Part shown: piece after piece, positions 1 through 64,000 of the stretch | Position numbering within the stretch: the stretch's first letter is position 1 | Layout of the letters: each line of letters begins with the position of its first letter | Source: Escherichia phage vB_EcoM_ESCO9 | Direction: 5' to 3' (one strand) | Sequence record: OM386654.1 | DNA length: 64,000 bases | The notes under the pieces: generated by a model | Database searches by the model: none | What the model saw: the letters and a program-made list of their open reading frames with translations, nothing else | Told to the model about the DNA's origin: nothing | Program-made: the position numbers and the translations under genes

Positions 1-350
1 TCTAAAATACGTTCAGACATAGCTTCAATGATTGCTGATCGTGCTTTCACCTTAGTTTCTGCTTCTTTAATTTTCTTTTCAAGTTCTGCAATGTACTTCA
101 GTAGTGCACTAACAACATCTGGAGTATTTTCTTGATCATCTTGGGAAATTTTTACCAAAGAAGAAGCTGCTCTGCAACGGACTTTAGGTTCTACGTAGCC
201 AAAAGTCATATTTTCAGAAGAAGATTGTTGTGAAAACCAGTGTTTGTTCGAAAACACAGGTTCATCTTCAAACCAGAACACATCTCCAGTGATATCACGA
301 GCCATGAAATTTGCATTGTCTGGGACTTCGTAACGATGACCTTCAAACAT
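1..350 (-). CDS. hypothetical protein, partial (C-terminus beyond window start)
   Basis: Open minus-strand frame to the window edge; candidate ATG at 350 with AAAGAG RBS. Confidence 0.4.
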   Translation of the reverse strand, partial: MFEGHRYEVPDNANFMARDITGDVFWFEDEPVFSNKHWFSQQSSSENMTFGYVEPKVRCRAASSLVKISQDDQENTPDVVSALLKYIAELEKKIKEAETKVKARSAIIEAMSERIL

Positions 351-361
351 AATCTCTTTCA

Positions 362-946
362 TTACACATCCTCCATTTGGAACATCTCTTTGTGGTTAGA
401 ATAGATCTGTTTGAAAATCTTGTCAAGACGTTCATATGATTCTTTATGCTCTTGTTTCCATCCTTGATTTCGGATTTTATCTGCCAGATCATAAACCTCG
501 CATAAAACTTTGGCAAAATTGGTATTATCTATAGCACAAGCCTCAAAACCCTGAACTAAACCCTCTACATCGTACCACGTATAGTCAGAGTTACTAGGAG
601 GCTTTCCTGCATCGGCTAAACGTTGCCTTACCCATTCAATACGTTTTTCATTCAAATGGCACTTACCTTCTCTGCACTCTTGTTCTAATTCTTCTTTAGA
701 TTCGTTGAATGGGTGAAGGACAGGAAGTTCTGCTTTTTGCAATTGCTCCAGGTATTCACCTACAATGCGCATAGCTTCACTGTGTGTACACTTTCTGCCT
801 GTGTGCCAATAACGGAAGATACTTTCCGTTAAACAGATATTTTTACTAAACATCGCATTGTCTTTAACATTCGATCTAGTAACCCAGTCTATATAATATA
901 CGTAAAACTGCAATAATTCATAACTGCTTGGTATAATTTTACTCAT
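362..946 (-). CDS. hypothetical protein; paralog of 1570..1938
   Basis: 194 aa ORF; AAGGAGAGG RBS; shares LLQFY...HPFN...HLN..R..WV motifs with 1570..1938. Confidence 0.6.
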   Translation of the reverse strand: MSKIIPSSYELLQFYVYYIDWVTRSNVKDNAMFSKNICLTESIFRYWHTGRKCTHSEAMRIVGEYLEQLQKAELPVLHPFNESKEELEQECREGKCHLNEKRIEWVRQRLADAGKPPSNSDYTWYDVEGLVQGFEACAIDNTNFAKVLCEVYDLADKIRNQGWKQEHKESYERLDKIFKQIYSNHKEMFQMEDV

Positions 947-955
947 GACCTCTCC

Positions 956-1123
956 TTAATTGTGAAAAATGTTATCGATCAGTATGACTAGTAGTACGAG
1001 GATAGAAGGGAGCAGGAATAGAAATCTTAACATTATGTGATGCGTGTGAGAAGCGGCTTTAGCTCCAGCCGCCAATAAGCCTACTAATCCTACAATAAAG
1101 AGCAGTTGTTCAGGGACACCCAT
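956..1123 (-). CDS. small hydrophobic membrane protein (55 aa), approximate
   Basis: ORF below track cutoff; start overlaps stop of upstream gene (TAATATG); hydrophobic. Confidence 0.3.
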   Translation of the reverse strand: MGVPEQLLFIVGLVGLLAAGAKAASHTHHIMLRFLFLLPSILVLLVILIDNIFHN

Positions 1124-1124
1124 A

Positions 1125-1349
1125 TTATGGAACACTTGGATACTCCGTAAGTTTGGCTAACAGTTGAATATGTGGACACGTGAATTGTTGTCCTGGATAG
1201 CGTGAGCTAATATCATCCAGTAAAGCAATCACAGCATTGTGCAATGCTTCGTAATCTTCATAATACACCATTTCTCCATTAGGATCTTCAACAATATCGC
1301 AGTGACAAGCGTGAGCAGTACACGCATCCCATTCCAGACGTTTTACCAT
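1125..1349 (-). CDS. hypothetical protein, Cys/His-rich
   Basis: 74 aa ORF packed in minus-strand operon. Confidence 0.5.
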   Translation of the reverse strand: MVKRLEWDACTAHACHCDIVEDPNGEMVYYEDYEALHNAVIALLDDISSRYPGQQFTCPHIQLLAKLTEYPSVP

Positions 1350-1358
1350 AAATTCTCC

Positions 1359-1577
1359 TTACTCATACGTTTGATATGATACATAACGATTGCAATCAAG
1401 TGCGAGAAACTTTTCAGCATCTCTTTGATGCTTGAACACAATACACTGTTCTTTTTTAGCTGCACTTTCACGAGCTTCTCTTGCCATATACTCACCTAAA
1501 CGAACGATACCAGAGAATAACACGTATGCAAGAATAAGACAAACAGTGATTGCACAGAAAGTTTTAAACTTAACCAT
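1359..1577 (-). CDS. small membrane protein
   Basis: Internal ATG at 1577 preceded by GGAGAAA RBS; hydrophobic N-terminus. Confidence 0.5.
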   Translation of the reverse strand: MVKFKTFCAITVCLILAYVLFSGIVRLGEYMAREARESAAKKEQCIVFKHQRDAEKFLALDCNRYVSYQTYE

Positions 1578-1938
1578 TGTATTTCTCCATATCACGAATA
1601 CGATCAATCACCCATTGTACACGTTCTTTATTAAGGTGTGCAATGCCTAGCTCTGTTTCCGTAAAGTAGTGCGAGAAATCCGTATTAAACGGATGTAAAT
1701 GGTTCAAACCCGCTTTCTTAAATTGTTCCTTCATTTCCTCTCGTACAGAGGATTGGAGCTTTGATACATTCTCAACATCTTTTATCCAAGCAATGTTGTA
1801 TAAGAAGTCTACAAGACACGTGCAAAGACCATAATGCTTTTTGCTAAAGTTTGTATCTTCTTGTTCCAACCACCACTCATAAAATTGTAGCAAATAGGGG
1901 CTGCTTTTCATGTTACACACTTTATTATTCTCTTGCAT
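1570..1938 (-). CDS. hypothetical protein; paralog of 362..946
   Basis: 122 aa ORF; AAGGAG RBS 7 nt upstream. Confidence 0.6.
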   Translation of the reverse strand: MQENNKVCNMKSSPYLLQFYEWWLEQEDTNFSKKHYGLCTCLVDFLYNIAWIKDVENVSKLQSSVREEMKEQFKKAGLNHLHPFNTDFSHYFTETELGIAHLNKERVQWVIDRIRDMEKYNG

Positions 1939-1947
1939 GGCTGCTCC

Positions 1948-2247
1948 TTAATGCCAATCTACGATCACTGAATCTACAAAACCCTCTTTGGTGTTTAAAG
2001 CATACACCTTACTAAGTCCACGCTCTCGTAGTGCTTCCATAGCAAGATCAATCAAATCAACTTGGCGTTTCCTTGCTTGTTCATTTGTCGGATAGTCATC
2101 CAAACCGAAAACAGATGGTTTAAATGCTTTGGAGTATTTGCCAGTCTTAGCCTTATCATAACAGTCCTGAATAATTTCATCAATAGGAAACCACAAACCT
2201 TCCCCGCTTTGCTTTGCAATACAACGCAGTTTTTCTGTAACAGTCAT
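1948..2247 (-). CDS. hypothetical protein
   Basis: 99 aa ORF; AAGGAGAGG RBS. Confidence 0.6.
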   Translation of the reverse strand: MTVTEKLRCIAKQSGEGLWFPIDEIIQDCYDKAKTGKYSKAFKPSVFGLDDYPTNEQARKRQVDLIDLAMEALRERGLSKVYALNTKEGFVDSVIVDWH

Positions 2248-2456
2248 TCTTCCTCTCCTTTCAATTTACACTCAAAGATACCATTCTTAATGTTATCTGT
2301 CAAATAAAGGCTATCTTCTATCTCTTCTTTTGTATACACATAAGCCTCCTTTTCCACGTCTGTCAGACCTTGCATCGGAGCTAGTAGCCACCAGCCCCGC
2401 CAGTCAAACATAGGAGACTTATCAGATACACGAAGAATGTATCTATCATTACACAT
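2244..2456 (-). CDS. hypothetical protein
   Basis: ATG at 2456 coupled to stop of upstream gene; track start at 2465 is TTG. Confidence 0.45.
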   Translation of the reverse strand: MCNDRYILRVSDKSPMFDWRGWWLLAPMQGLTDVEKEAYVYTKEEIEDSLYLTDNIKNGIFECKLKGEEE

Positions 2457-2457
2457 A

Positions 2458-2910
2458 TTATACAATGTTCACATGAACATCTGCAACACCAATAAGAGAA
2501 TATACTTCAACTACACTCTGTGTACGATCCAGCTTGTAACGTTTTGCCTCTTTTTCAACTTCCTCACGGGAGATGGTTTCCATGATTGGAACTCCATCCA
2601 CTACAAGCAGGTATTTCTCTTCATGCTTACTTTTTGGTGCTTCTTCTAATACTTCTACAAAGTATTCAAACTCACTTTTTGCAAGCAACGTGTAACACTG
2701 AAGAAAGTCTCCTTCATTTTGAGCGATAATTTCTTGTTCTCCTGCTAAGGATTGCAAAGCAGTGACACCATACCAGTCATCCACATCTAATACACGAAAA
2801 TAGGAATCACCTAAGAAAGAAGCAATCCTGCTATTGCACTCAGACACATTAGCAAACTTACGGATATAAGATGGGTTTTTAAAACGATACACTTTACCAA
2901 TTTCAAACAT
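2458..2910 (-). CDS. hypothetical protein
   Basis: 150 aa ORF; AAGGAG RBS. Confidence 0.6.
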   Translation of the reverse strand: MFEIGKVYRFKNPSYIRKFANVSECNSRIASFLGDSYFRVLDVDDWYGVTALQSLAGEQEIIAQNEGDFLQCYTLLAKSEFEYFVEVLEEAPKSKHEEKYLLVVDGVPIMETISREEVEKEAKRYKLDRTQSVVEVYSLIGVADVHVNIV

Positions 2911-2921
2911 TACACAACTCC

Positions 2922-3098
2922 TTATTGTTCAAGAGTAAAAGGAATGATCTCACCATAGCTGTATTGCATGGCATTCACTTCTGCTTCTGCACGTTGTGCT
3001 AGTTCTAATGTTGCACAGATTTTATAAGGTACAGTGCTGCATTGGCTCCAGCCTGGGGTATTCTTTGTTACTAAGTACACAGTAGTTTCTTTATTCAT
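2922..3098 (-). CDS. small hypothetical protein (58 aa), approximate
   Basis: ORF below track cutoff; AGGAGAGG RBS. Confidence 0.3.
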   Translation of the reverse strand: MNKETTVYLVTKNTPGWSQCSTVPYKICATLELAQRAEAEVNAMQYSYGEIIPFTLEQ

Positions 3099-3552
3099 AA
3101 CTTTCCTCTCCTAGTTCATCATACCATTTCAAAGCGTCTTTTGGAAGCATACCAAAATCTTCTTTCAGTTCTTTTTCAATCTCTTCTTTCATTTCATTCA
3201 ACACTTGCAGTTGGCGTATTTTCTTCCGTAACAAAGTTTCCCGCTCATTGTTGCTTGGTGTTACTTCATTTGCTGCCATCATCACATATCCGGTCGGGGA
3301 GCAAGGAAGATAATCATCAATATTTTCTAAAGCATAACGAAAATTGGAATCCAAGAAGTTTACATGCACTTGATCACATCCAAACAACTTGGCACGAAAT
3401 ACTTCATAACGAGTTTCAGATAAGATATGTCGCACACAGACAATACCTACATCATTTTGCACTGCACAGGTTACATCCAACAAACTTGAGTGTTCTTTGA
3501 CATAATCTGCAACACATTGCACATGTGCTTCCAGTATAGATAGTTGTCTCAT
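3091..3552 (-). CDS. hypothetical protein (first gene of left operon)
   Basis: 153 aa ORF; GGGGAGG RBS. Confidence 0.6.
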   Translation of the reverse strand: MRQLSILEAHVQCVADYVKEHSSLLDVTCAVQNDVGIVCVRHILSETRYEVFRAKLFGCDQVHVNFLDSNFRYALENIDDYLPCSPTGYVMMAANEVTPSNNERETLLRKKIRQLQVLNEMKEEIEKELKEDFGMLPKDALKWYDELGEESYE

Positions 3553-3961
3553 TTTCTACCTCCCCATAATGCTAACATTTTATTGAAAAATGGAAACGCG
3601 TCGTGCGCGGTATGCAAACCACTATACAGACATTTTTATTCAATGCAAGCATTATTTGCATCTTCGATTCTGTCTTTCACCCACTGCAATAATGGAGGAA
3701 TTAGTATAGGTATTCCCTATCAATTATTCTATATATACCTATTATTTTTAACACACCCCTTTGTACATAATATAGACAAATAAATATCTATGCCACAAAA
3801 ATTTTCCGGTATACCCGATTTATTTCGACACACCCCCTTTTCATAAGCGTAAAGTCAATAATATCAATAACTTGCCGCAAAATACTGCTCGCTTGCGAGA
3901 GGTGCTTAACGCGATTTTCAGCGCCCCCGATTTCTGCCGACCGTCCCCCTCAAATATCAAT

Positions 3962-3980
3962 GAGAATTATTATCATTTGC
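3962..3980. promoter_or_regulatory. Fur-box-like site
   Basis: gagaattattatcatttgc versus Fur consensus GATAATGATAATCATTATC (about 14 of 19). Confidence 0.35.
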
Positions 3981-4156
3981 ATTATCATTCAATGACTTAT
4001 AAGACTTTTGATTATTTTCTGAGCAAGAAAGGCACTACTCACAACAAAACAGATAAATTCTAAGTAAATCAATGGCTTGGCATTTCTAAACATCTATATA
4101 CACCTTGCCAAATGAAATGATCCTGCGTGAAATAGTGCTACCCGTGGAAGATAGCT

Positions 4157-4175
4157 GATAATGATTATCATTTGC
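4157..4175. promoter_or_regulatory. Fur-box-like site (best match)
   Basis: gataatgattatcatttgc matches Fur consensus at 16 of 19 positions. Confidence 0.5.
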
Positions 4176-4512
4176 ATATTTTCTATACTATAAAACACCC
4201 TAAAAATCAAGATAATTCTAATTTATTGCGCTTTTAAGAAAGTAGGCTCAACAAATGATAGGCTATATGGGGGGCAATAGTATGAAAAACCATCTATTCA
4301 TATATAAATAATTTTGCGCAATAGTGTTAATATTTTTCTTGACAAGAAAGATTTCTTTGTGTTCACATAGCGCCCCCTGGAAGGTGGCGCATTATGATCA
4401 TCAGCATCATTATTCACGATGTTTATTATTGTATAGCTTATTATTTAGCTTATATTATAGCCAATGTTCTAAACATTAGCTAATAATAACGCACCGCAAC
4501 AATGTAAGGGAT

Positions 4513-4556
4513 ACAATATACAATTGTATATTGTTGCGCTTGCAGTTGTTGCAAGC
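4513..4556. repeat. two adjacent perfect palindromes
   Basis: acaatatacaattgtatattgt (22 bp perfect inverted repeat) followed by gcttgca-gttgt-tgcaagc. Confidence 0.6.
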
Positions 4557-4695
4557 TACATAAGCACAAATAATGACTATCGGTGATGGTTATTATGTGG
4601 GGTGTGTAGTTGCGTTATTATTAGCCGCCTATGTGTCCGGCATAGGCTGCTAATGATACGCTTGCGAATTATATTTCTTGTTATAGTTATTGTAT

Positions 4696-5050
4696 GGAAT
4701 GATTACCACATGAAATGGTTACTGTATGCAATGATTACTGTATGAAATGATTATCTAAGTAATAGATAGGAAGGTAAAGATTAGACCATAAATAGATAGG
4801 ATGTGAATTATTTAGTAATGTTACTAACAATTTAATAGTTACTTTGTGCAACAATTCGATAGATTATAATTGTAGTTTTAAGGGTTAGATAGATTATATT
4901 TAGCTTAGTAATGATTTATATTAGTTATTATTGTTTAATACAATGTTATCAATGAGATAGTAACAGTAAGTTATAAATAAAGGTGAGATAATTAGTTTTA
5001 ATTTAGTTAGATAACTTATTATTTTATAGGTTAGATGGTCTTAAGTTAAG
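4696..5050. repeat. AT-rich iteron-like short direct repeats
   Basis: Repeated words aatgattac, tgtatg(a/c)aat, aatagatagg, ggttagat(a/g)g. Confidence 0.45.
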
Positions 5051-5122
5051 AATGATTCTCATTATTGCATTATGCAATTTATTGCATAAATAATCAGCTA
5101 TAAATAAGAATGATTATCATTT
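5051..5122. promoter_or_regulatory. Fur-box-like sites plus palindrome
   Basis: gaatgattctcattattgc and agaatgattatcattt; palindrome ttgcattatgcaa between them. Confidence 0.4.
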
Positions 5123-5320
5123 AAGAGGAAAGACAAGAAAAAGGCTGTTTTTGCCAGGTAATTACATGAAGAAATTAAAAATAAGCGGTCTAAAACACGT
5201 TGTAAGCGCCTTATGATCTTCATGGTATGGTTGTTCATCTGCTCCTTGATTAGCTCGATACCGCGATCTATTCACTTTTTTCGGTGAACGTTTTTGATAG
5301 GTAAAAGCTATCATCTTTAT

Positions 5321-5353
5321 TTAGGTAAAAAGAAAGGGCGCAATAAGCGCCCT
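5321..5353 (-). terminator. intrinsic terminator after gene 5369..5752
   Basis: Stem agggcgc/gcgccct followed by T-run on the minus strand. Confidence 0.55.
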
Positions 5354-5368
5354 TGTTTGAAATGTTAT

Positions 5369-5752
5369 TTACTGATAAGCTGGATCGTTTGTTATATCAA
5401 TCCAATGAGATAAATTAATTTTATTTTTTGCTTTCATTTTCTCGATCAAACGTTCGGCTAATGTTTCTGAACGAATATAAACATGCTCGCTAAAATCTTG
5501 CCCCGTTTCTTCGTCGATCATTTCTCTATATTCAACCTTGCCGATAAACGCATGATTCAGCGCATAAGTTTTACCCGTGTACCAGTTATGTAAATGGATC
5601 TCGCATTTATAATCATCGCTATACCCTTCGGTTGTTCTAACTTCAACCAAGTCACCTTTAAACACTGATAAGCACCACATAGGATCACGATCTACAGCGC
5701 CGTTAAAATCTTTACCGTTTACAGTAGCCGCCAGGTTGATGATATTGCTCAT
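5369..5752 (-). CDS. hypothetical early protein
   Basis: 127 aa ORF; GAGG RBS. Confidence 0.6.
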   Translation of the reverse strand: MSNIINLAATVNGKDFNGAVDRDPMWCLSVFKGDLVEVRTTEGYSDDYKCEIHLHNWYTGKTYALNHAFIGKVEYREMIDEETGQDFSEHVYIRSETLAERLIEKMKAKNKINLSHWIDITNDPAYQ

Positions 5753-5827
5753 GGTGATTCCTCGTTTACCGTTTAAAATGATTTGCCCTACACGATAACT
5801 ATAAGTTAACAGAGGCTATAAAGCAAG

Positions 5828-6058
5828 TTATTTTTCAAAAAATTTTTCTACTGTGATATTCTTCCCAGTGGGATTAGCTACTTTCAAAATTTTATCATGT
5901 ACTGGACGCCCAAAAGAATAAGATCCGTATACAGTAAACCAATAATCACCGTCAGGCTGTACTATCACCGCTGCATAGGGTACGCCTTTTTCGTTATTGC
6001 TGACAGAATAGATCACATTGCCGTTAATAGCTTCAGCGCGTTTAATTTGTTCGATCAT
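5828..6058 (-). CDS. hypothetical early protein
   Basis: 76 aa ORF downstream of promoter-hairpin cassette. Confidence 0.55.
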   Translation of the reverse strand: MIEQIKRAEAINGNVIYSVSNNEKGVPYAAVIVQPDGDYWFTVYGSYSFGRPVHDKILKVANPTGKNITVEKFFEK

Positions 6059-6075
6059 GATATGATTCCTATATT

Positions 6076-6137
6076 GAGCGGGAAACCACTTCCCGCCTTA
6101 CGTGATACATCTTAGTATAAGGGCGATCCGGTGTCAA
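6076..6137 (-). promoter_or_regulatory. early promoter plus leader stem-loop cassette
   Basis: Minus strand: TTGACA, 17 nt, TAAGAT, then hairpin GGCGGGAAGTGGTTTCCCGC. Confidence 0.6.
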
Positions 6138-6481
6138 TAGGTAGGATTGTAAATATTTGATAGTTTATTCCTTTGATGTTTTGTTGTTTGATAGGTATTA
6201 GCTATTAATATATAGCGGGATCTTCCGGTGATTATCTTCCCCTGTCCCCAGGTGCCGCCCGTTCCATAATAATAATCAAAAGCAGGATAAAAGGCAAGAT
6301 AAAAAGCAAATTATTTCCTATGTGCTTTAAACGCTCTAGATAGCTTTATAACAGCTTTTTCATCCTGGTAAGGTGATTAATCATTCCTACCTTGTTTAAG
6401 CGGTTACAGTCGGTTTTAGATGGTTTTACGCCACCTTTACGCCTATTCTTTACGTGTCGCTTCCATTGTGAAAAAGAATAC

Positions 6482-6513
6482 AAAAAAGGGCGCTTAGTGC
6501 GCCCCTTTCTTTT
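6482..6513. terminator. bidirectional terminator-like hairpin
   Basis: aaaaaa-gggcgc-ttagt-gcgccc-ctttctttt. Confidence 0.5.
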
Positions 6514-6521
6514 ACCGTGTA

Positions 6522-6911
6522 TTAATATTCGTTATAATACATCGCTAACTTTTCATCAAAAGCCGATTGACGATCTGCATACTCCCAGAACATTTCCTGA
6601 TCCTGTTGTTCGTCATCATCCATCATATTAAATTGCGCAACCTCCTGGTAAGTGATCGCCATATTATAACGATAGGTGATCTCTTCTGCGATGTTTTCCG
6701 GTAAAGATGATTCTACACTGTCTAACAGCATATTTAACATCATTTCAGCCGCTTTTTCATCATTATCAAAGCAGTAAGCAGACCATGCCGCATGATGTTT
6801 ATTTTTCATCTTTGCAATCAAGCCATTGACTAAAAAAGGCGCTACGTTGTTAACGATACCCTGTAAAGATTGGAATTTTTCAACGTTAGAAACAGAAACC
6901 AGGTTGCGCAT
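6522..6911 (-). CDS. hypothetical early protein
   Basis: Start moved to internal ATG at 6911; track start at 6947 lies inside the leader hairpin. Confidence 0.5.
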   Translation of the reverse strand: MRNLVSVSNVEKFQSLQGIVNNVAPFLVNGLIAKMKNKHHAAWSAYCFDNDEKAAEMMLNMLLDSVESSLPENIAEEITYRYNMAITYQEVAQFNMMDDDEQQDQEMFWEYADRQSAFDEKLAMYYNEY

Positions 6912-6934
6912 AGTATTTACCTTTTTGATTACCT

Positions 6935-6993
6935 GGCGGGAAACCATTTCCCGCCTACGTGGTAAATAATAACATATTGGGGATCGGTGTCAA
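6935..6993 (-). promoter_or_regulatory. early promoter plus leader stem-loop cassette
   Basis: TTGACA, 16 nt, TATTAT, hairpin GGCGGGAAATGGTTTCCCGCC. Confidence 0.6.
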
Positions 6994-6999
6994 TACTTT

Positions 7000-7386
7000 T
7001 TATTCAATATAAATCAAATTATCTTCACCAATGTAAGCATGCACCGATGGCATTAATTTAGCTGCATTTGTTAGGCGGTTGGCGGTGTTAGTAGTGTATA
7101 TTTCAGGGCGATCCCAAAAGCCTACGCCGTGACCGTTACGGGTAAAATGTAAATCATTCCCGATCTGGTTTGCTGTAGCGCCGTCGCTCATTGCCTCAGA
7201 GATAGCAGCATCATTGGCATCACAATAAGCCGCTACGTCATGAATGATCCGCTGATGGGCTTGATCTGAAAAATCATAATCGTCTAAGTTATCAATAAAA
7301 TAGCCTTCATGATCCCTGGCCGATTCAGCAAAAATAAAGGCTTCTTTATAACCGTTGATGATTTCAATAATGATTTCAGTTTTCAT
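7000..7386 (-). CDS. hypothetical early protein
   Basis: 128 aa ORF. Confidence 0.6.
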   Translation of the reverse strand: MKTEIIIEIINGYKEAFIFAESARDHEGYFIDNLDDYDFSDQAHQRIIHDVAAYCDANDAAISEAMSDGATANQIGNDLHFTRNGHGVGFWDRPEIYTTNTANRLTNAAKLMPSVHAYIGEDNLIYIE

Positions 7387-7598
7387 GCTGTACGCTCGAC
7401 AATAATAATGGTTTGCGGTATCTCGTTTTCTACTACTAACAAGGCTTTTTTCTGCGTGATAGATATTTTAACACGTTGTAAAGTAGCGGTAAAATCTTTC
7501 ATTTCATTATGCGCGGATTTAGTGCAATGCCAGATCTCAGGTTTACCTATTTGCAAGCCGCGTAAAAATTCTGTTTTACCTGTCTTATTCGTGATCAT
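7383..7598 (-). CDS. hypothetical early protein
   Basis: ATG at 7598 with AAGGTG RBS; track start at 7616 is TTG. Confidence 0.45.
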   Translation of the reverse strand: MITNKTGKTEFLRGLQIGKPEIWHCTKSAHNEMKDFTATLQRVKISITQKKALLVVENEIPQTIIIVERTA

Positions 7599-7608
7599 TT
7601 GATTCACC

Positions 7609-7713
7609 TTATCCAATACCGTGGGAAGATAGGATCATGTTAGCCATAGTTGCAACCAATCCAACCGATAACGCCAGGCCAACTATTACAACCGTGAAAA
7701 TTTTCTCTAACAT
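7609..7713 (-). CDS. small single-TM peptide (34 aa), approximate
   Basis: MLEKIFTVVIVGLALSVGLVATMANMILSSHGIG; GAGGGTAG RBS. Confidence 0.3.
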   Translation of the reverse strand: MLEKIFTVVIVGLALSVGLVATMANMILSSHGIG

Positions 7714-7794
7714 GATTCTACCCTCATTAATGGGCGTTGCCTTATTGCCCCGCCCTATGTCGTACACTTTACCAGATAACCGCGTATTGTCAAA

Positions 7795-7989
7795 CTATTT
7801 TTTATAAGGGATCAGTAAACTTCTTGCTACCGCTTCACGTAAACCTTCCCTTTTTATCAGGTCTATTGTTGCAGGGTGGCAAGTAAAAGCCTTTGACCAT
7901 TTTTGATCACCTGGTTTACGGGCGAAAATGTAAACTTCTCCGTCGATTTCATCCCAACGAGTATTGCTTGTTAGTTTTTTAAGCGCCAT
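7795..7989 (-). CDS. hypothetical early protein
   Basis: Start moved to ATG at 7989; longer ORF runs into leader hairpin. Confidence 0.5.
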   Translation of the reverse strand: MALKKLTSNTRWDEIDGEVYIFARKPGDQKWSKAFTCHPATIDLIKREGLREAVARSLLIPYKK

Positions 7990-8010
7990 GCTGATTTCTC
8001 TTTTAGTTGT

Positions 8011-8068
8011 GAGCGGCACTATTGCCGCCCTACGAAATACATTCTACCCGATTTATAATTGTTGTCAA
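8011..8068 (-). promoter_or_regulatory. early promoter plus leader stem-loop cassette
   Basis: TTGACA, 16 nt, TAGAAT, hairpin GGGCGGCAATAGTGCCGCTC. Confidence 0.6.
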
Positions 8069-8069
8069 A

Positions 8070-8339
8070 CTATTTTTTCAAGCTCGACCAGTCAAAACAC
8101 GGGGCGATCTCGTTAAAACTTGTACCCTGTAAAGCACATAATTTTTTAGCAATAGCCGCCGTAACCTGGCGTTGTACGCGCGGATCTGCTACTGATTGGA
8201 GAAAATAGGCGGTTTTATATGTGATCATGCTTTCGCCTGTTTCCTTGTTAACGTGGTGCACGGTTTTAGCCTTATCATCTTTTACCAGGGTGTAACCGGA
8301 TTCAATGGCCTTGATTGCAACGTCCAAAGATATTTTCAT
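8070..8339 (-). CDS. hypothetical early protein
   Basis: 89 aa ORF; AAAGAGGTAAATC RBS. Confidence 0.6.
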   Translation of the reverse strand: MKISLDVAIKAIESGYTLVKDDKAKTVHHVNKETGESMITYKTAYFLQSVADPRVQRQVTAAIAKKLCALQGTSFNEIAPCFDWSSLKK

Positions 8340-8358
8340 GATTTACCTCTTTATTGAC

Positions 8359-8379
8359 GGCGGGGAATACTCCCCCGCC
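8359..8379 (-). promoter_or_regulatory. leader stem-loop with no own promoter
   Basis: ggcggggaatactcccccgcc about 19 nt upstream of start codon; upstream gene ends immediately before it. Confidence 0.5.
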
Positions 8380-8386
8380 TTATTAA

Positions 8387-8557
8387 TTACTCTTCATCGT
8401 CGCCGTTATAGTATTCAATGCCGTTTTCATCGGTTACAGTAATGTTAACGCCACCGATAGCAACACGATCACGGGCAAACGTCATGGCTTCATTTAAATC
8501 TTCAGACCAAAAAATATTGTGACCTTTGCGCGATACATAAAACATAGTTGGGATCAT
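8387..8557 (-). CDS. small hypothetical protein (56 aa), approximate
   Basis: ORF below track cutoff; AGAAGAGAAA RBS; sits downstream of cassette 8579..8640. Confidence 0.35.
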   Translation of the reverse strand: MIPTMFYVSRKGHNIFWSEDLNEAMTFARDRVAIGGVNITVTDENGIEYYNGDDEE

Positions 8558-8578
8558 GATTTGTTTCTCTTCTGTTGT

Positions 8579-8640
8579 GAGCGGGAAACCATTTCCCGCC
8601 CTATGTGATAAACTTTACTACGTTGTTTGCCTAGTGTCAA
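8579..8640 (-). promoter_or_regulatory. early promoter plus leader stem-loop cassette
   Basis: TTGACA, 17 nt, TAAAGT, hairpin GGGCGGGAAATGGTTTCCCGCTC. Confidence 0.6.
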
Positions 8641-8641
8641 A

Positions 8642-8926
8642 TTATTTTTTAATGTTTTGCCCTACAAAATTGATCACTTCCTTAAGCTGTTTCTCAGTCA
8701 TGATCGTGCCTGGTAATTCTTCTTTGATTTCTTCCGGTAGATAGATATTACCGCGCCAGGTTAATAAACAACCGTTTTGATCTTCGCAGATAGAATAAGA
8801 GAAGATCCACTCATTATCATTCTCAAGCTCCCAAAAGCACAAAAAATCTTCTTTCCCTAAATTTTCAACGGTTAAACATAATCCGCGACGTGCTGCATAG
8901 TTGGAAAGTGCTTTTGTGATCTTCAT
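8642..8926 (-). CDS. hypothetical early protein
   Basis: 94 aa ORF. Confidence 0.6.
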   Translation of the reverse strand: MKITKALSNYAARRGLCLTVENLGKEDFLCFWELENDNEWIFSYSICEDQNGCLLTWRGNIYLPEEIKEELPGTIMTEKQLKEVINFVGQNIKK

Positions 8927-8945
8927 AGCTTATCTCTTCTGTTAA

Positions 8946-9008
8946 GGCGGGGAAACCATTTCCCCGCTCTATGAGATACAATATACTATCTGTTAGGTGT
9001 GCTGTCAA
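8946..9008 (-). promoter_or_regulatory. early promoter plus leader stem-loop cassette
   Basis: TTGACA, 17 nt, TATATT, hairpin GCGGGGAAATGGTTTCCCCGCC. Confidence 0.6.
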
Positions 9009-9332
9009 TCAATAATCTTTAAGATTTTCTACATTTACAAAAGTGCGTTTATTTTCTAAGTTTTCGCCGTACCATTGCCCCATGTTGATTTCTGCGGTGC
9101 GCAACCAGGACATGCCGCGTTGTATCTTTTTACTTGCAATCTCGATCCGGCTTTTGCATAGTGCTTTCGCTTGCAATGTAAAAACACTATTGCCCTGTAA
9201 TGCTTCCAGGTCATCATGTGCAAGGCGATACTCTTTAAAGCCTGATTCTATCATTTCAATAGCATCAAGTAAACGCGCGCGATGATAGAAAAAATCAGAG
9301 TTATCCAAATAAACACCGATCACAGATTTCAT
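9009..9332 (-). CDS. hypothetical early protein
   Basis: Start moved to ATG at 9332 (MKSVIGVY...) with AAAAGGGTAAAATT RBS. Confidence 0.5.
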   Translation of the reverse strand: MKSVIGVYLDNSDFFYHRARLLDAIEMIESGFKEYRLAHDDLEALQGNSVFTLQAKALCKSRIEIASKKIQRGMSWLRTAEINMGQWYGENLENKRTFVNVENLKDY

Positions 9333-9432
9333 AATTTTACCCTTTTGTTTGCGGCCTTTGCCGTTTTCAAGATATAGTTTAAAGCATAACAAAAAATTGT
9401 CAAGCCTTTAAAGCGTACAACTATAAAACCTA

Positions 9433-9552
9433 TTAAAACACAATGTATAACAACATGGCTATAGTAGCAATACAACATAAAGCCATGCTTGTTTTCCTTC
9501 CTTCCTCGTATGCTGGATTTATTACGCTATATTGTACGGGAATAATTTTCAT
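9433..9552 (-). CDS. small hydrophobic peptide (39 aa), approximate
   Basis: MKIIPVQYSVINPAYEEGRKTSMALCCIATIAMLLYIVF; AAGGAAACAGC RBS. Confidence 0.3.
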   Translation of the reverse strand: MKIIPVQYSVINPAYEEGRKTSMALCCIATIAMLLYIVF

Positions 9553-9561
9553 GCTGTTTCC

Positions 9562-9657
9562 TTAATGTCTTAAAACGTGGTTTACAATAGAAACAAGCAT
9601 ACAGAAGAAAAAAGATCCTGTCAATAAGATACCGAAAAATAAATGTAAATAGGGCAT
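9562..9657 (-). CDS. small hydrophobic peptide (31 aa), approximate
   Basis: MPYLHLFFGILLTGSFFFCMLVSIVNHVLRH; AAGGAG RBS. Confidence 0.3.
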   Translation of the reverse strand: MPYLHLFFGILLTGSFFFCMLVSIVNHVLRH

Positions 9658-9661
9658 GGTT

Positions 9662-9964
9662 TTACTCCTTAAAAAAATCATTGACAATTAAACTGATAAC
9701 GCCCAGCACCAGATCACCAGGTAGTGCCGCGCTTTCGTTGTTGCTTGTTTGCACTTCCTCACTAGTACCAGCACGATAGATTGCATGGTAAGCAATAGTA
9801 TAATAACCTTTCGTTATTTCTTTAAGATTAATGATTAGCACGTTATTTGTTTCATCTTGAAACAATTTAGCGGTGATAGTATTGTTTTCTTTTACACTAT
9901 CGACTTTTATTGATGGATCATTTACACCAGAAAAAAGAAAAAACGTTTTAGCTATGCCGTTCAT
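9662..9964 (-). CDS. hypothetical early protein
   Basis: 100 aa ORF; AAGGAG RBS. Confidence 0.55.
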   Translation of the reverse strand: MNGIAKTFFLFSGVNDPSIKVDSVKENNTITAKLFQDETNNVLIINLKEITKGYYTIAYHAIYRAGTSEEVQTSNNESAALPGDLVLGVISLIVNDFFKE

Positions 9965-10011
9965 GTAGTTCTCCTTTGTTGTGTGTATCTTATAACGTGC
10001 TTTCTATGTTG

Positions 10012-10413
10012 TCAATCTTTTATCTCGGTGCATTTTGCTAGGGTATACGTTGCAAGTGCTGACACTAGTTTTTCATTGCTACGATCTGCGGCTGTACTGT
10101 GTACTTTTTGAATACTTTTTAACCACGGCGTAAAATTTTGAGTAGTCAGCACACTGGTAATAATTTCACATGGCACATCTTCATTTAAGCCGTTAACAAT
10201 AGATTTATCTATTTTTGCCGTTAGTTGTGTAACAGCACCATAAGCGATCATGTGTGAATCCTCCATGATTTCATCGGGGATCGCATTATTAATAAGCATG
10301 ACGTTTTCCATTGCATCAACGGCGCTTAATTCTGCTACTGTGGAGGATATCGCCGCGCTAGATGTTCCAACCATGCCAAAAGAGATTAAACCAGCGATCA
10401 ATAATTTTTTCAT
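10012..10413 (-). CDS. secreted protein with N-terminal signal peptide
   Basis: MKKLLIAGLISFGMVGTSSAA signal-peptide-like N-terminus; GAGG RBS. Confidence 0.55.
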   Translation of the reverse strand: MKKLLIAGLISFGMVGTSSAAISSTVAELSAVDAMENVMLINNAIPDEIMEDSHMIAYGAVTQLTAKIDKSIVNGLNEDVPCEIITSVLTTQNFTPWLKSIQKVHSTAADRSNEKLVSALATYTLAKCTEIKD

Positions 10414-10421
10414 TTCTTGCC

Positions 10422-10604
10422 TCATATATGTTTTATTGAGATTATATTGTCACTATATACAACGTTTTTCAACGTGTCAATAAAAATCTTATTGCCTTCA
10501 ATCCCCAGGATCACGCCGCTAGTTATGAAGCCATATTGATCACGATATCGGGCGCATAACCTTTGCCCCTGGGCTAGTGCCTTGCTTATTTCGTCTAATT
10601 TCAT
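10422..10604 (-). CDS. hypothetical early protein
   Basis: 60 aa ORF; AGGAG RBS. Confidence 0.5.
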   Translation of the reverse strand: MKLDEISKALAQGQRLCARYRDQYGFITSGVILGIEGNKIFIDTLKNVVYSDNIISIKHI

Positions 10605-10696
10605 TTTTAAAGCTCCTGTAAAGCCGTCTAACGTTGATTTATAGGCTTATCCTGGCGTTACCATTGCCTATGGGTAACAAGCCTCTATATAAGCTA

Positions 10697-10724
10697 AAAG
10701 GGCGCTTATTGCGCCCTTTTTTGT
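10697..10724. terminator. bidirectional terminator-like hairpin
   Basis: aaagggcgc-ttatt-gcgccc-ttttttg. Confidence 0.5.
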
Positions 10725-10876
10725 TATTCGTTCCAGTATCTTTTTGTGCTGCGATCTCTCTTTGTTTTGTTCCGCTTGTCGCCTTTTTTGGTGATCTCTT
10801 CGTTCCAATCTTTACGCGCCTTGCTGCGGTTGAATTTTTCGATCTGCTGTGATGCGTTCATGTTTCTTCCTCTTAA

Positions 10877-11236
10877 TTACGCCACGTTATGCTGTTTTGC
10901 CAGGATTACGATCATGCTTGCAATATATAACCAATAATTTTCCCGCTCACGGGTAACGGTTGTTTCTTTGCTTGTTTCTTTTATGTACTTCCATTCAATT
11001 AATAAATGATCAATCTCGTTATAATCAAAGGCGATGTTAATGTCTGACGGTAAACCTTGTAACCATGAGGCTATCGCCTTGATCACGTTATAATTGTAAC
11101 GTTTTTGATTATCGGGATACCAGTATTCAGAGTTAAAACGGCGCATCAGTTCGGTGATCTTTTCTTTTTCGGTTGTAGTACCATCAAAAGAAATAGCCGA
11201 CACAATGTAAGTTTTAATTGCTTTTACTGATTTCAT
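10877..11236 (-). CDS. hypothetical early protein
   Basis: 119 aa ORF downstream of cassette. Confidence 0.6.
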   Translation of the reverse strand: MKSVKAIKTYIVSAISFDGTTTEKEKITELMRRFNSEYWYPDNQKRYNYNVIKAIASWLQGLPSDINIAFDYNEIDHLLIEWKYIKETSKETTVTRERENYWLYIASMIVILAKQHNVA

Positions 11237-11256
11237 GATCTTATCTCTTTATTGAT

Positions 11257-11315
11257 GGCGGGAAACCATTTCCCGCCGTTGTTGTTACTTTACTTATAAA
11301 TGATGCTACTGTCAA
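11257..11315 (-). promoter_or_regulatory. early promoter plus leader stem-loop cassette
   Basis: TTGACA, 17 nt, TAAAGT, hairpin GGCGGGAAATGGTTTCCCGCC. Confidence 0.6.
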
Positions 11316-11322
11316 GCGGATT

Positions 11323-11493
11323 TTATTTATTTTTTAGCGTTAACGTTCCCAGCTTATCAGCGTGACGCAGACCAGGGAAGATCCATTTACCTGATTCATC
11401 TTTTACCGGGGCTTTAAGCGTAGCGCCCAGGTTGGCGGCGTTAACTTTACGTGCAACGTTGCGAGCGGCTTCACGGGTAGCGAAAGTGATCAT
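11323..11493 (-). CDS. hypothetical early protein (56 aa)
   Basis: Start moved to ATG at 11493 with AAGAGGAAA RBS. Confidence 0.45.
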   Translation of the reverse strand: MITFATREAARNVARKVNAANLGATLKAPVKDESGKWIFPGLRHADKLGTLTLKNK

Positions 11494-11516
11494 GATGTTT
11501 CCTCTTCTCTTTGTTA

Positions 11517-11577
11517 GGCGGTGGGCTATTCCACCGCCTTGATGAATACAGTTTACTTTATTTTTGCAGTATTGCAA
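11517..11577 (-). promoter_or_regulatory. leader stem-loop with variant -35
   Basis: Hairpin ggcggtgggctattccaccgcc (compensatory stem changes); TTGCAA in place of TTGACA. Confidence 0.45.
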
Positions 11578-11583
11578 GCGGTT

Positions 11584-11799
11584 TTATGAAATAAATGTCA
11601 AAGTAAAATCATAATCTTTTGACAGTTTATATTGCACCTTGTTACCGTATATGTCACCTTTACGTAAAGATCCACGGATACCGATAACATCCTTCACGTC
11701 TTTTAAATTTTTCACGCCTGTAATGTCTTTGTTGAAATACTCGTCATCTGAAAATAAAACTTGACTTGCATTTTTTAACAGTGTGCGGATATTAGCCAT
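11584..11799 (-). CDS. hypothetical early protein (71 aa)
   Basis: Start moved to ATG at 11799. Confidence 0.45.
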   Translation of the reverse strand: MANIRTLLKNASQVLFSDDEYFNKDITGVKNLKDVKDVIGIRGSLRKGDIYGNKVQYKLSKDYDFTLTFIS

Positions 11800-11820
11800 C
11801 TTGATAATCTCTCTCACTAG

Positions 11821-11878
11821 GAGCGGCACTATTGCCGCCCTATGCATTACATTTTACTGATTTTAGTTATCTTGTCAA
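11821..11878 (-). promoter_or_regulatory. early promoter plus leader stem-loop cassette
   Basis: TTGACA, 16 nt, TAAAAT, hairpin GGGCGGCAATAGTGCCGCTC. Confidence 0.6.
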
Positions 11879-11886
11879 TATTATTT

Positions 11887-12114
11887 TTAGTTTAATTGAT
11901 CCAGGCACAACAAGCGATCAACATTTAGATCGGTTAGGCTAATCGTTGGCACCTGGTAGGATTCGATGTACTCAACGCTCGACCATTGCCCAAAGTTAGC
12001 GACCGCCCAGCTATTCAAGGAGGAGTGAAGATCATCCCCTTTCTTCTCTGTGATAACTGCTACTACCTGGGAGCTTCCAACCGTACCGGATACGCGAACA
12101 ATAACGATAGCCAT
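11887..12114 (-). CDS. hypothetical early protein
   Basis: 75 aa ORF; AAAGAAAGG RBS. Confidence 0.5.
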   Translation of the reverse strand: MAIVIVRVSGTVGSSQVVAVITEKKGDDLHSSLNSWAVANFGQWSSVEYIESYQVPTISLTDLNVDRLLCLDQLN

Positions 12115-12136
12115 AATGATAACCTTTCTTTGATTT

Positions 12137-12196
12137 GGCGGGAAACCATTTCCCGCCCTATGTGATAAACTATACCAGAATTTTAAACAGTGTCAA
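12137..12196 (-). promoter_or_regulatory. early promoter plus leader stem-loop cassette
   Basis: TTGACA, 16 nt, TATAGT, hairpin GGGCGGGAAATGGTTTCCCGCC. Confidence 0.6.
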
Positions 12197-12291
12197 ATTA
12201 TTTTCTATTTCTTCCGTAATAGCCTAACTTATGATCTAAGCTAAAACGTTTTGTGAGATAGGTCGAACGATGTTTCATTTTTATACCTCCT

Positions 12292-12531
12292 TTACATTCC
12301 AACCATAGCGGCACGGATCGCGGTTTTACTGAACTTGAATCCGTCTGGCGTTTTATCTTGATCCATACTTTCAAGAAATAACATCATATCCCGCGCTGCG
12401 TCATTCTTATTGGTGTTAGCTGCGATAAATTCACGCGCAAGATTATAAAAACCTTCATCGTTGTTGATCCAAAGGCTTACATTCCAATGAGTTTTGTTTT
12501 TGTGACCTAAGAACATTTTAGATTTAGCCAT
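12292..12531 (-). CDS. hypothetical early protein
   Basis: 79 aa ORF; AAAGAGATTAACATC RBS. Confidence 0.55.
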   Translation of the reverse strand: MAKSKMFLGHKNKTHWNVSLWINNDEGFYNLAREFIAANTNKNDAARDMMLFLESMDQDKTPDGFKFSKTAIRAAMVGM

Positions 12532-12555
12532 GATGTTAATCTCTTTTTCAGTGAG

Positions 12556-12614
12556 GCGGGAACTATTCCCGCTCTCGATATAAGTATTATATGCTTTTTA
12601 TTCGTGCTGTCAAT
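12556..12614 (-). promoter_or_regulatory. early promoter plus leader stem-loop cassette
   Basis: TTGACA, 16 nt, TATAAT (perfect -10), hairpin gcgggaa-cta-ttcccgc. Confidence 0.65.
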
Positions 12615-12619
12615 GCTTT

Positions 12620-12985
12620 TTATAAATCTTTTTTACGTTTAACATCGCTTGCATGACTGTATACAGCGATCCCATTATCACGGCAAAAACGGGAAAGGTA
12701 TGCATAATTTGAAAACTCTTTACCTTCCATATTAATAACCTTGCTAAATTCTTCCAGGGCGACGGTATCAAAATGATCCCCATAACCATATTGAAACGGA
12801 ACGTTAACGACTTCAATCAGTTTACCGCCGATCTCAACGTCAACCATCAAAGAGAAATAAGTATTACCATAAGACTTTTGAAACCAGCGACGGGCGCTAA
12901 TATGTACCGCTTCAATGCTGGATAGTTCAATTTTAGCAGTGTTAGCCAGGGTAGCATAAGCAGAAACATTGATATTTTTAGCCAT
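12620..12985 (-). CDS. hypothetical early protein
   Basis: 121 aa ORF; AAAAGAGATTAAAG RBS. Confidence 0.6.
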   Translation of the reverse strand: MAKNINVSAYATLANTAKIELSSIEAVHISARRWFQKSYGNTYFSLMVDVEIGGKLIEVVNVPFQYGYGDHFDTVALEEFSKVINMEGKEFSNYAYLSRFCRDNGIAVYSHASDVKRKKDL

Positions 12986-13080
12986 AGTCTTTAATCTCTT
13001 TTGATTAGTTAGGAGTATTCCCGATAAAAGTTATTATGCTTGTACTATCGTTCGTTGTCAATAGCACAAGACTAAAACTT

Positions 13081-13260
13081 TTAACGATAATCATCATATG
13101 CTTTATTGACCTGGCGAATATAGCATTCAAAAGCTAGATCAATAGATTTATATTCACGGATATAATCACCATAGGAAACCACATACATTTCTATAGCTTC
13201 CTCATATGCCAGGATGATAGAATCTAAACCTACGATCTCAGTCTTTGCAATAATAGCCAT
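13081..13260 (-). CDS. small hypothetical protein (59 aa), approximate
   Basis: ORF below track cutoff; AAGGA RBS. Confidence 0.3.
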   Translation of the reverse strand: MAIIAKTEIVGLDSIILAYEEAIEMYVVSYGDYIREYKSIDLAFECYIRQVNKAYDDYR

Positions 13261-13408
13261 GCTTTTATTCCTTAGTCATGTTTCAATCTATATAAGCATT
13301 ATAGCTTACTGATTTCAGGTGTCAAGTGATTTTTTTTATTTCACCTTATGGGGCGTTGCCCCGCTTTATGTGGTACATATTACGGGGCTTGTTCGCATAT
13401 GTCAAGCC

Positions 13409-13963
13409 TTACACAAGACAATTTTCATAATTTTTTAGGGCTTGTCTTTTTTCCTCTTCCGTCGGCATGTATGGCTGGATCTCTTCCTCTTCCAGGGTAG
13501 GCATGATTTCTTCCTCTTCCTCCTGGTCGTCCTGGTCTTCCTCTTGCGCTACTGCAACAAGTTTATTGATCTTCTCCTGGGCTTTAATCAATTTTGCATC
13601 TAGCACCATTTTAGCGGTGTTGTATACCGTCCATGCCATGCGTTTTTCTTCGTATGCTTTATCTAGTGCGGCTAATTTAGCGGGATATTCTTCTAACACC
13701 TTAAAAGCCGGATCAATGCTGTATAAGGGATTATTTTTAGCGTCATCGCTTGGATCTGCGGCGCTTGCAATGTCAGCGTTACCATTTGCCAGCCAACCAG
13801 GGCGAACAGATCGCGCCTTTGTGTTGCCGTTGCTCTTTGCCGCTCGATTTCCTATCTGCTCCCCGCTATACCCTACCATGTGATCGATCATGTCATCTGG
13901 TATTATGCGCGGATCATTAGCGTCATGCTTTACCCAGGACTGGATCACATACTCACGCCCCAT
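13409..13963 (-). CDS. hypothetical early protein with strongly acidic C-terminal region
   Basis: 184 aa ORF; EEDQDDQEEEEE tract. Confidence 0.6.
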   Translation of the reverse strand: MGREYVIQSWVKHDANDPRIIPDDMIDHMVGYSGEQIGNRAAKSNGNTKARSVRPGWLANGNADIASAADPSDDAKNNPLYSIDPAFKVLEEYPAKLAALDKAYEEKRMAWTVYNTAKMVLDAKLIKAQEKINKLVAVAQEEDQDDQEEEEEIMPTLEEEEIQPYMPTEEEKRQALKNYENCLV

Positions 13964-13964
13964 G

Positions 13965-14225
13965 CTAATTTGCCTCTTCTGTTAGTAGTTTACATACCTT
14001 AAACATGCTTGCCGCGTCTTTTGACGGTAGCCAGCCTATGCGATACACTCCCGGATCTGGATTAGTTATATCAGTCAGTTGCGCGTTGCGATGATTAAAA
14101 ATAGTGTAACCGCCGCCAGCACGGGGATAAACATTATCTTTAAACCTGATAGCGTATCTCGCCAGGTTGAACGTTGCAGCATGTTCAAAAGCGATCACAT
14201 TATCAAAAACTTTTAGAAAAAACAA
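13965..14225 (-). CDS. hypothetical early protein
   Basis: 86 aa ORF. Confidence 0.55.
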   Translation of the reverse strand: MFFLKVFDNVIAFEHAATFNLARYAIRFKDNVYPRAGGGYTIFNHRNAQLTDITNPDPGVYRIGWLPSKDAASMFKVCKLLTEEAN

Positions 14226-14227
14226 GA

Positions 14228-14374
14228 TTATCCTCCCCAGCGTTTAAAGCCCGTTGCACGGTTGTTTTTTAGCTCTCGTTTTAGTCTCTTGCAACGGTTT
14301 ACAAGTGCAAACCGTGCCGGAGTCGTAACAGTAGCGCCGTTTTTGGTGTGAATACTCATTACATATTGTTTCAT
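14228..14374 (-). CDS. small basic protein (48 aa), approximate
   Basis: ORF below track cutoff; K/R-rich; AGGA RBS. Confidence 0.3.
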   Translation of the reverse strand: MKQYVMSIHTKNGATVTTPARFALVNRCKRLKRELKNNRATGFKRWGG

Positions 14375-14393
14375 AAAGTTTTATCCTATGTAA

Positions 14394-14446
14394 GCGGGAA
14401 CTATTCCCGCTTTAAGATAGCTTATCAGGTTTTAGTGCAATGTCAA
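14394..14446 (-). promoter_or_regulatory. early promoter plus leader stem-loop cassette
   Basis: TTGACA, 16 nt, TAAGCT, hairpin GCGGGAATAGTTCCCGC. Confidence 0.55.
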
Positions 14447-14452
14447 CCGTTT

Positions 14453-14815
14453 TTATTCGTAAATTTTACCGCTTTCTACCCATACCATAACACGGCGCAT
14501 GTTATCCCATGCATCTTGTCGCAGATTTAAGGCATGCAATTCTTCGGTTGTGCTCATACCTGGTACGGGCTTGCTATATGTTACAAAGAGATCGCCAGCA
14601 TATTCATAAGCCAGGGTAAGATCACATTGAATCATCTTTTTAAGCATAGCATTAAGCATCATATTAGCGGCATGTTGATCACGTTTTAGCGGTAGCGTTG
14701 CGATCTGTGAGCGATAGCTTTCGATCCGTGCATCCACTGCATCACGTGGAAGATTTTTCACGTCGTCGCGGAAAGATACCAGGTTTAACATGATAGTATT
14801 GATTTGCTTGCTCAT
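14453..14815 (-). CDS. hypothetical early protein
   Basis: 120 aa ORF. Confidence 0.6.
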   Translation of the reverse strand: MSKQINTIMLNLVSFRDDVKNLPRDAVDARIESYRSQIATLPLKRDQHAANMMLNAMLKKMIQCDLTLAYEYAGDLFVTYSKPVPGMSTTEELHALNLRQDAWDNMRRVMVWVESGKIYE

Positions 14816-14840
14816 TGTGTTACCCTTTCTTTGATGGCCT

Positions 14841-14901
14841 GGCGGGAAACCATTTCCCCGCCTTATGTGGTATATATTACCAAATTATTTTTCAGTGTCA
14901 A
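14841..14901 (-). promoter_or_regulatory. early promoter plus leader stem-loop cassette
   Basis: TTGACA, 16 nt, TAATAT, hairpin GGCGGGGAAATGGTTTCCCGCC. Confidence 0.6.
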
Positions 14902-14904
14902 GCC

Positions 14905-15177
14905 TTAAAGCAAAAACGCTACATCTTGCGCTTTTAGTGTAGTATCAACCATTTTCGGGCTTTTATAATCAACAAAGCGCGCGGTTTTTTCAATAACGAA
15001 GCCGAGATAATCTTGTTTATTGAAATTACATTCTTTTTTAAATGTTTCCCGTGCCACGGTGATCGCTGCATCCAGGGATAAACGCCCATCAATATTGATG
15101 TTAGCGAAAGATCCGCCACCGCGCATAGGTTTACCAGTGATGCCCATTACGATCATTGATGCGCTATATGATGCCAT
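14905..15177 (-). CDS. hypothetical early protein
   Basis: 90 aa ORF. Confidence 0.55.
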   Translation of the reverse strand: MASYSASMIVMGITGKPMRGGGSFANINIDGRLSLDAAITVARETFKKECNFNKQDYLGFVIEKTARFVDYKSPKMVDTTLKAQDVAFLL

Positions 15178-15199
15178 GATTATTTCTCTCTTCTGTTAT

Positions 15200-15257
15200 G
15201 AGCGGCACTATTGCCGCCCTATGTGATACATCTTATCAGATTAAAAAACGTTGTCAA
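15200..15257 (-). promoter_or_regulatory. early promoter plus leader stem-loop cassette
   Basis: TTGACA, 16 nt, TAAGAT, hairpin GGGCGGCAATAGTGCCGCT. Confidence 0.6.
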
Positions 15258-15632
15258 GAATATTTTTAAAAAATAATAACCGCAACTACAATCCAAAATG
15301 GAACGGCAAGAATGATAGCGTTAATCGTTCCAACCGTCAAGCTGTTTTCTTTCTTGATCATCGTTATCAACCTTTTATAAGTAATGTTATTGTGACGGTG
15401 GATTATGGAGATCCTCACCTTTGCCCGTCCTACATTGCGCCCTCCTTTTGTTTATTGTCGTTGTGCCTCGCCCCCTCGACAAGATGAATAATACGCTACC
15501 AGGTGAGGAACGTCAACCCCTTTTTTAATCTTTTTTTCATTTCTTTTTTTTTTTGCTTGCTATCTATAAAGGAAAGGGCTATTATCTTTCTACCGCGCCA
15601 ACCAGGGCGCACATCAAAGAAAGGGCGATACC

Positions 15633-15899
15633 ATGACAAATACTACTCTACACCTCATGCACTCATTAGGCTGGCAAGGCGGCACGGTGCACCAGGTAGC
15701 AAGCGCAACGGGCTTAAAGGTTGAAACCGTTCTCAACCTGGGCGATCATAAGGTGGAAGAAATAGATCATTTTGATCCGTTCGCCAATGGTTATCTATGG
15801 GCTTGCAGTGGCGGCGGGGAAAGCAAGATACCACCAGGGGCGCGGGGCGATATGTATTTTTGGTTAGGTGTCCTATCCTGGCAAGAAAACAAAAAGTAA
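15633..15899 (+). CDS. hypothetical protein (uncertain)
   Basis: 88 aa plus-strand ORF in a locally GC-rich patch; weak AAAGGG RBS. Confidence 0.3.
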   Translation: MTNTTLHLMHSLGWQGGTVHQVASATGLKVETVLNLGDHKVEEIDHFDPFANGYLWACSGGGESKIPPGARGDMYFWLGVLSWQENKK

Positions 15900-15901
15900 T
15901 A

Positions 15902-15930
15902 TTGACAAGCCCAGGGATCGGGCTTATACT
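15902..15930 (+). promoter_or_regulatory. near-consensus sigma70-type promoter with no obvious downstream ORF
   Basis: TTGACA, 17 nt, TATACT. Confidence 0.5.
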
Positions 15931-16160
15931 GTTTTACATACAGAAGAGGAAACGCCACCCCCACGGCGTAAAGGCGGGGCTAACATACCAGGGGGCACTG
16001 GTTGGAAGGTTGATCGCCGGTAGCTCGTCTAAAATAAATTTGTAAAGAAATGTAAAGATAAAAATAATCGCTTGCTTTTGTTGTTGGTTATGCTATTCTT
16101 ATTGTATGGCGAGGGGACACGGGAGCGCGAGACAAACACCGCCCCTGCGCGTTATTCTCT

Positions 16161-16275
16161 AAATGAGAAAATTCTCATTTGCTAATGATTCTCATTCTCT
16201 TACTGAGAATGATTATCACTTACATAGTTAAATGATAATGATTCTCATTTACAAACGAAAATGATTCTCATTAAC
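16161..16275. promoter_or_regulatory. cluster of about five Fur-box-like sites
   Basis: aaatgagaaaattctcattt palindrome, gagaatgattatcacttac, aaatgataatgattctcattt, aaaatgattctcattaac. Confidence 0.5.
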
Positions 16276-16289
16276 ACACCTATAAAAAC

Positions 16290-16500
16290 ACGAAATTGAA
16301 CTTTTCATTTTTGATTTTTCTACGGAAAAAGGCAAAAAAACTTTAAATAAACTGGGGAATTTTTAAAAAATTGAAGTTTTCATTTTCAAAATCTGGATAG
16401 AAATACATACAAAAACTTTAAATAATTTTGACCAAACTTGAACTTTTCATTTTCAAAATTTGTACCCAAAAATCTGTAAAAACTTTAAATAATTTTGTAC
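16290..16500. repeat. three tandem ~67 bp direct repeats
   Basis: Each unit has TTGAAcTTTTCATTTTcaaaat ... aaaaactttaaataatttt. Confidence 0.6.
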
Positions 16501-16711
16501 TTTTTATAAAAATGATTTTACTGTTCTGTTATAAGTAGTAGTTAAGAGATAGTATGTCTTTTAAAGATCAGATACCATAGTCAAACAAACAAATTAAATA
16601 CTTTATTAACAGAGTACAGAATAATATTTACTCTGGATATATTATTCAGAGGGTGGATTTCCGTACATGAAACCCACACCCCTTTTTATAAAAATAAAAA
16701 TTTTCAAAATA

Positions 16712-17263
16712 TCAGGAAATATCAGATTGTGCTTTTAGATAAACAGCAAGGTCTGTATGCCATTTTCCTAAAAGATTTTGTCCTTTCCAACAGTCCTTAT
16801 TTTCCACGTCACGATCCCACATTCCCATTTTGATACCATAAATAGAATCATAAGGGCTTGCCTCTACGAACTCCTTATCTGCGTAAGCGATAAGTTTATT
16901 TTTGAGATCTTCATTTTGTGTGTATTTAAGATACAAACCACGCTTGACAATCTTCTCCCGTAAAGAAGTCCAAGTAGCTTCATCGTAATCTTTAACTAAT
17001 CTACCTAGTCGCTTATAATATGCTTGTTCTTTTTCTCCTGTATATCTTAGATCTCCGGTTAAAATAGAAGATGCAATACTGTAATCATAAAACAAACATG
17101 CTTTTCTCCACATCATATATTGTTCCACACAAGTAAATTCAACAGAACTTGTAATAGAATTATTATACTTGGGTGCTAAAGGTTCAATAAAAGATGATAG
17201 ATACCAGTTGCTAAATTCATCTTTTGCTGAAAAGAAGAACACATACTTATCAGTAATCCGCAT
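16712..17263 (-). CDS. NADAR-domain protein (YbiA-like)
   Basis: FFFSAKDEFSNWYLSSF ... EQYMMWRKACLF ... EASPYDSIYGIKMG ... KGQNLLGKWHTDL resemble E. coli YbiA motifs. Confidence 0.75.
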   Translation of the reverse strand: MRITDKYVFFFSAKDEFSNWYLSSFIEPLAPKYNNSITSSVEFTCVEQYMMWRKACLFYDYSIASSILTGDLRYTGEKEQAYYKRLGRLVKDYDEATWTSLREKIVKRGLYLKYTQNEDLKNKLIAYADKEFVEASPYDSIYGIKMGMWDRDVENKDCWKGQNLLGKWHTDLAVYLKAQSDIS

Positions 17264-18253
17264 TTACACCTCCTTATTGTATACTAACTTGCCACCATAT
17301 TGTGTAATAATTTTTTGAAGATTTTCCAAATCAGAAACACTTACTGTTTCTGTATGACCGTCTTTCAACTCTCTTGCTGTTAAAATACCAGTTTTTAATT
17401 TTTTCTTTATAGCTCTTTCAGCAGCCTTACACTGTTTCACTGTGCTAAAATCATATAAACAAATACGTTCCATAAAAAACAGATTACGGCTATTTTGAAT
17501 GTTTAATCGCCTATCACTATCTTTAGCTATACCAAACTTAAGAGCAACTATAATATTATCATCCTTAACAATATTAATATATAACTGCTGCTGACTATGA
17601 CCAGCACACATAGGACAACCTCGACCGAGGCTTAATAAATTATGAGCACTCCCTATCTGCTCACCATGCACAAGACAAAGATATTTAAACTTACCTATAG
17701 AAGAGGGTTTGGTAATCCAATCTACCCAGACATACCCTTTCCCTTCTACTTCCTTTTTTACCCTATAGGTGATCTGGTCTTCTGTATACCGATAGTTCCC
17801 ACAACGACACGGAATATACCCTCGTTTAAGGTTATCTCCTTCAGAGTAAAATTTACCATCACAAACACCTGCTTGAACATATTCATCATGAGAGCAAACA
17901 GGACATTCAACCATCCAGATAATATTCCTACATCCTTTACCCCGTGTTCCTGTGTTAGTGAAGATAGTGCCTTCCTTAAATTCCCCTGTAGAAAAGAAAT
18001 CTGCAATATGTTGATCGTCGGACATTGTTTGTGACTTCCTTATATTCTTCCTCCTACATTGTGGACAACCGCTACCACATTTAAAACTGTTAATACTTGT
18101 AGTATCCCATTTATAACCACAATGGCACAACAAATCAAGTTTTGTGTGGACCCCTTTCCATTGTCCCGTCCATCCTAAGATTTGGATTTGCTTACTCTCT
18201 GCTATTGGTATACACTCTTCTTTATATTGTTCCCATGATTTTGGTGCTGCCAT
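17264..18253 (-). CDS. Cys-rich zinc-ribbon protein with T5orf172/GIY-YIG-like C-terminal region
   Basis: Four CxxC-type pairs; C-terminal LYINIV...KFGIAKDSDRRL; stop abuts NADAR start. Confidence 0.45.
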   Translation of the reverse strand: MAAPKSWEQYKEECIPIAESKQIQILGWTGQWKGVHTKLDLLCHCGYKWDTTSINSFKCGSGCPQCRRKNIRKSQTMSDDQHIADFFSTGEFKEGTIFTNTGTRGKGCRNIIWMVECPVCSHDEYVQAGVCDGKFYSEGDNLKRGYIPCRCGNYRYTEDQITYRVKKEVEGKGYVWVDWITKPSSIGKFKYLCLVHGEQIGSAHNLLSLGRGCPMCAGHSQQQLYINIVKDDNIIVALKFGIAKDSDRRLNIQNSRNLFFMERICLYDFSTVKQCKAAERAIKKKLKTGILTARELKDGHTETVSVSDLENLQKIITQYGGKLVYNKEV

Positions 18254-18289
18254 CTACTACTCCTCTTATTAAATCTGGCATTAATGCAA

Positions 18290-18315
18290 GAAAACCCGCC
18301 GAAGCGGGTTTTTAT
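18290..18315. terminator. terminator-like hairpin after AAA ATPase gene
   Basis: acccgc-cgaa-gcgggt flanked by A-run and T-run. Confidence 0.5.
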
Positions 18316-18327
18316 TTGCTGGCTTAC

Positions 18328-19455
18328 TTAAAACACACTTGCCAAAGTTGCACCATTGGTGATAGTTGGTTCCAGAACAATACGGAAAGAATCTTCTGGA
18401 TCATCACTAAACACAACGATTTTACCGCCTGTGATAAGATCTGCTTTCATTTTTGTCGCATTCAATGGAATTCGAGCATCGCCTTCATCATCAAAAACCA
18501 CGTAAGAGCTATTAGCAAGGGCTTCTTTAGAATCTGCATCACTTGGAGATGACAAGTACACGTCTAGTGTGCACGAGCCACCTAAAAAGATTGCAGGTGT
18601 AAAGTTATGCCAACTAGATACCCAGCTAACTTTCTGAAGTTTCCCATTAATAACAACACTGCTGATATCCCATTTATTACCACCACCTAAAGAAACGCCC
18701 ATCATAGAGATGCATTCTTTAAAGGATAAATCAGGGTAGAAATTAAGTTCTTCTACTATACCTTGGATCACATCAAAGGACAACTCTAAACTTACATCCC
18801 AAAGTCTTTGGAAATTATCAAAGTGTGCTTTGTTATCCAGGTTTTTATCTAAATAGTCAATCATAGTTTCTAGTGAGATTTTATCATAATTAAAATTATA
18901 AAACACACGACTAGGACGATTTAAAAAGAATTCAGAGATAAAACCACTGTTTTTAGTCAGAATAAACAGTTTATTACCACTGCCAGTACCATCTAACAAA
19001 GTGAGAAGTGCTTCTTGATCTTGTTTCTTCTCATACACTTTATCAAACTCGTCAAAAATAATCACTGCTTTGTCTGTGATCTTGCTAATAAGTTCAATGA
19101 AATTAGCATCGCTGTAGGCTTGAGTAACCATAATAGTTGGAATACCTTCTTCTACAAGGTCACGACTAATGAGTTTGGCTAACATAGTTTTACCACTGCC
19201 CTTAGTGCCTGTCAGGAGCAAACCTGTATTTTTACCTTGTGCACTCCGGCGATGGAATGTACGAATAACGTGATTTGCTCGTTTTTCTGTTTCACCATAC
19301 AGAACATCCGGTACACCTGTTAGATTACCACGGCTTAAAAAGTAATTGCCAAGGGGATCACGACTAACAGTATAGAATCCAGGTGGAAGATAGTTAGATT
19401 CCACGCCCATATCTTTATTTACACTTACAATATCACCATAAATCGTGTATTTCAT
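18328..19455 (-). CDS. AAA-family ATPase; paralog of 33435..34595
   Basis: Walker A GTKGSGKT, Walker B IIFDEFDK, LFILTKN...RPSR region. Confidence 0.7.
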   Translation of the reverse strand: MKYTIYGDIVSVNKDMGVESNYLPPGFYTVSRDPLGNYFLSRGNLTGVPDVLYGETEKRANHVIRTFHRRSAQGKNTGLLLTGTKGSGKTMLAKLISRDLVEEGIPTIMVTQAYSDANFIELISKITDKAVIIFDEFDKVYEKKQDQEALLTLLDGTGSGNKLFILTKNSGFISEFFLNRPSRVFYNFNYDKISLETMIDYLDKNLDNKAHFDNFQRLWDVSLELSFDVIQGIVEELNFYPDLSFKECISMMGVSLGGGNKWDISSVVINGKLQKVSWVSSWHNFTPAIFLGGSCTLDVYLSSPSDADSKEALANSSYVVFDDEGDARIPLNATKMKADLITGGKIVVFSDDPEDSFRIVLEPTITNGATLASVF

Positions 19456-19467
19456 TTTAAACCCCTT

Positions 19468-19905
19468 TTATCTTTGTTGAGATGAACGAATTAAATCAGC
19501 AGCAAATTCAATCAGATACACTTTTGGTGCAATAATAATTTTTAGCCAATCGAAATTCGAAAAGAAAATAACAAATCCTAAAAAGAAAAAGAAAGCACAG
19601 ACAACAAGACCAACAATAGGCAAAGCAGATACCTCACCATAGCGATCTCGTGACCACAGACATTCTTTATCTTTAATTGCTTTTATGAGGTTCCGCACAA
19701 CAATAAAAGTAATAAACATAAAGCAAATACTAAAAAGTTGCCATAAACCTGCGGATACTGCTTTCCACATTAATAATTGATGAATTACTTCTGGAATTTG
19801 TTGTTTTCCAAACTCTACAACATCACTCATTGTTTGAATAGTGACGTTAACCATGTTCAGAAGTACATCAGTTGCTTTATCTGCGATTGCGTTTGTTTTA
19901 CTCAT
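19468..19905 (-). CDS. membrane protein
   Basis: 145 aa with hydrophobic helices. Confidence 0.6.
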   Translation of the reverse strand: MSKTNAIADKATDVLLNMVNVTIQTMSDVVEFGKQQIPEVIHQLLMWKAVSAGLWQLFSICFMFITFIVVRNLIKAIKDKECLWSRDRYGEVSALPIVGLVVCAFFFFLGFVIFFSNFDWLKIIIAPKVYLIEFAADLIRSSQQR

Positions 19906-19919
19906 TCTTTATTCCTCAC

Positions 19920-20093
19920 TTACCTTTTAAGGAAACCAATCATAATGAAGAACCACATCCAGGCAGGAGAGATAATAAAGCCAAAGAAACCGCAAATAAC
20001 CGCTTTCTTAATCTCTTCCAGACAACCCACCAGGAAAAGAACGAGTGAGACTACAATCCAGATAGCCATAAATACTGTAACAAAGAAACTCAT
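19920..20093 (-). CDS. small membrane protein (57 aa), approximate
   Basis: ORF below track cutoff; GGAGAAAGG RBS; two hydrophobic segments. Confidence 0.3.
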   Translation of the reverse strand: MSFFVTVFMAIWIVVSLVLFLVGCLEEIKKAVICGFFGFIISPAWMWFFIMIGFLKR

Positions 20094-20113
20094 ACCTTTC
20101 TCCCGTCTGTATT

Positions 20114-20365
20114 TTAAAATTCAACCACTACTTTGTCGAGGTGCTCTGCTTCAACTTGATCTAATGTTAACACCTCAACTAAACCCTTGTCAATACCTAA
20201 TTTAATAACATCAACATATTGTCCAAACAGATCCTGAATAGATATCTTGTGTTCGACAACAACCACTACTTCATTCCCTTTTGTGAATTCTCTCCATACA
20301 CGTCCACATTTGAAAATAAAGTCTGCTTCGTCTTCTGTTATCATTTTAGGTTTGATGCTTAACAT
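20114..20365 (-). CDS. hypothetical protein
   Basis: 83 aa ORF. Confidence 0.5.
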   Translation of the reverse strand: MLSIKPKMITEDEADFIFKCGRVWREFTKGNEVVVVVEHKISIQDLFGQYVDVIKLGIDKGLVEVLTLDQVEAEHLDKVVVEF

Positions 20366-20916
20366 TATAAAACTCCGTATTCCGGCTCAAAATCATATTT
20401 TTCACAAATCATGTCCCAGCGTTCGTTGCCGAAGCTGCGACCACAAATTGCATCGTAAGCATAATGCTCTGCTAACCATTTTACAACAGTGTCTACATCG
20501 TTATCAAGTGGTAATCTGAATTCTTTGCCGTATCGCATACGAAGAACAAATTCATCCCCTTCTTCAAACAAGTGCATATGGCTTTTTGCATAAGAAGCAA
20601 GGTTGAAAAAAGATACCTTTTCCCAGCATTCTTTTTCCACTGCAATTCCGTGATCAACAACTAAAGTACCGATAACGCGATACATAATAGGACTAAACAG
20701 TGCGCTTGGGCTAGGCTGCTCTTCAACTATAGACCAACCTGTCCCCTGCCAAATTTCATTTTTGAACCATTGTTGCATGTCATTCCCTTTTTCATCTACA
20801 ATGGATCGGTTACGCATTTCAAACCATTCTCCTTCGCAAAAGTATTTATGTTTAACGCGTTTGCCTTTTAACATTGCTTCTTTGGCTTCTATCCAAGTCA
20901 GATCGGTGTTTTGCAT
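20365..20916 (-). CDS. hypothetical protein
   Basis: Start moved to ATG at 20916 with GAGGAG RBS 8 nt upstream. Confidence 0.55.
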   Translation of the reverse strand: MQNTDLTWIEAKEAMLKGKRVKHKYFCEGEWFEMRNRSIVDEKGNDMQQWFKNEIWQGTGWSIVEEQPSPSALFSPIMYRVIGTLVVDHGIAVEKECWEKVSFFNLASYAKSHMHLFEEGDEFVLRMRYGKEFRLPLDNDVDTVVKWLAEHYAYDAICGRSFGNERWDMICEKYDFEPEYGVL

Positions 20917-21035
20917 TCGTTTATCTCCTCTCATTTGTGTATGCATTAAGATTAGCACAATAAAACAGTATGTCAATACTTGATCTGAAATTAATTTCTG
21001 GTACTCTGTGTGTATCGTAACAAAAGAGGTTAGAT

Positions 21036-21326
21036 ATGAACATCACACTAGCAACTAAGAATATTACAGAAACTTTTGATGGTTTTGGCATTATTATTGC
21101 TGTTCATGGGCATAACGAAAAATGGTTAGCCTCTTTTGAAGAGGACAAAGAACGCAATGTACGTTTGAATGCACCAATCAAAGTTTTACACCAGGTAGGT
21201 GAGAATAAGAAACAATGGAGATCATACAAAGAGTGGAACATTACGAACGAGTTAATACACAAACTTGACAAAGTGATAGACATGTTCGACAATGCACCCA
21301 TCGGTACAAAACGTGTCTTAATGTGA
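21036..21326 (+). CDS. hypothetical protein
   Basis: 96 aa; AAGAGG RBS; first gene of plus-strand block. Confidence 0.55.
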   Translation: MNITLATKNITETFDGFGIIIAVHGHNEKWLASFEEDKERNVRLNAPIKVLHQVGENKKQWRSYKEWNITNELIHKLDKVIDMFDNAPIGTKRVLM

Positions 21327-21338
21327 GAGGAGAACAAA

Positions 21339-21623
21339 ATGTACTATTCACAAGACGAAGCAGCAAACATTAAACTGGCAGTTGGCGATCTTATTGTGTC
21401 ACCTAACTACCATTGGGATAACACAGATTTGGTTGAAGTAGTAACTCATGTTGGGTTTGAGGGTGTTGTGCTCTACACACTGGGTGGAGGTGTTGTTGGG
21501 GAAATGGAACGTTATACAACAACGAAGAAACTGGTAAGCTCTTATCGCATGTTTTTACACCAAGGCTCGGAAGAGTATACAGCTTTCTTGTTGAAATTAG
21601 ACGCAGATCGGGAGAAGGCATGA
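21339..21623 (+). CDS. hypothetical protein
   Basis: 94 aa; GAGAGGAG RBS. Confidence 0.55.
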   Translation: MYYSQDEAANIKLAVGDLIVSPNYHWDNTDLVEVVTHVGFEGVVLYTLGGGVVGEMERYTTTKKLVSSYRMFLHQGSEEYTAFLLKLDADREKA

Positions 21624-21976
21624 TGAAAATTGTACACGATGAAATTCAATTTGAAGAGAGTGATCTTCTTGATCTAGATGTGACACTAAGTAAACTGATC
21701 TACAATGCACTTTCTACATATCGTGCAAAAGTGATAGCCACAAACAATGTTAAAATTCCTAGTGGGTTACTTCGTCGGATGTACCCACACGCTAAAGGTG
21801 ACTATCTACCTTATATGGAAGAACGAGCAGCAGAACACTGGCTAGAAATTCTTGAAAAAATGGAGTCCTCTTTTAAGGATTCAACTCCACCAGAAGAAGT
21901 TAATGAAAAACAGCGGCAAGATCGTTTAGAAGGTCGCATTTTGTTTGCTAAGTATTTCCATAATCTGTGGATGTAA
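21620..21976 (+). CDS. hypothetical protein
   Basis: 118 aa; ATGA start-stop overlap. Confidence 0.55.
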   Translation: MMKIVHDEIQFEESDLLDLDVTLSKLIYNALSTYRAKVIATNNVKIPSGLLRRMYPHAKGDYLPYMEERAAEHWLEILEKMESSFKDSTPPEEVNEKQRQDRLEGRILFAKYFHNLWM

Positions 21977-21988
21977 CAAGGAGTAAAC

Positions 21989-22144
21989 ATGGTTATCTAC
22001 AAAAATAAGTTCACTGGCTGTCTGCGTAAATTTATTGACAAAAAAGGGTATGTTTCTGTTGACAATGGTGTTACGTGGGTGCAAAATGGCACTTCAGAAC
22101 AACTGATCAAGGCTTTACCTTACTATGAGGAGTTTACAAAATGA
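21989..22144 (+). CDS. small hypothetical protein (51 aa)
   Basis: AAGGAG RBS; stop overlaps next start. Confidence 0.35.
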   Translation: MVIYKNKFTGCLRKFIDKKGYVSVDNGVTWVQNGTSEQLIKALPYYEEFTK

Positions 22145-22341
22145 CAGGATGGGTAAAAGTAGAAGATCCATACGATATTCCACTAGGTGAGTATGTGGTG
22201 GTAATGGAAGATGGTGAAAAAGGGTATTGTGAAGTGCATAAAAGTATGTCTGGTAAGATTATTGTGGTGAACCATCATTTTCACTTTGATTACCCTCCTA
22301 TTGTGGCATATATGCCTTTACCTAAATATGAAGGGGATTAA
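22141..22341 (+). CDS. hypothetical protein
   Basis: 66 aa; GAGGAG RBS. Confidence 0.5.
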   Translation: MTGWVKVEDPYDIPLGEYVVVMEDGEKGYCEVHKSMSGKIIVVNHHFHFDYPPIVAYMPLPKYEGD

Positions 22342-22488
22342 ATGTTATTCTTTAAACTTAATATTGCTTTTTGTTTGTTTGCAAACATTGCATTCTGGGT
22401 ACTAGGTAGTGTAAAATTAGGCTACTTCTTTATTGTACTACAAGCTATTTGTTTAGCTGGTCAAATAATCACTAAGGGGCGAGTATGA
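22342..22488 (+). CDS. small membrane peptide (48 aa)
   Basis: AAGGGGA RBS; hydrophobic; ATGA overlap with next gene. Confidence 0.35.
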   Translation: MLFFKLNIAFCLFANIAFWVLGSVKLGYFFIVLQAICLAGQIITKGRV

Positions 22489-22913
22489 CACAACAAATTC
22501 AAGACAAGTTTAATGAACTCTATCCAGCAAGCGAAAGCGGCACTCATAACGTGCGTAAATCGCTCTATAACGTCTTTAAAGCAGGATGGGAGGCTTGCCT
22601 TCAGGCTCAAGAAAAACCAGTGTCAGGGACGCGTAACGGCTTTTATATCCCGATTGTTGAAAGTGAGGAAGGATGGGGTAGCAAACATGATGGTTATATG
22701 GTAGGATTCACCATAGAAGATCTTGAAGAACGCCGTAAAGTCTTTGAGGCAGCTAATACAGAAAAGTATGGCTACTATTATGAACGACCTGTTCGTTACA
22801 TTCCTGTTGTGCTTAGTCCTAAAGCTGTTGAAACAATGTCTGCAACAGAAAAAGAAAGGACTCGCCATTGTGTATGGTTTGATGATATTGACGACTTTCG
22901 ATTTGGAGACTAA
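22485..22913 (+). CDS. hypothetical protein
   Basis: 142 aa. Confidence 0.6.
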   Translation: MTQQIQDKFNELYPASESGTHNVRKSLYNVFKAGWEACLQAQEKPVSGTRNGFYIPIVESEEGWGSKHDGYMVGFTIEDLEERRKVFEAANTEKYGYYYERPVRYIPVVLSPKAVETMSATEKERTRHCVWFDDIDDFRFGD

Positions 22914-22916
22914 TTT

Positions 22917-23189
22917 ATGAAAAATAAACACCCTTACTATCAACTATTGCATGTACTGCGCCGATTGCGCAATAAGCAGATTGAAGATTTCCGTCACTTC
23001 AAGCGTGATCGTGTGAATCGTCAATGGATGGATCATCGTTTCTTCTCTTTAACTGTACGTAAGTTCCGTGAAGAGATTAAGAAGACAGACCAGGTAATTG
23101 CAGGTGCTAAACGTGCAATCTCTATGTCAAAAATCACAGGTGTAAATCATATGTACGACTTCAAAACAGACTCTGTTGTACCTATGTAA
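22917..23189 (+). CDS. hypothetical protein
   Basis: 90 aa. Confidence 0.55.
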   Translation: MKNKHPYYQLLHVLRRLRNKQIEDFRHFKRDRVNRQWMDHRFFSLTVRKFREEIKKTDQVIAGAKRAISMSKITGVNHMYDFKTDSVVPM

Positions 23190-23353
23190 AAGTATTTTGT
23201 AAAGTTTTGTGGAGAGTATTGACTTTTTCAGAAAAACATGCTACCCTAAACCTGAAAGGTGACGAGCGAAGCGAGTTAGTATTCTCTATAGATATTGTTC
23301 CTGTCACTCATGGAGGGGCAGGAACAGAGTGTATTACTGTATAGGAGAATACT

Positions 23354-23620
23354 ATGGATGTTACTACACTAAGGTTTATACTTCTCTTCTTACTTATAGT
23401 TATAGGATTAATTGTTATACCCTATCTATACGTCTACATGTTATCTCGTAAGTATGGTTATGATCGTATACCATTTTACTATTTAATACCTGTCTTAGTT
23501 ATCTATCTATTTCTCTTTTGTAGATATTGCCCTGAATTAGTTCCTGAACATTGGAAGTTAGAACCTGTTGAAGTTTACCATTGTGAATGGAAGACAGAGT
23601 ACAGATCTAACAGTAATTAG
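23354..23620 (+). CDS. membrane protein
   Basis: 88 aa; two hydrophobic helices; AGGAGAATACT RBS. Confidence 0.55.
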   Translation: MDVTTLRFILLFLLIVIGLIVIPYLYVYMLSRKYGYDRIPFYYLIPVLVIYLFLFCRYCPELVPEHWKLEPVEVYHCEWKTEYRSNSN

Positions 23621-23623
23621 TTA

Positions 23624-23652
23624 TTGACTCTATCTACTAAATAATCTAGACT
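23624..23652 (+). promoter_or_regulatory. sigma70-type promoter
   Basis: TTGACT, 17 nt, TAGACT. Confidence 0.45.
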
Positions 23653-23680
23653 CTATGTAAAATTTACTAAGGAGACTACT

Positions 23681-23845
23681 ATGCAAAACATTTCTATCAC
23701 TAAAACAAAAAGGTCTGTACCTAAACTTACTCACTCTACATATCCTGTTATCATCCGTAAAGGAAAAGAATGGATTAAAGATGATCATGGTGGTTATGTA
23801 GAAGTGTCAAAGCTGAAAGAAGCAGAAGTTAACTTTGTACGCTAA
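23681..23845 (+). CDS. small hypothetical protein (54 aa)
   Basis: AAGGAG RBS. Confidence 0.35.
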   Translation: MQNISITKTKRSVPKLTHSTYPVIIRKGKEWIKDDHGGYVEVSKLKEAEVNFVR

Positions 23846-23855
23846 GGAGTAGACT

Positions 23856-24137
23856 ATGACTGAAGAGTTTAAGCAATGGTTTGATAAAAACTTTCCACCA
23901 CATATGTGGCCTAACGAAGAAGAACGTCAAGAAGTGATGATCTACACTTGGCTTGCCTGGCGGGATGGTATCCGTAGCAAAGAAGCCCAGGAAGAGGAAC
24001 CTATTGCTTACATCTTTAAACATCCAGCAGGTAAGTTGTTTTGGGCTTTAACAGATGAAAGTAATAAAGATCATGATGATGTTATTCCTGTGTATGCCAA
24101 GGACAATGTAAAGGATCAATCAGATGACAATGTATAG
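23856..24137 (+). CDS. hypothetical protein
   Basis: 93 aa; AAGGAG RBS. Confidence 0.55.
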   Translation: MTEEFKQWFDKNFPPHMWPNEEERQEVMIYTWLAWRDGIRSKEAQEEEPIAYIFKHPAGKLFWALTDESNKDHDDVIPVYAKDNVKDQSDDNV

Positions 24138-24606
24138 CATATGGGGTAGAATGGGCGAAGACCATGATTACTATTGCTTGAAAAGTAATGTTGAACAGGA
24201 AGATGTTGATAAAATTATAAAGCACTACCTGAAAACATGGCGTGAAGTGGAGTTTAGAGAGTTTGCTATCCTCCATAGTCAAGAAGGAGAAAAGGAGATA
24301 GACATGAGTACACTAACTAAAGCAGTACAAACGCATAAAGAATATGAGGAAGCAGTTAAAGATGAAGTAAACCCTACTTCACTGACCTTCGAAAACCTTA
24401 CCCCTTTGTTTTGGTCATACGATGGTAATGAAATTCTTACACATGATACACCAGAGGCTGTTAAAAATTGGGAAGGTTGTTGTAATTCCTATGAGGTATT
24501 ATATGTCGTAGAAGAAGATGATACGTACATTATGTTCCGCATAGATAACGGCTGTGGTGATCAATGGGATATTGTTCTTTCTAAACATTTACAATTGGGT
24601 GGTTAA
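24124..24606 (+). CDS. hypothetical protein
   Basis: 160 aa. Confidence 0.6.
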   Translation: MTMYSIWGRMGEDHDYYCLKSNVEQEDVDKIIKHYLKTWREVEFREFAILHSQEGEKEIDMSTLTKAVQTHKEYEEAVKDEVNPTSLTFENLTPLFWSYDGNEILTHDTPEAVKNWEGCCNSYEVLYVVEEDDTYIMFRIDNGCGDQWDIVLSKHLQLGG

Positions 24607-24607
24607 A

Positions 24608-24970
24608 ATGCTAAAGTACCTGATGATCACTTGGTTATGTTTACTTTCATTTGCGGGACATGCAACAGAGGGTTTTAAACTTGGTGCTGACGGTACTAAA
24701 TTCTTTACATATTGGGGTGGGAAAGCCTTATACCAAGAAGAAAAGAATAGCATAGAGTGTACGGTTAGTAAGAAGATTAAATCAGTAGATCAATATGGGG
24801 ATGCCTATACTGGTGTAGGTTTTAACTGTGGAAAAGATTTATTTCTATTTGTTAAGAAGTATTTAGATGTTAACCTTGTATTGCTTATTGTTGTAGATCC
24901 TGCTAAGTTTGAAGAGCGTAAAGCATATCGTGCAGATATGTTCCTAGAATATGATGATAAGGAGAAATAA
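24608..24970 (+). CDS. secreted protein with signal peptide
   Basis: MLKYLMITWLCLLSFAGHA signal-like N-terminus; start moved from 24554. Confidence 0.5.
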   Translation: MLKYLMITWLCLLSFAGHATEGFKLGADGTKFFTYWGGKALYQEEKNSIECTVSKKIKSVDQYGDAYTGVGFNCGKDLFLFVKKYLDVNLVLLIVVDPAKFEERKAYRADMFLEYDDKEK

Positions 24971-25321
24971 ATGCTTGATGTAACTATTAATGGTGTTAAA
25001 TATATTCCTTATGTAGAGAAAAGCAATCCTGATGCCTTGGATGTTATGTTTGAGGATTCAGATCTTGGTACTGTCACTGTACGGGAATATTTCCGACAAC
25101 TACTCTCTACGTTATGGAGAGAAGAAGAGTGTTTTAATGGTAAACGTCCATTTGGTAACTCATGCTGGCAATTTGATATGATCCGCGCCTTAATTGAGGC
25201 AGGGTATATTGAAGGTACAGTTGTGTACGATGAAGATGGATATCCAGAAGAGACTGACTACGACAGTAAAGAAGCTAATAAATTTATACAGGGCTTGATT
25301 GCACAGATGTGTTTGGGTTAA
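24971..25321 (+). CDS. hypothetical protein
   Basis: 116 aa. Confidence 0.55.
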   Translation: MLDVTINGVKYIPYVEKSNPDALDVMFEDSDLGTVTVREYFRQLLSTLWREEECFNGKRPFGNSCWQFDMIRALIEAGYIEGTVVYDEDGYPEETDYDSKEANKFIQGLIAQMCLG

Positions 25322-25322
25322 T

Positions 25323-25709
25323 ATGAAAGTATTAAATTTTTACCACTTAGGTAAAGTAATACCTGAAGGTGCAGTTTACATTGGCAGAGCTATGCCTCAT
25401 ATGGGGTTAAAAGCCTCAAAGTTTGCAAATCCTTTTAAGTTAAAGGATGATGAACCACGAGGGTCAACTATACAAAGATATAAAGAGTGGTTGTGGGAAC
25501 AAATTCGTTGTGGTAAAATCACTCTTGAGGATTTGTTAGAATTAGAAGGGAAAGACTTAGTTTGCTTCTGCGCACCTCAACCTTGTCATGGTGATGTGTT
25601 GGTAGCAGCGGTTGCTTGGGCTAGAGCAGAGTGGGATAAAAGGCATCCTACTTACACAGATGATTATTGGATTTGGGAGGATATTTATGAAGACTACACA
25701 AGAAATTAA
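25323..25709 (+). CDS. DUF4326-like protein
   Basis: VYIGR...NPF...Y..WL...L..L.GK.L.C.C.P..CHGDVL pattern; start moved to ATG at 25323. Confidence 0.5.
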   Translation: MKVLNFYHLGKVIPEGAVYIGRAMPHMGLKASKFANPFKLKDDEPRGSTIQRYKEWLWEQIRCGKITLEDLLELEGKDLVCFCAPQPCHGDVLVAAVAWARAEWDKRHPTYTDDYWIWEDIYEDYTRN

Positions 25710-26052
25710 CGTATTTGATCTGTCAGGTTTAGATATGGAAAAAGCAACCCTGTATCATCACGATAAAGATAACATTACGTACATCTACATCGGAGCAGAT
25801 AAATATAACATTCCTGAAAACTCCCTAGCGGTAATGAAGGAAGGGGATATGCCTTTGCAAGAGAAGATGATTGGTTTTTCCTTTCGTCAAGATGTTAAGA
25901 TGGATGGTGTTATTGCTGTCTTCCAGGTGGACGAGTTTTATATGGTTACTTTTGTCACACCAAATTTCACCAATATCAATGGGGAAGAGGCAGCAAACGA
26001 TGTTATTGTTCTAACGTTGGGTAATGCCTTAAAAGATTTAGAAAACGTTTAA
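25687..26052 (+). CDS. hypothetical protein
   Basis: Start moved to ATG at 25687 with GGAGG RBS. Confidence 0.5.
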   Translation: MKTTQEINVFDLSGLDMEKATLYHHDKDNITYIYIGADKYNIPENSLAVMKEGDMPLQEKMIGFSFRQDVKMDGVIAVFQVDEFYMVTFVTPNFTNINGEEAANDVIVLTLGNALKDLENV

Positions 26053-26073
26053 CAAACCAATAAGGAAAATATA

Positions 26074-26589
26074 ATGTTTTTTGATGCTCAATCTCCACTT
26101 GTTGACTCTGTAAGCAGGGCGGTAATATATCCAGACTTTGATGAAAGAGAAATATGGCTTAAGGAACACCACTATGATCCAGAAAATGTCAACTGGTGCA
26201 ATCTGGATGTTGGTAAGTATCCGCGAGATAAGGGCATCTTGAAATATTATGCTTGCTATACGGTGGATAACATCTATGAATACTACGTGTTTCGTAGTTT
26301 GATTATCCATCTAAATAAATTGGGTGCTCTAACAGGAGATTCTCAATTTACTCTAGGCCACTATAAACCATTTAAGAAAGGTGGAGAGCACTTTCCAAGC
26401 AATTGGATTATACAAACATTAAAAGATAATTCTCGTGCTAGTGATGTTATCCCAGACAAAAAAGAAAAGTGGACATGGCATGAGCAAATGGAGTATATTA
26501 TACAACATATGCCACAACGTGTATTGTATGAGGAAAAGTTGGTCAACCGTTGTGCCGAGTTAATACAGATTGTTAAAGGGTTTTACTAG
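26074..26589 (+). CDS. hypothetical protein
   Basis: 171 aa; AAGGAAA RBS. Confidence 0.6.
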   Translation: MFFDAQSPLVDSVSRAVIYPDFDEREIWLKEHHYDPENVNWCNLDVGKYPRDKGILKYYACYTVDNIYEYYVFRSLIIHLNKLGALTGDSQFTLGHYKPFKKGGEHFPSNWIIQTLKDNSRASDVIPDKKEKWTWHEQMEYIIQHMPQRVLYEEKLVNRCAELIQIVKGFY

Positions 26590-26597
26590 GGGGAAAT

Positions 26598-27074
26598 ATG
26601 TCTAAACGTTTTGGTCGTAATCAAAAAAGAAAGTTAAGTGCTCAACTAGCAGCTTTGCAAAAAGAGGTTAACACTTTACAAAAAAGTGTTTGTGAACTTA
26701 AGGAACAAAACCAACTTGAAAAAGAGTGTATCCAGCTTACACAGGAAGTTATTGGTGAGTATTTTCCTTCACTAGTTCCTAAGAAGGTGGCTCTTAGGGA
26801 AAATCTACCTTTTACCTTGTCCTTAATGCAAGCAAATGATAGATTCCAAACTGAAACTGATGATTTGATGTTTGCAATGCATCAATTACATGGTTTAGAA
26901 TATACAGCACAAGTGGATAAACTTCGTAACATGTTATATGTGCGGGTAGAAACACCTAAAGGTGAGACAGTAGCTTTTAATTATAATTTCCAACAGCTAC
27001 CTGATCATATTATTGAACAAATTTTAAAACGAGATTTTGTTCCTATGCTTGTTAAACAAATTAAGAGAGGTTGA
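26598..27074 (+). CDS. hypothetical protein (coiled-coil N-terminus)
   Basis: 158 aa. Confidence 0.6.
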   Translation: MSKRFGRNQKRKLSAQLAALQKEVNTLQKSVCELKEQNQLEKECIQLTQEVIGEYFPSLVPKKVALRENLPFTLSLMQANDRFQTETDDLMFAMHQLHGLEYTAQVDKLRNMLYVRVETPKGETVAFNYNFQQLPDHIIEQILKRDFVPMLVKQIKRG

Positions 27075-27075
27075 A

Positions 27076-28812
27076 ATGGCTAAGAAAGAGTTGAGCTTCA
27101 CTCCGACAGAAGAGCAAACAGCTATTAAGGAGGCTTTTCCAGATCATCGCTTTTTAACTATCCAAGCTAAATCTGGATCAGGTAAAACGTCAACACTTTA
27201 TTTGCTGGCTAACAGTACAGAAGATCGCATTCTTTACTTAGCTTTCAATAAAAGCATGGCAGAAGAAGCACGGCGTAAGATGCCACCAAATGTAGAATGC
27301 CGTACATTGCATTCCATTTGCTATCAATTCCTGGATCATCGCTTACGTGCAAAACTGTCACGACCAGAAGGACAATATGTTAACGTTGCAGGTACAGGTA
27401 GCGAGATAGCAAAGAAATTTAAGATTAATAATCTTATTGATAAACGAGGGAAAACACTTTTAACTCGTGCTATGATTGGTTTAATGATCAAGCAAACAGT
27501 AGGTAAGTTTGAATTTTCGGATGATCCTTTTATCAGCCGTAAACATTTTCCTAGTGTACATCTTGCAGATATTAAAAGAAAAGGTATTAACGAACACAAA
27601 CTAATTACAGAAGTAGTTAAGTATGCAAAACAATTGTGGCGAGAGCGCATTGATCCTAATACAGATACTTTGATGACGCATGACACCTATGTAAAATTGT
27701 TTGAATTATCAGGTGCTGATCTTGGTTATGACATTATTTTTGGGGATGAATTCCAGGATGTTAACCCTGCATTCTTGTCTATTCTGCGAAATGCTAAATC
27801 TGCAAAACAAGTAGTAGTGGTCGGGGACGAATATCAGAGCATCTACCAGTTCCGTGGAAGCCAAAATATGATGAAGGAAACCTCTACATATGGGGCAGAG
27901 CTTCCATTAACTGCTTGCTTCCGTTTTGGCCCCAAAGTGGCAAACATTGCCAATATGATTTTAAGCGATAAAGAACCTTTGCGTCATCCTTTGGTTGGTA
28001 AAGGCTTTGATACTGTAGTAGGTAGCTACAAATCAGATGTTGTAGACTATACAAAACCTTACACTATCATCTTTCGCAAGAATTTAACCTTGCTTATGGA
28101 GGCAATGGATCGTATTGCAGATGGGGAAGAAATTATTATTAACGTAGATACCAGGGATTTTATCTCTATGGTAGATAGTGTTAATGCTCTTCGGAGAGGA
28201 GATATTGAGAAAGTAAAACATGAAACTGTATTACCTTACGCAGACTGGAATGAATTTGTTGAGTGTGCAGAGGCTGATCCAGATGCTAAACGCTTGTTAA
28301 ACATCGTAGTTTCTGGTAAGGCGAACACTATAGCACATACACTTAGAACGCATAGAAATTCTCCTACAGCAAAAGTCACACTGACTACAGCACACAAGTC
28401 TAAAGGTTTGGAGTGGGATCAGGTTATTGTTGCTAATGATTTTCCTTCCAACTATGATAAAAAGACTGGTGAATGGGTAGGACTGGAAGAGGCAGAGCGA
28501 AACCTACTGTATGTAGCGCATACCCGTTGTGTTAAATGCTTACAATGGAACACAACCGTACAGGAGATTATAGATATCAACCGTGTTGCAACAGAGAAAG
28601 TACCAACAAGCACCACTTTACCGATCAATGGTATTAAACTTGGTGTATTTGGCGCTGGCACATCTCGAAAAACTGTAGAAAAATTTGTTGCAGATTCTTT
28701 TGATGGTAACTATAATCATGCACAAGCATATGAGAGTTGGCTAGAGGAAGGTGAAGGTGATTTCTTAGGTGAAATAAATCTTTTACCAGACATAAATAAA
28801 CTGGTAAACTAA
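27076..28812 (+). CDS. SF1 DNA helicase, UvrD/PcrA-like
   Basis: Walker A SGSGKT; IIFGDEFQD; VVVVGDEYQSIYQFRG; TAHKSKGLEWDQVIV. Confidence 0.8.
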   Translation: MAKKELSFTPTEEQTAIKEAFPDHRFLTIQAKSGSGKTSTLYLLANSTEDRILYLAFNKSMAEEARRKMPPNVECRTLHSICYQFLDHRLRAKLSRPEGQYVNVAGTGSEIAKKFKINNLIDKRGKTLLTRAMIGLMIKQTVGKFEFSDDPFISRKHFPSVHLADIKRKGINEHKLITEVVKYAKQLWRERIDPNTDTLMTHDTYVKLFELSGADLGYDIIFGDEFQDVNPAFLSILRNAKSAKQVVVVGDEYQSIYQFRGSQNMMKETSTYGAELPLTACFRFGPKVANIANMILSDKEPLRHPLVGKGFDTVVGSYKSDVVDYTKPYTIIFRKNLTLLMEAMDRIADGEEIIINVDTRDFISMVDSVNALRRGDIEKVKHETVLPYADWNEFVECAEADPDAKRLLNIVVSGKANTIAHTLRTHRNSPTAKVTLTTAHKSKGLEWDQVIVANDFPSNYDKKTGEWVGLEEAERNLLYVAHTRCVKCLQWNTTVQEIIDINRVATEKVPTSTTLPINGIKLGVFGAGTSRKTVEKFVADSFDGNYNHAQAYESWLEEGEGDFLGEINLLPDINKLVN

Positions 28813-28822
28813 GGGGGTTAAA

Positions 28823-29074
28823 GTGGCAGGGTATCATTTGAAGGAGATTAGCAAAGAGGAATATGGTTCTGTTGCTAAGATTCAAGAAGAGCTTTATGAA
28901 CTTCAAGATGCTATTGATCAAGATTGCAAGCTGATGCAACTTATTGAGTTATCAGATATTGTAGGCGCTGTTGAAGGTGTTCTTGAACAGTATTTTCCTG
29001 ATATGACGCTTCAAGATTTGATCACTATGTCAAACATTACTAAACGTGCATTCCGCAATGGAGGTCGATCATGA
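28823..29074 (+). CDS. hypothetical protein, possibly MazG-like all-alpha NTP pyrophosphatase (weak)
   Basis: 83 aa; E..EL.DAI...L.ELSDIVGA pattern; GTG start. Confidence 0.3.
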   Translation: MAGYHLKEISKEEYGSVAKIQEELYELQDAIDQDCKLMQLIELSDIVGAVEGVLEQYFPDMTLQDLITMSNITKRAFRNGGRS

Positions 29075-29643
29075 ATGTTGCAGTAATAGCTCAAGCTATT
29101 GATTACTATGGTCGATTTGCACAAATGTTAGAAGTTCCATATCTCGTGGATGCTGATATACTGGCGTACACACTACCAGAAAATAAAGAGGATCGCCCAT
29201 TAGGGCATCCTAACGGTAAATACTATGTAGCTAGTGCAGAACAATCTTTCCTGCAAATGGAGAAGGATGGTTTTGAATTTGCAGCAGGTAATCCGTATAT
29301 GGCACTAACGCCATGTTACCGTACAGAAGAAAATTTAGATGATACCCATTTTAATATTTTCTTGAAATTGGAGTTGATTGAGTTCTACCCTGGTGCTACA
29401 ATTGAAGAGTATGCTAACGCTATGCGCTGTTTCTTCTCTACTTATTATGGAGTTAAAACATATTTAGTACCCACTAATATTGGGGTTGACGTAGAGGATG
29501 AATATGGTTTAGAATTAGGTTCATTCGGTATGAGGGAGTCTCCAAACGGTCATCCTTATATCTATGCAACAGGTGTTGCGGAGCCTAGGGCTTCACTGGC
29601 AATAAACCGTGTTGTAAATAACATTCAAAGCATTAGCAAATAA
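29071..29643 (+). CDS. hypothetical protein
   Basis: 190 aa. Confidence 0.6.
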   Translation: MNVAVIAQAIDYYGRFAQMLEVPYLVDADILAYTLPENKEDRPLGHPNGKYYVASAEQSFLQMEKDGFEFAAGNPYMALTPCYRTEENLDDTHFNIFLKLELIEFYPGATIEEYANAMRCFFSTYYGVKTYLVPTNIGVDVEDEYGLELGSFGMRESPNGHPYIYATGVAEPRASLAINRVVNNIQSISK

Positions 29644-29655
29644 GAGGAGAATAGA

Positions 29656-30090
29656 ATGTCTATTGTGACACAAATGAAAGCAGATCGTATCTTAGCACGT
29701 ACAACCGACAAGGGTGCTTTTGCTTTGTTAACTAATATTATTGGTGAGTTTGACCTTGCTCGTACTCAAAAGGCAAATCTGAACAAATCAGAAGATGATA
29801 TTATGATTAACATTGTTAAGATTGGTATTGCACACGCTAAAGAGGAACTAGACTCGCTTAAGAAAGTTAATGCTTCCATTAGCAAATGTGAGCGAGCTAT
29901 GCGTGATATCACCACTCTGGAAAAATATTTACCAGAAATGCTATCTGAAGATGACCTTCGAGCGATTGCTGAAGAATTTGCCTTGACAGGCAAGAAAATG
30001 CCAGATATGATGAAACACCTTAAAGCAGAGTATCCTAATCAATATGATGGAAAACTTGCTTCTACCATTGCCAAAGAAATTTTAAACTAA
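29656..30090 (+). CDS. GatB/YqeY-domain protein
   Basis: C-terminal LEKYLPEMLSEDDLRAIAEEF...DGKLASTIAKEILN resembles YqeY. Confidence 0.65.
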   Translation: MSIVTQMKADRILARTTDKGAFALLTNIIGEFDLARTQKANLNKSEDDIMINIVKIGIAHAKEELDSLKKVNASISKCERAMRDITTLEKYLPEMLSEDDLRAIAEEFALTGKKMPDMMKHLKAEYPNQYDGKLASTIAKEILN

Positions 30091-30107
30091 TTTAGAAGGA
30101 GAACATA

Positions 30108-31058
30108 ATGATTGCATTTTACGCTAATAAACTGGAAGTTAAAAAAGCAGCAGAAGAGATGGGTATCCTGCATATTCTTAATGAAGCAATTCACAAAAGT
30201 TTTGGTTACACATCTGAAGCAGAAATCAATGATCTGATTCATAGTGTTAATGACTTGTTCTTCTATCCTAACTTCCTACAGCAATTAGATGGTTGTGGAT
30301 TTGAATATATGGAACTTCACCCTGAATACACATTTATGGAAGTAACACCTGAAGGTTTTCTGGAGATTATTCGTACTGAATATCTTGCCAACGAGGATAA
30401 AGAAATGGATATGGTTGCAAAAGTACAACTGACTGTGCATAATACGTGTTTCCTGGATACTAGTGCAACGGAAGAAGATATTAGTTATCTGCTTTCCGTT
30501 TGTAATCCGCATTGTCCACAACCACATTGGAAAGATGCAGACCATTATCTAACATATTCAACTGAAGAAAACATTACTTTCTTCGATGAAAACAGTGGTA
30601 TTAATGGTGCACATAAGAATTCTCCATATAGGAAAGATCGGTTTGTAGTTGATGTAAAAACATTTACTAAACTGTTTGAGGAGTATTATTCAAAAAATGA
30701 AAGTAAGACTGAATCTTCACCAAAACCACGTTTTCGCCGACCGCGTAAACCTGTGCCTACTCGTTCTGTAAGTTATGTTCGTATCATTTACACTACGCAG
30801 CAGGTATATACTCTTAAGAACGTAAGCACTCTTACTGTACAAGAAGATGTAATTAATATTGTGCGTAATAATGTTATTACAGAGGGTATTGAGGAAAAGA
30901 TTATGTCTGTTATCGATCCTAAACTTGTTATGGCAATCATTATTAATGAACCAAAAGGTGTAACAACATTGTTCCGAAATATTCATGGCACTTGGGAAAC
31001 TCAAGTTGACGGTTTGACTTCTGACGGTTGTACACGTATTACCAAAAACCTTGACTAA
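30108..31058 (+). CDS. hypothetical protein
   Basis: 316 aa; AAGGAG RBS. Confidence 0.6.
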   Translation: MIAFYANKLEVKKAAEEMGILHILNEAIHKSFGYTSEAEINDLIHSVNDLFFYPNFLQQLDGCGFEYMELHPEYTFMEVTPEGFLEIIRTEYLANEDKEMDMVAKVQLTVHNTCFLDTSATEEDISYLLSVCNPHCPQPHWKDADHYLTYSTEENITFFDENSGINGAHKNSPYRKDRFVVDVKTFTKLFEEYYSKNESKTESSPKPRFRRPRKPVPTRSVSYVRIIYTTQQVYTLKNVSTLTVQEDVINIVRNNVITEGIEEKIMSVIDPKLVMAIIINEPKGVTTLFRNIHGTWETQVDGLTSDGCTRITKNLD

Positions 31059-31105
31059 GATCAAGGACAATCTTACGAAAAAGATTTAAAATAAAGATCC
31101 ACCCT

Positions 31106-31134
31106 AAAGCCAGCTTAATGCTGGCTTTTATTTT
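31106..31134 (+). terminator. intrinsic terminator
   Basis: aaagccagc-ttaat-gctggcttt then tatttt. Confidence 0.6.
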
Positions 31135-31147
31135 CCACGGAGGATTA

Positions 31148-32947
31148 ATGACCCAAAAACTATATGAGGATGTAATCGGATTCCTCGAACAAACATCCGA
31201 AGAATTTACTCGTGAAAATGCAAACAAACCTGCAATGATTGTTAATACTCACCGAGATTTACTAGCAGGTATCCTAAGCAAGCACATGGCAATGACCCAT
31301 ATTTTACCTGAAGATTTAGCAGAATGGCATAAAAGTGGGTATGGTCACATCCACGATTTAGATTATTTACTCTCACCTTTAACTAATTGTTGCCTGGTAA
31401 ATTACCAAGATATGCTTGAGAACGGTTTCCGTATTGGTAATGCACATATTGAAAAACCAAAATCTATCGGTGTAGCGACTACTGTCCTAACTCAAATTAT
31501 TCAAGCAGTAGCTTCTAGCCAATATGGTGGACAAACTTGTGCACATGTTGATACTGGGCTTAGTCAATACGTTAAAGCAAGTTTTAATAAAATATATGCT
31601 GATGTTGGCGATTATGATATTGCTATGCGTATGGTAGATAAACAGGTCTATGATGCAATGCAAACTTTAATCTACCAGGTGAACACTCTAATGAGTGTAA
31701 ATGGTCAGTCACCTTTTATAACAATTAGTTTAGGTTTGGATACCTCTGCTTTTGGTAGAATGATCACTAAAAACTACCTAATGGTGCACAAACAAGGGTT
31801 GGGAAAAGATAGGGTAACTCCTGTGTTTCCTAAAGTTATCTTCTTCTTGGAAGATGGTGTTAACATGAAAGCTGGCGATCCAAATTATGATTTGAAGCAA
31901 CTGGCAATGGAGTGTTGTGCTGAACGCATTTATCCTGATTTTATCTCTGTACCTTTAAACAAAGAAGTTACAGGATCTTCAGATGGTCGCGTCACAAGCA
32001 TGGGTTGCCGTAGCTTCTTGTCATACTATGCAACAGAGCAAGGTGAAAAATATGATGGTCGTTTCAACTTAGGCGTAGTTTCTTTAAACTTACCTATCAT
32101 TGCAGCAGAGTCCCGTGAAAAGGGCATCTTATTTACTGAACTGTTGGAACAACATATGGAGATGGCGTATAAGGCACATATGCTACGTGTTAACCGTATT
32201 AGACATACCAAAGCATCTCAAAACCCTACATTGTTTATGGAAGGGGCTTTAGCTCGACTAGAAGCTAATGAAGAGATTGGTAAACTATTCGAAGGTGGTT
32301 ATGCCTCTATTAGTATCGGTTATGTAGGTTTAGCAGAAGCTATGGAGATTTTATACCCAGGTAACACCAATCCAAAAGCAATGGGTAAAAACATCCTTCA
32401 ATATATGAAGGATATCTGTGGCACATTTAAAGAACGTTCTGGTTTAGCTTTTAGTTTGTATGGAACACCAGCAGAATCCTTGTGCTATAAATTTGCCAAA
32501 GCATTAAATGATCGCTATCCTGGTTCTATTGATCGTGACTACTTGACAAACTCTTTCCATCAACCTGTGTGGATGCACACTACCCCGTTCCAAAAGTGGG
32601 ATTATGAGGAAGGTTTTGCACAAATCAGTAATGGTGGGAACATAGGCTATGTAGAAACACCAAACCTTAAAAATAACTTGCAAGCACTGGAAACCCTTGT
32701 AGATTATGCCTACAACAAAATTCCTTATTTTGGCGTGAACCAACCTGTAGATCAGTGTTTCAAATGTGGTTTTCATGGTGAATTTAAGGCAACAGCTAAA
32801 GGCTTCGAGTGTCCAATTTGTGGCAATCATGAGGAAGAATCTATATCTGTAATCAGAAGAGTGTCAGGATACCTGTCTGCCCCTAACTCTCGCCCTTATA
32901 ATAAAGGTAAAATGCAAGAGGTATTAGAAAGGGAGAAACATTTTTGA
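31148..32947 (+). CDS. nrdD: anaerobic ribonucleoside-triphosphate reductase (class III)
   Basis: C-terminal glycyl-radical RVSGYL motif and Zn ribbon CFKCG...CPICG; start moved to ATG 31148 after GGAGG. Confidence 0.9.
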   Translation: MTQKLYEDVIGFLEQTSEEFTRENANKPAMIVNTHRDLLAGILSKHMAMTHILPEDLAEWHKSGYGHIHDLDYLLSPLTNCCLVNYQDMLENGFRIGNAHIEKPKSIGVATTVLTQIIQAVASSQYGGQTCAHVDTGLSQYVKASFNKIYADVGDYDIAMRMVDKQVYDAMQTLIYQVNTLMSVNGQSPFITISLGLDTSAFGRMITKNYLMVHKQGLGKDRVTPVFPKVIFFLEDGVNMKAGDPNYDLKQLAMECCAERIYPDFISVPLNKEVTGSSDGRVTSMGCRSFLSYYATEQGEKYDGRFNLGVVSLNLPIIAAESREKGILFTELLEQHMEMAYKAHMLRVNRIRHTKASQNPTLFMEGALARLEANEEIGKLFEGGYASISIGYVGLAEAMEILYPGNTNPKAMGKNILQYMKDICGTFKERSGLAFSLYGTPAESLCYKFAKALNDRYPGSIDRDYLTNSFHQPVWMHTTPFQKWDYEEGFAQISNGGNIGYVETPNLKNNLQALETLVDYAYNKIPYFGVNQPVDQCFKCGFHGEFKATAKGFECPICGNHEEESISVIRRVSGYLSAPNSRPYNKGKMQEVLEREKHF

Positions 32948-33414
32948 ATTACGCCGGATATGAACCTGTTGACATGCTCAACGGTGATGGTGTAAGATGC
33001 TCTTTGTGGGTGAGCGGTTGTAGCCACGGTTGCCGTGGCTGCTTTAACCAGAAAGCCTGGTCGTATAACTACGGACAAGAGTTCACTACTGAAACATTAG
33101 ATCTTATCTTGAAAGATTTATCTCGACCTTTCATTAAAGGATTAACAGTTTTAGGTGGTGAACCTCTTGACAAAGAGAACATTGACACTGTAGAGTATGT
33201 TCTTGAGAAGGTAAGAGATTGTTTTGGAAACAAAAAAGATATTGTCTTATATACAGGATATCTTTTTGAAGAAATTCCAGAAAAAATTAAAAAACTGGTT
33301 GACATAGTGATAGATGGTAAGTATGATATGAATCAACCAACAACGAAACGTTATAGAGGCTCAGATAATCAACGAATGTGGGTTAAGAAAGACAACATTT
33401 GGGAATCTGACTAA
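32944..33414 (+). CDS. nrdG: anaerobic RNR activating protein (radical SAM)
   Basis: CSHGCRGC radical-SAM cluster motif; TTG start overlapping nrdD stop. Confidence 0.85.
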   Translation: MNYAGYEPVDMLNGDGVRCSLWVSGCSHGCRGCFNQKAWSYNYGQEFTTETLDLILKDLSRPFIKGLTVLGGEPLDKENIDTVEYVLEKVRDCFGNKKDIVLYTGYLFEEIPEKIKKLVDIVIDGKYDMNQPTTKRYRGSDNQRMWVKKDNIWESD

Positions 33415-33434
33415 ATTAAATAGAGGAGAAAACT

Positions 33435-34595
33435 ATGTTTACAGTATTCGGCAATCAAATCTTTCTGCGTCAGAAATCTGGTACAGATATTGAAGAAATT
33501 CCAGCAGGAACTTTTGGTGTAGGTGTTACTCAAAGTGGTGAGTTCTTCCTGTATCCTAAAAACGATATGGAAGTCCCTTCAGTAACATACGGTGATACTG
33601 ATGATAAATCAGAACGTATTATCAAAACGTTCCTTAGCCGCAAAGGTAAAAACACAGGTGTTCTCCTTGAAGGTACGAAAGGTAGCGGTAAAACTTTGCA
33701 AGCTAAAATGCTGTCTTCTGCTCTTCGTGAAATGGGTATTCCTACTATTTCTATCGGTAGTGCTTTTAATGGTGAAGGCTTTATCAATTTTATGTCTAAA
33801 ATCACACAACCTGTGATGATTATGATCGATGAATTTGATAAACTGTATGCTGAAAAAGATGCACAAGATGGTTTGCTTACCCTGCTGGATGGTGTTGGTG
33901 GCTACGACAAACTGTTTGTATTGACTAAAAATGATGGTTATGTATCAGAATTTTTGCGTAATCGTCCTAGCCGTATTTTCTACAGTTTTAGCTATAAGAA
34001 ACTACCTAAAGCTACTATGGATGATTATCTGGCTAAAAATCTGGAGAACAAAGCCTTCTTACCAGATTTTGAAACGCTTTATAATCTCTCCGTGGATTTG
34101 AACTTTGATATTGTTCAGTCATTAGTAGAAGAACTTAACCGTTACCCTAATGACAAATTCTCTGATGCACTTGCATTGATGGGTATCAGTATTACTGAAC
34201 ACCGCTATGCTGCAAAAGAGGTTAAACTTCTGAAAGTTAACGGTGTAGATCGTACAGGAGATGTTTCGTCAGATACCGATATTGACGGTATGACAGCACA
34301 AGGTTTGTTTAGCGGTAATCGTTATGTTGTAGCTGTAGACCATAAACTAGGTGAAGAGCATCTTCCTGAAATGGAAGGGATTGTTACCGTAGAAGATAAA
34401 GATGAAGAAGGTGATTACTACTGGGGTGTAGACCGTATCTTGCTAACGTATGATGAAAAACACATTCGTACAATGGGTGGTGACGGCTATCACTTTATGT
34501 TCACCGATGATAAAGGTAACAACATTGAAGTTGTTATTAAAAACAAAGAACGTAAAAACTACACAGAGTATGTGTTTGGTGGTCGTTCTTACTAA
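33435..34595 (+). CDS. AAA-family ATPase; paralog of 18328..19455
   Basis: GTKGSGKT, IMIDEFDK, LFVLTKN...RPSR; roughly half of aligned residues shared with the paralog. Confidence 0.7.
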   Translation: MFTVFGNQIFLRQKSGTDIEEIPAGTFGVGVTQSGEFFLYPKNDMEVPSVTYGDTDDKSERIIKTFLSRKGKNTGVLLEGTKGSGKTLQAKMLSSALREMGIPTISIGSAFNGEGFINFMSKITQPVMIMIDEFDKLYAEKDAQDGLLTLLDGVGGYDKLFVLTKNDGYVSEFLRNRPSRIFYSFSYKKLPKATMDDYLAKNLENKAFLPDFETLYNLSVDLNFDIVQSLVEELNRYPNDKFSDALALMGISITEHRYAAKEVKLLKVNGVDRTGDVSSDTDIDGMTAQGLFSGNRYVVAVDHKLGEEHLPEMEGIVTVEDKDEEGDYYWGVDRILLTYDEKHIRTMGGDGYHFMFTDDKGNNIEVVIKNKERKNYTEYVFGGRSY

Positions 34596-34603
34596 GTGAT
34601 AAA

Positions 34604-34628
34604 AGGAGGCGAAAGCCTCCTTTATTTA
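34604..34628 (+). terminator. intrinsic terminator
   Basis: aggaggc-gaaa-gcctcct then ttatttat (GNRA loop). Confidence 0.6.
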
Positions 34629-34641
34629 TATGGAGGGTATT

Positions 34642-34833
34642 ATGGATCATTATTTTGTTTTTAAAGATAAAGTTGATACCGCAGGTGGTCACGTTGCTAA
34701 AAATGATCGTGACATTAAAGAAGTATTAGGAGATCTGATTAACATTTTAGAACAAAAAGAGTTGCTTTTAGATAAGGATATTGCTAGACTTCTTGGTGTG
34801 GGGATAAGTGACATACAAAGATTACCATTCTAA
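34642..34833 (+). CDS. small hypothetical protein
   Basis: GGAGGG RBS before ATG 34642. Confidence 0.4.
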   Translation: MDHYFVFKDKVDTAGGHVAKNDRDIKEVLGDLINILEQKELLLDKDIARLLGVGISDIQRLPF

Positions 34834-34845
34834 AGGGGGAAGAAA

Positions 34846-34998
34846 ATGCTTACAGATGATGAATATAAAGCTATCCAAGAAAAACTAACGGAGCTTGAAA
34901 TTCTTGCTGTCAATATTAAAGATCAATCACATGCTGGAAAGTTACTACATCAAGAGATCAATAAAATTAAGCAGATGATATTCTTTTGGACGGAGGAT
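34846..34998 (+). CDS. small hypothetical protein (50 aa)
   Basis: ORF below track cutoff; GGGGGAAGAAA RBS. Confidence 0.3.
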
Positions 34999-35003
34999 TA
35001 AAA

Positions 35004-35660
35004 ATGACTGTTAAGCATATTTCTTTTGATGTATGGAATACTCTTATTACTGCTAATCCTTTGTATGCAGAAGAACGCAACAAGGTTATTGCCGAGTATG
35101 CCTCTTGTTCTGAGGCAGAAGCAGCTACTGTTTATAAAGAGGTAAAAACTCTCTTAGATTTAAAAGCAGAAAAAGGCATTTGTGGAACGTCTAAGGATGC
35201 TTGGGTAACACTTTCTACTCGTTTGAACATTGATCTTGACAAAGTGGATGGGTTAAAAAGAGATTGTTTGGCAATGTTTATAAAACATCCTCCAACATTG
35301 AATCCTGAACTTTGCAAGAAGTTGGAAGAGCTAAGTTCAACCTACTCTTTGAGTATTAAGAGCAATACTAATTTTGTACCAGGTAGTTTCTTAGCTGTAT
35401 ATTCTGGTTTAACAAAATTACCATTCGACTTTATGCATTTTTCTGACGAGTTTTGCTTGTGTAAACCAGATCCTAGGTTTTTTAAACTCTCTTTTGATGA
35501 AATGGTGACGTTTGATCTCGCACCAGAGGAGATTTTACACGTTGGAGATAGTTTGATTTATGATGGAAAAGCTGTTGACATAGGGATGAAGTTCTGTCAT
35601 ATTATTAATCCAGAAGACTTGTTGGCTAAACTTAAAAAAGAGGAACTTATTAATGCGTAA
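35004..35660 (+). CDS. HAD-superfamily hydrolase
   Basis: Motif I FDVWNTL, motif II SIKSNTN, motif III KPDPRFF, motif IV HVGDSLIYD. Confidence 0.75.
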   Translation: MTVKHISFDVWNTLITANPLYAEERNKVIAEYASCSEAEAATVYKEVKTLLDLKAEKGICGTSKDAWVTLSTRLNIDLDKVDGLKRDCLAMFIKHPPTLNPELCKKLEELSSTYSLSIKSNTNFVPGSFLAVYSGLTKLPFDFMHFSDEFCLCKPDPRFFKLSFDEMVTFDLAPEEILHVGDSLIYDGKAVDIGMKFCHIINPEDLLAKLKKEELINA

Positions 35661-36510
35661 TCAAATTCAACATTTTGCTAATACTTTTACTAACCTGAAG
35701 GAAGCAAAATTTAACATTGCAGATTATTCCAAACTAAAGTTTGGTAGTAACCAGGCAGCAAAAAGAATGGGGCGCATTCTGGCTGAAAGTTTCTTTTCTA
35801 AGTATGAAGAACGACTGGTAAATGAAAGTTTTGTTGTTATTCCATCTCCATATAACTATGTGAAAAATGCAGCTACAGTGTTATCTGAACATTTTGTAGA
35901 TCACCTCAACTACCTAATCTCTATCAAAGGTGGTAAACCAGTGGAGTGGGATATCGTTCATCGTAAAGTGAGCTATATCAATGATTATGGATTTCTTAGC
36001 AAAGAAGATCGTAAGGCTTTGATCGATGGTGACACTTTCTCTATCAATCGTGATTTCTGGGGTAATAAAACTCTGATTTTCATTGATGATGTTAATATTA
36101 CAGGAACGCACGAAGAAAAACTTATTGAAATTTTAGACAAAGAAGGTGTTGAAAACGATACGTTTTTCCTGTACTTTGCAAAGTATGAAGGTACAGAAGC
36201 CAACACCGAAGCTGCACTTAACTTCAACTATATCAATAACCTGGCAGCTTTTATTAAGATGATTAAGCAAGAAACTGATGCTAAATGTTTGGTTCGTCCT
36301 ATTAAGTATCTAATGAGTCAAAGCGAAGTTGATTTTAAAATTGCACTTTCACAGCTTCCTTTGTATTATGTAGAACAACTGTTCTTTGGTTGCCTTGCAG
36401 AAGGCTACAATAACATTGAAAAATATAAAGAGAACTTTGATTTTCTACGTCAATTTTTTGAAAGCAACATTATCAATAAATCTAATGTTAAAGGGGATTA
36501 TTATGTCTAA
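35653..36510 (+). CDS. phosphoribosyltransferase-like protein (type I PRTase motif)
   Basis: PRPP-binding-like TLIFIDDVNITGTHEE; overlaps HAD gene stop. Confidence 0.55.
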   Translation: MRNQIQHFANTFTNLKEAKFNIADYSKLKFGSNQAAKRMGRILAESFFSKYEERLVNESFVVIPSPYNYVKNAATVLSEHFVDHLNYLISIKGGKPVEWDIVHRKVSYINDYGFLSKEDRKALIDGDTFSINRDFWGNKTLIFIDDVNITGTHEEKLIEILDKEGVENDTFFLYFAKYEGTEANTEAALNFNYINNLAAFIKMIKQETDAKCLVRPIKYLMSQSEVDFKIALSQLPLYYVEQLFFGCLAEGYNNIEKYKENFDFLRQFFESNIINKSNVKGDYYV

Positions 36511-37219
36511 TAAAGTAATGACTTTCGGAGATCCTATCACCAATATTACAGAAAAAGATTTTGGGCGTGTAGCAACAGATAAAGATGGTGTCTTAAGAAT
36601 TCGTGTACAAGGTATTACAGCACAGGATGAATATGCTGTGTATGTTTCAGGTCTTAACTATATTGATGATCGCATTACACAAAACTTTGCACTGATCGGT
36701 GGTGTAGAGAAAATGTACTGGGAAGATGAAATTGTAACAAGTTATCCAGCAGGTATCATTGAGGTATACGGTGATCTTTTAGCAGCAGCCGAGAGAGGCG
36801 ATATAGACGCTATAGCACACTGCTGTAACTGTTTTTGCACTATGGGTAGTGGTATTGCACCAAAAATTAAAAGTAAGTGGCCTGGGGCGTTTAAAGCAGA
36901 CTGTGCCACTAAACGTGGTGATTATAAAAAATTAGGTACGTTTACCAAGTATACAGAAAACAATTTGACAATTTATAATTTATATGGACAATATGGTTAT
37001 AGTCGTCGTGAGGAAGGCAAGCGTGACCTGAATTATGAAGCTATCTATAATGCGTTAGATAGTATGGGAGACGATGTTGTATCTTCAGGCGGTAAAATTG
37101 TAGGTTTACCAATGCTTGGTTGTGGTTTGGCTGGAGGTTCTTGGAATATTGTAAAACTTATGATCGAAGAAACTCTAGTAAACAAAGGTTTAAATGTAAT
37201 TGTTTACAAACTGAAATAA
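36503..37219 (+). CDS. macro-domain protein, TARG1/OARD1-like
   Basis: IDAIAHCCNCFCTMGSGIAPKIK and LPMLGCGLAGGSWNIVKLMIEE...VIVYKL resemble human TARG1 LAHCISEDCRMGAGIA / MPRIGCGLDRLQW; about 95 aa N-terminal extension. Confidence 0.75.
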   Translation: MSNKVMTFGDPITNITEKDFGRVATDKDGVLRIRVQGITAQDEYAVYVSGLNYIDDRITQNFALIGGVEKMYWEDEIVTSYPAGIIEVYGDLLAAAERGDIDAIAHCCNCFCTMGSGIAPKIKSKWPGAFKADCATKRGDYKKLGTFTKYTENNLTIYNLYGQYGYSRREEGKRDLNYEAIYNALDSMGDDVVSSGGKIVGLPMLGCGLAGGSWNIVKLMIEETLVNKGLNVIVYKLK

Positions 37220-37228
37220 GGAGAAAGT

Positions 37229-37435
37229 ATGGCAGGTGTTTTAGCAGTATTAGGTTGTTTTATTGTTGTGTTCTTGATTGTGTTAATCCCTAGTTGGCTA
37301 CTGCTTTTAGCATACAATTATATGATTGACATTATCGGCTTAGACTGGCATCATGTTCCTGTAACGTTTTGGAGTGTAGTCTGTGTGACGTTCATTCTTG
37401 CGGTACTCCGTGGTATCTTTCAATCTAACAAATAA
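37229..37435 (+). CDS. small membrane protein
   Basis: 68 aa, two TM helices; AAGGAG RBS. Confidence 0.5.
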   Translation: MAGVLAVLGCFIVVFLIVLIPSWLLLLAYNYMIDIIGLDWHHVPVTFWSVVCVTFILAVLRGIFQSNK

Positions 37436-37449
37436 GAGAGGATCTTTAT

Positions 37450-37698
37450 ATGCGTAAAGTAAATGTTGAAGTGCTTGAAAAATTTATAAACACCCGTGAT
37501 TGTACTATCGGCAAGGTTTACGAGGCTATTCTCATTGAAGATGGGGATGAAGTTCCTGCCCCGTATCATGCCTTTAACGGTCAGGTTAGCAAAGTGGAAG
37601 GTGGTCTTGCTATTTGCTTTATTGATGATGTAGGTGATGCTGTAGCTTTCCCTATCATTAACAAAGAAGATAAACTTAAAATTACAGAACTGAACTAG
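37450..37698 (+). CDS. hypothetical protein
   Basis: 82 aa; AGAGAGG RBS. Confidence 0.5.
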   Translation: MRKVNVEVLEKFINTRDCTIGKVYEAILIEDGDEVPAPYHAFNGQVSKVEGGLAICFIDDVGDAVAFPIINKEDKLKITELN

Positions 37699-37757
37699 TT
37701 GACTTTCTTTAAAAACAGTTTATAGTATAAGATATAGAGCGGAGGATTGTCCTCCGC
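37699..37757 (+). promoter_or_regulatory. promoter plus leader stem-loop upstream of TerC gene
   Basis: TTGACT, 17-18 nt, TAGTAT, then hairpin gcggagga-ttgt-cctccgc, then AAGAGGAG RBS. Confidence 0.5.
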
Positions 37758-37775
37758 ATTAAAGAGGAGATAAGA

Positions 37776-38753
37776 ATGCAACTGGGTTTCCCAATTATTG
37801 ATGTGGTTGTTTTAGTGGGTATTTTAGTGTTGTCGATTTGTATTGATTTCTTTGGCCACAGAGAAAACAAAGAAATTTCATTTAAATCTGCAATTGGTTG
37901 GTCAATTTTTTGGATTGGGGTATCATTAGCCTACTATGGTTTTGTATACTTCCAGCACGGTGCTGATTTTGCGAGCTTGTTCTTGAGTGGGTATGTGTTG
38001 GAGAAATCTCTTTCTGTAGATAACTTAGTAGTATTTGTGGCAGTATTCGCAAGTTTTGGTATTAAAAGCACACACTTGCAACACAAGATTCTACTTTGGG
38101 GTATTGCAGGTGCGATTGTCTTCCGAGGTGTGTTTGTAGCAGTAGGCACTTACTTGTTGAGTTTGGGTTGGTATGTTAATATCTTCTTCGGTGCTGTCAT
38201 CCTTTTCTGTGCGGCTAAAATGGTATTCGCTGGAGATAATGATGCAGAAGTTGATTACTCTAAACACTGGGCTACTCGCATTGTTCGTAAGCTGTTCCCT
38301 GTATCTGATCAGATGGATGGTGAGAAGTTCTTCACAATCAAAAATGGTGTTCGTGTAGCAACTCCGGCTCTGGTTTGTGTGTTTGTAATGGAAATGGTTG
38401 ACGTAATCTTTGCAGTAGACTCTGTTCCAGCAGTAATTGCAGTGACACAAGAACCTCTGCTGGTGTTCTCTTCGATGCTCTGTGCAATCTTAGGTTTACG
38501 TGCTCTGTTCTTTGTTCTTAGTGTTGCACTGAAGTATTTGGTTCATCTGGAGAAAGCAGTTATCGTAGTCCTGGTATTTGTGGGTGTAAAACTGATGTAT
38601 CATCCGTTTGCAGAAACTCTGCACGCAAAAGTGAGTTTCCTGCCAGCACACATTGATCCGACGATCAGTATGTATATTGTGTTAGGTACTCTTGGGTTGG
38701 GTGTTATTGCAAGTTTAATCTTCCCTGAAAAAGAAGACCAGACTGTTGCTTAA
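37776..38753 (+). CDS. TerC-family integral membrane protein
   Basis: Multi-pass membrane protein with YVLEKSLSVDNLVVF signature. Confidence 0.8.
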   Translation: MQLGFPIIDVVVLVGILVLSICIDFFGHRENKEISFKSAIGWSIFWIGVSLAYYGFVYFQHGADFASLFLSGYVLEKSLSVDNLVVFVAVFASFGIKSTHLQHKILLWGIAGAIVFRGVFVAVGTYLLSLGWYVNIFFGAVILFCAAKMVFAGDNDAEVDYSKHWATRIVRKLFPVSDQMDGEKFFTIKNGVRVATPALVCVFVMEMVDVIFAVDSVPAVIAVTQEPLLVFSSMLCAILGLRALFFVLSVALKYLVHLEKAVIVVLVFVGVKLMYHPFAETLHAKVSFLPAHIDPTISMYIVLGTLGLGVIASLIFPEKEDQTVA

Positions 38754-38759
38754 TTCATT

Positions 38760-38782
38760 AAGCCCCTTCGGGGGCTTTGTTG
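38760..38782 (+). terminator. intrinsic terminator
   Basis: agcccc-ttcg-ggggct then ttgtt (UUCG loop). Confidence 0.6.
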
Positions 38783-38792
38783 AGGTGATCTG

Positions 38793-38999
38793 ATGGTAGT
38801 TTTACGTGTTCTTTGGATTCTGTTTGAAAATATTTGTTTTGCTTTAGGGTTATTTTGTTTGATTTTTATCTTGACAACATACATTGATAACCATACAATT
38901 ACTATCAACAGGAACGGAGAACAGATGTATTGTTTCTCTAGGGATTTTAAAAATTGTGTTGAGACTTTAAATGAGAGGGTTACAAATGAAAAACATTAA
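38793..38999 (+). CDS. small membrane protein
   Basis: 68 aa hydrophobic N-terminus. Confidence 0.4.
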   Translation: MVVLRVLWILFENICFALGLFCLIFILTTYIDNHTITINRNGEQMYCFSRDFKNCVETLNERVTNEKH

Positions 39000-39576
39000 A
39001 TCTTTTATTGTTGCAGTTGTTTTAGGTAGTGCATTGCTGGTAGGTTGTGATGATTCTGAAAATGTACAAAATCAACGTTACCAACAAACACCAAATCAGA
39101 TGGTAGATGAACAATATGTAAATCAGCCTGCACCTCAAGTTGTTCAAGCAGCACCTGCACAACCTTCAACAGTTGTTGTGCAAGGAGGCGGCAGTGGTTC
39201 TTCTGGTGTAGGTGAGTTTGCTACAGGTATGCTTCTTGGTCATATGTTGAGTGGTAATAGTGGCGGTGGTGGTTATAGAGATGGTGGTAGCAGCACAACA
39301 ATTATTAATAACAACGCTGCTCCTACAACTAACAGTAAAGCATATACAACACAAAAGCATAGTTTTTATGATAAACAAGGAAATACATATACAACCACTA
39401 AACAAAACACAATTAAGCAGCAAAGTGTACAAACGTATTCACGCCCATCAACAACAAAAGTGAATAGTGATTACTCTGCTCGTAAGTCTTACTCAAGCCC
39501 TATTAGCTCTTATAGTAAGTCTTCGAAAAGTTATTCTTCGTCGAAACGTAGTTTTAGTAGCTCACGTCGTCGTTAA
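38986..39576 (+). CDS. lipoprotein with Gly-rich and Ser/Tyr/Lys-rich low-complexity regions
   Basis: Signal peptide with lipobox LLVGC; GGGSGSSGVG...GNSGGGG; C-terminal SYSKSSKSYSSSKRSFSSSRRR. Confidence 0.6.
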   Translation: MKNIKSFIVAVVLGSALLVGCDDSENVQNQRYQQTPNQMVDEQYVNQPAPQVVQAAPAQPSTVVVQGGGSGSSGVGEFATGMLLGHMLSGNSGGGGYRDGGSSTTIINNNAAPTTNSKAYTTQKHSFYDKQGNTYTTTKQNTIKQQSVQTYSRPSTTKVNSDYSARKSYSSPISSYSKSSKSYSSSKRSFSSSRRR

Positions 39577-39611
39577 TAATTTAATACAGATTAAATAAGA
39601 AGGAGAAACAG

Positions 39612-40463
39612 ATGAAACTAGAAGTTGGTAAAGTATATCGCCTGGAAGGTTGGATCTTTAATCAAGAAATCCTTGAGAAGAATAAAGATGGTTTTGAGTT
39701 TGTTGGTACTACCAAGGAAAGTATGCACGATGACGAATACTGTAAATTCGTTGGTAAAAATACAGGTCAAGAACAATTTTGCTTTAAGAGCGCAATCGGG
39801 GACTATGCTTCTGTAATGCCAACACCAGAAAAGACTTCGAAGCAATATACTGTCTTTGGTGTAAAACTTGAAGAACTTGTAGAACACCCACGTTTTGAAG
39901 AGTTCAAGGTTGCTGCAATGCGCAAGCATTCTGAAATTAAAATACATAATTTGTTTGATTTAGAAGATCGGTTTGATATCTTTATGTATGATCGCAGGGA
40001 AAAGCATTTTGATGCAACGACTTCAAAATTTGCTGCAACAGAGGATATTAAAATCCTTGATGTTGATACCTTTCTTGAGAGTGTATCGTTTGTATTCATT
40101 CCTAAATACAAAAAACGTAGTGATCATAAACGTGTGAAAGGAACTCCTCGTAAGAAACGTACTGTAAACAAAGCAACTTTGCACTTCACTTCTGGTGATA
40201 AATATACTCTCAAAGGGTTTGAAAGTGTTTTATATGATGCTGGAACAGGTAATATCAAGTTTATCATTAAGGCAACCTACAAAGGTACGGTATTGCACGA
40301 AGAGGCTGTTACACTACCTGTATTCGATATCTCTCGTGTTGAGGTACGGGGTGTTAAAGAGTCCTTCGATCTGGATTTCTTAACTACTAATGCTACTGGT
40401 TATGTTAATCTGGAAGCAGATGGAGCATTTATTACTACAAATTATTTAGATATGTTTGTTTAA
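39612..40463 (+). CDS. hypothetical protein
   Basis: 283 aa; AAGGAG RBS. Confidence 0.6.
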   Translation: MKLEVGKVYRLEGWIFNQEILEKNKDGFEFVGTTKESMHDDEYCKFVGKNTGQEQFCFKSAIGDYASVMPTPEKTSKQYTVFGVKLEELVEHPRFEEFKVAAMRKHSEIKIHNLFDLEDRFDIFMYDRREKHFDATTSKFAATEDIKILDVDTFLESVSFVFIPKYKKRSDHKRVKGTPRKKRTVNKATLHFTSGDKYTLKGFESVLYDAGTGNIKFIIKATYKGTVLHEEAVTLPVFDISRVEVRGVKESFDLDFLTTNATGYVNLEADGAFITTNYLDMFV

Positions 40464-40531
40464 TACTTAATTTGTGTTATGATGGTGGTACAGAGGTATC
40501 ACCATCTACTAAAGAATATGGAGGAAATTGA

Positions 40532-41635
40532 ATGTCCAGTCCTTTTATCAGTGCCGTAAAAAGCAAACCGTCTGAAATGAGTGTATTCACGGCAACAACA
40601 GAAAAAAGTAAGTCTTTGTTTGCTCCAAGTGCTATGGATGCAAGCCCTGTATATGCCCCTGCTGTTGCACGACCTGTACAAATGCTGCCTCCAATGTCTC
40701 GTGAAGAGATTGAACAGGTTGGTGCTGATGCAGGACTTACTCTTCGTAACCTTAATGCTGAAGTGCTTAAACACCAGCGTTCATCTCAGGGAGATGAAAT
40801 GAGTGAACGTTTAACTGCACTTATTAAGCAAGCAAAGCAACTTGATCCTAACTCTATTAAACAATCTAAAGGCTTAGGTAAACTAGTTAAGAAAGTATTA
40901 GGTATGAAAGAAGATTTGTTTGGTGAATTTGACACCATCAATAATCGTATTGAAGGTTTGGTAAAGACACTACAAACAGACTTGAAAAAAGAAGAAGATT
41001 CTTTACGATATCTGCAACGTTTAGAAGAGGCTATTGCAAAATATGCTCTTAGCTTAAACAGGGATATAGAGCTTCTAACAGCTACTTATGAAAAAGAAGA
41101 AGTTCGCCTTAATACACTACCTGAAAATGAAGTAGAAGAGCGTCAACGTACTCGTGACACTATGGATCTGCTTGAAATTCGTATTGCAGATCTGAAAGCC
41201 TTACGTTTACTGTGCGTTCAGATGGGGCCACGTGTACAAAGTATGCAGAAAGTATCTGCAAGTTTGATGCGATCAGCCCGTAATATTGTGAATAATGTTA
41301 TTCCTGCTTACTCTGCAAACTTTTCTATGTATATTGAAAGTCTACGCCAGAAGAAAGCAGCCGATACGCAGAACAATGTACTGAATGAATTTAATGCTGC
41401 TATTGCAATGGGTAGTGATCTGGCTGCACAAAACCAGATTGAAGCTACACAACTTGCTAATCGTCAAGTATTGGATATTGAAACATTGCGTCGTGATCAA
41501 GAAAACTTAGTTAAAATGTTGGAAGAAACTAACCGAATCAACACTGAAGCCCGTGCTGCTCGTATTGATTACATTCAAGAAGTGCAATCTCTTGAAGATG
41601 GTATGATTCAAACTGTTAAACGTGGTCTACTTTAA
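40532..41635 (+). CDS. TelA-like (toxic anion resistance) protein candidate
   Basis: 367 aa, largely helical/coiled-coil; size and LDPNSIKQSKGLGKL region fit my recollection of TelA. Confidence 0.45.
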   Translation: MSSPFISAVKSKPSEMSVFTATTEKSKSLFAPSAMDASPVYAPAVARPVQMLPPMSREEIEQVGADAGLTLRNLNAEVLKHQRSSQGDEMSERLTALIKQAKQLDPNSIKQSKGLGKLVKKVLGMKEDLFGEFDTINNRIEGLVKTLQTDLKKEEDSLRYLQRLEEAIAKYALSLNRDIELLTATYEKEEVRLNTLPENEVEERQRTRDTMDLLEIRIADLKALRLLCVQMGPRVQSMQKVSASLMRSARNIVNNVIPAYSANFSMYIESLRQKKAADTQNNVLNEFNAAIAMGSDLAAQNQIEATQLANRQVLDIETLRRDQENLVKMLEETNRINTEARAARIDYIQEVQSLEDGMIQTVKRGLL

Positions 41636-41648
41636 GGAGAAATATATT

Positions 41649-41855
41649 ATGAATATTAAAATTTACAAACTGTCTGGTTCTATGATTGCTGTTCAGTATG
41701 ACAATGAAGATCGTTATGTTCTCCTCCAGGATGCTTGGTTAGATGATCCTAATGTATTCACTGTCCTGCGAGAACTACGTTCTGTCTATACCTATTCTTC
41801 TAAAGATGGTTTTGACAATTCAACGATGGAATTGGTAAAAGAGGAGAATGTGTAA
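41649..41855 (+). CDS. hypothetical protein
   Basis: Start moved to ATG 41649 with AAGGAG RBS. Confidence 0.5.
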   Translation: MNIKIYKLSGSMIAVQYDNEDRYVLLQDAWLDDPNVFTVLRELRSVYTYSSKDGFDNSTMELVKEENV

Positions 41856-42055
41856 TGAGTAAAGATATTCACTTAACTCGTGAAGAATTGCAAACCATTA
41901 TGGAAGATGCTTTCATTGATGGTTGGAAACAAGGTCAAGAATCAGATTGGTATGATGCCGAAGATTTTTTGTATTATCATATGACTGCACCTGTAGACGA
42001 GCAAACACACTCTGAAACAACTTTGGCTTTAATTGATCTTAAGGCTGGTGTATAA
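41855..42055 (+). CDS. hypothetical protein
   Basis: 66 aa; shares EL..I...AF..GWK.G motif with C-terminus of next ORF. Confidence 0.5.
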   Translation: MSKDIHLTREELQTIMEDAFIDGWKQGQESDWYDAEDFLYYHMTAPVDEQTHSETTLALIDLKAGV

Positions 42056-42618
42056 TGGGGTGTTTTAGTTTCTTGTGCAAAGAGTCTGGTAATGCTGCTC
42101 TTTCTACCTCTTTCGATGGCTCTCCTTGCTACCTATTTCTTTTGAAAGGTGGTAAGGTTGTCGAAGAGATGTATGGGAATTATGATAGCTATGGTAGTGT
42201 TTTCTCTAACGAAGAAGATAAACATGGCAATCGTAAAAGATTTAAGTGGTCTATGCCTTGGGAAGAAGTTTGTAATTTGATGTTCTCTTCCGATCTTGGA
42301 GATGGGATTGCTCTAGTATTAGAAGAGCACTTTACAGGCGAGATCCCAACAGAAAGATCTGAAGAAGACCCTAACCAGGGTTGGGGTGATGGGGAAGAAG
42401 ATCCAGATTGCTTCTTCAGCACTGAAAATAATAAATTTAAACGTGTTGACAATCCTTACCACAAAGTGCATAATACTTGCATTGAGACAGAAGAAGACTC
42501 AAAGCTAGAAATTGAAGATGATTTAGTTGTAACTATCTCTTTAAACGAGTTGCAAAAAATCACTAGAGAGGCTTTCTATTTAGGTTGGAAAGTAGGTAAA
42601 GGAGGAGATAGTGCTTAA
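42055..42618 (+). CDS. hypothetical acidic protein
   Basis: 187 aa. Confidence 0.55.
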   Translation: MGCFSFLCKESGNAALSTSFDGSPCYLFLLKGGKVVEEMYGNYDSYGSVFSNEEDKHGNRKRFKWSMPWEEVCNLMFSSDLGDGIALVLEEHFTGEIPTERSEEDPNQGWGDGEEDPDCFFSTENNKFKRVDNPYHKVHNTCIETEEDSKLEIEDDLVVTISLNELQKITREAFYLGWKVGKGGDSA

Positions 42619-42880
42619 ATTTAATATCAAAGACGACAAATCAGATGAACCTAAATGTTTTGGAGAACTTGACGTAGGTGATACATTTGTATATTATGTT
42701 GCCTATCAAGATTCTGGTTTAGATACATTCAGAAATTTAGTGTTTATTAAGGTTAATACAAACCAAGCAATGTGTCTGAACGGTTCGCAAAGAGGTCAAC
42801 TTAGCTGTATTTCGTATGATACAGAAATGGTAGAAGTGGATTTAGAAGTTACTAACATTACACTCAGAAAGGAGAAATAA
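42611..42880 (+). CDS. hypothetical protein
   Basis: 89 aa; GTG start after AAAGGAGGAG. Confidence 0.5.
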   Translation: MLKFNIKDDKSDEPKCFGELDVGDTFVYYVAYQDSGLDTFRNLVFIKVNTNQAMCLNGSQRGQLSCISYDTEMVEVDLEVTNITLRKEK

Positions 42881-42881
42881 T

Positions 42882-43676
42882 ATGTCCAATAAAATCAGTC
42901 TTAAAAAACGTCAAGAAACTCTTACCGTATCTCTGCGTAAGAAAAAGATTAACGATGTTGTTCTTCGTGTCGGTAGTGCCTTAGATATTTCGGGTAGTAT
43001 GTGTGAGCTGTATCGTGATGGCACTGTTAGTGATTTTGTAGGTAAACTGCTGCCGTTTGGTATGAAGTTTGATGATAATGCACAGATTGACATGTGGGCT
43101 TTCAATAGTTCTTCTTTTGAACTGCCTCCTGCAACGGCTGATGTATATGATGATTATGTCGGCTCTTGTATGTCTAATGTTTGCATCAATGGTGGTACAG
43201 CTTATGCCCCAGTAATGCAAGAGATCTATGATACATACTTCGGTAGTGTACCTATGAAAAATATTACACGCGAAGTCGTTGAGTATGAAGAAGTTCCGGC
43301 TAAGGGTTTCCTTGCTAAACTAACTGGTAAAAAAGAACGTGTAGAAGTTACACGTACTGTTGTAGAACAGGTTGTAGATACTGATGCACAAGTTGATCGT
43401 ACTCCTGCAATGATTTTCTTCCAAACTGACGGGGAGAACATGGATACTTCAGCAGTACGTAGTTTGCTGAACAAACACCGCAACACTCCTGTTTACTGGT
43501 TTATGGTTGGTGTAGGCAATGCAAACTTTAAATTCCTGAAAGACTTGGCAAAAGAATACGATAATGTTGATTTTATCGGTATTGCAGATTTGTCCTTGTC
43601 TGACGAAGAACTTTACGATAAACTGCTATCCGAAGAGTTTGGTGAGTGGGTTAAAAAATTTGGAGCAAAAGCGTAA
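42882..43676 (+). CDS. vWA-domain protein, TerY-like
   Basis: MIDAS-like motifs DISGSM, GGTAYAPV, FFQTDGENMD; N-terminus ISLKK...VSL resembles TerD N-termini. Confidence 0.65.
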   Translation: MSNKISLKKRQETLTVSLRKKKINDVVLRVGSALDISGSMCELYRDGTVSDFVGKLLPFGMKFDDNAQIDMWAFNSSSFELPPATADVYDDYVGSCMSNVCINGGTAYAPVMQEIYDTYFGSVPMKNITREVVEYEEVPAKGFLAKLTGKKERVEVTRTVVEQVVDTDAQVDRTPAMIFFQTDGENMDTSAVRSLLNKHRNTPVYWFMVGVGNANFKFLKDLAKEYDNVDFIGIADLSLSDEELYDKLLSEEFGEWVKKFGAKA

Positions 43677-43683
43677 AAAACGC

Positions 43684-43711
43684 TTGACTTTGTAGAAAAG
43701 ATTAGTAAAAT
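43684..43711 (+). promoter_or_regulatory. sigma70-type promoter upstream of TerD gene
   Basis: TTGACT, 16 nt, TAAAAT. Confidence 0.55.
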
Positions 43712-43748
43712 AGACAACGTAAATTAACAACAAAGGAGATAATAAATT

Positions 43749-44345
43749 ATGACTCAGAAAATTTCCCTGAAAAAAGGTTCTAGCGAAAAAGTTTCTCTGA
43801 AAAAGATTGCACCAGCACTGAAACGCATTCGTCTGGAATTCTCTTGGAAATCTAACGAAAAACTGGATCTGGATGTTAGTGCTCTGATTTGCCGACACAA
43901 TGCATCTGGTCTGCCGGAACTGTTGTCTCCTCGCCACCTGGTGTGCTACGCGCAGAAATTTGATCCTGAACGTTCTACTTTTGCAGGTGAAGATGTTCGT
44001 GATGGTGTAGGACAGATGGAGCAGATTGATGTTACACTGGATAATATCTCTGCTGAAGCACAGGAAATTGCATTCGTAATTACTATTGATGACGAAACGG
44101 GTAAGAAACGCCTTGGTCACGCTACCGAAGGTTTCCTTAAAATCTTCGATGATGAACGTAATGTTGAACTGCTGGATTTTGACTTCTTGGCTCCAGAACT
44201 TGCAGGTAATACCATTTGCCACGTTGCCTCCCTGGTGCGGGAAGATAGCGAATGGAAACTGAAAGCATATGGTGTAGGTAAAGCTGGACTTGACATTTAT
44301 GATGTAGTTAAAGCGTTTGGCGCTGGCGACGATTGGTTCGAGTAA
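43749..44345 (+). CDS. TerD-domain protein
   Basis: ISLKKG..VSLKK, DLDVSAL, IAFVITIDD, SEWKLKAYGVG align with E. coli TerD. Confidence 0.85.
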   Translation: MTQKISLKKGSSEKVSLKKIAPALKRIRLEFSWKSNEKLDLDVSALICRHNASGLPELLSPRHLVCYAQKFDPERSTFAGEDVRDGVGQMEQIDVTLDNISAEAQEIAFVITIDDETGKKRLGHATEGFLKIFDDERNVELLDFDFLAPELAGNTICHVASLVREDSEWKLKAYGVGKAGLDIYDVVKAFGAGDDWFE

Positions 44346-44353
44346 TAAATCAT

Positions 44354-44377
44354 AGCGCCCTTCGGGGCGCATATTTT
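44354..44377 (+). terminator. intrinsic terminator
   Basis: gcgccc-ttcg-gggcgc then atatttt. Confidence 0.6.
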
Positions 44378-44397
44378 AAATAGAAGAGGAGAAAACA

Positions 44398-45000
44398 ATG
44401 GGTATTACTTTAGAAGGTCAAAAACTTATTCGTAGCGGTAATTTTCTTGTGGATATTGACAACAATGAAGATTATGCTTTAGAAGTTAGTGATGTACTGT
44501 TTAATGCTTTGCAGTCTGGTTTCAATTTTGAAGTTTATGAAGTAATCCGTGGAACTAAACTCAGAGATACCCTTGGATCAACTAGTGATGTTTATTCGGC
44601 AATCTGGCAATATTTCGGGTTAATGGATGGTAAGACATACCTTACTGATAGTTATTCTGAAGATGTTGTTTATCTTGATATGGAAGAGTTTCGTCGTCTG
44701 TTCAAAAATGAAGAAAATGAAGAAGAGGGTGAACTTTTTGAAGGAATTACTCTCGAAGGTAATGTTGAAATTGTGTATAAAGCAGGAAAAACATTCCACT
44801 TGCGCGAAAACGGTAAAGCAAAAGTTGATTTTGTAAACAAGACAGTAACAACTGAACATAATTATCTTAAAGATGGTCAACCAGCTTTTGAACGTGTAAC
44901 AATTAAATTTAAAGTATTGTCTGCACTAATTACGGATCAAGAACGTATTGATTTTGTAGAAGATGGTGTAGTAACTCATACGAAGGTCTACAACATCTAA
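44398..45000 (+). CDS. hypothetical protein
   Basis: 200 aa; AGAGGAG RBS. Confidence 0.6.
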   Translation: MGITLEGQKLIRSGNFLVDIDNNEDYALEVSDVLFNALQSGFNFEVYEVIRGTKLRDTLGSTSDVYSAIWQYFGLMDGKTYLTDSYSEDVVYLDMEEFRRLFKNEENEEEGELFEGITLEGNVEIVYKAGKTFHLRENGKAKVDFVNKTVTTEHNYLKDGQPAFERVTIKFKVLSALITDQERIDFVEDGVVTHTKVYNI

Positions 45001-45092
45001 CAGGGTGTAAGAGGGGGATAATCCCCCTCAACTTGCAAAACAGCCTCTTCTGTGTTACAATAAAAGTTCGTTTAACAAAATAGGAGGCAAGT

Positions 45093-45602
45093 TTGTCAAT
45101 AAAAACCTTTGTCGCAATTGCGTTACTATCCTTAACTGCTTTTACATTTACACCTGTCGTGGCGCAAGCCGAAGCTGCAAACGTAAAAACTGCTAAAGTA
45201 GTTCACAAGTGTACAAAGCGTGATAGTAAAGAAAATCTATTAGCTTGTGCAATCTATGCAGAAAGTCGTAATCAAGGAAAGCGCGGTATGTCTGCTGTTG
45301 GTAATGTAGTATTAAATAGGGCTAGAGATTCATATTTCCCTGATACTATAAAAGAAGTTTTGTTTCAAAAAGGACAATTCTCTTACACAAAGACATTCAA
45401 CGTTATGGAACGTGATAAGTGGAAGGAAGCTAAGGCTATAGCAGAACGTCTGCTTTATCTCGATACGCATTTTCCAGAATTACGAATTGCATTAGATATT
45501 ACAAAAGGAGCATTATACTTTAAAAAATCTACAATAAGAGCACACTGGGAAAAAGATATGGTTCTAGTGTACCGCTACAAAGAACATCAATTCTATCGCT
45601 AA
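45093..45602 (+). CDS. secreted cell-wall hydrolase, SleB-like (candidate endolysin)
   Basis: Signal peptide; LLACAIYAESRNQGKRGMSAVGNVVLNRARDSYFPDTI; TTG start after GGAGG. Confidence 0.65.
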   Translation: MSIKTFVAIALLSLTAFTFTPVVAQAEAANVKTAKVVHKCTKRDSKENLLACAIYAESRNQGKRGMSAVGNVVLNRARDSYFPDTIKEVLFQKGQFSYTKTFNVMERDKWKEAKAIAERLLYLDTHFPELRIALDITKGALYFKKSTIRAHWEKDMVLVYRYKEHQFYR

Positions 45603-45612
45603 GGAGATATAG

Positions 45613-45891
45613 ATGAAAGATGGCGTTATCGTTGCAAGTTATCTTGTTATTGGTCTTACAGAAGAGGATGTACATTACATTAGGAAACATTTAGAACAGT
45701 TTGCAATGATGTTCATCGAAGACGAAGACAATATGGATGTTTATTCAATTGAAATGATCAATGATAACGTCTATCCTTGTATAGCTTTACGAGTCGATGA
45801 AGATGTTTGGGAACGTTTTTCACGTAGTCACGATAATGTTGAATGTTCTATGGTTATGTCACAAAACAACATACTGGGAGTGTTACACTGA
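45613..45891 (+). CDS. hypothetical protein
   Basis: 92 aa. Confidence 0.5.
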   Translation: MKDGVIVASYLVIGLTEEDVHYIRKHLEQFAMMFIEDEDNMDVYSIEMINDNVYPCIALRVDEDVWERFSRSHDNVECSMVMSQNNILGVLH

Positions 45892-46121
45892 TGGCTGATG
45901 TTATTGAGGTTAACTTTAAAACAAAAAAGAAAGTTGATAAGTATACAATCTTAAAAAATATTTGCGTTGTGTGCTTCAATTCTGTAATATATGACTCACG
46001 TAAGGGCGAAAATGAAAATGAACCTTACATCCAGATTTCTAAAGGTAAAGGGCAGTGTATCTGCAAAAACTGTGCTGTAGCAATTAAGGAGGTTGTAGAT
46101 GAAAACCATTGGGATCAATGA
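45891..46121 (+). CDS. hypothetical protein with CxxC pairs
   Basis: Start moved to ATG 45891 (TGATG overlap). Confidence 0.45.
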   Translation: MADVIEVNFKTKKKVDKYTILKNICVVCFNSVIYDSRKGENENEPYIQISKGKGQCICKNCAVAIKEVVDENHWDQ

Positions 46122-46293
46122 TACTGGTGAAGTTGTAAAATCTTGGGATGATCTTAGTGGTATCCCTACAGATAAGCTGATTAAACTGCGTGATGTTTGT
46201 CGTGATCATCTTAATGAAACATATAAAGAGTATATGGAAGCACGAGATCACAGTTTAGCTATCCAAATGGAACTCGCAAAACGTAATCAATAG
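46099..46293 (+). CDS. hypothetical protein
   Basis: 64 aa; AAGGAGG RBS. Confidence 0.45.
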   Translation: MKTIGINDTGEVVKSWDDLSGIPTDKLIKLRDVCRDHLNETYKEYMEARDHSLAIQMELAKRNQ

Positions 46294-46350
46294 GTAAAAC
46301 CATTTGGACTTTTTAGTCTAAAAATGCTAAAGTAATAATACGGAGGGAGT

Positions 46351-46914
46351 ATGATATTTCACATAACTCCCTATCTTTCTGGAGATATTGGAAAAGGTAT
46401 CAATGACACAATAAGTGTCTTACCAGAAGATAGTTGGATTTGCCTAAGAGACATTGATACAATGTTTCTTCTTCCAGAACAACCTGCTTGGCTGGAATCA
46501 ATTGTCCGTTCAAATCCTGATTTTGATGTTCTTGGTGCATCTTGTAACAGATTGGGATCAACATATCAATTATTTAATAATGAAAGAAGTGAAGATCCGA
46601 ATATATTACACCACATTGAGATTGCAAAAAGAGCACATCTAGAATGGGGAAACTCAATAGAGGAAGTACCTACAGATGCTATCTTAGCAGGATTCTTTCT
46701 TCTCTTTCGTAAGAGTCTGTGGAATGAAATTCCTTTTGAGGAAAGATCAATACAGTTTGATATAATTTTCTCTAAAGCATTGCACGCTAACAATAAAAGG
46801 CTAGGTTTACTACGTGGGTTATATTTATTTCACACATACCGTTTAGGTAATGATGATCCTAGAAAAGCTGTTTCACACCTTTTACATTGTCAAGACATGA
46901 ATAAAATTATTTAA
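46351..46914 (+). CDS. possible GT-A-like glycosyltransferase (weak)
   Basis: DxD-like LRDIDTMF; position in glycosyltransferase cluster. Confidence 0.35.
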   Translation: MIFHITPYLSGDIGKGINDTISVLPEDSWICLRDIDTMFLLPEQPAWLESIVRSNPDFDVLGASCNRLGSTYQLFNNERSEDPNILHHIEIAKRAHLEWGNSIEEVPTDAILAGFFLLFRKSLWNEIPFEERSIQFDIIFSKALHANNKRLGLLRGLYLFHTYRLGNDDPRKAVSHLLHCQDMNKII

Positions 46915-46923
46915 GGAGTTATT

Positions 46924-47610
46924 TTGGAAAATACAAAAATTGGTGTTGGTGTTATTACTGTAGGTAAGCGTCCTCTTAAAGATTATCTTGTGACTGATCC
47001 TAGTGCTACTTTTGTTGTACAGTATGATCGGGAACGAAAAGGTGTTGCATATGCTCGTAATGAACTGATGAAAAAGTTTTATGATGAAGGATATGATTAC
47101 TGGTTTATTTTTGATGATGATTGCTATCCTGTTGTTCAAGGTTGGGAAACATATTTTGTAAAACAGGCGAAGGAAAATGGTTGGGATTTCTTTGGTATGC
47201 CTGAATACTTTAAAGATAAAGTAAAAGGTATTGAAGGGGAAGTGGTTATTTGGGAGCTAGGAATGTGCCAGTTTGGTATGTATTCCCGTGCAGTTATTGA
47301 GAAAGCTGGCTATTTCCGCTCATACACCCACGGCTATGGGTATGAAGATGCAGAGTGGATTCATCGCGTCCCACTGGCAGGTTTGAACCGAGGTATTCAA
47401 GGCGTACCATGTCCTATTCGAATTATGGCGTTTATCCATCCTGATGATGTATTTGGAGACAATCCTTTACCTTTTGCGAATCTGTCAAAAGAAGAGAAAG
47501 AACAGGGGATTGGTGTAAACTGGGAACAATATAAACAATCCCTGGAGGATCTTCGCAATGGTAAAACTTTTATCTCTTATGAGGAGGCTCAAAAATATGG
47601 TAAATCCTAA
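46924..47610 (+). CDS. GT-A fold glycosyltransferase (family-2-like)
   Basis: WFIFDDDCYP DxD motif and GYGYEDAEW..R. Confidence 0.6.
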   Translation: MENTKIGVGVITVGKRPLKDYLVTDPSATFVVQYDRERKGVAYARNELMKKFYDEGYDYWFIFDDDCYPVVQGWETYFVKQAKENGWDFFGMPEYFKDKVKGIEGEVVIWELGMCQFGMYSRAVIEKAGYFRSYTHGYGYEDAEWIHRVPLAGLNRGIQGVPCPIRIMAFIHPDDVFGDNPLPFANLSKEEKEQGIGVNWEQYKQSLEDLRNGKTFISYEEAQKYGKS

Positions 47611-48571
47611 TACTCCTGTACTTAAGTGTGATAATAAGTTAGGCAGTGGTTGTGATTACCATCGTATTGTAATGCCATTTGCTGGAAATACGTTTAAACC
47701 TAAGAAAGACGTTTTAGTTTTTAATAGAGTGTATTCTCGTGGATCAGACGAAGTTAAACGCCTGAAGGCACAAGGTGTTAAGATTATTGTTGATTTAGAT
47801 GATTTTTATTCGCTTAATCCTGAACATTATATGGCTGGCGTATTTACTAATCACTCAAAGACTATTGTAGAGATGATTAAGTTAGCAGATGTGGTTACTG
47901 TAACAACAGAATACCTAGCTTACAAAATTCGTCATTTAAATCGTAATGTTGTCGTTATTAGAAACGCACTACCTTACGACGAAGGTCAATTTACTTTGAC
48001 AAAAGACCGTTATTCTGACACGCCTATTATTTGGGCGGGAGGAGCAAGCCATGAACCTGATTTATCTCTTGTAGCTAATACATTTGATGATACGCTATTG
48101 ACAATTGCAGGGTATGAAGTGTATCCTTCTGCACCTGTTGGAAATAATAGTCAGTATCTAACTACTGCGGAGTGGGTTAAAGTAAAACGTAAAATTCCAA
48201 ATGCACAGTATAAACCAGCTATTAAAAATTTAGGTGAGTATATGTCTGTGTATGACGGTCACAGTATTGCAATTGCTCCTCTGGTAGATAATGACTTCAA
48301 CAACTGTAAAAGCAATTTGAAGATTTTGGAAGCAGGTGCAAAGGGTCTTCCTATTATCTGTTCTCCTGTGCTGCCGTACTTCAATCCGGTAGATGCAAAG
48401 GCTGTTATCTATGCAGACTCTAAAGCATCTTGGCATTATAAAGTTGTCAAGCTAATGAGGAACCCTAGATACACAGAAGATCGTGGTATGATGCTTGCAG
48501 AACACGTTCGTCTTAATTATAATCTTGCAGATGCTAATGAACTGCGTCGTCAAGTTATTGAAAGTCTTTAA
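47597..48571 (+). CDS. GT-B fold glycosyltransferase; paralog of 48583..49527
   Basis: C-terminal KSNLKILEAGAKGLPIICSP; start moved to ATG 47597 after GAGGAGG. Confidence 0.6.
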   Translation: MVNPNTPVLKCDNKLGSGCDYHRIVMPFAGNTFKPKKDVLVFNRVYSRGSDEVKRLKAQGVKIIVDLDDFYSLNPEHYMAGVFTNHSKTIVEMIKLADVVTVTTEYLAYKIRHLNRNVVVIRNALPYDEGQFTLTKDRYSDTPIIWAGGASHEPDLSLVANTFDDTLLTIAGYEVYPSAPVGNNSQYLTTAEWVKVKRKIPNAQYKPAIKNLGEYMSVYDGHSIAIAPLVDNDFNNCKSNLKILEAGAKGLPIICSPVLPYFNPVDAKAVIYADSKASWHYKVVKLMRNPRYTEDRGMMLAEHVRLNYNLADANELRRQVIESL

Positions 48572-48582
48572 TAAGGAGCTAT

Positions 48583-49527
48583 ATGCCTAATATTATTCTT
48601 GACACACGCGGAAATGAAAAGTATAGTGTATGTGATTTTCATAGAATCATTTTGCCATATAAACGCAAACTGACCATTAATCCTAAGCATAATATTTTTG
48701 TGTTCAATGGAGTACCAACACGTGGAAAGCCAGGTTTCCTGGCTCTTAAACAACTTGGGTTTAAATTGGTAATGGATCTGGATGATTCTTTAATTATTCC
48801 TGAAGGGCATATGCTTGAAGGATTATTTGAAAATCAAATCCGAGATGACCTAAAATGGTTCCTTGAAAGAAGTGATCTTGTAACTACAACAACTCCGGCA
48901 TTAAAGGTTGAATTAAGCCAATACAATGATAATGTACATATTGTGCCTAACGGACTACCTTTTGATGAAGGACAGTTTGTTCTTACTAAAGATCGTTATT
49001 CTAAAAGTCCACTGGTTTGGGCGGGAAGTGAAACACATAAACATGATTTAGCAATTCTTCCTGATTTTGGTAAAGATTTAACTTTATGTGGATTTCGTAG
49101 AGATCACGAAGAGTTAAGTAGTGCTCAATGGTTGCAAATTAAAGAAAATATTCAACCAGATTGTGTTTATGAAGGTATTCGTCCTTATGAGTGTTATATG
49201 GAAGCATACGATGGTCATCAAATCTCCATAGCTCCATTAGTAAATAATCATTTTAATAATGCCAAAAGTAATTTAAAAATTCTTGAAGCTGGTGCTAAAG
49301 GTTTGCCACTCGTTTGTTCGCCACGAGAGAACTATTATACTGAAGAATTTAAAGATCTAATCTTCTTTGCTGATTCAGTTAAAGAGTGGAAAGATATTGT
49401 AGAATACTTAATCGAATCCCCTGATGTTTGTATTGAGAAAGGATTGGCTCTTGCTAAGTATGTAAGAGATAACTACAATATTGATGATTTAAATGAAACC
49501 CGCAGACTGCTTATCGAGGATTTATAA
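48583..49527 (+). CDS. GT-B fold glycosyltransferase; paralog of 47597..48571
   Basis: KSNLKILEAGAKGLPLVCSP; shared DGH.I.IAPLV.N.FNN.KSNLKILEAGAKGLP block. Confidence 0.6.
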   Translation: MPNIILDTRGNEKYSVCDFHRIILPYKRKLTINPKHNIFVFNGVPTRGKPGFLALKQLGFKLVMDLDDSLIIPEGHMLEGLFENQIRDDLKWFLERSDLVTTTTPALKVELSQYNDNVHIVPNGLPFDEGQFVLTKDRYSKSPLVWAGSETHKHDLAILPDFGKDLTLCGFRRDHEELSSAQWLQIKENIQPDCVYEGIRPYECYMEAYDGHQISIAPLVNNHFNNAKSNLKILEAGAKGLPLVCSPRENYYTEEFKDLIFFADSVKEWKDIVEYLIESPDVCIEKGLALAKYVRDNYNIDDLNETRRLLIEDL

Positions 49528-49796
49528 TGCACACTTTTGATTTTGAGTATAAACAAGATAATAAAGAACCTATTATTGTTGAAGTAGATTACTATTATGA
49601 AGAACCTAACCCTTTCTCACGAGAAAGTGATTGGGATTATTATGGTGGTCTTATTGTTGATGGTATTAGGTTTTATTCTGGTACAAAAGACCTTTTTGAT
49701 ATAGATATTTCCCCATCGGAAATTGTTTACCAATTTAAGAAACATATGGAAGATTTGGAAATGCAATATATTATGGAGACAAACGAATCATTTTAG
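49527..49796 (+). CDS. hypothetical protein
   Basis: 89 aa. Confidence 0.5.
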   Translation: MHTFDFEYKQDNKEPIIVEVDYYYEEPNPFSRESDWDYYGGLIVDGIRFYSGTKDLFDIDISPSEIVYQFKKHMEDLEMQYIMETNESF

Positions 49797-49808
49797 TAGG
49801 AGAATCCT

Positions 49809-51581
49809 GTGTCTTATGTTGTAAATAAATATGGGTATAACATTGATCTAAGTCAAGAAGGACATACTGGGTGTCCTCGTTGTATGAAAGGAGGGCGTGA
49901 TCGATCACAAAACAATTTGATGGTATATGGCTTAGATGCCGATGAAGACCATCGAGGCGCACATTGTTTTTCTTGTGGCTTTACTATCCCTGATCAAAAA
50001 TGGTTAAATGCACACGGCGAAGAAATTGAAGAGGAGGATATCTTGGGTAGTGAGTTTAATCCAGAAGTACATGATAAACTAAAAGCCAGCACTGGAACTA
50101 ATCCAAAAGGTTATCGCGGTATTCGTGAAGATATCTCTAAGCCTTTCGGTGTACGTTATATGTACGATGAAGCTACTGGCGAAGTAATTTCAACACTATA
50201 CCCTACAACTAAAGATTACAATATTGCTGGGTATAAACAACGTATCGATCCAAAAGATTTCTCACATCCTATCGGTGAAACAGGAAAGGATTGTGATCTT
50301 TTTGGGGAGTTTAAATATCGTAACCACAGCGGTACTATTCTAATCGTTGGTGGTGAACACGATATGCTGGCTGCAACACAGATGCTAAAAGATTATAACA
50401 AGGGTGGTAAATATCCTGTTCCTGCTGTAGTATCTGGTACTTGTGGCGAAACATCTCTGCATAAGCAGCTTCAACATCGTTATAAATTCTTAGATCAATT
50501 TAAAAAGATTGTTCTATGTATGGATAATGATGAAGCTGGACGTGCAGCAGTTGAGAAATGTGTTAAAATCTTACCACGTAATAAAGTTTACGTGATGGAA
50601 CTAACGGATGTTAAAGATCCTAACCAGGCACTAGTAGAAGGAAAAATTGATCATTTTATTGATCGCTTTTTCAAAGCTAAACTGTACACACCTGCTGGTG
50701 TTTACGCTTCTAACGTACTATATGAAGCAGCCTTGGAATGCCTGGAAGCTAAAATGATCACCCTTCCTCCATTCATGCGTGTTGCTTCGAATATGTTAGG
50801 TGGAGGCTTGGTAGAAGAAGAAATTACTGTTATACTTGCAAAAACAAGTATCGGTAAGACACTGTTGGTTAACGAGATTACGAAACACATTATTCTTGCA
50901 CACCCAGAACATACTCTTGGTATTTTATCTTTGGAGGCAACGTATAAGAAGTATTCTCGTAACTTACTGTCTTCATTCTTGCATATCCCTCTTCACCGTA
51001 AAACGAAAGAAGAGAAGGAAAAGATTTTAAAAGATAATGAAGAAAAGATTCGTGATTTTTACGAACGAGAAGATGGAACACCACGTTTCTATGTTTGTGA
51101 TGATCGTGGAGCTAACGTAGATGTGATTAAAGAGAAGGTTCTGGAAATGATTATTTATTTCGGAGTAACCATTCTTGTTATCGACCCTTATTCTGACTTG
51201 CTTTCTGGTATGGACGTGTCACAACAAGAGGAACTTGCGACGTGGCTGAAACGCATTATGAAAGAGTATGCAATAACCATTGTTGTAATTTCACACGTTA
51301 AAAAGTCTTCTAACAATAGTAATGAACATATTGTAGAAGATGATGCAATGGGTAGTAGCTTCCTTGCTAAAGGTGCTGGTATCACAATTGCGCTGGAGCG
51401 TGATAAACAAGCTGAAGATCCTATGGAACGTAACCGCACATATTGCTACATTCTAAAGAACCGTGAGTTCTCAGAGACTGGTGCAGCAGGTAGTTTCTTC
51501 TATGAGATTAAAACAGCTACACTTCACGATTACGATCAATACACAAGTAACCCAGAGAATATTCCTGATGGTTCTTATTAA
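49809..51581 (+). CDS. bifunctional DNA primase-helicase (T7 gp4-like)
   Basis: N-terminal Zn finger CPRC...CFSCGF; TOPRIM-like VGGEHD / DNDEAG; Walker A AKTSIGKT; Walker B LVIDPYSD. Confidence 0.85.
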   Translation: MSYVVNKYGYNIDLSQEGHTGCPRCMKGGRDRSQNNLMVYGLDADEDHRGAHCFSCGFTIPDQKWLNAHGEEIEEEDILGSEFNPEVHDKLKASTGTNPKGYRGIREDISKPFGVRYMYDEATGEVISTLYPTTKDYNIAGYKQRIDPKDFSHPIGETGKDCDLFGEFKYRNHSGTILIVGGEHDMLAATQMLKDYNKGGKYPVPAVVSGTCGETSLHKQLQHRYKFLDQFKKIVLCMDNDEAGRAAVEKCVKILPRNKVYVMELTDVKDPNQALVEGKIDHFIDRFFKAKLYTPAGVYASNVLYEAALECLEAKMITLPPFMRVASNMLGGGLVEEEITVILAKTSIGKTLLVNEITKHIILAHPEHTLGILSLEATYKKYSRNLLSSFLHIPLHRKTKEEKEKILKDNEEKIRDFYEREDGTPRFYVCDDRGANVDVIKEKVLEMIIYFGVTILVIDPYSDLLSGMDVSQQEELATWLKRIMKEYAITIVVISHVKKSSNNSNEHIVEDDAMGSSFLAKGAGITIALERDKQAEDPMERNRTYCYILKNREFSETGAAGSFFYEIKTATLHDYDQYTSNPENIPDGSY

Positions 51582-51591
51582 GGAGAGAAAT

Positions 51592-51987
51592 ATGAAAGAC
51601 AACGAAAATATCCTTTATGGGGTATCCCCTTCTGCGTTAGGGTATGATTATACGAAAACTGTTGCTAAGTTTAAATTTCAAGATGGATCGGAGTTAGAAC
51701 CATACGGTTATGCTTATGGTGAACATTTGTGGTTTGAGGATGGTTGCCTATACCTTCTCATTCAAACTACCAGTGGTTTTGTGGGAGAGCTTGTAGATCG
51801 TATGCTGAAAAATGTTAGTGATAAAGTTGTTCTTGATATCGCTAGTAAGGATGAAAACATTAATAACATTGTTTCCACTTTTAATGGTTTGACAGGCACT
51901 GTTAAAATTGAACGTGTAGGCTTGAGAAATACCAATGGTGTCCCTAATTGCCTTATTAAAGTACAACTAAGTGCTGACAATAAATAA
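51592..51987 (+). CDS. hypothetical protein
   Basis: Start moved to ATG 51592 after AAGGAGAG. Confidence 0.5.
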   Translation: MKDNENILYGVSPSALGYDYTKTVAKFKFQDGSELEPYGYAYGEHLWFEDGCLYLLIQTTSGFVGELVDRMLKNVSDKVVLDIASKDENINNIVSTFNGLTGTVKIERVGLRNTNGVPNCLIKVQLSADNK

Positions 51988-51991
51988 CAAG

Positions 51992-52010
51992 AAGGGGCGA
52001 AAGCCCCTTT
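51992..52010 (+). terminator. terminator-like hairpin (weak U-tract)
   Basis: aggggc-gaaa-gcccct then tt. Confidence 0.4.
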
Positions 52011-52077
52011 ACAAAACAATTAATTTGTGGTACAGTATTAACAAATTAAGACTTTAGAAATATTTTAAGGAGGGAGA

Positions 52078-54657
52078 ATGGGAGCTTTTACTTTCGACAT
52101 TGAAAGTAACAACTTGCTTAATGACGAAAGTGTAGATTACTTGGCAAGTCCATATCGTTTAAAAGATAGTTTTGCAATGCACTGTATTGTGTGCGAAAGT
52201 CATGATACTGGAGAGATTATTGCTTTCCATGATGGTGATAAATATCTTTTCGATGGTCGTCCGTATATTGAGACTGACGGAAAGTATGAATACCGACTGG
52301 AGGAATATGAGCATTTAGAATATACCCATTTCCCTCTTAAAGATTTTCCTGATTTTGTAAATGGAACAGGTAAATTTAAAGGTAATTCAAACTATAAAAT
52401 TACCAAAGTAGTTGGACATAACATCATTAACTTTGACTTACTGGCAATTAAATTATTTTTTAAACTCAACTACAGTATTAAGTACAATACTTGGGGTAAT
52501 AGTAACATTGAAATTTGTGATACTATGATCTTAAGTAAGACACTAAACCCTGATCGCTTCGGTGGTCATAGTCTGGCAGAGTTATCTAAGAAAGCTGGAG
52601 GGGATGTTAAAATTGATTTTAGAAAAAACATCCCTGAAACTGAAAGATTTAAAACATTTGCAGCAGATATGCTGTATTACTGTATTTACGATAACAAAGC
52701 TAACACCGCAGTGTTCCGTTATTTGATGGAAGAGTGGGGTGATTATAATAAGTGGTCTGAACCATTTAACTTAGAACAACGTGTAGCTGATATTATTACA
52801 CGTCAAGAGCACCGTGGCTTTGCTTTCAATATGAAGCAAGCAGAAGATAATATTCGTGATCTGGATGCTCGAATGGAAGCATGTCGTTTAGAGGCAGAAC
52901 CTGTGCTACCTCCTAAACCTGCTACTAAAGGTTATTTGAAATCATTCATTCCACCTAAACTACAGTTTAAAAAGAATGGTGAACCTTCAAGTAACATGAT
53001 AAAGTTTGCAGAGAAACATTCTGGTGAACTTGTACAAAAAGAAGATGGTTGGTGGTTATTTGCATTAGGTAAAGAGTTTAAACTGCCTATTCCAGCAGAA
53101 GAACCTATTTGTGATCCTACAGTACCTGCTACTTTAGACGACACTACACATATTAAAAATTGGTTAGTTGGTTTAGGTTGGAGTCCATCTGAATATAAAG
53201 ATAAAGATATCACTCTTAAATCTGGCACTAAGATTAAGAAAGATGAAGCACAAATGGAGAAAGCTATTCGTGACTATGTTGATCAAACATTAGCATCTAA
53301 CTTCTGCCAGGATAGATGTGATCATCTGGAGTGCACACCAGAAACTTTGGAATGGAAACTAAGAGATCGTATTGCTAAAGCTAAAGGTCGTGGTGTTAAG
53401 GTGCTTACTAACCCTTCCTTTACAAAAGGGCAAGAGAAGGATATTTGTCCTAACTTGGAAGCACTAGGTGAAAAGTTTCCTTATGCTACGCAGATTGTGC
53501 AGTATCTTACGTATAAACATCGTAGAAACTCTATTCTAGGCGGTGGTGCTGATTGGGAAGAGGATGAAGAGGATTACGATAAAGGTTATCTGGCGGCAGT
53601 AAGGGCTGATGGTCGTATACCGACTCCTGCTGCAACGTGTGATGCAGCTACGTCTCGTATGAAACATAGGTTAGTAGCAAATATCCCACGTGTAACATCT
53701 CTGTACGGATATGAAATGCGTAACTTATTTGGTGTAGAAGTTCCAAAATACTTCCAAATTGGTTATGACTTTGATTCTCTTGAGGCAAAAATAGAATCAC
53801 ACTACTGTTGGCGGTACGAGCAGGAACCACATGAATATTGTAATGCTCTATTATTGGAAAAACCTAATGATGTTCATACAATGATGGCTCGACGTATTTC
53901 TGACACTATTGGTCGTAAGTTTGAACGAAGCCCTGCTAAATCTGTTAAGTATGGTATTACTTATGGTGCTCAAGCTGCAAAAGTAGCAAAAACTATAGGT
54001 AGTGATATGTATACAGGACAGCTTGTATACGATGCTTTCTGGGAAGCTGCAAAACCTCTTGCGCTTCTTAAAGAACGTCTGCATGATTTTTGGGTTAAAA
54101 CAGGTAAGAAATACATTCTTGGTATTGATGGTAGGAAAGTACCTACACGATCTGCACACGCAATACTTAACTCTCTGTTCCAGAGTGGTGGTGTTATTTG
54201 TGCAAAAAGAGCAATGGTTATCTACGACGATCTTATCGAAGAAGAAGGATTAGCTGTTGACTTTTTTGTTGATGACTGGAAAAATAAGTCATTCGTTCAA
54301 CAAATGATTGCATATCACGATGAAGCACAGCTTGAAGTAACTCGTGATCTGGTGCATTTTAAATGGTTCTCTAAAGAATCTTTAGGTTGGACTCAAGTTG
54401 ATGATCCAGAAGAACAAAAGAAAATTGATAAAGAATGTTTGGATAAGGTTAATGCCTGGAAAGAAGAGGAAGAGAAACGTACTGGCAAGATTTGGGCTAA
54501 CGTACATGAATCTCCGAAAGGTGGTTGGTTTACAGCCTACAGTCGTGCTGGAGAATTAGCATCTATCGCTGTTAATAAAGCTGGTGAGTATTACAATCTT
54601 AATGTACCTCTCACTGCTGGTTACGATGTTGGTAGTTCATGGTCAACTTGTCACTGA
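52078..54657 (+). CDS. family A DNA polymerase with 3'-5' exonuclease domain
   Basis: Exo I FDIES; motif A-like GYDFDSLEAKI; motif B RSPAKSVKYGITYG; motif C YHDEAQLEV. Confidence 0.9.
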   Translation: MGAFTFDIESNNLLNDESVDYLASPYRLKDSFAMHCIVCESHDTGEIIAFHDGDKYLFDGRPYIETDGKYEYRLEEYEHLEYTHFPLKDFPDFVNGTGKFKGNSNYKITKVVGHNIINFDLLAIKLFFKLNYSIKYNTWGNSNIEICDTMILSKTLNPDRFGGHSLAELSKKAGGDVKIDFRKNIPETERFKTFAADMLYYCIYDNKANTAVFRYLMEEWGDYNKWSEPFNLEQRVADIITRQEHRGFAFNMKQAEDNIRDLDARMEACRLEAEPVLPPKPATKGYLKSFIPPKLQFKKNGEPSSNMIKFAEKHSGELVQKEDGWWLFALGKEFKLPIPAEEPICDPTVPATLDDTTHIKNWLVGLGWSPSEYKDKDITLKSGTKIKKDEAQMEKAIRDYVDQTLASNFCQDRCDHLECTPETLEWKLRDRIAKAKGRGVKVLTNPSFTKGQEKDICPNLEALGEKFPYATQIVQYLTYKHRRNSILGGGADWEEDEEDYDKGYLAAVRADGRIPTPAATCDAATSRMKHRLVANIPRVTSLYGYEMRNLFGVEVPKYFQIGYDFDSLEAKIESHYCWRYEQEPHEYCNALLLEKPNDVHTMMARRISDTIGRKFERSPAKSVKYGITYGAQAAKVAKTIGSDMYTGQLVYDAFWEAAKPLALLKERLHDFWVKTGKKYILGIDGRKVPTRSAHAILNSLFQSGGVICAKRAMVIYDDLIEEEGLAVDFFVDDWKNKSFVQQMIAYHDEAQLEVTRDLVHFKWFSKESLGWTQVDDPEEQKKIDKECLDKVNAWKEEEEKRTGKIWANVHESPKGGWFTAYSRAGELASIAVNKAGEYYNLNVPLTAGYDVGSSWSTCH

Positions 54658-54684
54658 CATCTCTTTGATTTTAAAGGAGTTTTT

Positions 54685-55281
54685 ATGCTTACCGTATATG
54701 GTGAAGGTATTAATGATTTGGAAGGCGAGAGTACGCTACCTGGTAGTAAGAAACTAACGCCGCATTATATGAAATGGATGGCTATGTTGGGGAGGTGTTA
54801 CTCCCCTTGTCAACAAGAACGTGATCCTTGTTATAATGGGGTGACGGTTTGTGAAGAATGGAAACTGTTCTCCAATTTCTACTCTTGGTTGCAAACTTGG
54901 GATAACTGGGAAAACTTAGAACTTGATAAAGATATTATAGGAGGGAGAGTTTACTCTCCCGATACCTGTCTTTTAGTAACAGGAGATCTTAACAAGTTCT
55001 TAGCTTATAGAGTAAGTAAAAGATCTCATGGGACTATGGTAGGATGTAGTTACGAAAAAGATCGTAAAAAGTATAAAGCCCATATTCAACGTGATGGACG
55101 TGTTATAACACTGGGACGTTTTAATACTGAAATTGAAGCGCATCTTTGTTGGTTGAAGGCTAAGGCAGAACAGCTTACAAAATTCTTTGAAACTGAAGAT
55201 GAAAGAGTTGTTCCACATCTTAAAGCACTATATAATGAAATGCTTGAGCATGTAGAACAACACAAAGAGTGGACACGATAG
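54685..55281 (+). CDS. HNH-family homing endonuclease with AP2-like DNA-binding domain
   Basis: Y..W..M..RC N-terminal pattern; C-terminal YKAHIQRDGRVITLGRFNTEIEAHLCW AP2-like. Confidence 0.55.
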   Translation: MLTVYGEGINDLEGESTLPGSKKLTPHYMKWMAMLGRCYSPCQQERDPCYNGVTVCEEWKLFSNFYSWLQTWDNWENLELDKDIIGGRVYSPDTCLLVTGDLNKFLAYRVSKRSHGTMVGCSYEKDRKKYKAHIQRDGRVITLGRFNTEIEAHLCWLKAKAEQLTKFFETEDERVVPHLKALYNEMLEHVEQHKEWTR

Positions 55282-55289
55282 GAGAAAAT

Positions 55290-55883
55290 ATGAATATTGA
55301 AGATCAAAAAGTACGAGCTTTAGAAGTATTACGTATGTGCCAACTGGTAGATCCGTTTGCAATTGTAGCTGGCGGCGCTGTACGTGACTGGCGATTAGAG
55401 AAACCTGCGCAAGATATTGACATTTACTTGCGTATGCCTAACCACAATACACTCGTGCTAGTAGAGAAGTTTTTGATGTTGGGTGTTGGTGCACGTAATG
55501 TTAAACAACTTACTAAGCAAACAGAACACACTTATGCCGAACTACCACATTTGAAATGGGTATTTGAAGCATACTATAAAGACCTTAAGTTTAACTTTAT
55601 GATCATGGAAGAAGGTGTACGCAGTGAAATCGTATGGAACTTTGATGTAGCTATTTGCCTGTGTTACTGGGATGGTCAAAATTATGTATATCATCCAGAT
55701 TTTGAATTTGCACTGAAAACTAATATTTGTACTATTAATCACCGCTACACAGGTAAAGAAGCACACGTCCGTAAAATGGCAGAACGTTTCCCTATGTTCC
55801 GCTTTGTAAAAGACGTTTTCATTCCCAAAGAACCAGAAGTACGTACACTGGATTCATTTAACAACGAAGAATTTAAGATTTAA
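55290..55883 (+). CDS. nucleotidyltransferase, CCA-adding-enzyme head-domain-like
   Basis: VAGGAVRDWRLEKPAQDIDIY resembles GGAVRD...DxD motif. Confidence 0.5.
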   Translation: MNIEDQKVRALEVLRMCQLVDPFAIVAGGAVRDWRLEKPAQDIDIYLRMPNHNTLVLVEKFLMLGVGARNVKQLTKQTEHTYAELPHLKWVFEAYYKDLKFNFMIMEEGVRSEIVWNFDVAICLCYWDGQNYVYHPDFEFALKTNICTINHRYTGKEAHVRKMAERFPMFRFVKDVFIPKEPEVRTLDSFNNEEFKI

Positions 55884-55926
55884 GTGTTGACAAACATTAT
55901 AATTATGTGTTATTATTAGGACTTGA

Positions 55927-56325
55927 ATGACAGATAATCGTTCTAAAATCTTAGTCGAGACGTTCTACAGTAGAGAAACTAATCGTCTTGAGCTAACTAA
56001 AAAAGATGTTGAACCTCAAGATAATACCTTTTTTATTCAAATACTATGTCTCTTTGGTGGATACAATCGTTTAACAGTGAGAGTAGAAAACAAAGAGATA
56101 TCTGAAACCACTATCACAAAACGTGAACTAATGCTACTACAGGATACAATACGAGATGTTTTGGATAATCCTGGAAAAGCAAAAGTAATTAACCTTGGTG
56201 GAGAAAAGATACAAATCCTCCATTTCGAAAGTGGTGAAATAGGATTTGGTATTGGTCTTGGTAAATACCTGTTGGAAGAAACTGACGCTACTCTTTTACG
56301 AGAGTTTTGTGTTAAAGTAATGTAA
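55927..56325 (+). CDS. hypothetical protein
   Basis: 132 aa. Confidence 0.5.
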   Translation: MTDNRSKILVETFYSRETNRLELTKKDVEPQDNTFFIQILCLFGGYNRLTVRVENKEISETTITKRELMLLQDTIRDVLDNPGKAKVINLGGEKIQILHFESGEIGFGIGLGKYLLEETDATLLREFCVKVM

Positions 56326-56341
56326 TTATAGAGGAGAATTT

Positions 56342-57289
56342 ATGCCAGTAATTAATTCTGAAATCGATCGTCGTACTAAAAAAGAAGCATTCTGGGCTGA
56401 AGGTATCGTTGAATATGTCAAACTAGATAAGTTTGATGAAATGAAAGTCTCTTATATTAAGGTTGCAGGTCAGCCAGATAAGAAAATTGAATCAACTCAC
56501 AAAGCATCCCTGCTTATTAAAGAGAAAGGTGCTGGTGCTGATGATAAAGGTGTTTGGGTTAGCCTAGGTGAAGTTAAACTGCACCCAGAACATGAAAACC
56601 TGCAAGTTAAAGATGGTGATAAGTGGATTACTATCGAAAAAGGTGTAGAAGTAACTATGGATGTTAAACCTTCCGAATGGAATGGCAAAACATACTACAA
56701 CTCCTCTAAAGGTAAAATCACTGTTCTTTCAACAGAAGGTGTTCAGCAAGCACAATCTTCTTCAAAAGGTGGAAATAAGCCATCTAATAACGAAGGTAGC
56801 AAGCCTAACTACAAAAAACGTGATACCGTAGGGATTGAAACAGGACACGCTGTAAACGGCGCTCTGGAGCTTCTACGTGCTGGTGTGAAAGGTGATGCTT
56901 TCGACTTGGCTGGTGTGGTACAATCTGCAACTGTTAATCTGAAAGCAGAAATTGCTAAAGATCGTGGCGTTGATGTGACTGACTATGATCTTGGTGCTTC
57001 AGTTGGACACGCAATTCTTAACGCTTGTCGTGATCATACAGGTAAAACTGTAACGGCAGAAGAGATTATTGAAGCTGCTCGTGAAGTTCTTGCTTTGTCT
57101 GATAAAGTAGCTGCTGCTATCCGTGGAATGTCTACCCCAGTACAAGAAGTTAAGAAAGAAACTAAAAAAGTAGAGAAAAAAGAGCCAGCACCGAAAGAAC
57201 CAGAACCTGTTGTTCAAGATTTCGATGATGATATCCCATTTGCTCCTATTGGTTTGCAGTATGGTCGAAATTTCCTGCACTGTTTCTAA
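56342..57289 (+). CDS. putative ssDNA-binding protein (SSB-like acidic tail motif)
   Basis: DFDDDIPF motif near C-terminus; position between replication genes. Confidence 0.4.
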   Translation: MPVINSEIDRRTKKEAFWAEGIVEYVKLDKFDEMKVSYIKVAGQPDKKIESTHKASLLIKEKGAGADDKGVWVSLGEVKLHPEHENLQVKDGDKWITIEKGVEVTMDVKPSEWNGKTYYNSSKGKITVLSTEGVQQAQSSSKGGNKPSNNEGSKPNYKKRDTVGIETGHAVNGALELLRAGVKGDAFDLAGVVQSATVNLKAEIAKDRGVDVTDYDLGASVGHAILNACRDHTGKTVTAEEIIEAAREVLALSDKVAAAIRGMSTPVQEVKKETKKVEKKEPAPKEPEPVVQDFDDDIPFAPIGLQYGRNFLHCF

Positions 57290-57311
57290 TAGTTAAATAT
57301 TGTGTGAATAT

Positions 57312-57337
57312 AAGGAGCCTAACGGCTCCTTTTCTTT
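57312..57337 (+). terminator. intrinsic terminator
   Basis: aggagcc-taac-ggctcct then tttcttt. Confidence 0.6.
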
Positions 57338-57349
57338 GAAGGAGATATA

Positions 57350-58081
57350 ATGAGCGAATTTGTAAACAACACCGCATTAAACTACCTGCAAACCCTCGAA
57401 AGCAATAGTGTAGATTTGATTCTTACTGACCCACCATATGCTATTTCTCGTGACACAAATTTTCAGTCTGGAGAGCCTACTGGAAAAGATACGGATAGAT
57501 TCCGTGTATCTTACAACTTCGGTGATTGGGATGTTGTAGATATTCCTTACTTTAAAGAAGTATTCAAAGAAGCCTACAGGGTGCTTAGAAAAGGTGGTAC
57601 TTGCATAGTTTGGTATGATATCTGGAAGATCCAGGAACTACGTGAAATCCTTGAACCGCTTGGTTTTCGTATGTTCCGTACCATCGAATGGATTAAAACA
57701 AACCCTGTACCCATCAACAGTGGTGTTAACTACCTTAGTAACGCTAAAGAGATGGCTATTGTTTGTGTTAAAGGTTCGAAACCAACCTTCAATGCTTCCT
57801 ACCATAAGGGTGTGTTTGAGTATCCTATCTATCAAGGAGCAGATCGTTTTCATCCAACACAAAAACACTTGACTTTGTTTTGTGACCTTATTAATATACA
57901 CACCAACGAAGGAGATGTAGTCTTAGACTTCTTCTCTGGAAGTGCAACAACACAAGTTGCGGCACTTTTAACAGGTAGAGAATACTTAGGCTGTGAAGCC
58001 GATGTAAATATTTTTAAGCAAGCGGAGGAACGACTAAATGAGTACACTGAACAGCAAAATCACCCTGAAAGCACTGATTAA
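57350..58081 (+). CDS. DNA methyltransferase (N6-adenine or N4-cytosine, DPPY type)
   Basis: LILTDPPYAI motif IV precedes AdoMet motif VLDFFSGSATT. Confidence 0.8.
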   Translation: MSEFVNNTALNYLQTLESNSVDLILTDPPYAISRDTNFQSGEPTGKDTDRFRVSYNFGDWDVVDIPYFKEVFKEAYRVLRKGGTCIVWYDIWKIQELREILEPLGFRMFRTIEWIKTNPVPINSGVNYLSNAKEMAIVCVKGSKPTFNASYHKGVFEYPIYQGADRFHPTQKHLTLFCDLINIHTNEGDVVLDFFSGSATTQVAALLTGREYLGCEADVNIFKQAEERLNEYTEQQNHPESTD

Positions 58082-58469
58082 CAATGGTATGAACCTGGAC
58101 TCTGGTCTGTCTCCAAAGATTTCTATGGCACGACTGGAACAAGTTACTGGTCTTCGTCAAGTAAGTAATGGCGGTAAGATTATTCGTGATGACGCTGTAC
58201 CTTTTAATAAGTTTCAGATTGAACGTCATTACGATCCTGTAACTGCAAGCCTCACTGGTGTAACTTTCTCAGGTTATCGTACTGCCGGATACCAGCGTAA
58301 AGTTGTAGCTGAACGTATTAAGAGTCGCAAACAGAAAATTGCGACATTGAAGAAACTGGTAGAGAAAGATGTTTCAGAACTTCTTAACCTGTATGAAACT
58401 CTTGAGACAAAAGGTGAAGATCATAAACTCTTCTCTAAAGAAGATGTAAGCGTAATTTTCACTGATTAA
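58038..58469 (+). CDS. hypothetical protein
   Basis: GGAGG RBS 9 nt before ATG 58038; overlaps methyltransferase 3' end by 44 nt in another frame. Confidence 0.5.
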   Translation: MSTLNSKITLKALINNGMNLDSGLSPKISMARLEQVTGLRQVSNGGKIIRDDAVPFNKFQIERHYDPVTASLTGVTFSGYRTAGYQRKVVAERIKSRKQKIATLKKLVEKDVSELLNLYETLETKGEDHKLFSKEDVSVIFTD

Positions 58470-58475
58470 GATAAA

Positions 58476-58506
58476 AGAAAAGGAGCCTAATGGCTCCTTT
58501 TTGTTT
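58476..58506. terminator. bidirectional terminator between convergent genes
   Basis: aaaggagcc-taat-ggctccttttt, T-rich on both strands. Confidence 0.65.
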
Positions 58507-60391
58507 ATGTAACATTGACTGTAAATCTGACAAGAGGTGATAACACGTCATTATCAGCATCATAGTGTGCAACATCAAACACTGTTGTACCTGCTGCAAA
58601 TCCATATTGTTCAACCTGATCTGCATAAGTAAATGTGTAAGTGTTAGTATCCAGGGTTTGTTCTGTAAGAATTGCTGCTGTGAGGACGTTTACATTTCGG
58701 AAGTAATGTTTAGTATATCCTGCTGGTTCCCAAGAGACAATTGCATCTTGGTTAGCTTGTCTTACAGCGGCTCCTCCTGTTGGAACAGACATATCAACCC
58801 AAACAGGTGACGCTGATGTTAAGTCTGTACCGTCTGCTGCCGATTTAGCAAGTTTTGTAGCTGCTGTTTGATATACAGAAGAAATATAATGGATACGACC
58901 ATCAATACCTTCTTCATAAACATAACCACTGTAACGTTCAGCACCATCTACCCAAGAACCAATTATAACATCATCACGTGCTGTAGAGATGGTTCTTTGT
59001 ACATTTCTGTACTTCTGCCAATCCACACCATTAACTTCTACACCATATAAATAAGAACGTCCTAGGATCTGCCAAACAATTTTTGCTTGAGAAGCAGGAA
59101 CTATTGTACGCATCTTATCAAAGATAGCTATCGTAGCATCATGGTAACGTGTAGTGTTACTGTACCTACCTGCAACAGTCGAAGATGCTGATACAGCATC
59201 ATTTTCACCTTGTCCCCAAATAATTGCTTTAACCTTACTTGCATAAGGTGTGACTTTAGTGATAAAGTTAGTTAAGCATGGCCCATCTGCTGTGTTATCC
59301 AGATCATACCAGTAGTTGTCTGGTGTTCCTGTTCCGGCTTTATCATCTGCATATTTATCTGCTGCTGATGATCCAGAAGCTGCATTTAACGGAAGAACTT
59401 CAGCATTTGCTAAACCACGTTGCGTAGCATATGCATTACGGGCTGTTGTGCTACTCATTGCTGCTTTATTTGCACCAGATAGTTCTGTAAAGTGTGCATT
59501 TACGTTATCTTGTCCAGCAAAGACAATAACTTCTTTAATGAATGAATCATCTGTAGCTATTGAGCTATTAAAGATAACGGCTGCTGCTTTGGTGCTCTTA
59601 ACGCTAATTTTAAGGTATGTTGGAGCAAACCCATAAAGAGGAATAGAGTCAGAGATATCAAAGTAGGCGTAAGTATTTGTGGTTGTTGTAGTCCACTGGA
59701 CACTATTATCACTTAAATCTAATACTTCTACAGTATAAGTATCACCATCTAGCGGATCAGTTACATCCCAAGCAACACGAACGTCTCCATAACTGTTTGC
59801 CACGGCTGTTACATTAGAAATAACAGGAATAGCATTAACACCTAAATAAGAACTATCAGAGGCCACAACTGTTCCTTGATACGTTGCAGTACAACCTATA
59901 CGGCAATTACCATCTTTAAGAGCAGTTATTAATCCTGTAGGGCTTACAGTAGCTACTTCTGGATCTGTTGTGGTGTACGTAATTACCATGTCTGGAAGAT
60001 CTTTAGCACCTTCTGGACTGATTGTAGCAACCAACTGTTGAGTAGTGCCTACATCCATAGCTGATAGACTTTCAGTGTACACGCTTAATTCTGAAGCATA
60101 ACCACCAGATTGATCAGTTAAGACAGCACCTAAATTATTTTTAGCTGTCATTATTGCATCAAAACCACCTTCGGCAACAAACTCCATCATACCACTATTA
60201 TCTATAACCATTTTGGTATTATCTGAAGATGAAAAAGCTATATCAAATAACGCACCATCTTCCGGTGAAACTGTGTATGTCAGTTGCTTTTTACTACCAA
60301 CTATTGCAATACCAATAGAGGAAGTGGTTATAGATGTAGCTGTTACTACTGAAGCTGATGTTGTTGACATAAATAAAGGAATAGGATACAT
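58505..60391 (-). CDS. tail fibre / receptor-binding protein with Ig-like domains and SASA-type carbohydrate esterase domain
   Basis: BIG2-like TVSPTGLITALKDGNCRIGCTA; esterase-like VFAGQDN and IIWGQGEND. Confidence 0.6.
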   Translation of the reverse strand: MYPIPLFMSTTSASVVTATSITTSSIGIAIVGSKKQLTYTVSPEDGALFDIAFSSSDNTKMVIDNSGMMEFVAEGGFDAIMTAKNNLGAVLTDQSGGYASELSVYTESLSAMDVGTTQQLVATISPEGAKDLPDMVITYTTTDPEVATVSPTGLITALKDGNCRIGCTATYQGTVVASDSSYLGVNAIPVISNVTAVANSYGDVRVAWDVTDPLDGDTYTVEVLDLSDNSVQWTTTTTNTYAYFDISDSIPLYGFAPTYLKISVKSTKAAAVIFNSSIATDDSFIKEVIVFAGQDNVNAHFTELSGANKAAMSSTTARNAYATQRGLANAEVLPLNAASGSSAADKYADDKAGTGTPDNYWYDLDNTADGPCLTNFITKVTPYASKVKAIIWGQGENDAVSASSTVAGRYSNTTRYHDATIAIFDKMRTIVPASQAKIVWQILGRSYLYGVEVNGVDWQKYRNVQRTISTARDDVIIGSWVDGAERYSGYVYEEGIDGRIHYISSVYQTAATKLAKSAADGTDLTSASPVWVDMSVPTGGAAVRQANQDAIVSWEPAGYTKHYFRNVNVLTAAILTEQTLDTNTYTFTYADQVEQYGFAAGTTVFDVAHYDADNDVLSPLVRFTVNVT

Positions 60392-60400
60392 TTAATCTCC

Positions 60401-60428
60401 TTAAATAATAAGCCCCCGAAGGGGCTTT
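60401..60428 (-). terminator. terminator-like hairpin between tail genes
   Basis: Minus strand: aaagcccc-ttcg-ggggctt then attattt; followed by AAGGAG RBS. Confidence 0.5.
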
Positions 60429-60430
60429 GA

Positions 60431-62392
60431 TTATGTGCGTTTAGCAACAATAGCATCTACGTAATCGCCAACACCACAATATGTTAGTTGTAGTATTGTT
60501 ACTCCGTTAGGATCTGTATTAATATCACTAGAACCAATTACTTTGTAAGATGGATCTAAAGTAACAGTACGACCTCCAGTGGCATCTTGGATAAGATAAA
60601 CTATTGCAGAGAATGGTTTAGGTTTTGTGCTATCTTCGACACCAGGCCATGCTTTTATAGTAGAGTTACCAGTAAGATTCAACACATTCATGTTATGTGT
60701 TCCTGGAGGTGTCCAGTCACCTGTAACAGAGTTGTTGGTGTATGCTGTAACCTCTATAAAATTAGTTGTTACTTTTGTTGGAACTATATCTTGACCATCT
60801 ACAGAACTAGTGAGTTCTTCCCATGCTCCATCTTTACGAGCATAGATCTTACCGTCACTAGGTGCATCTGTGATGCTAGGCAGTGTACCTTGAGAAGTCC
60901 AGGCAGTTGCAGATGTTTTTAAGAACACCTCACCAGTGGAGATATTAAAGGCATAATCACCTTGTTTACCATCACTAGAAATTGGATCTGTTGTTTTAAC
61001 AATCCAAGTTGCACCGTCTGTACCGTTAGTACCAGCGTCACCTTTTTCACCCTTATCACCTTTCAAACTACCCATATCTACATATTCAGCAGTTTGAGTT
61101 TGTTCATCATAGGTGTAAATGTAAAGATGACCTGTATCTTCCGTCAGATAAGCATCACCGTAATTGGCTGTAGGAGGAAGTGCACTTGCAGACGCAACGT
61201 GTCCTTTTGCAGTGATTGGAGTACCAGCTAAACGACCAACATTTGTCCACTGTGTGGCTCCTTGCAACCAAACCCAAAGTTCATTATTGATCAGATAACC
61301 ATCACCATCTTCTCCAGTTTGTGGTAGTTCAGAAGTGTCAGTCAGAATATCAATAATTGTCAACCCTGCACCAGTTGGCCCCGTCAAGCCTTGTATACCC
61401 TGCTCACCTTGATCACCCTTGTCTCCCTTATCACCTTTTTCTCCTTTCAGAGAGGCAATATATTCATCAATAGTACCAACGTTACCAGCATTTAACCAGA
61501 CTTGATAAGCAGAATCACCAGTGTTACCCTTATCTCCTTTGTCGCCTTTATCTCCTTTTGGCCCCACTATAGCGCCCATATTGATCCATTCTACACCGTT
61601 TGACACGTATAGATATGTACCAATACTCCATGCTTGAGATGTGTTTCCAGGAGATGCAGAAGGAAGATCTGAAACAGAATTAGCTGCACCTTGGTAATCA
61701 AAACCATTAGCATTATTACCTGGTACACCTTGTGGCCCCTCTGGGCCAGGTTCCCCTTTATCACCTTTAATTGAAGCAAGATAATCTAGTTCTGTACCTT
61801 CATTTCCTGCTGCAAGCCATACTTCATAAGCAGATTTACCTTCTGGCCCCTGTGAGTTTACTTTTCTCCAAGCAGTGCCATCCCAAGCATACATATTCTC
61901 GCCTACAATCCATGCGTCACCTGCATTGTTTCCAGTTGTAGGTAATTGGTTGGTATTAGACAGCGTTCCTAATAGCTTTAATGGAGCACCTGGATCGCCT
62001 TTTAAAGAAGCCAACCACTCTGCCTCAGTACCTTGGAAACCATTGTCTACGGCAATCTGGTAAGCTGATTTACCAGCTTCTGGAATGGACTCTCTAAGAT
62101 CTTCAATTTCAGCTTCAATAGCATCTAATTCTGATTCTATTTGAGCAATGTCATCTGCATTACCCACATTTTTCCAAGCTGTATCTGAAATCCCTCCAGT
62201 AGATGTAGGAGTAGAGTTAGCAGGTACAACTTTAGGTAGAGAACCTTTCCACTGATAGTAGTTACCGTCAGTTTCAAAGAGCAATGCTTCACGAGCATCT
62301 CTTAAGGTAAAACCACTTGCAAAACTTCTACGCTTTCTATAGCGAGACTCTACCATGTCTGCAATGGCACTATTTGGACGTGTTAAAATCAC
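60431..62392 (-). CDS. tail fibre protein with collagen-like Gly-X-Y tracts and tandem fibre repeats
   Basis: GDKGDKGDKGNTGD, KGEKGDKGDKGDQGEQG; three repeats of SAYQ..W...G..GTE..YLASLKG; GTG start. Confidence 0.8.
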   Translation of the reverse strand: MILTRPNSAIADMVESRYRKRRSFASGFTLRDAREALLFETDGNYYQWKGSLPKVVPANSTPTSTGGISDTAWKNVGNADDIAQIESELDAIEAEIEDLRESIPEAGKSAYQIAVDNGFQGTEAEWLASLKGDPGAPLKLLGTLSNTNQLPTTGNNAGDAWIVGENMYAWDGTAWRKVNSQGPEGKSAYEVWLAAGNEGTELDYLASIKGDKGEPGPEGPQGVPGNNANGFDYQGAANSVSDLPSASPGNTSQAWSIGTYLYVSNGVEWINMGAIVGPKGDKGDKGDKGNTGDSAYQVWLNAGNVGTIDEYIASLKGEKGDKGDKGDQGEQGIQGLTGPTGAGLTIIDILTDTSELPQTGEDGDGYLINNELWVWLQGATQWTNVGRLAGTPITAKGHVASASALPPTANYGDAYLTEDTGHLYIYTYDEQTQTAEYVDMGSLKGDKGEKGDAGTNGTDGATWIVKTTDPISSDGKQGDYAFNISTGEVFLKTSATAWTSQGTLPSITDAPSDGKIYARKDGAWEELTSSVDGQDIVPTKVTTNFIEVTAYTNNSVTGDWTPPGTHNMNVLNLTGNSTIKAWPGVEDSTKPKPFSAIVYLIQDATGGRTVTLDPSYKVIGSSDINTDPNGVTILQLTYCGVGDYVDAIVAKRT

Positions 62393-62408
62393 TTTACTAC
62401 TCCTTTTA

Positions 62409-62429
62409 TAAAGGGGCTTTCGCCCCTTT
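62409..62429. terminator. hairpin, terminator-like
   Basis: aggggc-tttc-gcccct flanked by A and T runs. Confidence 0.4.
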
Positions 62430-62433
62430 TTAA

Positions 62434-63963
62434 TTAAGCATTATTGACAGTAACAAAAGTAACAGGGTTCAGAGCTTTAATTTGTGTATTCTCTGCTGTA
62501 GGTGTTACAATTGGATCTGCAATATCTATTGTGTACAAACTATTTGTCACATATGTAGCACGTGCTATAGTTGTCACAAGATCGCCGCCATTTGCACCTG
62601 CACCTGGAATAACAATCTTAGTACCTGCTGCTTTAGCGTAGCCATTACTAGCCCAGTTTAAAGCATTAGACTGTAGATAGGTTTGACCTGTAACAGTTGC
62701 TTTTATTTTCTCGTTGGCACTAAAGAAAGCACCACCTACTGTAACAACATGTTTTTTACCGCTTGCACAATGAATAACTGTTCCAGTAGGGAATTCACGC
62801 CCACCTGGGAATTCATCATAAGCTGTAAAATATTGTTCAGAGATAGTAGTTAAAACTGGCCCACGATGACCTGTTCCATCAACAGCAGTTGGAACACCAA
62901 AGTTATTTCCAACCTGATCGCAACGATCCGTGTAGATTTTAGCAAAAGAAACTGTTGTTTCATCTCCGCTAAGTGCTGTACATCCTACCCACTTCATATA
63001 CGTGAATTGGCTGCGAGTATAGAAACCGCCACCACTTCCTTCTCCGCTTCCGTGTTGACCAATAAAGTCAATACTACGGCAACGAATATTATTAAAGGTA
63101 GAGCTAGATGGTAGCCCACGCCATTTAAAAACATTACAATTGATATTACTAACAATTGTAGAGTTTTCCCAGTCATCTGATCCAGATGTTGCAATCTCAA
63201 TTGAAGATTCTGGAATATCCAAATTCTTAATTGTAAAGTTAATTGGTGGCCCCGCATATCTTCCACTGTTAACACCCCAGTCAATAAAGACCATGCGTGT
63301 TGAAACAGACGGATCATTAAGCAGATAACCAGTTAAACCATCAACTTCAAAATCTTGGCATCCGTATAATGCAACACCACAAGTAGTTAAACCTGTACCT
63401 GTTGAAACTGCTGTGTTAGGATAAACTTCATTATCACGTATTGTGAAGTTTTTACCCATTTCAACGTGTAAACATTGACGGCAATTGTAAACCCTATTCC
63501 CAACGATACTGAAATTACGTACATATTGTGAATCAGGAACATCAACACCATATGGGCCACTACCTGCTACACCAATACCAATACCCCAGTTTGCACCTTG
63601 TCCAGAAGCATCTACGTTAGCAATGTGGTTATTCTCGATAATCAAACCTTCAGTGTAGTGTTTTTGAACTACGTTAAGTTCAATAGCATCACCTTTAATA
63701 TCGTGAATATAGTTGTTAGAGTAACGCCCGTAGGTCATTACTTCTCCAGTACCTTGTTGCAGGATCGCATATTTACAACCATACATTTCGTTGTAACTGA
63801 AGTCCAACGTACCTTCACTTGTCATTGCTTGCATTAAGAATGCTGCTGTAGATGTTGCGTTGGAGAAGATATTACGATAGAATCGGCAATCGCCACCTAA
63901 CATCTTAACATAACATTTTTCAAAGCGAACGTTTTCCATCCAACAGGACACAGTAGAAATCAT
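62434..63963 (-). CDS. tailspike / depolymerase-like protein with parallel beta-helix repeats
   Basis: Repeats IENNHIANV, VGNRVYN, IRDNEVY; frame stays open upstream to the window end so the true N-terminus may lie beyond 64000. Confidence 0.6.
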   Translation of the reverse strand: MISTVSCWMENVRFEKCYVKMLGGDCRFYRNIFSNATSTAAFLMQAMTSEGTLDFSYNEMYGCKYAILQQGTGEVMTYGRYSNNYIHDIKGDAIELNVVQKHYTEGLIIENNHIANVDASGQGANWGIGIGVAGSGPYGVDVPDSQYVRNFSIVGNRVYNCRQCLHVEMGKNFTIRDNEVYPNTAVSTGTGLTTCGVALYGCQDFEVDGLTGYLLNDPSVSTRMVFIDWGVNSGRYAGPPINFTIKNLDIPESSIEIATSGSDDWENSTIVSNINCNVFKWRGLPSSSTFNNIRCRSIDFIGQHGSGEGSGGGFYTRSQFTYMKWVGCTALSGDETTVSFAKIYTDRCDQVGNNFGVPTAVDGTGHRGPVLTTISEQYFTAYDEFPGGREFPTGTVIHCASGKKHVVTVGGAFFSANEKIKATVTGQTYLQSNALNWASNGYAKAAGTKIVIPGAGANGGDLVTTIARATYVTNSLYTIDIADPIVTPTAENTQIKALNPVTFVTVNNA

Positions 63964-64000
63964 TGTTCCACCGTTACCAGTGAATGTACCACCATACCAA

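Follow-up and report, generated by a model that had tools for sequence, protein, structure and literature searches.

Short open reading frames in the accessory region of the phi92-like Escherichia phage vB_EcoM_ESCO9

Are the short open reading frames (ORFs) wedged between the longer genes of Escherichia phage vB_EcoM_ESCO9 translated genes, and what might their products do? The window, a 64,000-nucleotide stretch of record OM386654.1, belongs to a Justusliebigvirus (phi92-like) E. coli myovirus, and a first-pass annotation had proposed at least 13 additional genes of fewer than 60 codons in it. All 13 ORFs exist where they had been placed, in frame and with an ATG start and a stop codon; the ORF starting at 34846 ends at 35001, not 34998, the stop codon having been omitted earlier. 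The observation is correct yet ordinary, since related public genomes already list most of these ORFs as "hypothetical proteins"; nearly all of them are genuine genes. Judged on sequence comparison, the case for real small genes is strong for nine ORFs, good for three and open for one (9562..9657).

The description of the set as unannotated does not hold against the public records (phi92, Bas62, 92CQ, Eryne and PHROGs), being true only relative to the 60-aa cut-off. Of the 13, 10–12 appear in the annotation of Bas62, a curated BASEL phage, and in those that pipelines produced for 92CQ and Eryne. PHROG matches were obtained for 11 of the 13 (E 1e-8 to 1e-46; families 24303, 14631, 20874, 10979, 9374, 8393, 22950, 2381, 27111, 10388 and 24275) and are full-length for nine of these, 14228..14374 and 21989..22144 being the exceptions; all the families are labelled 'unknown function' except 10979, which bears only the label 'membrane protein', and no PHROG family was found for 956..1123 and 9562..9657. 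In phi92 (NC_023693, annotated in 2012), gp207, gp211, gp213, gp219 and gp228 are the orthologues of 23681..23845, 22342..22488, 21989..22144, 19920..20093 and 14228..14374, respectively; together with their Bas62 equivalents they show at least 90% identity and agree in length, order and RBS calls. The match in size (171 nt) between gp235 and 8387..8557 points to a sixth candidate annotated in 2012. Bas62 (JohannJBalmer) additionally annotates 7609..7713, 8387..8557, 9562..9657 and 13081..13260; in phi92, the gap corresponding to 9433 and 9562 is unannotated and no annotated CDS has the size of 13081. None of the phi92 and Bas62 equivalents has an assigned function.

For each ORF, synonymous and nonsynonymous changes (S:N) were compared in all frames, with up to 26 related loci. 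Synonymous changes were in highly significant excess, and in the claimed frame only (p from 3e-3 to 6e-12), for the ORFs starting at 956, 2922, 7609, 8387, 13081, 14228, 19920, 21989 and 23681; neither the other frames nor the spurious ORFs used as controls showed such an excess. The signal of 22342 is marginal (S6:N5, p = 0.02), and 9433, 9562 and 34846 show no significant excess in this panel, the power of which is low because it is dominated by genomes 95–98% identical. Among the Justusliebigvirus orthologues the ORFs are intact throughout, with the exception of 2922, which is disrupted in muut, and 21989, in which the start and the C-terminal length vary.

The translation signals point in the same direction. 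The mean anti-Shine-Dalgarno (SD) duplex energy of the 13 candidates is -6.5 kcal/mol, as against -1.2 for the background of 180 other ATG-ORFs of 30–59 aa in the same 36 kb (Mann-Whitney p = 2.4e-7). The SD motifs ascribed to the whole set are clear for 10 of the 13, which fall in the best 5% of the background; the remaining three are 956, which has no usable SD (-0.2) and starts 1 nt past the upstream stop (TAA-T-ATG), and 8387 (-2.9) and 14228 (-4.0), whose weak SDs are of the AGAGA type typical of the cassette genes described below. Start-stop coupling, also claimed earlier, can be read directly from the sequence, most candidates being joined to their neighbours by gaps of 0–14 nt or by overlaps: 2922 has a ATGAATAA overlap with the upstream gene 3091..3552, 21989 and 22342 each share an ATGA with the gene that follows, 22342 also directly adjoins its upstream gene (TAAATG), and 9562, 9433, 14228, 34846, 956, 7609, 19920 and 23681 lie 2–20 nt from at least one neighbouring gene. 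The candidates other than 13081 and those with cassettes would be members of tightly packed operons translated from their own SDs; stop-start coupling would drive the translation of 956, 2922 and 22342, and the ATGA overlaps would lead from 21989 and 22342 into the next gene.

Seven candidates are predicted to encode small soluble proteins. ORF 2922..3098 (minus strand, 58 aa; S26:N12, p = 4e-10; phrog_24303, positions 1–58 of 58) has orthologues in Phapecoctavirus with 91–95% aa identity, in which the frame runs on to a later stop and which are annotated as 195-nt CDSs. The acidic product of 8387..8557 (minus strand, 56 aa; S14:N2, p = 1.5e-8; phrog_20874) is 100% identical in eight first-panel orthologues and intact in 15 of 15; its AF2 model (pLDDT 85) has a beta-beta-alpha-beta-beta arrangement, for which the PDB fold search returned no neighbour. 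ORF 13081..13260 (minus strand, 59 aa; S43:N32, p = 6e-12; phrog_9374; AF2 pLDDT 96) belongs to a family of 32 clusters, nearly all of 59 aa, found on rV5-like, phi92-like and jumbo-phage contigs, and its homology to V18 is confined to the CDS; by these comparisons it is a mobile single-gene module. The basic product of 14228..14374 (minus strand, 48 aa; S5:N1, p = 0.003, intact 13/13) corresponds to positions 2–48 of the 111 of phrog_8393, and the 3' end of this ORF (GGGGAGGA-TAA) forms the SD of the TTG-start gene 13965..14225. On the plus strand, 21989..22144 (51 aa; AAGGAG SD; S29:N31, p = 2e-6; third-position bias 31/60) has orthologues of 48–49 aa in 10 of 10 first-panel relatives and matches positions 7–45 of the 60 of phrog_2381, and 23681..23845 (54 aa, basic; TAAGGAG SD; S9:N2, p = 4e-5, intact 13/13) matches phrog_10388.

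The seventh of these, 34846..35001 (plus strand, 51 aa), lies between gene 34630..34833 and a hydrolase gene (ATG at 35004), in a variable slot which in L093 holds an unrelated 100-aa gene; its sequence suggests a helical peptide. The ORF was matched in 53 records and is annotated in every annotated record among the matches listed. Together with 22342..22488 (plus strand, 48 aa, two predicted transmembrane (TM) segments; intact in 55 records), it might be a chance ORF kept through the near-identity of the genomes, as the weak S:N values (3:6, not significant, for 34846 and 6:5 for 22342) and the lack of homologues of either in Phapecoctavirus-like loci would allow. Such an origin is improbable: both SDs rank near the top of the set (-10.7 for 34846, the strongest of the 13, and -7.9 for 22342), each ORF has a full-length PHROG match (phrog_24275, 1–51/51; phrog_27111, 1–48/48), the aa changes are conservative throughout 34846 and mostly so in 22342, and the SDs of the downstream genes, including that of the hydrolase gene in the 3' end of 34846, lie inside the ORFs. 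Moreover, both neighbours lie within 0–12 nt or overlap by 4 nt (ATGA), which leaves no room for regulatory DNA. We keep both as genes; for 34846, the SD, the tight packing and the PHROG match provide good support.

At least one further small gene had been missed. ORF 10724..10861 (minus strand, 45 aa, very basic) has the SD AAGAGGAAG, shows S8:N4 (p = 2e-4), is intact in 13 of 13 and matches Phi92_gp237 by size (138 nt) and position. A possible 26-aa ORF, 12198..12278 (minus strand), is preceded by the very strong SD AAAGGAGGT (-12.9) and shows S3:N0, from four sequences only.

The region 6058..15257 (minus strand) contains an array of 17 matches to TTGAC[AG]-N16/17-TAnnnT, 13 of which are followed by a GC hairpin, an AGAGA/AGGA SD and an ATG, with one such unit per gene or short operon. 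The promoter-hairpin unit attributed to 8387..8557 is real (TTGACA-17-TAAAGT at 8640..8612, hairpin at 8601..8579, dG -15.8; cassette 8640..8579), but it is not the only one among the candidates, as 7609..7713 (7793..7732) and 14228..14374 (14446..14383) carry their own units too; 13081..13260 has a perfect TTGACA-16-TATAAT promoter (13325..13298) without a hairpin unit. These consensus promoters are of the sigma-70 type typical of early genes and would be transcribed by the host sigma-70 RNA polymerase; in the 6–15 kb block, nearly every gene or gene pair has a predicted promoter of its own. In most cases, a stable GC hairpin lies about 10 nt past the -10 element, which would put it at the 5' end of the transcript; the hairpins inspected are not followed by a U-tract and would thus not be classical terminators.

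The promoters bear directly on the stretch around 9329–9662. ORF 9433..9552 (minus strand) encodes a predicted 39-aa tail-anchored peptide with a polar N-terminus (VxYxVxNPAxxEG[KR]K) and a C-terminal TM segment; it matches phrog_10979, is intact in 55 records and shows only synonymous changes in its N-terminal half. A divergent 39-aa orthologue (42–48% identity) with the same architecture and its own cassette is present at the syntenic site in Phapecoctavirus. Three public annotations (92CQ, Eryne and Bas62) instead call a 49-aa ORF, 9329..9478, which overlaps the downstream gene by ATGA and is open in 11 of 11 panel genomes; it is nonetheless very improbable as the gene between 9332 and 9562, because it extends across both the leader of gene 9009..9332 and its promoter (TTGACA-16-TAAACT), has no PHROG match and shows S2:N6, in contrast to 9433, which has an SD, ends before that promoter and has its orthologue annotated in Phapecoctavirus.

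With 9433..9552 taken as the gene, the neighbouring 9562..9657 (minus strand, 31 aa, single-TM) may be promoter DNA for it, a coding sequence, or both. The ORF contains a promoter-like TTGACA-17-TATGCT (9624..9596), correctly placed for 9433, and the slot upstream of the 9433 orthologue in Phapecoctavirus holds a promoter-hairpin cassette without an ORF; 9562 itself shows S2:N3, no coding signal, and has no counterpart there and no homologue outside one genus, and in the phi92 clade both hexamers change together, to TTGTCA (weaker) and TATACT (stronger). T-rich DNA encodes hydrophobic peptides by default, and the frame might be a by-product of a T-rich promoter or leader of 9433; this reading is somewhat doubtful but carries appreciable weight. 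The AAGGAG SD stands at ideal spacing (duplex energy -8.7, in the top 1% of the background), the start is coupled to the upstream gene 9662..9964 (TAA-N4-ATG), the frame is open in 55 of 55 records, the three aa changes (T13S, M20I and R30K) are all conservative, and the region could serve as coding sequence and promoter at once.

Including 9562, six of the candidates are strongly hydrophobic, as had been noted (GRAVY 0.9–1.7; best 19-residue Kyte-Doolittle window 1.9–2.9), with one hydrophobic span in 7609, 9433 and 9562 and two in 956, 19920 and 22342. The 34-aa product of 7609..7713 (minus strand; S13:N7, p = 2e-4; phrog_14631, 1–34/34) is intact in 17 of 17 over two genera, all aa changes being conservative within the TM segment. 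ORF 956..1123 (minus strand, 55 aa; S14:N1, binomial p = 5e-8, intact 5/5) begins 1 nt past the stop of gene 1125..1349, and beyond its own stop come GGAGAGG and then the ATG of gene 362..946; it is annotated in 92CQ and JLBYU50, and not in muut or KKE7M. ORF 19920..20093 (minus strand, 57 aa; S5:N0, p = 4e-4, intact 15/15; phrog_22950, 1–57/57), located between genes 20114..20365 and 19468..19905, falls in only two clusters among 5.8 billion proteins.

The six had been called possibly holin-like. A size of 48–57 aa and two hydrophobic spans make the products of 956, 19920 and 22342 resemble class II holins, and the rV5 paper describes holins with TM helices and poorly conserved sequence (PMC3606486). 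Identity of these three with holins or other lysis-timing proteins is nevertheless highly unlikely: PHROGs and Pfam give no holin or lysis family, the 29-kb Pharokka-annotated region of Eryne has no annotated endolysin, holin or spanin, nor was one found among the window genes scanned, and the C-termini are short, with 0–2 charges, as against highly charged tails. The two-TM genes lie in the blocks of sigma-70 promoters or adjoin replication genes, and the label is left unsupported because the candidates sit in a putatively sigma-70-driven accessory region. A lysis role is unlikely for the candidates in general.

We consider it likely that these ORFs, with the exception of 9562, are real translated small genes of an early accessory region served by sigma-70 promoters. 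The accessory ('hyperplastic') region in which they lie flanks the genome terminus of this phi92-like phage on either side, and their neighbours are accessory and replication genes. The products would comprise seven small soluble proteins, two of which are predicted to fold confidently into compact domains without a characterised relative, and six inner-membrane micro-proteins, namely three single-span proteins, including the conserved tail-anchored family of 9433, and three two-span hairpins. Searches of Pfam, PADLOC, PDB sequences and PDB folds gave no matches, any function is putative, and the literature searched contained no RNA, ribosome footprint or peptide data for any phage of this group. 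The most likely role would be a dispensable accessory function early in infection, possibly in host takeover, superinfection exclusion or counter-defence, as suggested by the position, the promoter type, the presence/absence variation among relatives and the exchange of single genes between lineages; the membrane-targeting host-takeover role proposed for the hydrophobic peptides is a reasonable guess.

Model coliphages also make small membrane proteins early in infection, such as the superinfection-exclusion proteins Imm and Sp of phage T4. Like these, the hydrophobic candidates are small products of probably early, non-essential genes, but they are shorter (31–57 aa), and the likeness is an analogy only, sequence similarity to the candidates not having been detected.

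Another close counterpart is the system of promoter-early stem-loop (PeSL) cassettes with ORFans in T4-type phages (Arbiol et al. 2010, PMC2839356; Comeau et al. 2014, PMC4122927), in which small ORFans are bordered by units of a sigma-70 promoter and a stem-loop, through which they are shuffled. In both, a repeated strong sigma-70-like promoter, a GC stem-loop, an SD and an ATG stand in front of small orphan genes within a genome region that varies, gene presence or absence differs among close relatives, and single genes are swapped between lineages. Unlike in the T4-type cassettes, where the stem-loop lies mostly between the -35 and -10 elements or over the -10, here it follows the -10 at a distance of about 10 nt, in the predicted mRNA leader; the hairpins inspected have no U-tract, the phage family is unrelated, and the inter-lineage homology of 13081 is that of the CDS itself and not of the flanking cassette.

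The first 24 kb of the window match 296 phage records, headed by the Escherichia phages KKE7M, 92CQ and muut (96–97% identity), all of which belong to Stephanstirmvirinae, genus Justusliebigvirus (phi92-like). Nineteen GenBank records titled "Campylobacter phage" (A145, A110a, C3 and others) also match this group of E. coli phages, with C. jejuni given as the host in 17 of the 19 and about 96% identity among the matches listed; their Campylobacter host labels look doubtful. PHROG scans of the larger ORFs outline four blocks: small genes run leftward at 1–21 kb and rightward from 21 kb onward, the stretch up to 58 kb encodes a DNA helicase, NrdD, primase-helicase, DNA polymerase and methyltransferase, and tail-fibre genes follow after 58 kb. 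Window positions 5368->3907 match the right end of the phi92 genome together with its 343-bp direct terminal repeat, and the gene-free stretch at about 3.6–5.4 kb therefore corresponds to the physical genome terminus; the candidate small genes sit in accessory regions on both sides of it. A 16-bp tandem repeat (4687..4753) lies inside the terminus stretch 3907..5368. The segment 15300..16700 is richer in GC (0.43) and contains few genes; the leftward block is broken there by a short rightward gene (15633..15899), repeat regions are annotated there in muut, and public ORF calls disagree. Two paralogous AAA-type ATPases, both assigned to phrog_2376, are encoded on opposite strands (18328..19455, minus; 33435..34595, plus), with small ORFs near each.

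The first-pass annotation had proposed 13 small genes of fewer than 60 codons, and all 13 ORFs were found, in frame and with ATG starts, on the minus strand (956..1123, 2922..3098, 7609..7713, 8387..8557, 9433..9552, 9562..9657, 13081..13260, 14228..14374 and 19920..20093) and on the plus strand (21989..22144, 22342..22488, 23681..23845 and the ORF starting at 34846, whose proposed start is right but whose proposed end omitted the stop codon; it ends at 35001). Below, they are named by their lowest coordinate. The strength of the Shine-Dalgarno (SD) sequences, estimated as the energy of the anti-SD duplex, averages -6.5 kcal/mol for the candidates vs -1.2 kcal/mol for 180 other ATG-initiated ORFs of 30–59 aa in the same 36 kb (p = 2.4e-7), and ten of the 13 fall within the best 5% of this background. 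ORF 956 has no usable SD and starts 1 nt past the upstream stop codon; 8387 and 14228 have the weak AGAGA/AGGA SD common to the promoter-hairpin cassette genes described below. As read from the sequence, 2922 is coupled by a ATGAATAA overlap, 22342 shows a TAAATG adjacency, ATGA overlaps are present at the 3' ends of 21989 and 22342, and the other candidates are separated by 2–20 nt from at least one neighbour. The SD of the next gene is located inside the last codons of 14228, of 34846 and of the upstream neighbour of 9562.

The coding potential was assessed with a panel that comprised up to 26 loci from relatives (about 17 Justusliebigvirus-like, nine Phapecoctavirus-like and one rV5-like), drawn from GenBank phages since these were far richer than IMG/VR, where anchoring on two conserved proteins yielded just 3–4 close relatives. 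Every variable site was counted once and scored as synonymous (S) or non-synonymous (N) in all frames. An excess of synonymous sites confined to the claimed frame, accompanied by third-position bias, was found for 956 (S:N 14:1, p 5e-8), 2922 (26:12, p 4e-10), 7609 (13:7, p 2e-4), 8387 (14:2, p 1.5e-8), 13081 (43:32, p 6e-12), 14228 (5:1, p 0.003), 19920 (5:0, p 4e-4), 21989 (29:31, p 2e-6) and 23681 (9:2, p 4e-5); the values for 22342 are 6:5 and p 0.02. For 34846 (3:6), the call rests on an SD stronger than that of any other candidate, close spacing to its neighbours (12 nt and 2 nt), a full-length PHROG match and amino acid changes that are all conservative. Five small ORFs from other pipelines served as negative controls (3989..4093, 4394..4483, 5162..5314, 20921..21091 and 23219..23344); none shows codon-position bias, some relatives have broken copies of 3989, 5162 and 23219, and stop gains are seen in 3989, so the test discriminates. 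The tiny ORFs called by 92CQ and Eryne in the terminus 3907..5368 likewise bear no coding signature, and this non-coding region is over-called. The muut orthologue of 2922 (locus L002, 3716..3890) is split over two frames by a frameshift or sequencing error, and the Phapecoctavirus orthologue reads through to a later stop and is annotated there as a 195-nt CDS.

The description of these ORFs as unannotated does not hold, as most are already present in public records (phi92, Bas62, 92CQ, Eryne) and in PHROG families. The phi92 annotation of 2012 contains 23681 as gp207, 22342 as gp211, 21989 as gp213, 19920 as gp219 and 14228 as gp228, and gp235 corresponds by size to 8387; 10–12 of the 13 are listed in Bas62, 92CQ and Eryne. 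PHROG HMM searches returned matches for 11 of the 13 (E 1e-8 to 1e-46), full-length for nine of them, with 21989 covering positions 7–45 of 60 and 14228 just the first 48 of the 111 positions in phrog_8393; no family was matched by 956 or 9562. The partial match of 14228 might have indicated a split or frameshifted gene, but this explanation was rejected because the ORF downstream belongs, over its full length, to another family, phrog_17947. Orthologues in related Justusliebigvirus genomes are syntenic, equal in length and at least 90% identical in amino acid sequence, and each of four candidates searched across the whole phage collection was found in 53–55 records. The true annotation gaps are 9433, 9562 and 956, with 9562 and 956 each lacking a call in roughly half of the annotated genomes that were inspected. 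Overall, the proposal of small genes is correct but ordinary, these genes being largely known already.

The list of 13 is also incomplete, as a sweep of all gap-filling ORFs indicated. The ORF 10724..10861 (minus strand; 45 aa, very basic) is a good gene with a clear coding signature (S8:N4), corresponding by size and position to Phi92_gp237. Two further minus-strand ORFs are plausible genes: 12198..12278 (26 aa, with the SD AAAGGAGGT) and 15266..15418 (50 aa, its C-terminal tail being hydrophobic).

Two of these annotation gaps, 9433 and 9562, lie at 9.3–9.7 kb. ORF 9433 matches phrog_10979; its S:N ratio (4:6) is not significant, and its polar N-terminal half shows synonymous changes only. 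At the syntenic site, Phapecoctavirus has a 39-aa orthologue (42–48% identity) that is equipped with a promoter-hairpin of its own, carries the motif VxYxVxNPAxxEG[KR]K and ends in a hydrophobic tail. The family spans two genera with a predicted early promoter of its own, and most phi92-like genomes mis-annotate or lack it. In 92CQ, Eryne and Bas62, the overlapping ORF 9329..9478 (minus strand, 49 aa) is annotated in its place; this ORF crosses the promoter of the gene 9009..9332 and is a probable mis-call, since it has neither a PHROG match nor a coding signature (S2:N6). Adjoining 9433 in Justusliebigvirus is the 31-aa ORF 9562, which is only a possible gene; the other 12 calls are sound. 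Coding is favoured by its ideal AAGGAG, its TAA-N4-ATG coupling and a frame open in 55 records; against it stand the S:N ratio of 2:3, the lack of a PHROG match or a homologue beyond the genus, and an embedded TTGACA-17-TATGCT positioned to serve 9433. In Phapecoctavirus, the slot of 9562 is taken by a plain promoter cassette.

Seven of the products are small and soluble, and confident folds are predicted for two of these. The protein encoded by 8387 is 100% identical in all eight orthologues of the first panel, from two genera, and is predicted to adopt a beta-beta-alpha-beta-beta fold (pLDDT 85). The family of 13081 comprises 32 clusters, nearly all of exactly 59 aa, found on rV5-like, phi92-like and ~350-kb contigs (jumbo phage genome size). 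The gene is shared with rV5-like phages, which belong to another subfamily, at about 93% nucleotide identity (window 13079..13266; 601..788 of the rV5-like locus L097); in the comparison with the rV5-like phage V18, the similarity is limited to a stretch from about 5 nt before the ATG through 4 nt after the stop codon, with unrelated flanks. A search of viral models with the AlphaFold 2 model of 13081 (pLDDT 96) found only uncharacterised proteins of ~60 aa from many phages. Foldseek searches of the PDB with the AlphaFold 2 models of 8387 and 13081 revealed no significant neighbour, nor did PDB sequence searches with 8387, 13081 and 2922 reveal a significant match. Pfam and PADLOC searches matched no candidate, and Rfam and tRNA scans for overlapping RNA genes found nothing significant.

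Kyte-Doolittle analysis bears out the hydrophobic nature of six products, with one hydrophobic span in 7609, 9433 and 9562 and two in 956, 19920 and 22342. These six share with holins a small size and at least one transmembrane segment, and they had been suggested to be holin-like. In terms of genomic context, homology and promoter type, this idea does not hold up: the Pharokka annotation of the 29-kb Eryne region contains no lysis gene, and those genes of the window that were scanned are of accessory, replication or tail type; PHROGs and Pfam searches of the candidates found no holin or lysis family; and the promoters seen upstream are of the sigma-70 consensus only, that is, early-type. We infer that the candidates are most likely non-essential accessory genes used early in infection, with membrane insertion of some of the products; they would be expressed via host-type promoters or translational coupling. 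The literature searched yielded neither transcriptomes nor ribosome profiles of phi92- or phAPEC8-like phages. Nothing about the candidates points to a new mechanism. Early accessory micro-proteins are the kind that usually yields host-takeover and anti-defence functions, and in this phage group a 60-aa ORF cut-off conceals roughly a fifth of accessory-region genes; public annotations are inconsistent on the shortest genes, with 9433 displaced by a probable mis-call in three records.

The promoter-hairpin cassette reported upstream of 8387 is real, and 7609 and 14228 each carry a unit of the same kind. On the minus strand, 6058..15257 contains 17 promoter matches to TTGAC[AG]-N16/17-TAnnnT, each belonging to one gene or gene pair and accompanied by an SD and ATG; 13 of the 17 are followed by a GC hairpin (consensus GGGCGGGAAAtggTTTCCCGCC, dG -13 to -20). 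The full unit consists of the promoter, about 10 nt, the GC hairpin, an AGAGA/AGGA SD and the ATG, and 13081 has a perfect consensus promoter and no hairpin. Each of the ORFs 13081, 9562 and 14228 occurs in some relatives and is missing from others. The papers searched contained no description of such cassettes in this group of phages. It is conceivable, if rather unlikely, that the 39-aa tail-anchored 9433 family, together with 9562, constitutes an unrecognised class of early phage membrane effectors (e.g., blocking a host envelope protein or excluding a superinfecting phage) and, more broadly, that the promoter and leader-hairpin units are a second, independently evolved vehicle for single micro-genes among rV5-like, phi92-like and jumbo coliphages, akin to the promoter-early stem-loop (PeSL) of T4-type phages. 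Like the latter, the cassettes combine a strong sigma-70-like promoter with a 3' end that holds the downstream gene's SD and start codon. In the T4-type PeSL, the stem-loop, a terminator or attenuator of transcription from upstream, overlaps the promoter hexamers or lies in the spacer separating them (PMC2839356, PMC4122927), whereas here it is neither between the -35 and -10 hexamers nor over the -10, but in the mRNA leader, about 10 nt past the -10, with no U-tract in the copies inspected. The T4-type PeSL is thus the closest described analogue of the phi92-like cassettes and, given this different placement, the likeness is one of function, not of membership.

Follow-up and report, generated by a model that had tools for sequence, protein, structure and literature searches.

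Taking the termini, the motif at their boundaries, the folded element beside them and the mechanism proposed for these parts as one explanation, we consider it probable from sequence comparison that the 1.8-kb gap at positions 3553-5368 is the genome-end (concatemer-junction) region where both ends of the phage genome meet. The window, the whole 64,000-nucleotide stretch of DNA that was analysed, derives from a Justusliebigvirus (phi92-like) coliphage, a myophage with a linear genome, and the assembly is circularly closed. The assignment follows from the finding of a collapsed copy of a direct terminal repeat (DTR) inside the gap, and from the records of other phages that open or close at the same two points. 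In layout, the region runs from the gp248 terminator through 1.1 kb of right-end non-coding DNA, the DTR and the early promoters to gp001 [Table 1]. While the identity of the terminus was known already, the elements embedded there look new, and the mechanism that we give for them is a proposal; the boundary motif common to both DTR edges, the folded element and the Fur-like sites appear undescribed so far.

Table 1. Coordinates of the features discussed in the text (window numbering).
Feature	Position	Strand	Remarks
gp001	3091-3552	-	First gene of the left-end operon
Early promoter region of the left-end operon	3553-3906	-	Read from sequence
Left DTR boundary motif, GAGAGGTGCT|TAAC	3897-3910		Direct repeat of the right boundary motif
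DTR, single collapsed copy	3907-4248	-	Homology to the phi92 DTR
Fur-like site A	3962-3980		15/19; within the DTR, 55-57 bp from the edge that forms the right physical end
Fur-like site B, GATAATGATTATCATTTGC	4157-4175		Within the DTR, 73 bp from the edge that forms the left physical end
Right DTR boundary motif, AAGAAAGTAGGCT|CAAC (consensus AGAGAAGGTGCT|CAAC)	4236-4252		Conserved, 13/13 sequences
Spacer between DTR and folded element	4249-4475		Fold z only -2.1
Structured single-strand element, three-way junction, ~180 nt	4476-4657	+	Predicted from fold and covariation
P1	4479-4493/4611-4625	+	Closing helix of the folded element
P2	4496-4500/4548-4552 and 4503-4508/4539-4544	+	
P2 apical extension	4513-4521/4526-4534	+	The 22-bp perfect palindrome
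P3	4554-4562/4603-4611 and 4565-4568/4596-4599	+	
P4	4571-4581/4585-4595	+	
P5, 3' hairpin	4627-4634/4640-4647	+	
Tandem 16-bp repeats with AATGATT, 4 copies	4683-4762	+	Directly after the folded element
AT-rich spacer (~24% GC)	4763-5047		Strand-skewed; degenerate TAGATAG-type repeats
Fur-like site C	5048-5066		Consensus match
Fur-like site D	5106-5124		Core AATGATTATCATT at 5109-5121
Block conserved between genera	5224-5333		
Intrinsic terminator of gp248	5334-5354	-	8-bp stem with 6 GC pairs, then TCTTTTT
gp248	5369-5752	-	Last right-end gene; Phage_30_8 family (Pfam)
Second array, five Fur-like sites	16161-16275		Other non-coding region, outside 3553-5368

The phi92 record NC_023693 annotates PHI92_DTR-L at 1..343 and PHI92_DTR-R at 148270..148612. 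By blastn, phi92 position 1 falls on position 4248 of the window and the last phi92 base on position 3907, and the first 1251 bp of phi92, which begin with DTR-L, align with 3000-4248 at 97.6% identity. The boundaries of the homologous sequence are coincident with those of phi92, and the repeat is flanked by the last gene of the right end (gp248) and the first gene of the left end (gp001). Homology shows 3907-4248 to be a 342-bp DTR, with predicted ends of the virion DNA at 3906|3907 and 4248|4249, the left physical end being 4248 (reading leftward) and the right physical end 3907. The records of PD06, PHB05, VEcB and UAB_1 open or close at these boundaries, and the BME3 record carries a 342-bp terminal duplication that maps to 3908-4248. 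A 342-bp DTR was found in BME3 by PhageTerm (PMC12210895), and Stephanstirmvirinae genomes have been stated to end in DTRs (PMC12695924). With the same boundaries (3907 and 4248), length (342/343 bp) and flanking genes, the repeat is itself no different from the phi92/Stephanstirmvirinae DTR, of which it is a member. In the records and papers that we consulted, the repeat is described, but neither the motif common to its boundaries nor the folded element nor any Fur-like site. Among the functions first proposed for the gap, that of a packaging site or terminus is thus supported, both DTR boundaries lying inside it. We note that the annotated DTR-L feature of BME3 is ~73 bp off from its terminal duplication and that many records are opened at arbitrary points.

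The initial annotation had found no convincing ORF in the region, in agreement with our finding of ORFs of at most 79 aa only, none of them conserved between genera; nor are any annotated here in the curated phi92 record. Across this region, as many as ten spurious 'hypothetical proteins' are called by automated pipelines. Small conserved ORFs in 5060-5368 were considered and rejected, there being no reading frame common to the genera; likewise the block at 5224-5333, ~80% conserved between genera, is not a conserved ORF, as the lineages lack a common reading frame. A tRNA/tmRNA search returned none.

The sequence RGTGCT|YAAC is found at both DTR boundaries, in direct orientation, in 13/13 sequences from at least four lineages, although their flanks diverge. 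DTR lengths predicted from the spacing of the motifs are 343 in Justusliebigvirus, 329-331 in Phapecoctavirus, 321 in Tr1 and 344 in IMGVR14. We infer a function for the motif from its conservation only: the terminase complex would recognise both copies and cut or nick them, and DNA synthesis would restore the DTR in the manner of other DTR phages. At the T7-type concatemer junction, processing signals adjoin a terminal repeat and hairpin intermediates occur. By analogy, the present region would resemble this junction in its short non-coding terminal repeat with site-specific ends, in having accessory sequences and secondary structure immediately beyond the right-end side of the repeat, and in the T7-like primase-helicase and PolA replisome. 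It differs from the T7 junction in having neither a phage RNA polymerase nor a class II pause site, in a 180-nt three-way junction in place of a simple hairpin and in the presence of the same cut motif at both boundaries.

The right-end DNA contains the folded element. The minimum free energy of 4476-4657 is -83.6 kcal/mol (z -8.1) on the + strand and -60.7 kcal/mol (z -5.7) on the - strand, and DNA parameters likewise yield a strong fold. All 51 pairs are kept throughout an alignment of 19 sequences (100% paired over 969 cells), 14 of them having changed on both sides; the covariation score of 0.220 compares with 0.095 in shuffles (0/500 reach it) and with at most 0.055 in slid controls. The same architecture is recovered when each sequence is folded alone (16/16). 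The + strand pair cells hold 49 G·T against 1 A·C, and this asymmetry, together with the compensatory changes, is that of a structured single-strand element. Comparative analysis thereby shows a predicted fold kept by evolution on one strand only, namely the one that has its 5' end at the right terminus. No mirror-image folded element was found left of the DTR (z 0.1 and -1.0), which we count against the explanation that we prefer.

The palindromes and hairpins first reported from this DNA are present, namely the 22-bp perfect palindrome (4513-4534), a second inverted repeat (4537-4555) and hairpins at 4371-4391 and 4627-4647; as independent protein sites, the palindromes do not stand, being parts of one fold. 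The 22-bp palindrome is by itself marginal (4/200 shuffles reach 22 bp) and is an extension, specific to its lineage, of a hairpin with a loop that differs from phage to phage. The short hairpin 4537-4555 is disfavoured as the native pairing, as forcing it costs 4-13 kcal/mol in 16/16 sequences, and the long P2 helix that competes with it has a compensatory C-G to U-A change. In the spacer between the DTR and the folded element, the GC hairpin 4371-4391 is Justusliebigvirus-specific. Phapecoctavirus and Tr1 have a covarying hairpin (5 bp, 3-nt loop) 6-8 nt outside the DTR boundary, the counterpart of which in the window is a weak ATAGgCTAT only. The initial annotation missed the terminal repeat, the unity of the palindromes and the 4626-4646 hairpin as one element, and the second Fur-like array at 16161-16275. 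The GC-rich stretch 15925-16165 near that array was considered as an ncRNA and rejected (z +0.5 and +0.9).

A pattern scan of IMG/VR added 4 extra loci only. A covariance-model match was obtained, in matching orientation, in the region of Vequintavirus (rV5-like) genomes labelled a 'non-coding' box (Kropinski et al. 2013, PMC3606486). This box is likewise a large gene-free region that has a fold made up of two internal hairpins, the long helix that closes them and a 3' hairpin, followed by AATGATT repeats, and weak Fur-like strings. It differs in that its match to the covariance model is weak (27 bits), its Fur-like sites have 5 mismatches and no GTGCT|YAAC was found in it. The weaker Fur-like sites of rV5-like phages were counted against the explanation that we prefer. 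Being a T4 gp30.8-like protein of wide occurrence, gp248 was of no use as a marker with which to find the region in more distant phages.

The folded element may act as a single-stranded cis signal for right-end replication or packaging, either as RNA or as ssDNA. In the first case, it would be part of a transcript running inward from the DTR. In the second, the 3' tail of the left end would invade the right-end repeat and prime leftward synthesis; the strand so displaced would be the folding strand and could serve as a priming or helicase-loading site. Standard end resection of the T7-like kind would expose the strand opposite to the folding one, so that the ssDNA version needs this specific strand-invasion scenario. 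Single-strand initiation signals and origins include the G4-type ssi, plasmid sso and the M13 minus-strand origin. By analogy, the element would share with these an orientation-specific, extensively paired fold of 100-200 nt on one DNA strand only; they differ in that they act in replicons with obligatory ssDNA intermediates.

Alternatively, the folded element could be a stand-alone ncRNA gene, for example for a regulatory or anti-defence RNA or for a packaging RNA akin to the pRNA of phi29, with the terminus merely nearby, a possibility toward which we do not lean but which draws on several properties of the fold. G·U pairs make up ~9.5% of cells, three of them invariant, the RNA folding energy and its z score given above are those of a strong RNA fold, and many RNAs are built around a three-way junction that a 5'/3' helix closes. 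The phi29 pRNA in particular is similar in having this closed junction and in being a structured element of ~120-180 nt, encoded no more than a few hundred bp away from a genome terminus; it differs in having no sequence or Rfam similarity to the element and in belonging to a protein-primed podophage, as opposed to a DTR myophage with a terminase. Rfam 15 gave no match in the window at gathering thresholds, phi29 pRNA included, and permissive thresholds returned chance-level matches only over 3500-5400 (E at least 0.46). In the alignment, -10-like hexamers (TATAAT, TACAAT, TAGAAT) abut P1 in three lineages, but transcription from them would begin within the 5' arm of P1. Neither a consistent sigma70 promoter upstream of the element nor a + strand terminator after it was found in the window, nepoznato or Tr1. 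The structured strand thus does not present the promoter and terminator of its own that an independent sRNA gene would have, and this version is thereby weakened.

Fur-like sites form the other group of elements associated with the ends. The initial annotation described a near-consensus Fur box at 4157-4175 with weaker copies elsewhere. We recover this box with 16/19 matches on the + strand and 17/19 on the - strand (consensus GATAATGATAATCATTATC), and the weaker copies at 3962, 5048 and 5106. Fur consensus matches at ≤3 mismatches number 5 in the window vs 0.05 expected, and the core AATGANNNTCATT occurs 6 times vs 0.18 expected, always in one orientation; over the entire PD211 genome, hits with ≤3 mismatches fall in the two non-coding regions only. 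Site A consists of overlapping matches at 6-bp steps (3956, 3962, 3968), reaches 17/19 in phiWec188-like phages and lies at a fixed distance from the boundary in Justusliebigvirus, Phapecoctavirus and IMGVR14; at ≤4 mismatches, it was not detected in ALITA or in Tr1, the most divergent lineage. Phapecoctavirus has a weaker homologue of site B, TGAGAATGATTATTA. Sites C and D flank TTGCAT/ATGCAA inverted repeats (5065-5087). A Fur-like site (≤4 mismatches) is found 656-810 bp right of the DTR in 12/13 sequences, representing all lineages save Tr1, where a weaker palindrome, GATAAT|ATTATC, occupies the equivalent position.

Fur operators are characterised by a 19-bp consensus or 7-1-7 core and by overlapping arrays at 3- or 6-bp steps (PMC2189734), and at the sequence level both the consensus match and the overlapping arrays are found here. 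Scored as consensus mismatches against the footprinted ent/fep operators of MG1655 and not with a full weight matrix, the sites described here have 2-4 mismatches vs 3-6 at the fepD-entS, fepB, entC and fepA-fes sites, and, at that level, equal or surpass genuine E. coli Fur operators. The likeness to the E. coli Fur box (Chen et al. 2007, PMC2189734) thus comprises the 15-17/19 match, the overlaps at 6-bp steps and the 6-1-6 core AATGAT-N-ATCATT. The predicted sites differ from it in belonging to a virulent phage, in keeping a fixed spacing from its genome ends and recurring in another non-coding region, in an extra conserved TTGCA flank and in not lying demonstrably over a promoter: they overlap weak sigma70-like hexamers only, and promoter matches are 14 vs 14.9 expected. 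We propose that the Fur-like boxes are operators of a dimeric protein, for which host Fe-Fur would be the most parsimonious candidate.

A phage-encoded binder of these sites is a live alternative. That the palindromes would be operators of such a dimeric DNA-binding protein and not of Fur, the protein being for instance an early repressor silencing early promoters or a small terminase subunit that positions cuts 55-75 bp away, is an option that we hold open but somewhat doubtful. The phage consensus GAGAATGATTCTCATTTGCA exceeds the Fur core, with a C at +1 and the TTGCA extension, and the common orientation of the six exact cores is suggestive of the same. Sites A and B are placed symmetrically, 55-75 bp inside the cut sites, in a manner that may be likened to the terminase-binding sites beside lambda cosN, and gp005 of phi92 is annotated as a predicted transcription regulator. 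These points have to be set against the 15-17/19 match to the E. coli Fur 19-mer, the 6-bp phased overlaps typical of Fur arrays (PMC2189734), the further sites whose distances to the cuts, 0.8 kb and 12 kb, do not suit a terminase role, and the ten neighbouring ORFs, which have no detected DNA-binding domain. A Pfam search of these ten flanking early and late ORFs for Fur-like or other DNA-binding domains identified only gp248, as Phage_30_8.

On the left side of the DTR, the best promoter candidate for the left-end operon consists of a -35 TTGCAT (3648-3643), a 16-nt spacer and a -10 TATAGT (3626-3621) on the - strand; weaker candidates occur at 3751-3723 and 3796-3767, and ACACACCCC repeats occur three times in 3553-3906. 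The block 3604-3690 is 92-94% identical between genera, above the identity of flanking genes. The notion of a regulatory hub, also raised initially, is accordingly represented here by conserved putative sigma70-like early promoter(s) of the left-end operon at 3621-3648 and upstream, which we regard as plausible.

The remaining suggestion of the initial annotation was a replication origin, and the AT-rich DNA, the variable tandem repeats and the strand-specific folded element would be compatible with one. The AT-rich short direct repeats that it described consist of the four 16-bp tandem repeats, followed by 24% GC DNA with degenerate repeats. Other Justusliebigvirus have 2-4 copies of the 16-bp repeat, a variation in copy number that accounts for the 48% identity within the genus at 4701-4750; at the equivalent position, Phapecoctavirus, Tr1 and rV5-like phages carry 2-3 AATGATT copies spaced by 15-16 bp. 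The repeats are annotated in muut and arall, as repeat_region only, and the gp248 terminator as a terminator in Paula and phAPEC8. Across 4763-5047, composition and skew are conserved between genera and the sequence is not.

An origin spanning 4249-5368 would overlap the explanation that we prefer rather than exclude it, and we regard it as rather unlikely. A transcript or displaced strand would form the fold, the AATGATT repeats would bind an initiator and the AT-rich skewed spacer would unwind, in analogy to transcription-activated origins such as the T7 primary origin and ColE1 RNA II. Consistent with this proposal are the 24% GC content with its local GC-skew inversion, the strand specificity of the fold, the tandem repeats directly after it in every lineage, the T7-like replication genes (gp4-type primase-helicase and PolA) and the failure of a skew analysis by the rV5 authors to place an origin (PMC3606486). 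Tandem iterons adjoining an AT-rich region are present, but the DnaA boxes of an iteron/DnaA-type origin are not: TTWTNCACA occurs 0 times in 3553-5368, and 10 times vs 11.3 expected in the whole window. Also against an origin are the repeat copy number of 2-4 within the genus, the lack of an adjacent initiator gene (the early ORFs have no Pfam match, and none of the ten flanking ORFs has a Pfam initiator domain) and the second repeat-rich non-coding region at 16.1-16.7 kb, an equally good candidate.

Finally, the notion of a plain AT-rich intergenic spacer or mRNA leader, whose palindromes and Fur-like strings would stem from composition, can draw on the lack of enrichment of sigma70-like promoter matches and on the 22-bp palindrome by itself being reached in 2% of shuffles, but is practically without prospect, having already been refuted by the DTR mapping, the boundary motif, the covariation in the folded element and the site positions conserved across genera. 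The enrichment of the Fur consensus (~100-fold) and core (~30-fold) also speaks against it.

Myophages of the phi92-, phAPEC8- and rV5-like groups rank with the coliphages of broadest host range, and therapy cocktails and reference collections commonly include them; in the literature on them that we searched, no replication origin, packaging signal or early regulatory logic is named. What was a 1.8-kb gap is now a map of parts, with two cut sites that have a common motif, a covarying fold and candidate operators matching the Fur consensus. In its boldest form, the explanation would make the fold a cis-acting signal of a new class, working in single-stranded form as RNA or displaced ssDNA, accompanied by the recruitment of Fur near the ends and at the second array. 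As this jointly demands that the fold be needed for replication or packaging of phi92- and rV5-like genomes and that Fur read or titrate host iron status, we consider it unlikely. If it is true that Fur binds, this would be a virulent phage that ties its genome ends or its early programme to host iron sensing. If the fold is required in cis, it would bear on the points at which these genomes are opened, on the content of synthetic or rebooted genomes and on which non-coding DNA is undeletable.

The gene-free region 3553-5368 is a locus of known kind, a direct terminal repeat (DTR) terminus region, with some components that are apparently undescribed and evolutionarily well supported. By megablast it matched 128 phage records, nearly all of them Justusliebigvirus (phi92-like) or Phapecoctavirus, both of the subfamily Stephanstirmvirinae, the closest being Escherichia phage SD2 (95.6%). 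The flanking genes both lie on the minus strand and, since phi92 gp001 here adjoins gp248, the reference phi92 genome was opened within this gap. The phi92 record annotates identical left (1..343) and right (148270..148612) DTRs; by blastn, phi92 position 1 falls at window position 4248 (minus-strand reading) and the last phi92 base at 3907, so that 3907-4248 represents a single collapsed repeat copy in a circularly closed assembly. By sequence comparison, the conventional phage orientation is the minus strand of the window. The records of vB_vPM_PD06, PHB05 and VEcB start or stop exactly at the equivalent of 4248, and the annotated 'right end direct terminal repeat' of Salmonella phage UAB_1 stops at the equivalent of 3907. 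In BME3, whose DTR was sized at 342 bp by PhageTerm (PMC12210895), both record ends carry a 342-bp duplication that maps to 3908-4248. More generally, Stephanstirmvirinae genomes were reported in 2025 to 'terminate with direct terminal repeats' (PMC12695924). Homology to these mapped relatives establishes what the repeat is and where it begins and ends. The repeat itself is already known from phi92 and BME3, and the terminus identity is ordinary. We note that the first 788 nucleotides of the BME3 record (L004/L005, PP239276) recur near its end and nucleotides 1-342 at the very end; this redundancy, together with an annotated DTR-L feature ~73 bp off, makes the record ends look misassembled.

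Features of the terminus region and of the second Fur-like array (window coordinates; a slash marks a DTR boundary)
Feature	Position	Strand	Remarks
gp248	5369-5752	-	Phage_30_8 family protein; ORF, phi92 record, Pfam
Terminator after gp248	5354-5334		
Non-coding DNA	5368-4249		1.1 kb
Right DTR boundary	4236-4252		AAGAAAGTAGGCT/CAAC
DTR	4248-3907		
Left DTR boundary	3897-3910		GAGAGGTGCT/TAAC
Non-coding DNA	3906-3553		354 bp
Candidate promoter	TTGCAT 3648-3643, TATAGT 3626-3621	-	16-nt spacer; ~70 nt upstream of gp001 start codon
gp001	3091-3552	-	ORF, phi92 record
Perfect palindrome	4513-4534		22 bp
Inverted repeat	4537-4555		7 bp
Hairpins	4371-4391, 4627-4647		
Tandem direct repeats	4683-4762		four 16-bp copies, then 24% GC DNA
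Fur-like sites, this region	4157, 3962, 5048, 5106		2, 4, 4 and 5 mismatches
Fur-like sites, second array	16181, 16205, 16234, 16257		3, 4, 3 and 3 mismatches

The initial annotation had read the region as an origin, packaging site or regulatory hub free of convincing ORFs. Every feature it listed was found at its coordinates. Its interpretation is partly supported: the packaging-site reading is borne out in that the region contains the terminal repeat, and a role as regulatory hub is plausible. DnaA boxes were absent from 3553-5368. Only short ORFs occur; none of them is conserved between genera, and none is annotated in the curated record of phi92. The 8-10 'hypothetical proteins' auto-annotated across 3553-5368 in records such as Antha, KMB37, ZYD and cardinal are almost certainly spurious.

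Alignment of 13 boundary sequences (Justusliebigvirus, Phapecoctavirus, Citrobacter phage Tr1 and an IMG/VR lineage) revealed one motif common to both DTR boundaries as a direct repeat, with the consensus ...AGRRGTGCT/TAACGCGA... on the left and ...TTTAAGAGAAGGTGCT/CAACA... on the right. Elsewhere its flanks are ~70% identical or unalignable. From the distance between its two copies, repeat lengths of 343, 329-331, 321 and 344 bp are predicted for the four lineages. The conservation of this motif at both virion DNA ends is most simply suggestive of a terminase cut or nick signal. Phapecoctavirus and Tr1 also carry a small hairpin (5-bp stem, 3-nt loop) 6-8 nt beyond the right boundary; its stem sequence is not the same in the two lineages, and the window has a degenerate form. 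Direct repeats ending ACACACCCC(T)TT, 77 and 112 bp apart (3737-3761, 3814-3838, 3926-3950), span the left boundary, and after Fur-like sites comes a similar AACACACC, at 4193 (4190-4197) and 16275 (16272-16280).

The best-conserved non-coding sequence in common with Phapecoctavirus in distant blastn comparisons is a ~124-bp block (4534-4657) which, with a short upstream match (4479-4508), defines a conserved span of 4479-4657. The palindromes and one hairpin (4627-4647) of the initial annotation are parts of a single folded element of ~180 nt (4476-4657, plus strand). A consensus fold was derived with RNAalifold from an alignment of 19 non-identical sequences, and pairs were counted in a covariance-model alignment of 20 sequences. 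The latter contains 51 base pairs in six helices, with standard pairing in 100% of 969 cells, changes on both sides at 14 pairs and a covariation score of 0.220, compared with 0.095 for shuffled alignments (0 of 500 shuffles reached the observed value) and no more than 0.055 for slid controls. A MAFFT alignment, not structure-fitted, agrees (99.9% paired, 13 pairs changed on both sides). A closing helix of 14-15 bp (P1) opens into a three-way junction bearing a long hairpin (P2) and a bipartite long hairpin (P3/P4), and a further hairpin (P5) lies 3'. In P1, AACGCA/TGCGTT is replaced by AAGCCA/TGGCTT in Phapecoctavirus and by ACCGCA/TGCGGT in Tr1, and an A-U to U-A swap occurs in phage arall alone; P2 bears a compensatory C-G to U-A change, and in P5 GCCTATG/CATAGGC becomes CGCTACG/CGTAGCG. 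All 16 sequences folded individually adopted the common architecture (-73 to -83 kcal/mol). The perfect 22-bp palindrome, by itself marginal (its length was reached in 4 of 200 shuffles), is the apical part of P2 and is restricted to Justusliebigvirus. At this apex the loop is AATT here, TCTC in phi92 and CAT in most phages, a variability to be expected of a hairpin but not of a duplex protein site. The 'second palindrome', a short form of P3 that competes with the longer P2, was disfavoured by 4-13 kcal/mol in each sequence.

The fold is strand-specific. The MAFFT alignment contains 49 G·T cells on the plus strand and a single A·C cell, such that 890 of 891 cells pair on the plus strand versus 842 on the minus strand, and three G·U pairs are invariant. 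Folding energy is -83.6 kcal/mol (z -8.1) on the plus strand versus -60.7 kcal/mol (z -5.7) on the minus strand; with DNA parameters the plus strand still scores z -8.4. The strand under selection has its 5' end at the right physical terminus.

Directly after P5, every lineage carries AATGATT-containing direct repeats (2-5 copies, spaced 15-16 bp), whose copy number varies even inside the genus, followed by ~250-300 bp of AT-rich DNA with a strong G/T skew on the plus strand and, beyond this, by TTGCAT/ATGCAA inverted repeats accompanied by a Fur-like site; at that Fur-like position Tr1 has only a weaker palindrome, GATAAT-ATTATC. A block at 5224-5333, just downstream of the gp248 terminator, is ~80% conserved between genera without a shared ORF and may be a further regulatory element or a piece of 3' UTR.

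The covariance model also found a full-length match of 27 bits in matching orientation in Vequintavirus pangalan (sequence L027, 9320-9499, minus strand; E 9e-5 in 226 kb, 1e-6 in 2.6 kb), inside a 2.5-kb gene-free region. Folding of the matching sequence (-81.6 kcal/mol, z -10.6) gives two internal hairpins under a long closing helix, and another hairpin on the 3' side. In rV5 (L028, ~1500-1740) the apical loop of the long hairpin carries an insertion, and rV5-like phages have AATGATT repeats after the analogous element, as do phi92-like phages. The rV5 genome paper labelled this region only 'non-coding' and could not locate an origin (PMC3606486). No second copy was found by the model in the window or the complete PD211 genome, and the literature searched gave no description of the element. 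Rfam, the one available test of membership in a known family, returned no match; the element resembles phi29 pRNA and ssi/sso signals in general architecture and placement only. The 76-residue gp247 (5828-6058) is 90-95% identical in Vequintavirus versus ~69% in Phapecoctavirus, suggestive of recent exchange between subfamilies near the genome end. GenBank records MG0656xx ('Campylobacter phage A145, C3, D1...', labelled Campylobacter jejuni) are nearly identical to E. coli Justusliebigvirus/Vequintavirus and are probably mislabelled or contaminant assemblies.

We infer that concatemers would be cut or nicked at the two GTGCT/YAAC motifs, the repeat being duplicated by synthesis, and that the folded element would act as a single-stranded cis signal at the right end. 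The strand polarity is compatible with two forms of this role. As ssDNA, a left-end 3' tail would invade the right-end repeat and prime leftward synthesis, displacing the plus strand; the fold, sitting 230-400 nt inside the repeat, could then load the T7-like primase-helicase for lagging-strand synthesis. As RNA, a transcript from in or near the repeat would run inward and form the fold, which would act as a packaging cofactor or, beside the AT-rich repeats, as a primer or R-loop organiser. Because neither a consistent promoter or terminator for the element nor a mirror element left of the repeat was found, ssDNA or read-through RNA is slightly favoured over an independent sRNA gene. The region would work like a T7-type concatemer junction, from which it differs in its distinct and much larger folded element and in having one putative cut motif on both sides.

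The near-consensus Fur box of the initial annotation (GATAATGATTATCATTTGC, 4157-4175) matches at 16 of 19 positions on the plus strand and 17 of 19 on the minus strand. Five 19-mers with at most three mismatches occur in the window (0.05 expected), as do six copies of the core AATGANNNTCATT, all in one orientation (0.18 expected). Counted against GATAATGATAATCATTATC, the phage sites are at least as consensus-like as the identically scored MG1655 operators of the enterobactin cluster: fepD-entS (3 mismatches), fepB (4), entC (4) and fepA-fes (6). They overlap in a 6-bp phase, as described for Fur arrays (PMC2189734), share a 7-1-7 unit, TGAKAAT-N-ATTATCA, and at sequence level qualify as candidate Fur operators; of promoter elements, only weak sigma70-like hexamers overlap them. 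In the complete 149.5-kb PD211 genome, sites with at most three mismatches are confined to these two non-coding regions, indicating that the motif is not a general promoter element. In Justusliebigvirus, Phapecoctavirus and the IMG/VR lineage, site A (3962-3980) keeps a distance of 55-57 bp from the left DTR boundary, on its inner side; at four or fewer mismatches it was not detected in Tr1 or ALITA. Site B (4157-4175), strong in Justusliebigvirus only, lies 73 bp inside the other boundary. Each physical DNA end thus has a Fur-like site 55-75 bp from its tip. Every lineage but Tr1 has another site 656-810 bp right of the DTR, and the corresponding strings in rV5-like phages are weaker (5 mismatches). 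Binding by host Fe-Fur would be the most economical reading; it might protect the ends, position terminase, control early promoters or titrate Fur. A phage protein or the terminase might bind instead; none of the 10 neighbouring ORFs shows a DNA-binding Pfam domain.

The second array, of five Fur-like sites (16161-16275), falls between phi92 gp223 and gp224, in non-coding DNA of 0.8 kb. Three ~60-bp direct repeats come next (16290-16500), each with TTGAAcTTTTCATTTT...AAAAACTTTAAATAA, whose minus-strand reading, ATTATTTAAAGTTTTT, recalls phage late or middle promoter motifs; this non-coding DNA might serve as a second regulatory or origin region.

At the left end, Justusliebigvirus and Phapecoctavirus share 92-94% identity over a block at 3604-3690, more than in the neighbouring genes. 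The block precedes different first genes, extra ORFs being inserted in Paula, muut and ALITA, and so behaves like a portable early-promoter cassette. Its TTGCAT/TATAGT pair, upstream of which lie weaker candidates, would be expected to act as the left-end early promoter for host RNA polymerase.

Two of these findings would surprise a specialist: the covariation-proven element, which two subfamilies of widely used coliphages have in common, and the fixed spacing between Fur-consensus sites and the DNA ends.

Follow-up and report, generated by a model that had tools for sequence, protein, structure and literature searches.

The closest known analogue of the locus described here is found in the PeSL regions of T4-like phages. 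The stem-loops of these regions match rrnB T1 in how strongly they reduce lacZ expression, and mapped crossovers lie in or near them (PMC2839356). Differences in codon usage between early and late genes have been identified in around half of the phages tested (PMC5683454). We investigated a block of small genes in a Justusliebigvirus (phi92-like) coliphage, within a window comprising the whole stretch of 64,000 nucleotides, which shows 98.9% identity to phage Paula across the block (Table 1). This block is probably an accessory-gene array transcribed by host sigma70, hyperplastic and built from cassettes, and not a single imported island.

Gene content and expression signals

The annotated array genes encode proteins of 45 to 184 aa (median 89 aa), homologous to phi92 gp226 to gp248. 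With at least four unannotated small ORFs included, around 30 tiny genes occupy approximately 10 kb, and three of the small ORFs are hydrophobic. PHROG families, all of unknown function, were matched by 24 of the 25 annotated proteins, the sole protein with no PHROG match being that of gene 8070-8339; three genes belong to the T4 gp30.8, T7 gp1.1 and DUF7249 families. None of the 25 proteins has an assigned function, and part of the block is missing from one relative, JLBYU50; the role in host takeover suggested for the block by an earlier reading is hypothetical. Coding density is 72% in the block versus 95% elsewhere.

We identified 21 coding-strand sites between 6109 and 15516 that match at least 10 of the 12 positions of the sigma70 consensus, of which 20 carry an exact TTGACA (a regex count gave 23 predicted promoters), and no promoter enrichment in a 20-kb control region (64 found, 64.5 expected). 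A previous, sequence-only reading had placed a promoter before nearly every gene, which is largely correct: about 17 of the 25 genes are directly preceded by one, and the remainder lie in units of two or three genes. The distinct type of ribosome-binding site that it noted was confirmed, with GGAG upstream of 3/25 block genes versus 58/80 others (p=8e-8), AAGAG or AGAGA upstream of 12/25 versus 10/80, and a mean anti-SD duplex energy of -5.0 versus -8.6 kcal/mol.

Approximately 15 genes carry a repeated cassette, consisting of TTGACA-N16/17-TAnnnT, a stable GC hairpin that would begin some 3-6 nt after the predicted transcript start, an A-rich, unpaired leader (roughly 20 nt) containing a weak AAGAGA-type ribosome-binding site, and the ATG. 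The hairpins (13 promoter-linked and two to three extra) align with an invariant GCGG...CCGC and four different compensated inner pairs; the inner stem of the variant cassette at 11516-11577 is likewise altered with compensation. In the predicted 5'UTRs, the 5' end folds into a hairpin (dG -14 to -17, z -2.4 to -5.0) and the ribosome-binding site is left unpaired. Within 138.5 of the 146.5 kb of Paula, the GC-hairpin cassette is confined to the block and one related copy at a TerC-like gene.

Table 1. Features of the array and its flanks (positions in the window).
Feature	Position	Strand	Details
Compositional island	~4500-16500	.	CpG not depleted (obs/exp ~1.0-1.35; outside 0.5-0.8); sliding 1-kb
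Left AT-rich non-coding region	3553-5368	.	32% GC
Fur-box-like palindromes, left region	4160-4172, 5051-5063, 5109-5121
16/32-bp repeats, left region	4686-4753
Intrinsic terminator closing array	5334-5354	-
Array	5369-15177	-	25 annotated small genes; mapped from Paula annotation
Cassette, gene 5828-6058	6077-6137	-	TTGACA-N17-TAAGAT; hairpin GGCGGGAAGTGGTTTCCCGCT
Other canonical terminators (only two)	6482-6510; 10696-10720	-; bidirectional
Cassette, gene 6522-6911	6935-6993	-	TTGACA-N16-TATTAT; hairpin GGCGGGAAATGGTTTCCCGCC
Cassette	7732-7793	-	Ahead of small ORF 7609-7713 and gene 7383-7598
Cassette, gene 7795-7989	8011-8068	-	TTGACA-N16-TAGAAT; hairpin GGGCGGCAATAGTGCCGCTC
Leader hairpin upstream of gene 8070-8339	8359-8379	-	GGCGGGGGAGTATTCCCCGCC; without own promoter
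Cassette, gene 8387-8557	8579-8640	-
Cassette, gene 8642-8926	8947-9008	-
Consensus sigma70-type promoter, gene 9009-9332	9376-9403	-	Without GC hairpin
Similar hairpin-less promoters	9596-9624, 9987-10015, 10452-10480, 13033-13061, 13298-13325, 13377-13405, 15312-15340, 15488-15516	-
Cassette, gene 10877-11236	11257-11315	-
Variant cassette, gene 11323-11493	11516-11577	-	TTGCAA-N16-TAAACT; hairpin AGGCGGTGGAATAGCCCACCGCCT
Cassette, gene 11584-11799	11818-11878	-
Cassette, gene 11887-12114	12137-12196	-
Cassette, gene 12292-12531	12556-12613	-	TTGACA-N16-TATAAT
48-aa ORF	14228-14374	-	Without Paula annotation; annotated in KKE7M, outra, PaulScherrer
Cassette	14392-14446	-	Ahead of ORF 14228-14374 and genes 13965-14225, 13409-13963
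Cassette, gene 14453-14815	14841-14901	-
Cassette, gene 14905-15177	15200-15257	-
Further small ORFs	7609-7713, 9433-9552, 12198-12278, 15266-15361	-
Right non-coding region	15178-16711	.	Divergent promoters
Divergent 88-aa gene	15633-15899	+	49% GC; array leader style: hairpin GCGCCAACCAGGGCGC then ACATCAAAGAAAGGG
Fur-box-like palindromes, right region	16184-16196, 16237-16249, 16260-16272
67-bp tandem repeat, right region	16367-16497

The promoters, the leader and ribosome-binding site type and the coding density fit the separate sigma70 expression class that had been proposed. The searchable literature on phi92- or rV5-like phages yielded neither mapped start sites nor expression timing nor mRNA half-lives, and we therefore infer its early timing, and likewise the transcript position and role of the hairpin. 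Unmodified host RNA polymerase would fire all array promoters immediately on DNA entry; the 5'-proximal hairpin may shield short mRNAs from 5'-end-dependent decay and/or damp upstream read-through; and the open A-rich leader would permit initiation by host ribosomes without a strong SD. It is possible, though we regard it as doubtful, that the hairpins act mainly at the level of DNA or termination, as proposed for PeSLs, rather than as stabilisers of mRNA 5' ends, serving as read-through attenuators or as attC-like recognition sites for recombination proteins. The lacZ reduction and crossovers reported for PeSLs, the three canonical terminators for approximately 20 promoters, the invariant stem base, which suggests sequence-specific recognition, and the labelling of several array hairpins as terminators in the Paula annotation are consistent with such a role. 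However, no U-tract follows the hairpins on the coding strand, where the tails are A-rich; each hairpin follows its own promoter, so that efficient termination at this point would silence the hairpin's own gene too; and among relatives, the mapped junctions are no less frequent in the -35/-10 region than in the hairpin.

Composition of the array and its flanks

That the block is compositionally distinct was strongly borne out by GC3, codon usage, tetranucleotides, CpG and delta*. The GC difference itself is smaller than first read: 39.6% versus 37.4% in the rest of the window, and block genes average 39.8%, compared with 36.8% among other small genes (p=0.001). The quoted 45-48% was overstated, being reached in few sub-stretches only (11323-11493, 48.5%; 11887-12114, 47.4%; 13409-13963, 46.5%), and the bin 15001-16000 has 44.5% GC. 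A higher GC percentage is not the essential feature of the array, as the rV5 and Avunavirus arrays are slightly GC-poorer than their backbones. GC3 is 38.8% in the block versus 29.5% (p=4e-8), synonymous codon usage is heterogeneous (chi2=411, df 41, p ~1e-62), tetranucleotides correlate between block and rest at r=0.17 versus around 0.8 for other 9.8-kb segments, and block and backbone are 170 apart in Karlin delta*, versus 44+-10 for backbone pieces compared with each other. GATC, GCGC and CCWGG are enriched in the block and GGAG is depleted. CpG obs/exp averages 1.30 per block gene versus 0.68 (p=6.5e-13), a contrast present at every codon phase (1.14 versus 0.59 at phase 3-1) and reaching into the flanking non-coding DNA; in 138.5 kb of Paula, CpG is depleted everywhere but in this region.

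The short genes, the low coding density and the GCGG and CCGC words contributed by hairpins might suggest that no real compartment exists and that GC-rich hairpins, together with ORFs that are short, over-called or fast-evolving, create an artefact, which we regard as barely conceivable. Coding sequence by itself yields CpG obs/exp of 1.28 versus 0.68, with values above 1 in 23/25 block genes; the 54 other small genes of the window are backbone-like in GC, and no backbone gene listed exceeds 1.06 in CpG. The PHROG matches, the conservation of several proteins at 58-97% in other lineages and the recurrence of the contrast in five lineages also refute this reading.

Both flanking non-coding regions contain exact AATGAnnnTCATT palindromes, the core of the Fur consensus, with six in the window versus 0.18 expected by chance. 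All six lie in these two regions and none in the rest of the examined Paula sequence, upholding, at the level of sequence, the Fur-box bracketing of the block. An HNH endonuclease gene adjoins the right block boundary.

Exchange and plasticity among phage lineages

We identified array proteins 68-97% identical to those of rV5 and 58-81% identical to those of a 348-kb jumbo phage, compared to 25-53% for backbone proteins and rV5, with nucleotide identities of 78-93% to rV5-like, Avunavirus and jumbo phages. Inheritance has thus not been purely vertical. The content is mosaic, different array genes having different relatives, and at least nine PHROG families recur in the jumbo array, where they are ordered differently. 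Similar promoter-hairpin leaders occur in rV5 and the jumbo phage, and the composition contrast is repeated in four further lineages (Phapecoctavirus, rV5, Avunavirus and the jumbo phage), with delta* of 54-90 from array to array and of 134-170 when an array is compared with the backbone of its own genome. Delta* to E. coli is 89-102 for the arrays, 115-121 for the phi92-like and rV5 backbones and 207 for the jumbo backbone; the arrays are just modestly closer to E. coli than the former two.

Stephanstirmvirinae and Vequintavirinae show synteny at the locus, which was found in all Justusliebigvirus and Phapecoctavirus relatives. Megablast of the block against 5,426 complete E. coli genomes gave no match. 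Singleton substitutions, in which point mutation and short gene-conversion tracts are not separable, gave a GC3* of 0.42 for the array (0.40 now) and 0.30 for the backbone (0.29 now), with no excess of S>W or CpG loss in the array and GC* equal to current GC. In GC3, recent substitutions hold the array at an equilibrium of its own, without decay towards the backbone. Differences per site are 1.7x (isolated) and 2.6x (clustered) those of the backbone. The array avoids 6-bp palindromes as the backbone does (33/64 kinds absent versus 11.4 expected), indicating long adaptation to the same hosts.

A single island that has yet to ameliorate, acquired fairly recently from a donor with higher GC and normal CpG (host, prophage or other phage), might be envisaged from the sharp compositional boundaries at both non-coding regions, the CpG ratio near that of E. 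coli and RB49, and the neighbouring HNH gene. Synteny, gene-by-gene differences among relatives, the lack of an E. coli match, the equilibrium and the palindrome avoidance make this origin highly improbable, and largely refute it. Thus, the suggestion of horizontal acquisition stands for individual cassettes, given cross-lineage protein identity, the T4, T7 and DUF7249 family members and indel breaks in cassettes, and fails for the block as one acquired module.

Compared with seven relatives, 15 of 38 unique breakpoints lie inside cassette footprints, which cover 14.7% of the sequence (p=1.8e-4), although this enrichment could partly be survivorship, because only gene-boundary indels would be viable. 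Homology at the junctions spans 5-17 nt, and the duplicated cassettes measure 26-71 nt. A gene deletion in outra has its crossover at the -35 box of cassette 8011-8068, with the junction in a shared aaaaatagtttgacaa; cassette 12556-12613 is the insertion site for extra genes in ALITA, PHB05, JLBYU50 and outra; and 3.75 kb of the block is absent from JLBYU50. As shown by these comparisons, the repeated cassettes provide portable homology, recombination between them deleting, inserting or replacing single genes.

Maintenance of the array signature

The array signature is shared across lineages, whatever the backbone: GC3 of around 40%, CpG and GpC undepleted, GATC and CCWGG enriched, and GGAG and CTWGG depleted (for CTWGG, the arrays of rV5 and Avunavirus are exceptions). 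Arrays have a CCWGG obs/exp of 1.8-4.5, compared with 1.1-1.8 for backbones and 1.78 for E. coli. For CTWGG/CCWAG, the Paula, jumbo and AV125 arrays have 0.18-0.21, their backbones 0.58-0.90 and E. coli 0.18, and the rV5 and Avunavirus arrays have 0.58-0.69, not below their own backbones. VSP repair accounts for CCWGG and CTWGG, but not for CpG, GCGC or GATC, and the case for biased repair is circumstantial. The pool carriers examined are all CpG-depleted themselves, except RB49, so the pool alone leaves the persistently high CpG unexplained.

Adaptation of an expression class might instead be sufficient, with vertical inheritance and a composition set by selection rather than by exchange or repair, as early genes would depend for transcription and translation on a host machinery still unmodified, ahead of the arrival of phage tRNAs and takeover factors. 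This fits the consensus promoters with their special leader and ribosome-binding site, the equilibrium composition, the published early/late codon-usage differences (PMC5683454), the GGAG depletion shared with E. coli, a codon shift that correlates with the average usage of E. coli (r=0.77) and the lower frequency in the block of the A-ending codons of phage tRNAs (GGA, ACA, CCA, CAA). However, the block shows no significant rise in CAI when E. coli ribosomal and EF genes serve as the reference (0.416 versus 0.388, p=0.11), the shift tracks average genes and not highly expressed ones (r=0.49), and the CpG contrast extends to codon junctions and flanking non-coding DNA. The CCWGG/CTWGG pattern is a repair-type, not a translational, signature, the array signature is missing from other small genes of the same arm that are independent of sigma70, and the cross-lineage identities are higher for array than for backbone. 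We consider adaptation as the sole explanation unlikely.

For the cassette-built array, the signature is most likely upheld by frequent recombination with a shared pool, together with host mismatch repair on heteroduplexes, which would be VSP-type and GC-biased; this is the least certain part of our explanation, and selection for expression by unmodified host machinery is a contributing alternative. The array locus is old, because it is syntenic in two subfamilies, and its content is fluid. As the cross-lineage comparisons show, its gene families circulate among equivalent arrays of Phapecoctavirus, rV5-like, Avunavirus and jumbo coliphages.

Composition and gene content of the block

The window was assigned to Justusliebigvirus (Stephanstirmvirinae), as a phi92-like coliphage, and its gene calls were carried over from the annotation of the near-identical phage Paula. 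The block at 5369-15177, which is 98.9% identical to Paula and the counterpart of phi92 gp226-gp248, contains 25 small minus-strand genes in this transferred annotation, with a median intergenic gap of 87.5 nt. It is bracketed by two non-coding regions, beyond which, on both sides, lie densely packed minus-strand genes, followed by a long plus-strand arm for replication and nucleotide metabolism and by tail-fibre genes. PHROG families of unknown function were matched by 24 of the 25 block proteins, the last having no match, and Pfam matches were limited to three DUF-like families; among these, gp30.8 is a family with about 1,050 phage records, T4-like for the most part. Sequence relatives in the PDB were not found for the five block proteins searched. 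A tRNA scan of the whole window was negative, and an Rfam scan of 3000-17500 at E<=1 returned only a sub-threshold STnc320 match, and thus no known RNA family.

We additionally identified six small ORFs (26-48 aa) behind cassette-type leaders that are missing from the Paula annotation, several of which are already called in the relatives PaulScherrer, KKE7M and outra. Four of the six are hydrophobic and resemble membrane peptides, and one has a strong AGGAGG ribosome binding site (RBS) and lies in an 87-nt segment not present in most relatives.

Coordinates of features in the window and at related loci
Feature	Location	Strand	Remark
Left non-coding region	3553-5368		brackets the block
Right non-coding region	15178-16711		brackets the block
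T4 gp30.8 family	5369-5752		Pfam
T7 gp1.1 family	10724-10861		Pfam
DUF7249	12292-12531		Pfam
Unannotated small ORFs	14228-14374, 7609-7713, 9433-9552, 15266-15361, 12198-12278	-	AGGAGG at 12198-12278
Unannotated small ORF	4394-4483	+	
Canonical terminators	5334-5354, 6482-6510, 10696-10720		
Fur-core palindromes	4160-4172, 5051-5063, 5109-5121, 16184-16196, 16237-16249, 16260-16272		exact AATGAnnnTCATT
Fur-core palindrome, rV5 (L014)	27630		
Fur-core palindromes, locus L006	1301, 2183, 13613		
Fur-core palindrome, locus L008	12832		
Repeats in the AT-rich non-coding regions	16367-16497, 4686-4753, 16204-16276		tandem 67 bp x2 (partial third copy upstream), 16/32 bp x4/x2
Gene with cassette-style leader	15633-15899	+	right non-coding region, divergent
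Promoter, leader AGAAGAGGAAAC and GC-rich stretch	15902-16045	+	TTGACA-N17-TATACT
Outlying cassette	37699-37778	+	TTGACT promoter, hairpin GCGGAGGATTGTCCTCCGC, leader AAAGAGGAG
TerC-like membrane protein gene	37776-38753		follows outlying cassette
Segments differing from Paula	3091-3625, 17264-18253		
Putative DNA-binding protein gene (as in PaulScherrer)	3091-3552		replaces Paula genes 0065-0068
Tail component gene	58505-60391	-	628 aa (939 aa in Paula)
Helicase gene equivalent	27076-28812		no intein
Helicase gene with intein, PaulScherrer (L018)	6294-9068		intein about 1 kb, UvrD/Rep family
Helicase gene with intein, ALITA (L019)	6756-9530		intein about 1 kb, UvrD/Rep family

Several differences from close relatives lie outside the block. 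Two segments near its borders depart from Paula, one of them carrying a gene that takes the place of Paula genes 0065-0068, and the HNH-type endonuclease adjoining the right non-coding region is shorter than its Paula counterpart, with 83% identity. The tail component gene lacks about 930 nt of its C-terminal part, which probably represents receptor-binding module variation. An intein in the helicase gene of PaulScherrer and ALITA is absent from the window and from Paula. About 19 GenBank records named as Campylobacter phages (e.g. A145, A110a) are about 95% identical to the window over the block, and look like mislabelled or contaminant Justusliebigvirus genomes.

The sequence-only reading had described the block as compositionally distinct, with GC contents of 45-48% in sampled stretches. 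Its figures were too high: GC is 39.6% in the block versus 37.4% in the rest, and values of 44-49% are reached only by a few genes and one 1-kb bin. Its conclusion of distinctness nevertheless stands on other measures. GC3 is 38.8% versus 29.5% (p=4e-8), with GC1 lower in the block; block and rest are very far apart in synonymous codon usage (chi2=411, df 41); and strand-symmetrised tetranucleotide frequencies of block and rest correlate with r=0.17, against about 0.8 for other 9.8-kb segments away from the block. The Karlin delta* between block and backbone (the remaining phage genome) is 170, compared with 44+-10, and at most 76, among backbone pieces.

The dominant component of this contrast is CpG. 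Per-gene CpG observed/expected ratios are 1.30 versus 0.68 (p=6.5e-13) and exceed 1 in 23 of 25 block genes; for coding sequence only, the values are 1.28 and 0.68, and the contrast is present in each of the three codon phases, the 3-1 junction among them. Along the 138.5 kb of Paula examined, the ratio is 1.08-1.24 at the block locus and 0.41-0.91 everywhere else, and the island extends from about 4500 to 16500, non-coding region to non-coding region. By eye, genes common to the block and Phapecoctavirus are no more CpG-depleted than unshared ones. Several other oligonucleotides differ in the same comparison; the 41 CCWGG sites of the block include 35 within coding sequence, over 22 genes.

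Oligonucleotide observed/expected ratios, and polarised substitutions with the GC they imply at equilibrium
Measure	Block (array)	Backbone
GATC	2.6	1.3
GCGC	2.7	0.46
CGCG	1.9	0.22
CCWGG	4.5	1.5
GGAG	0.50	1.27
CTWGG/CCWAG	0.18	0.90
W>S substitutions	127	158
S>W substitutions	129	156
Equilibrium GC (now)	0.396 (0.400)	0.373 (0.370)
Equilibrium GC3 (now)	0.419 (0.402)	0.302 (0.293)

Promoter-hairpin cassettes and flanking palindromes

The block also differs in its expression signals, as had been claimed for both its promoters and its RBS. We identified 21 coding-strand sites matching the sigma70 consensus at 10 or more of 12 positions, 20 of them with a perfect TTGACA; no excess of the consensus was found in a 20-kb control region. 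GGAG precedes 3 of 25 block genes versus 58 of 80 others, and AAGAG or AGAGA precedes 12 of 25 versus 10 of 80, with anti-SD duplex energies of -5.0 and -8.6 kcal/mol, respectively.

These signals are organised into a repeated unit, which in gene orientation reads TTGACA-N16/17-TAnnnT, a stretch of about 10 nt (in many cases TATCACATAG), a GC hairpin with GGCGGGAAATGGTTTCCCGCC as its typical sequence, and an A-rich leader, CAACAGAAGAGAAA..., before the ATG. Hairpins accompany 13 promoters (dG -9.8 to -15, downstream of the -10 box), and two to three further hairpins go with a variant promoter or lack one. The GCGG...CCGC base of the stem does not vary, and the inner pairs differ with compensation (G-C, C-G, T-A or A-T at the fifth pair), indicating that the structure itself is what is conserved. 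This covariation was read straight from the sequences, as the MAFFT alignment did not match the inner stems structurally. In the predicted 5'UTRs, a hairpin near the 5' end (-14 to -17 kcal/mol, z -2.4 to -5.0) is followed by a leader of about 20 nt in which the RBS is unpaired. The hairpin starts 6-13 nt past the -10 box, which with start sites as predicted would leave about 0-6 unpaired nt at the 5' end; mRNA-stabilising stem-loops of the ompA type lie within a few unpaired nt of that end. Several hairpins are annotated in Paula as intrinsic terminators, a class that they do not fit, with A-rich sequence after the stem and no coding-strand U-tract, and we found only three canonical terminators.

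In Paula's 138.5 kb, the GC-hairpin cassette is confined to the block save one related copy, which in the window precedes a TerC-like membrane protein gene far from the array. One plus-strand gene in the right non-coding region has a cassette-style leader in divergent orientation. Beside it, a consensus promoter is followed by the cassette-type leader AGAAGAGGAAAC, with no ATG, GTG or TTG at the usual distance, and then by a GC-rich stretch; the latter (15936-16045) was rejected as a non-coding RNA, folding no better than its shuffles (z=-0.39).

The bracketing of the block by Fur-box-like palindromes was confirmed at the level of sequence. The window has six exact copies of AATGAnnnTCATT, the 13-bp Fur consensus core (0.18 expected), each of them in one of the two flanking regions, and none was found elsewhere in Paula's 138.5 kb. 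Against the 19-bp consensus GATAATGATAATCATTATC, one site matches at 17 of 19 positions and three at 16 of 19. No strong promoter was found over the Fur-like boxes of the window. These palindromes could be host Fur sites or, equally, operators for a phage protein. The flanking regions, which are AT-rich, additionally contain tandem repeats, whose iteron-like appearance suggests a possible replication origin or packaging site.

The predicted layout recalls the T5 pre-early (first-step-transfer) and T7 class I regions, likewise clusters of small, mostly non-essential genes with strong sigma70 promoters, read by the host RNA polymerase at the start of infection, which for the block is a prediction from sequence. 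A gp1.1 homologue provides a further link to T7. Unlike those regions, the block gives no sign of a terminal location, terminal repeats or stepwise DNA entry.

Related arrays and cassette exchange

We compared the block with its counterparts in seven relatives (KKE7M, outra, AV125, JLBYU50, PHB05, PaulScherrer and ALITA), among which its gene content is variable. Cassette footprints make up 14.7% of the sequence and contain 15 of 38 unique alignment breakpoints (p=1.8e-4), and many of the remaining breakpoints lie within 10-20 nt of a footprint. Deletion junctions have overlaps of 5-17 nt, and extra genes in relatives come with a cassette duplication of 26-71 nt. The gene at 7795-7989 was lost in outra via a crossover in aaaaatagtttgacaa, a stretch spanning a stop codon and -35 box that is common to two adjacent cassettes; ALITA has an additional gene with a leader hairpin of the jumbo-phage type. 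JLBYU50 is missing 5577-9329 (3.75 kb), and part of the block is thus dispensable in nature. Since viable insertions and deletions have to lie between genes, the breakpoint enrichment may in part reflect survivorship; this notwithstanding, the junction homologies point to recombination between repeats.

Phages of the rV5-like group, an Avunavirus and jumbo phages of 348-381 kb also contain pieces of the block, with nucleotide identities of 78-93%. The jumbo phage SHEFM2K has an 18-kb small-gene array with TTGACA-N16-TATAAT promoters, hairpins of the form GGGGAGAA...TTCTCCCC and AAAGAGA leaders. At least nine PHROG families of this array recur, differently ordered, in the block, and the CpG ratio is 0.93-1.22 within the array and 0.44-0.79 alongside. 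In rV5 the syntenic locus consists of a non-coding box and then a small-gene array, with leaders of the form GGCGGGAA...TTCCCGCC, a CpG ratio of 0.91-1.13 versus 0.5-0.8, several genes annotated as RB49-like, and one Fur-core palindrome at the array edge. Avunavirus 24-2-1 and Phapecoctavirus AV125 have the same contrast between array and backbone. A higher GC content is not a general rule of these arrays, those of rV5 and the Avunavirus being slightly GC-poorer than their backbones.

The arrays resemble one another far more than their own backbones: delta* is 54-90 between arrays and 134-170 between an array and its own backbone, with a value of 42 between the phi92-like and rV5 backbones. 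Array proteins of the window are 68-97% identical to those of rV5 and 58-81% to those of the jumbo phage, versus 25-53% for backbone proteins compared with rV5 (DNA polymerase, 24.6%). Synteny of the locus extends to every relative examined and to Vequintavirinae. Together with the array and backbone identities, this indicates that the locus is old, and that its genes have crossed between lineages far later than the backbones diverged. Thus, of the interpretations first offered for the block, a sigma70-tuned expression class is borne out as far as sequence can tell, and horizontal acquisition holds as cassette-wise exchange and not as the arrival of a single module.

For rV5, sigma70 promoters genome-wide and a non-coding box have been reported, with promoter-class switching possibly absent (Kropinski et al. 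2013, PMC3606486). As in the block, the syntenic rV5 locus has a large non-coding region and then leftward small genes with promoters of the sigma70 type. Neither a hairpin cassette nor the shuffling of cassettes nor a contrast in composition is mentioned in the passages of that paper on promoters, terminators and stem-loops. The literature searched yielded no study of promoters or of the transcriptome for either Stephanstirmvirinae or Vequintavirinae.

Among described systems, the nearest is that of the promoter-early stem-loop (PeSL) cassettes of T4-like phages (RB49/phi1, PST, nt-1), in which sigma70 promoters with GC stem-loops lie amid the ORFans of hyperplastic regions and mediate both the shuffling of modules and the formation of mini-circles (Arbiol, Comeau and Krisch 2010, PMC2839356; Comeau et al. 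2014, PMC4122927). Both systems have a repeated strong sigma70-type promoter with a GC-rich stem-loop between small ORFans in a plastic region, insertion, deletion and replacement junctions of close relatives inside the motifs, and some gene families in common (gp30.8 in the block). They differ in phage group (Stephanstirmvirinae, Vequintavirinae and jumbo phages versus Straboviridae), in RBS (AAGAGA-type versus GGAG in RB49) and in the position of the hairpin, which in the array is downstream of the -10 box, in the predicted 5'UTR, and in RB49 PeSLs mostly between -35 and -10. A stem-loop downstream of -10 defines one of five PeSL subclasses (PMC2839356), and not the common one in RB49. Unlike PeSL regions, the array occupies a single uninterrupted locus with a non-coding region at either end, and it is a compositional island. 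The hyperplastic region HPR3 of RB49 resembles its own backbone (delta* 15, CpG 1.11 versus 1.12), which rules out that PeSL arrays are always such islands. In the structural and behavioural features by which PeSLs can be recognised in silico, the array agrees with them; as its host genome is of the Stephanstirmvirinae and not a T4-like myovirus, we file it as a PeSL variant, not a strict member.

Integron arrays likewise consist of small, individually mobile ORFs, each with an imperfect inverted repeat able to form a hairpin, and vary in content among close relatives. However, the block has neither integrase nor attI, and each of its cassettes brings its own promoter, unlike promoterless integron cassettes. 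The pattern of exchange resembles homologous recombination between copies of the promoter and hairpin repeats, and the likeness to integrons is an analogy only.

Origin and maintenance of the signature

We considered several origins for the composition of the block. Megablast against 5,426 complete E. coli genomes returned no match, on which ground a host or prophage origin was rejected. Of the traits of a classical horizontally acquired island, the atypical composition is present, and sporadic presence and amelioration are not. Polarised singleton differences among six Justusliebigvirus genomes, with clustered differences filtered out, gave equilibrium GC and GC3 close to current values, which rules out amelioration of a fading import. 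Array CpG losses (37) and gains (27) are roughly balanced, as they are in the backbone. The singleton spectra and the CpG balance thus indicate that array and backbone, although parts of the same genomes, are each at a separate equilibrium. Per site, isolated differences are 1.7 times and clustered differences 2.6 times as frequent in the array as in the backbone.

Relaxed restriction-site avoidance was likewise rejected for 6-bp palindromes, which are avoided in the array as in the backbone (33 of 64 kinds absent, 11.4 expected). In the 125 kb of Paula backbone (the equivalent of window 1-3552 and 16712-64000), 25 of 64 kinds are absent, including AAGCTT and AGTACT, each with about 42 sites expected, and CTCGAG, GAGCTC, CCATGG, CAGCTG and others; these gaps amount to strong restriction-type site avoidance. 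The GCGC count at the jumbo phage locus L013 is also zero.

Translational optimisation was rejected as the main driver, the codon adaptation index against E. coli ribosomal and EF genes showing no significant increase in the block (p=0.11). With average E. coli genes the codon shift of the block correlates at r=0.77, and with highly expressed ones at r=0.49; the block makes less use of the A-ending codons that phage-encoded tRNAs read. A dichotomy of early and late codon usage in T4 was reportedly described by Cowe and Sharp in 1991 and by Kunisawa in 1992. Such dichotomies are also described for other phages (Mioduser, Goz and Tuller 2017, PMC5683454). As in these, the synonymous codons of the presumed early genes differ, and phage-tRNA codons are commoner outside the early class. 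Unlike these, the contrast of the block is mainly an oligonucleotide signature (CpG, GpC, GATC, CCWGG, GGAG), which reaches codon junctions and non-coding DNA and is common to the arrays of unrelated phages, with gene exchange.

CCWGG is in excess in every array examined, and CTWGG/CCWAG is depleted to the E. coli level (0.18) in three of five (Paula, jumbo and AV125), but not in those of rV5 or the Avunavirus (0.58-0.69). This combination is a known product of E. coli very-short-patch (VSP) repair, the target of which is T:G mismatches, abundant in recombination heteroduplexes. Our preferred inference is that the array would be a recombination hot spot in exchange with a pool spanning several lineages, and would owe the bias in its composition to heteroduplex repair by the host. 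A real alternative, compatible with exchange and repair, is selection tied to early expression. The excess of CpG, GCGC and GATC is not fully accounted for by such selection, nor is it by exchange and biased repair.

If exchange and biased repair are combined with the other observations, unrelated virulent coliphages (phi92-like, rV5-like, Avunavirus and 121Q-like jumbo phages) might share a mobile early-gene cassette system, a counterpart of integron arrays. Its promoter-hairpin units would be the sites of exchange, and the array a separate evolutionary compartment, with an oligonucleotide equilibrium (normal CpG, excess GATC and CCWGG, depleted CTWGG and GGAG) arising from host mismatch and VSP repair of heteroduplexes; the Fur-like palindromes at both borders (at one edge in rV5) would be boundary or control elements. 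Taken as a whole, we consider this speculative reading unlikely. If true, it would make recombination-driven biased gene conversion visible inside a virus genome.

For specialists, the surprising part is a compositional compartment that spans lineages and is held at equilibrium, which is directly testable. It offers a natural system in which to ask whether recombination and host repair, and not mutation bias or translational selection, can keep two compositions in one small genome. New genomes could be searched for arrays and for where these begin and end by a simple rule, of CpG observed/expected of at least 1 in a CpG-depleted backbone together with TTGACA-hairpin-AAGAGA leaders, and the cassettes mark dispensable insertion sites with strong predicted early expression signals for engineering. 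The short list of lineage-crossing gene families provides prime candidates for host-interaction or anti-defence functions. The accessory "dark matter" genes of therapeutically used coliphages would be a bounded, exchangeable compartment with its own expression logic, and not random filler.
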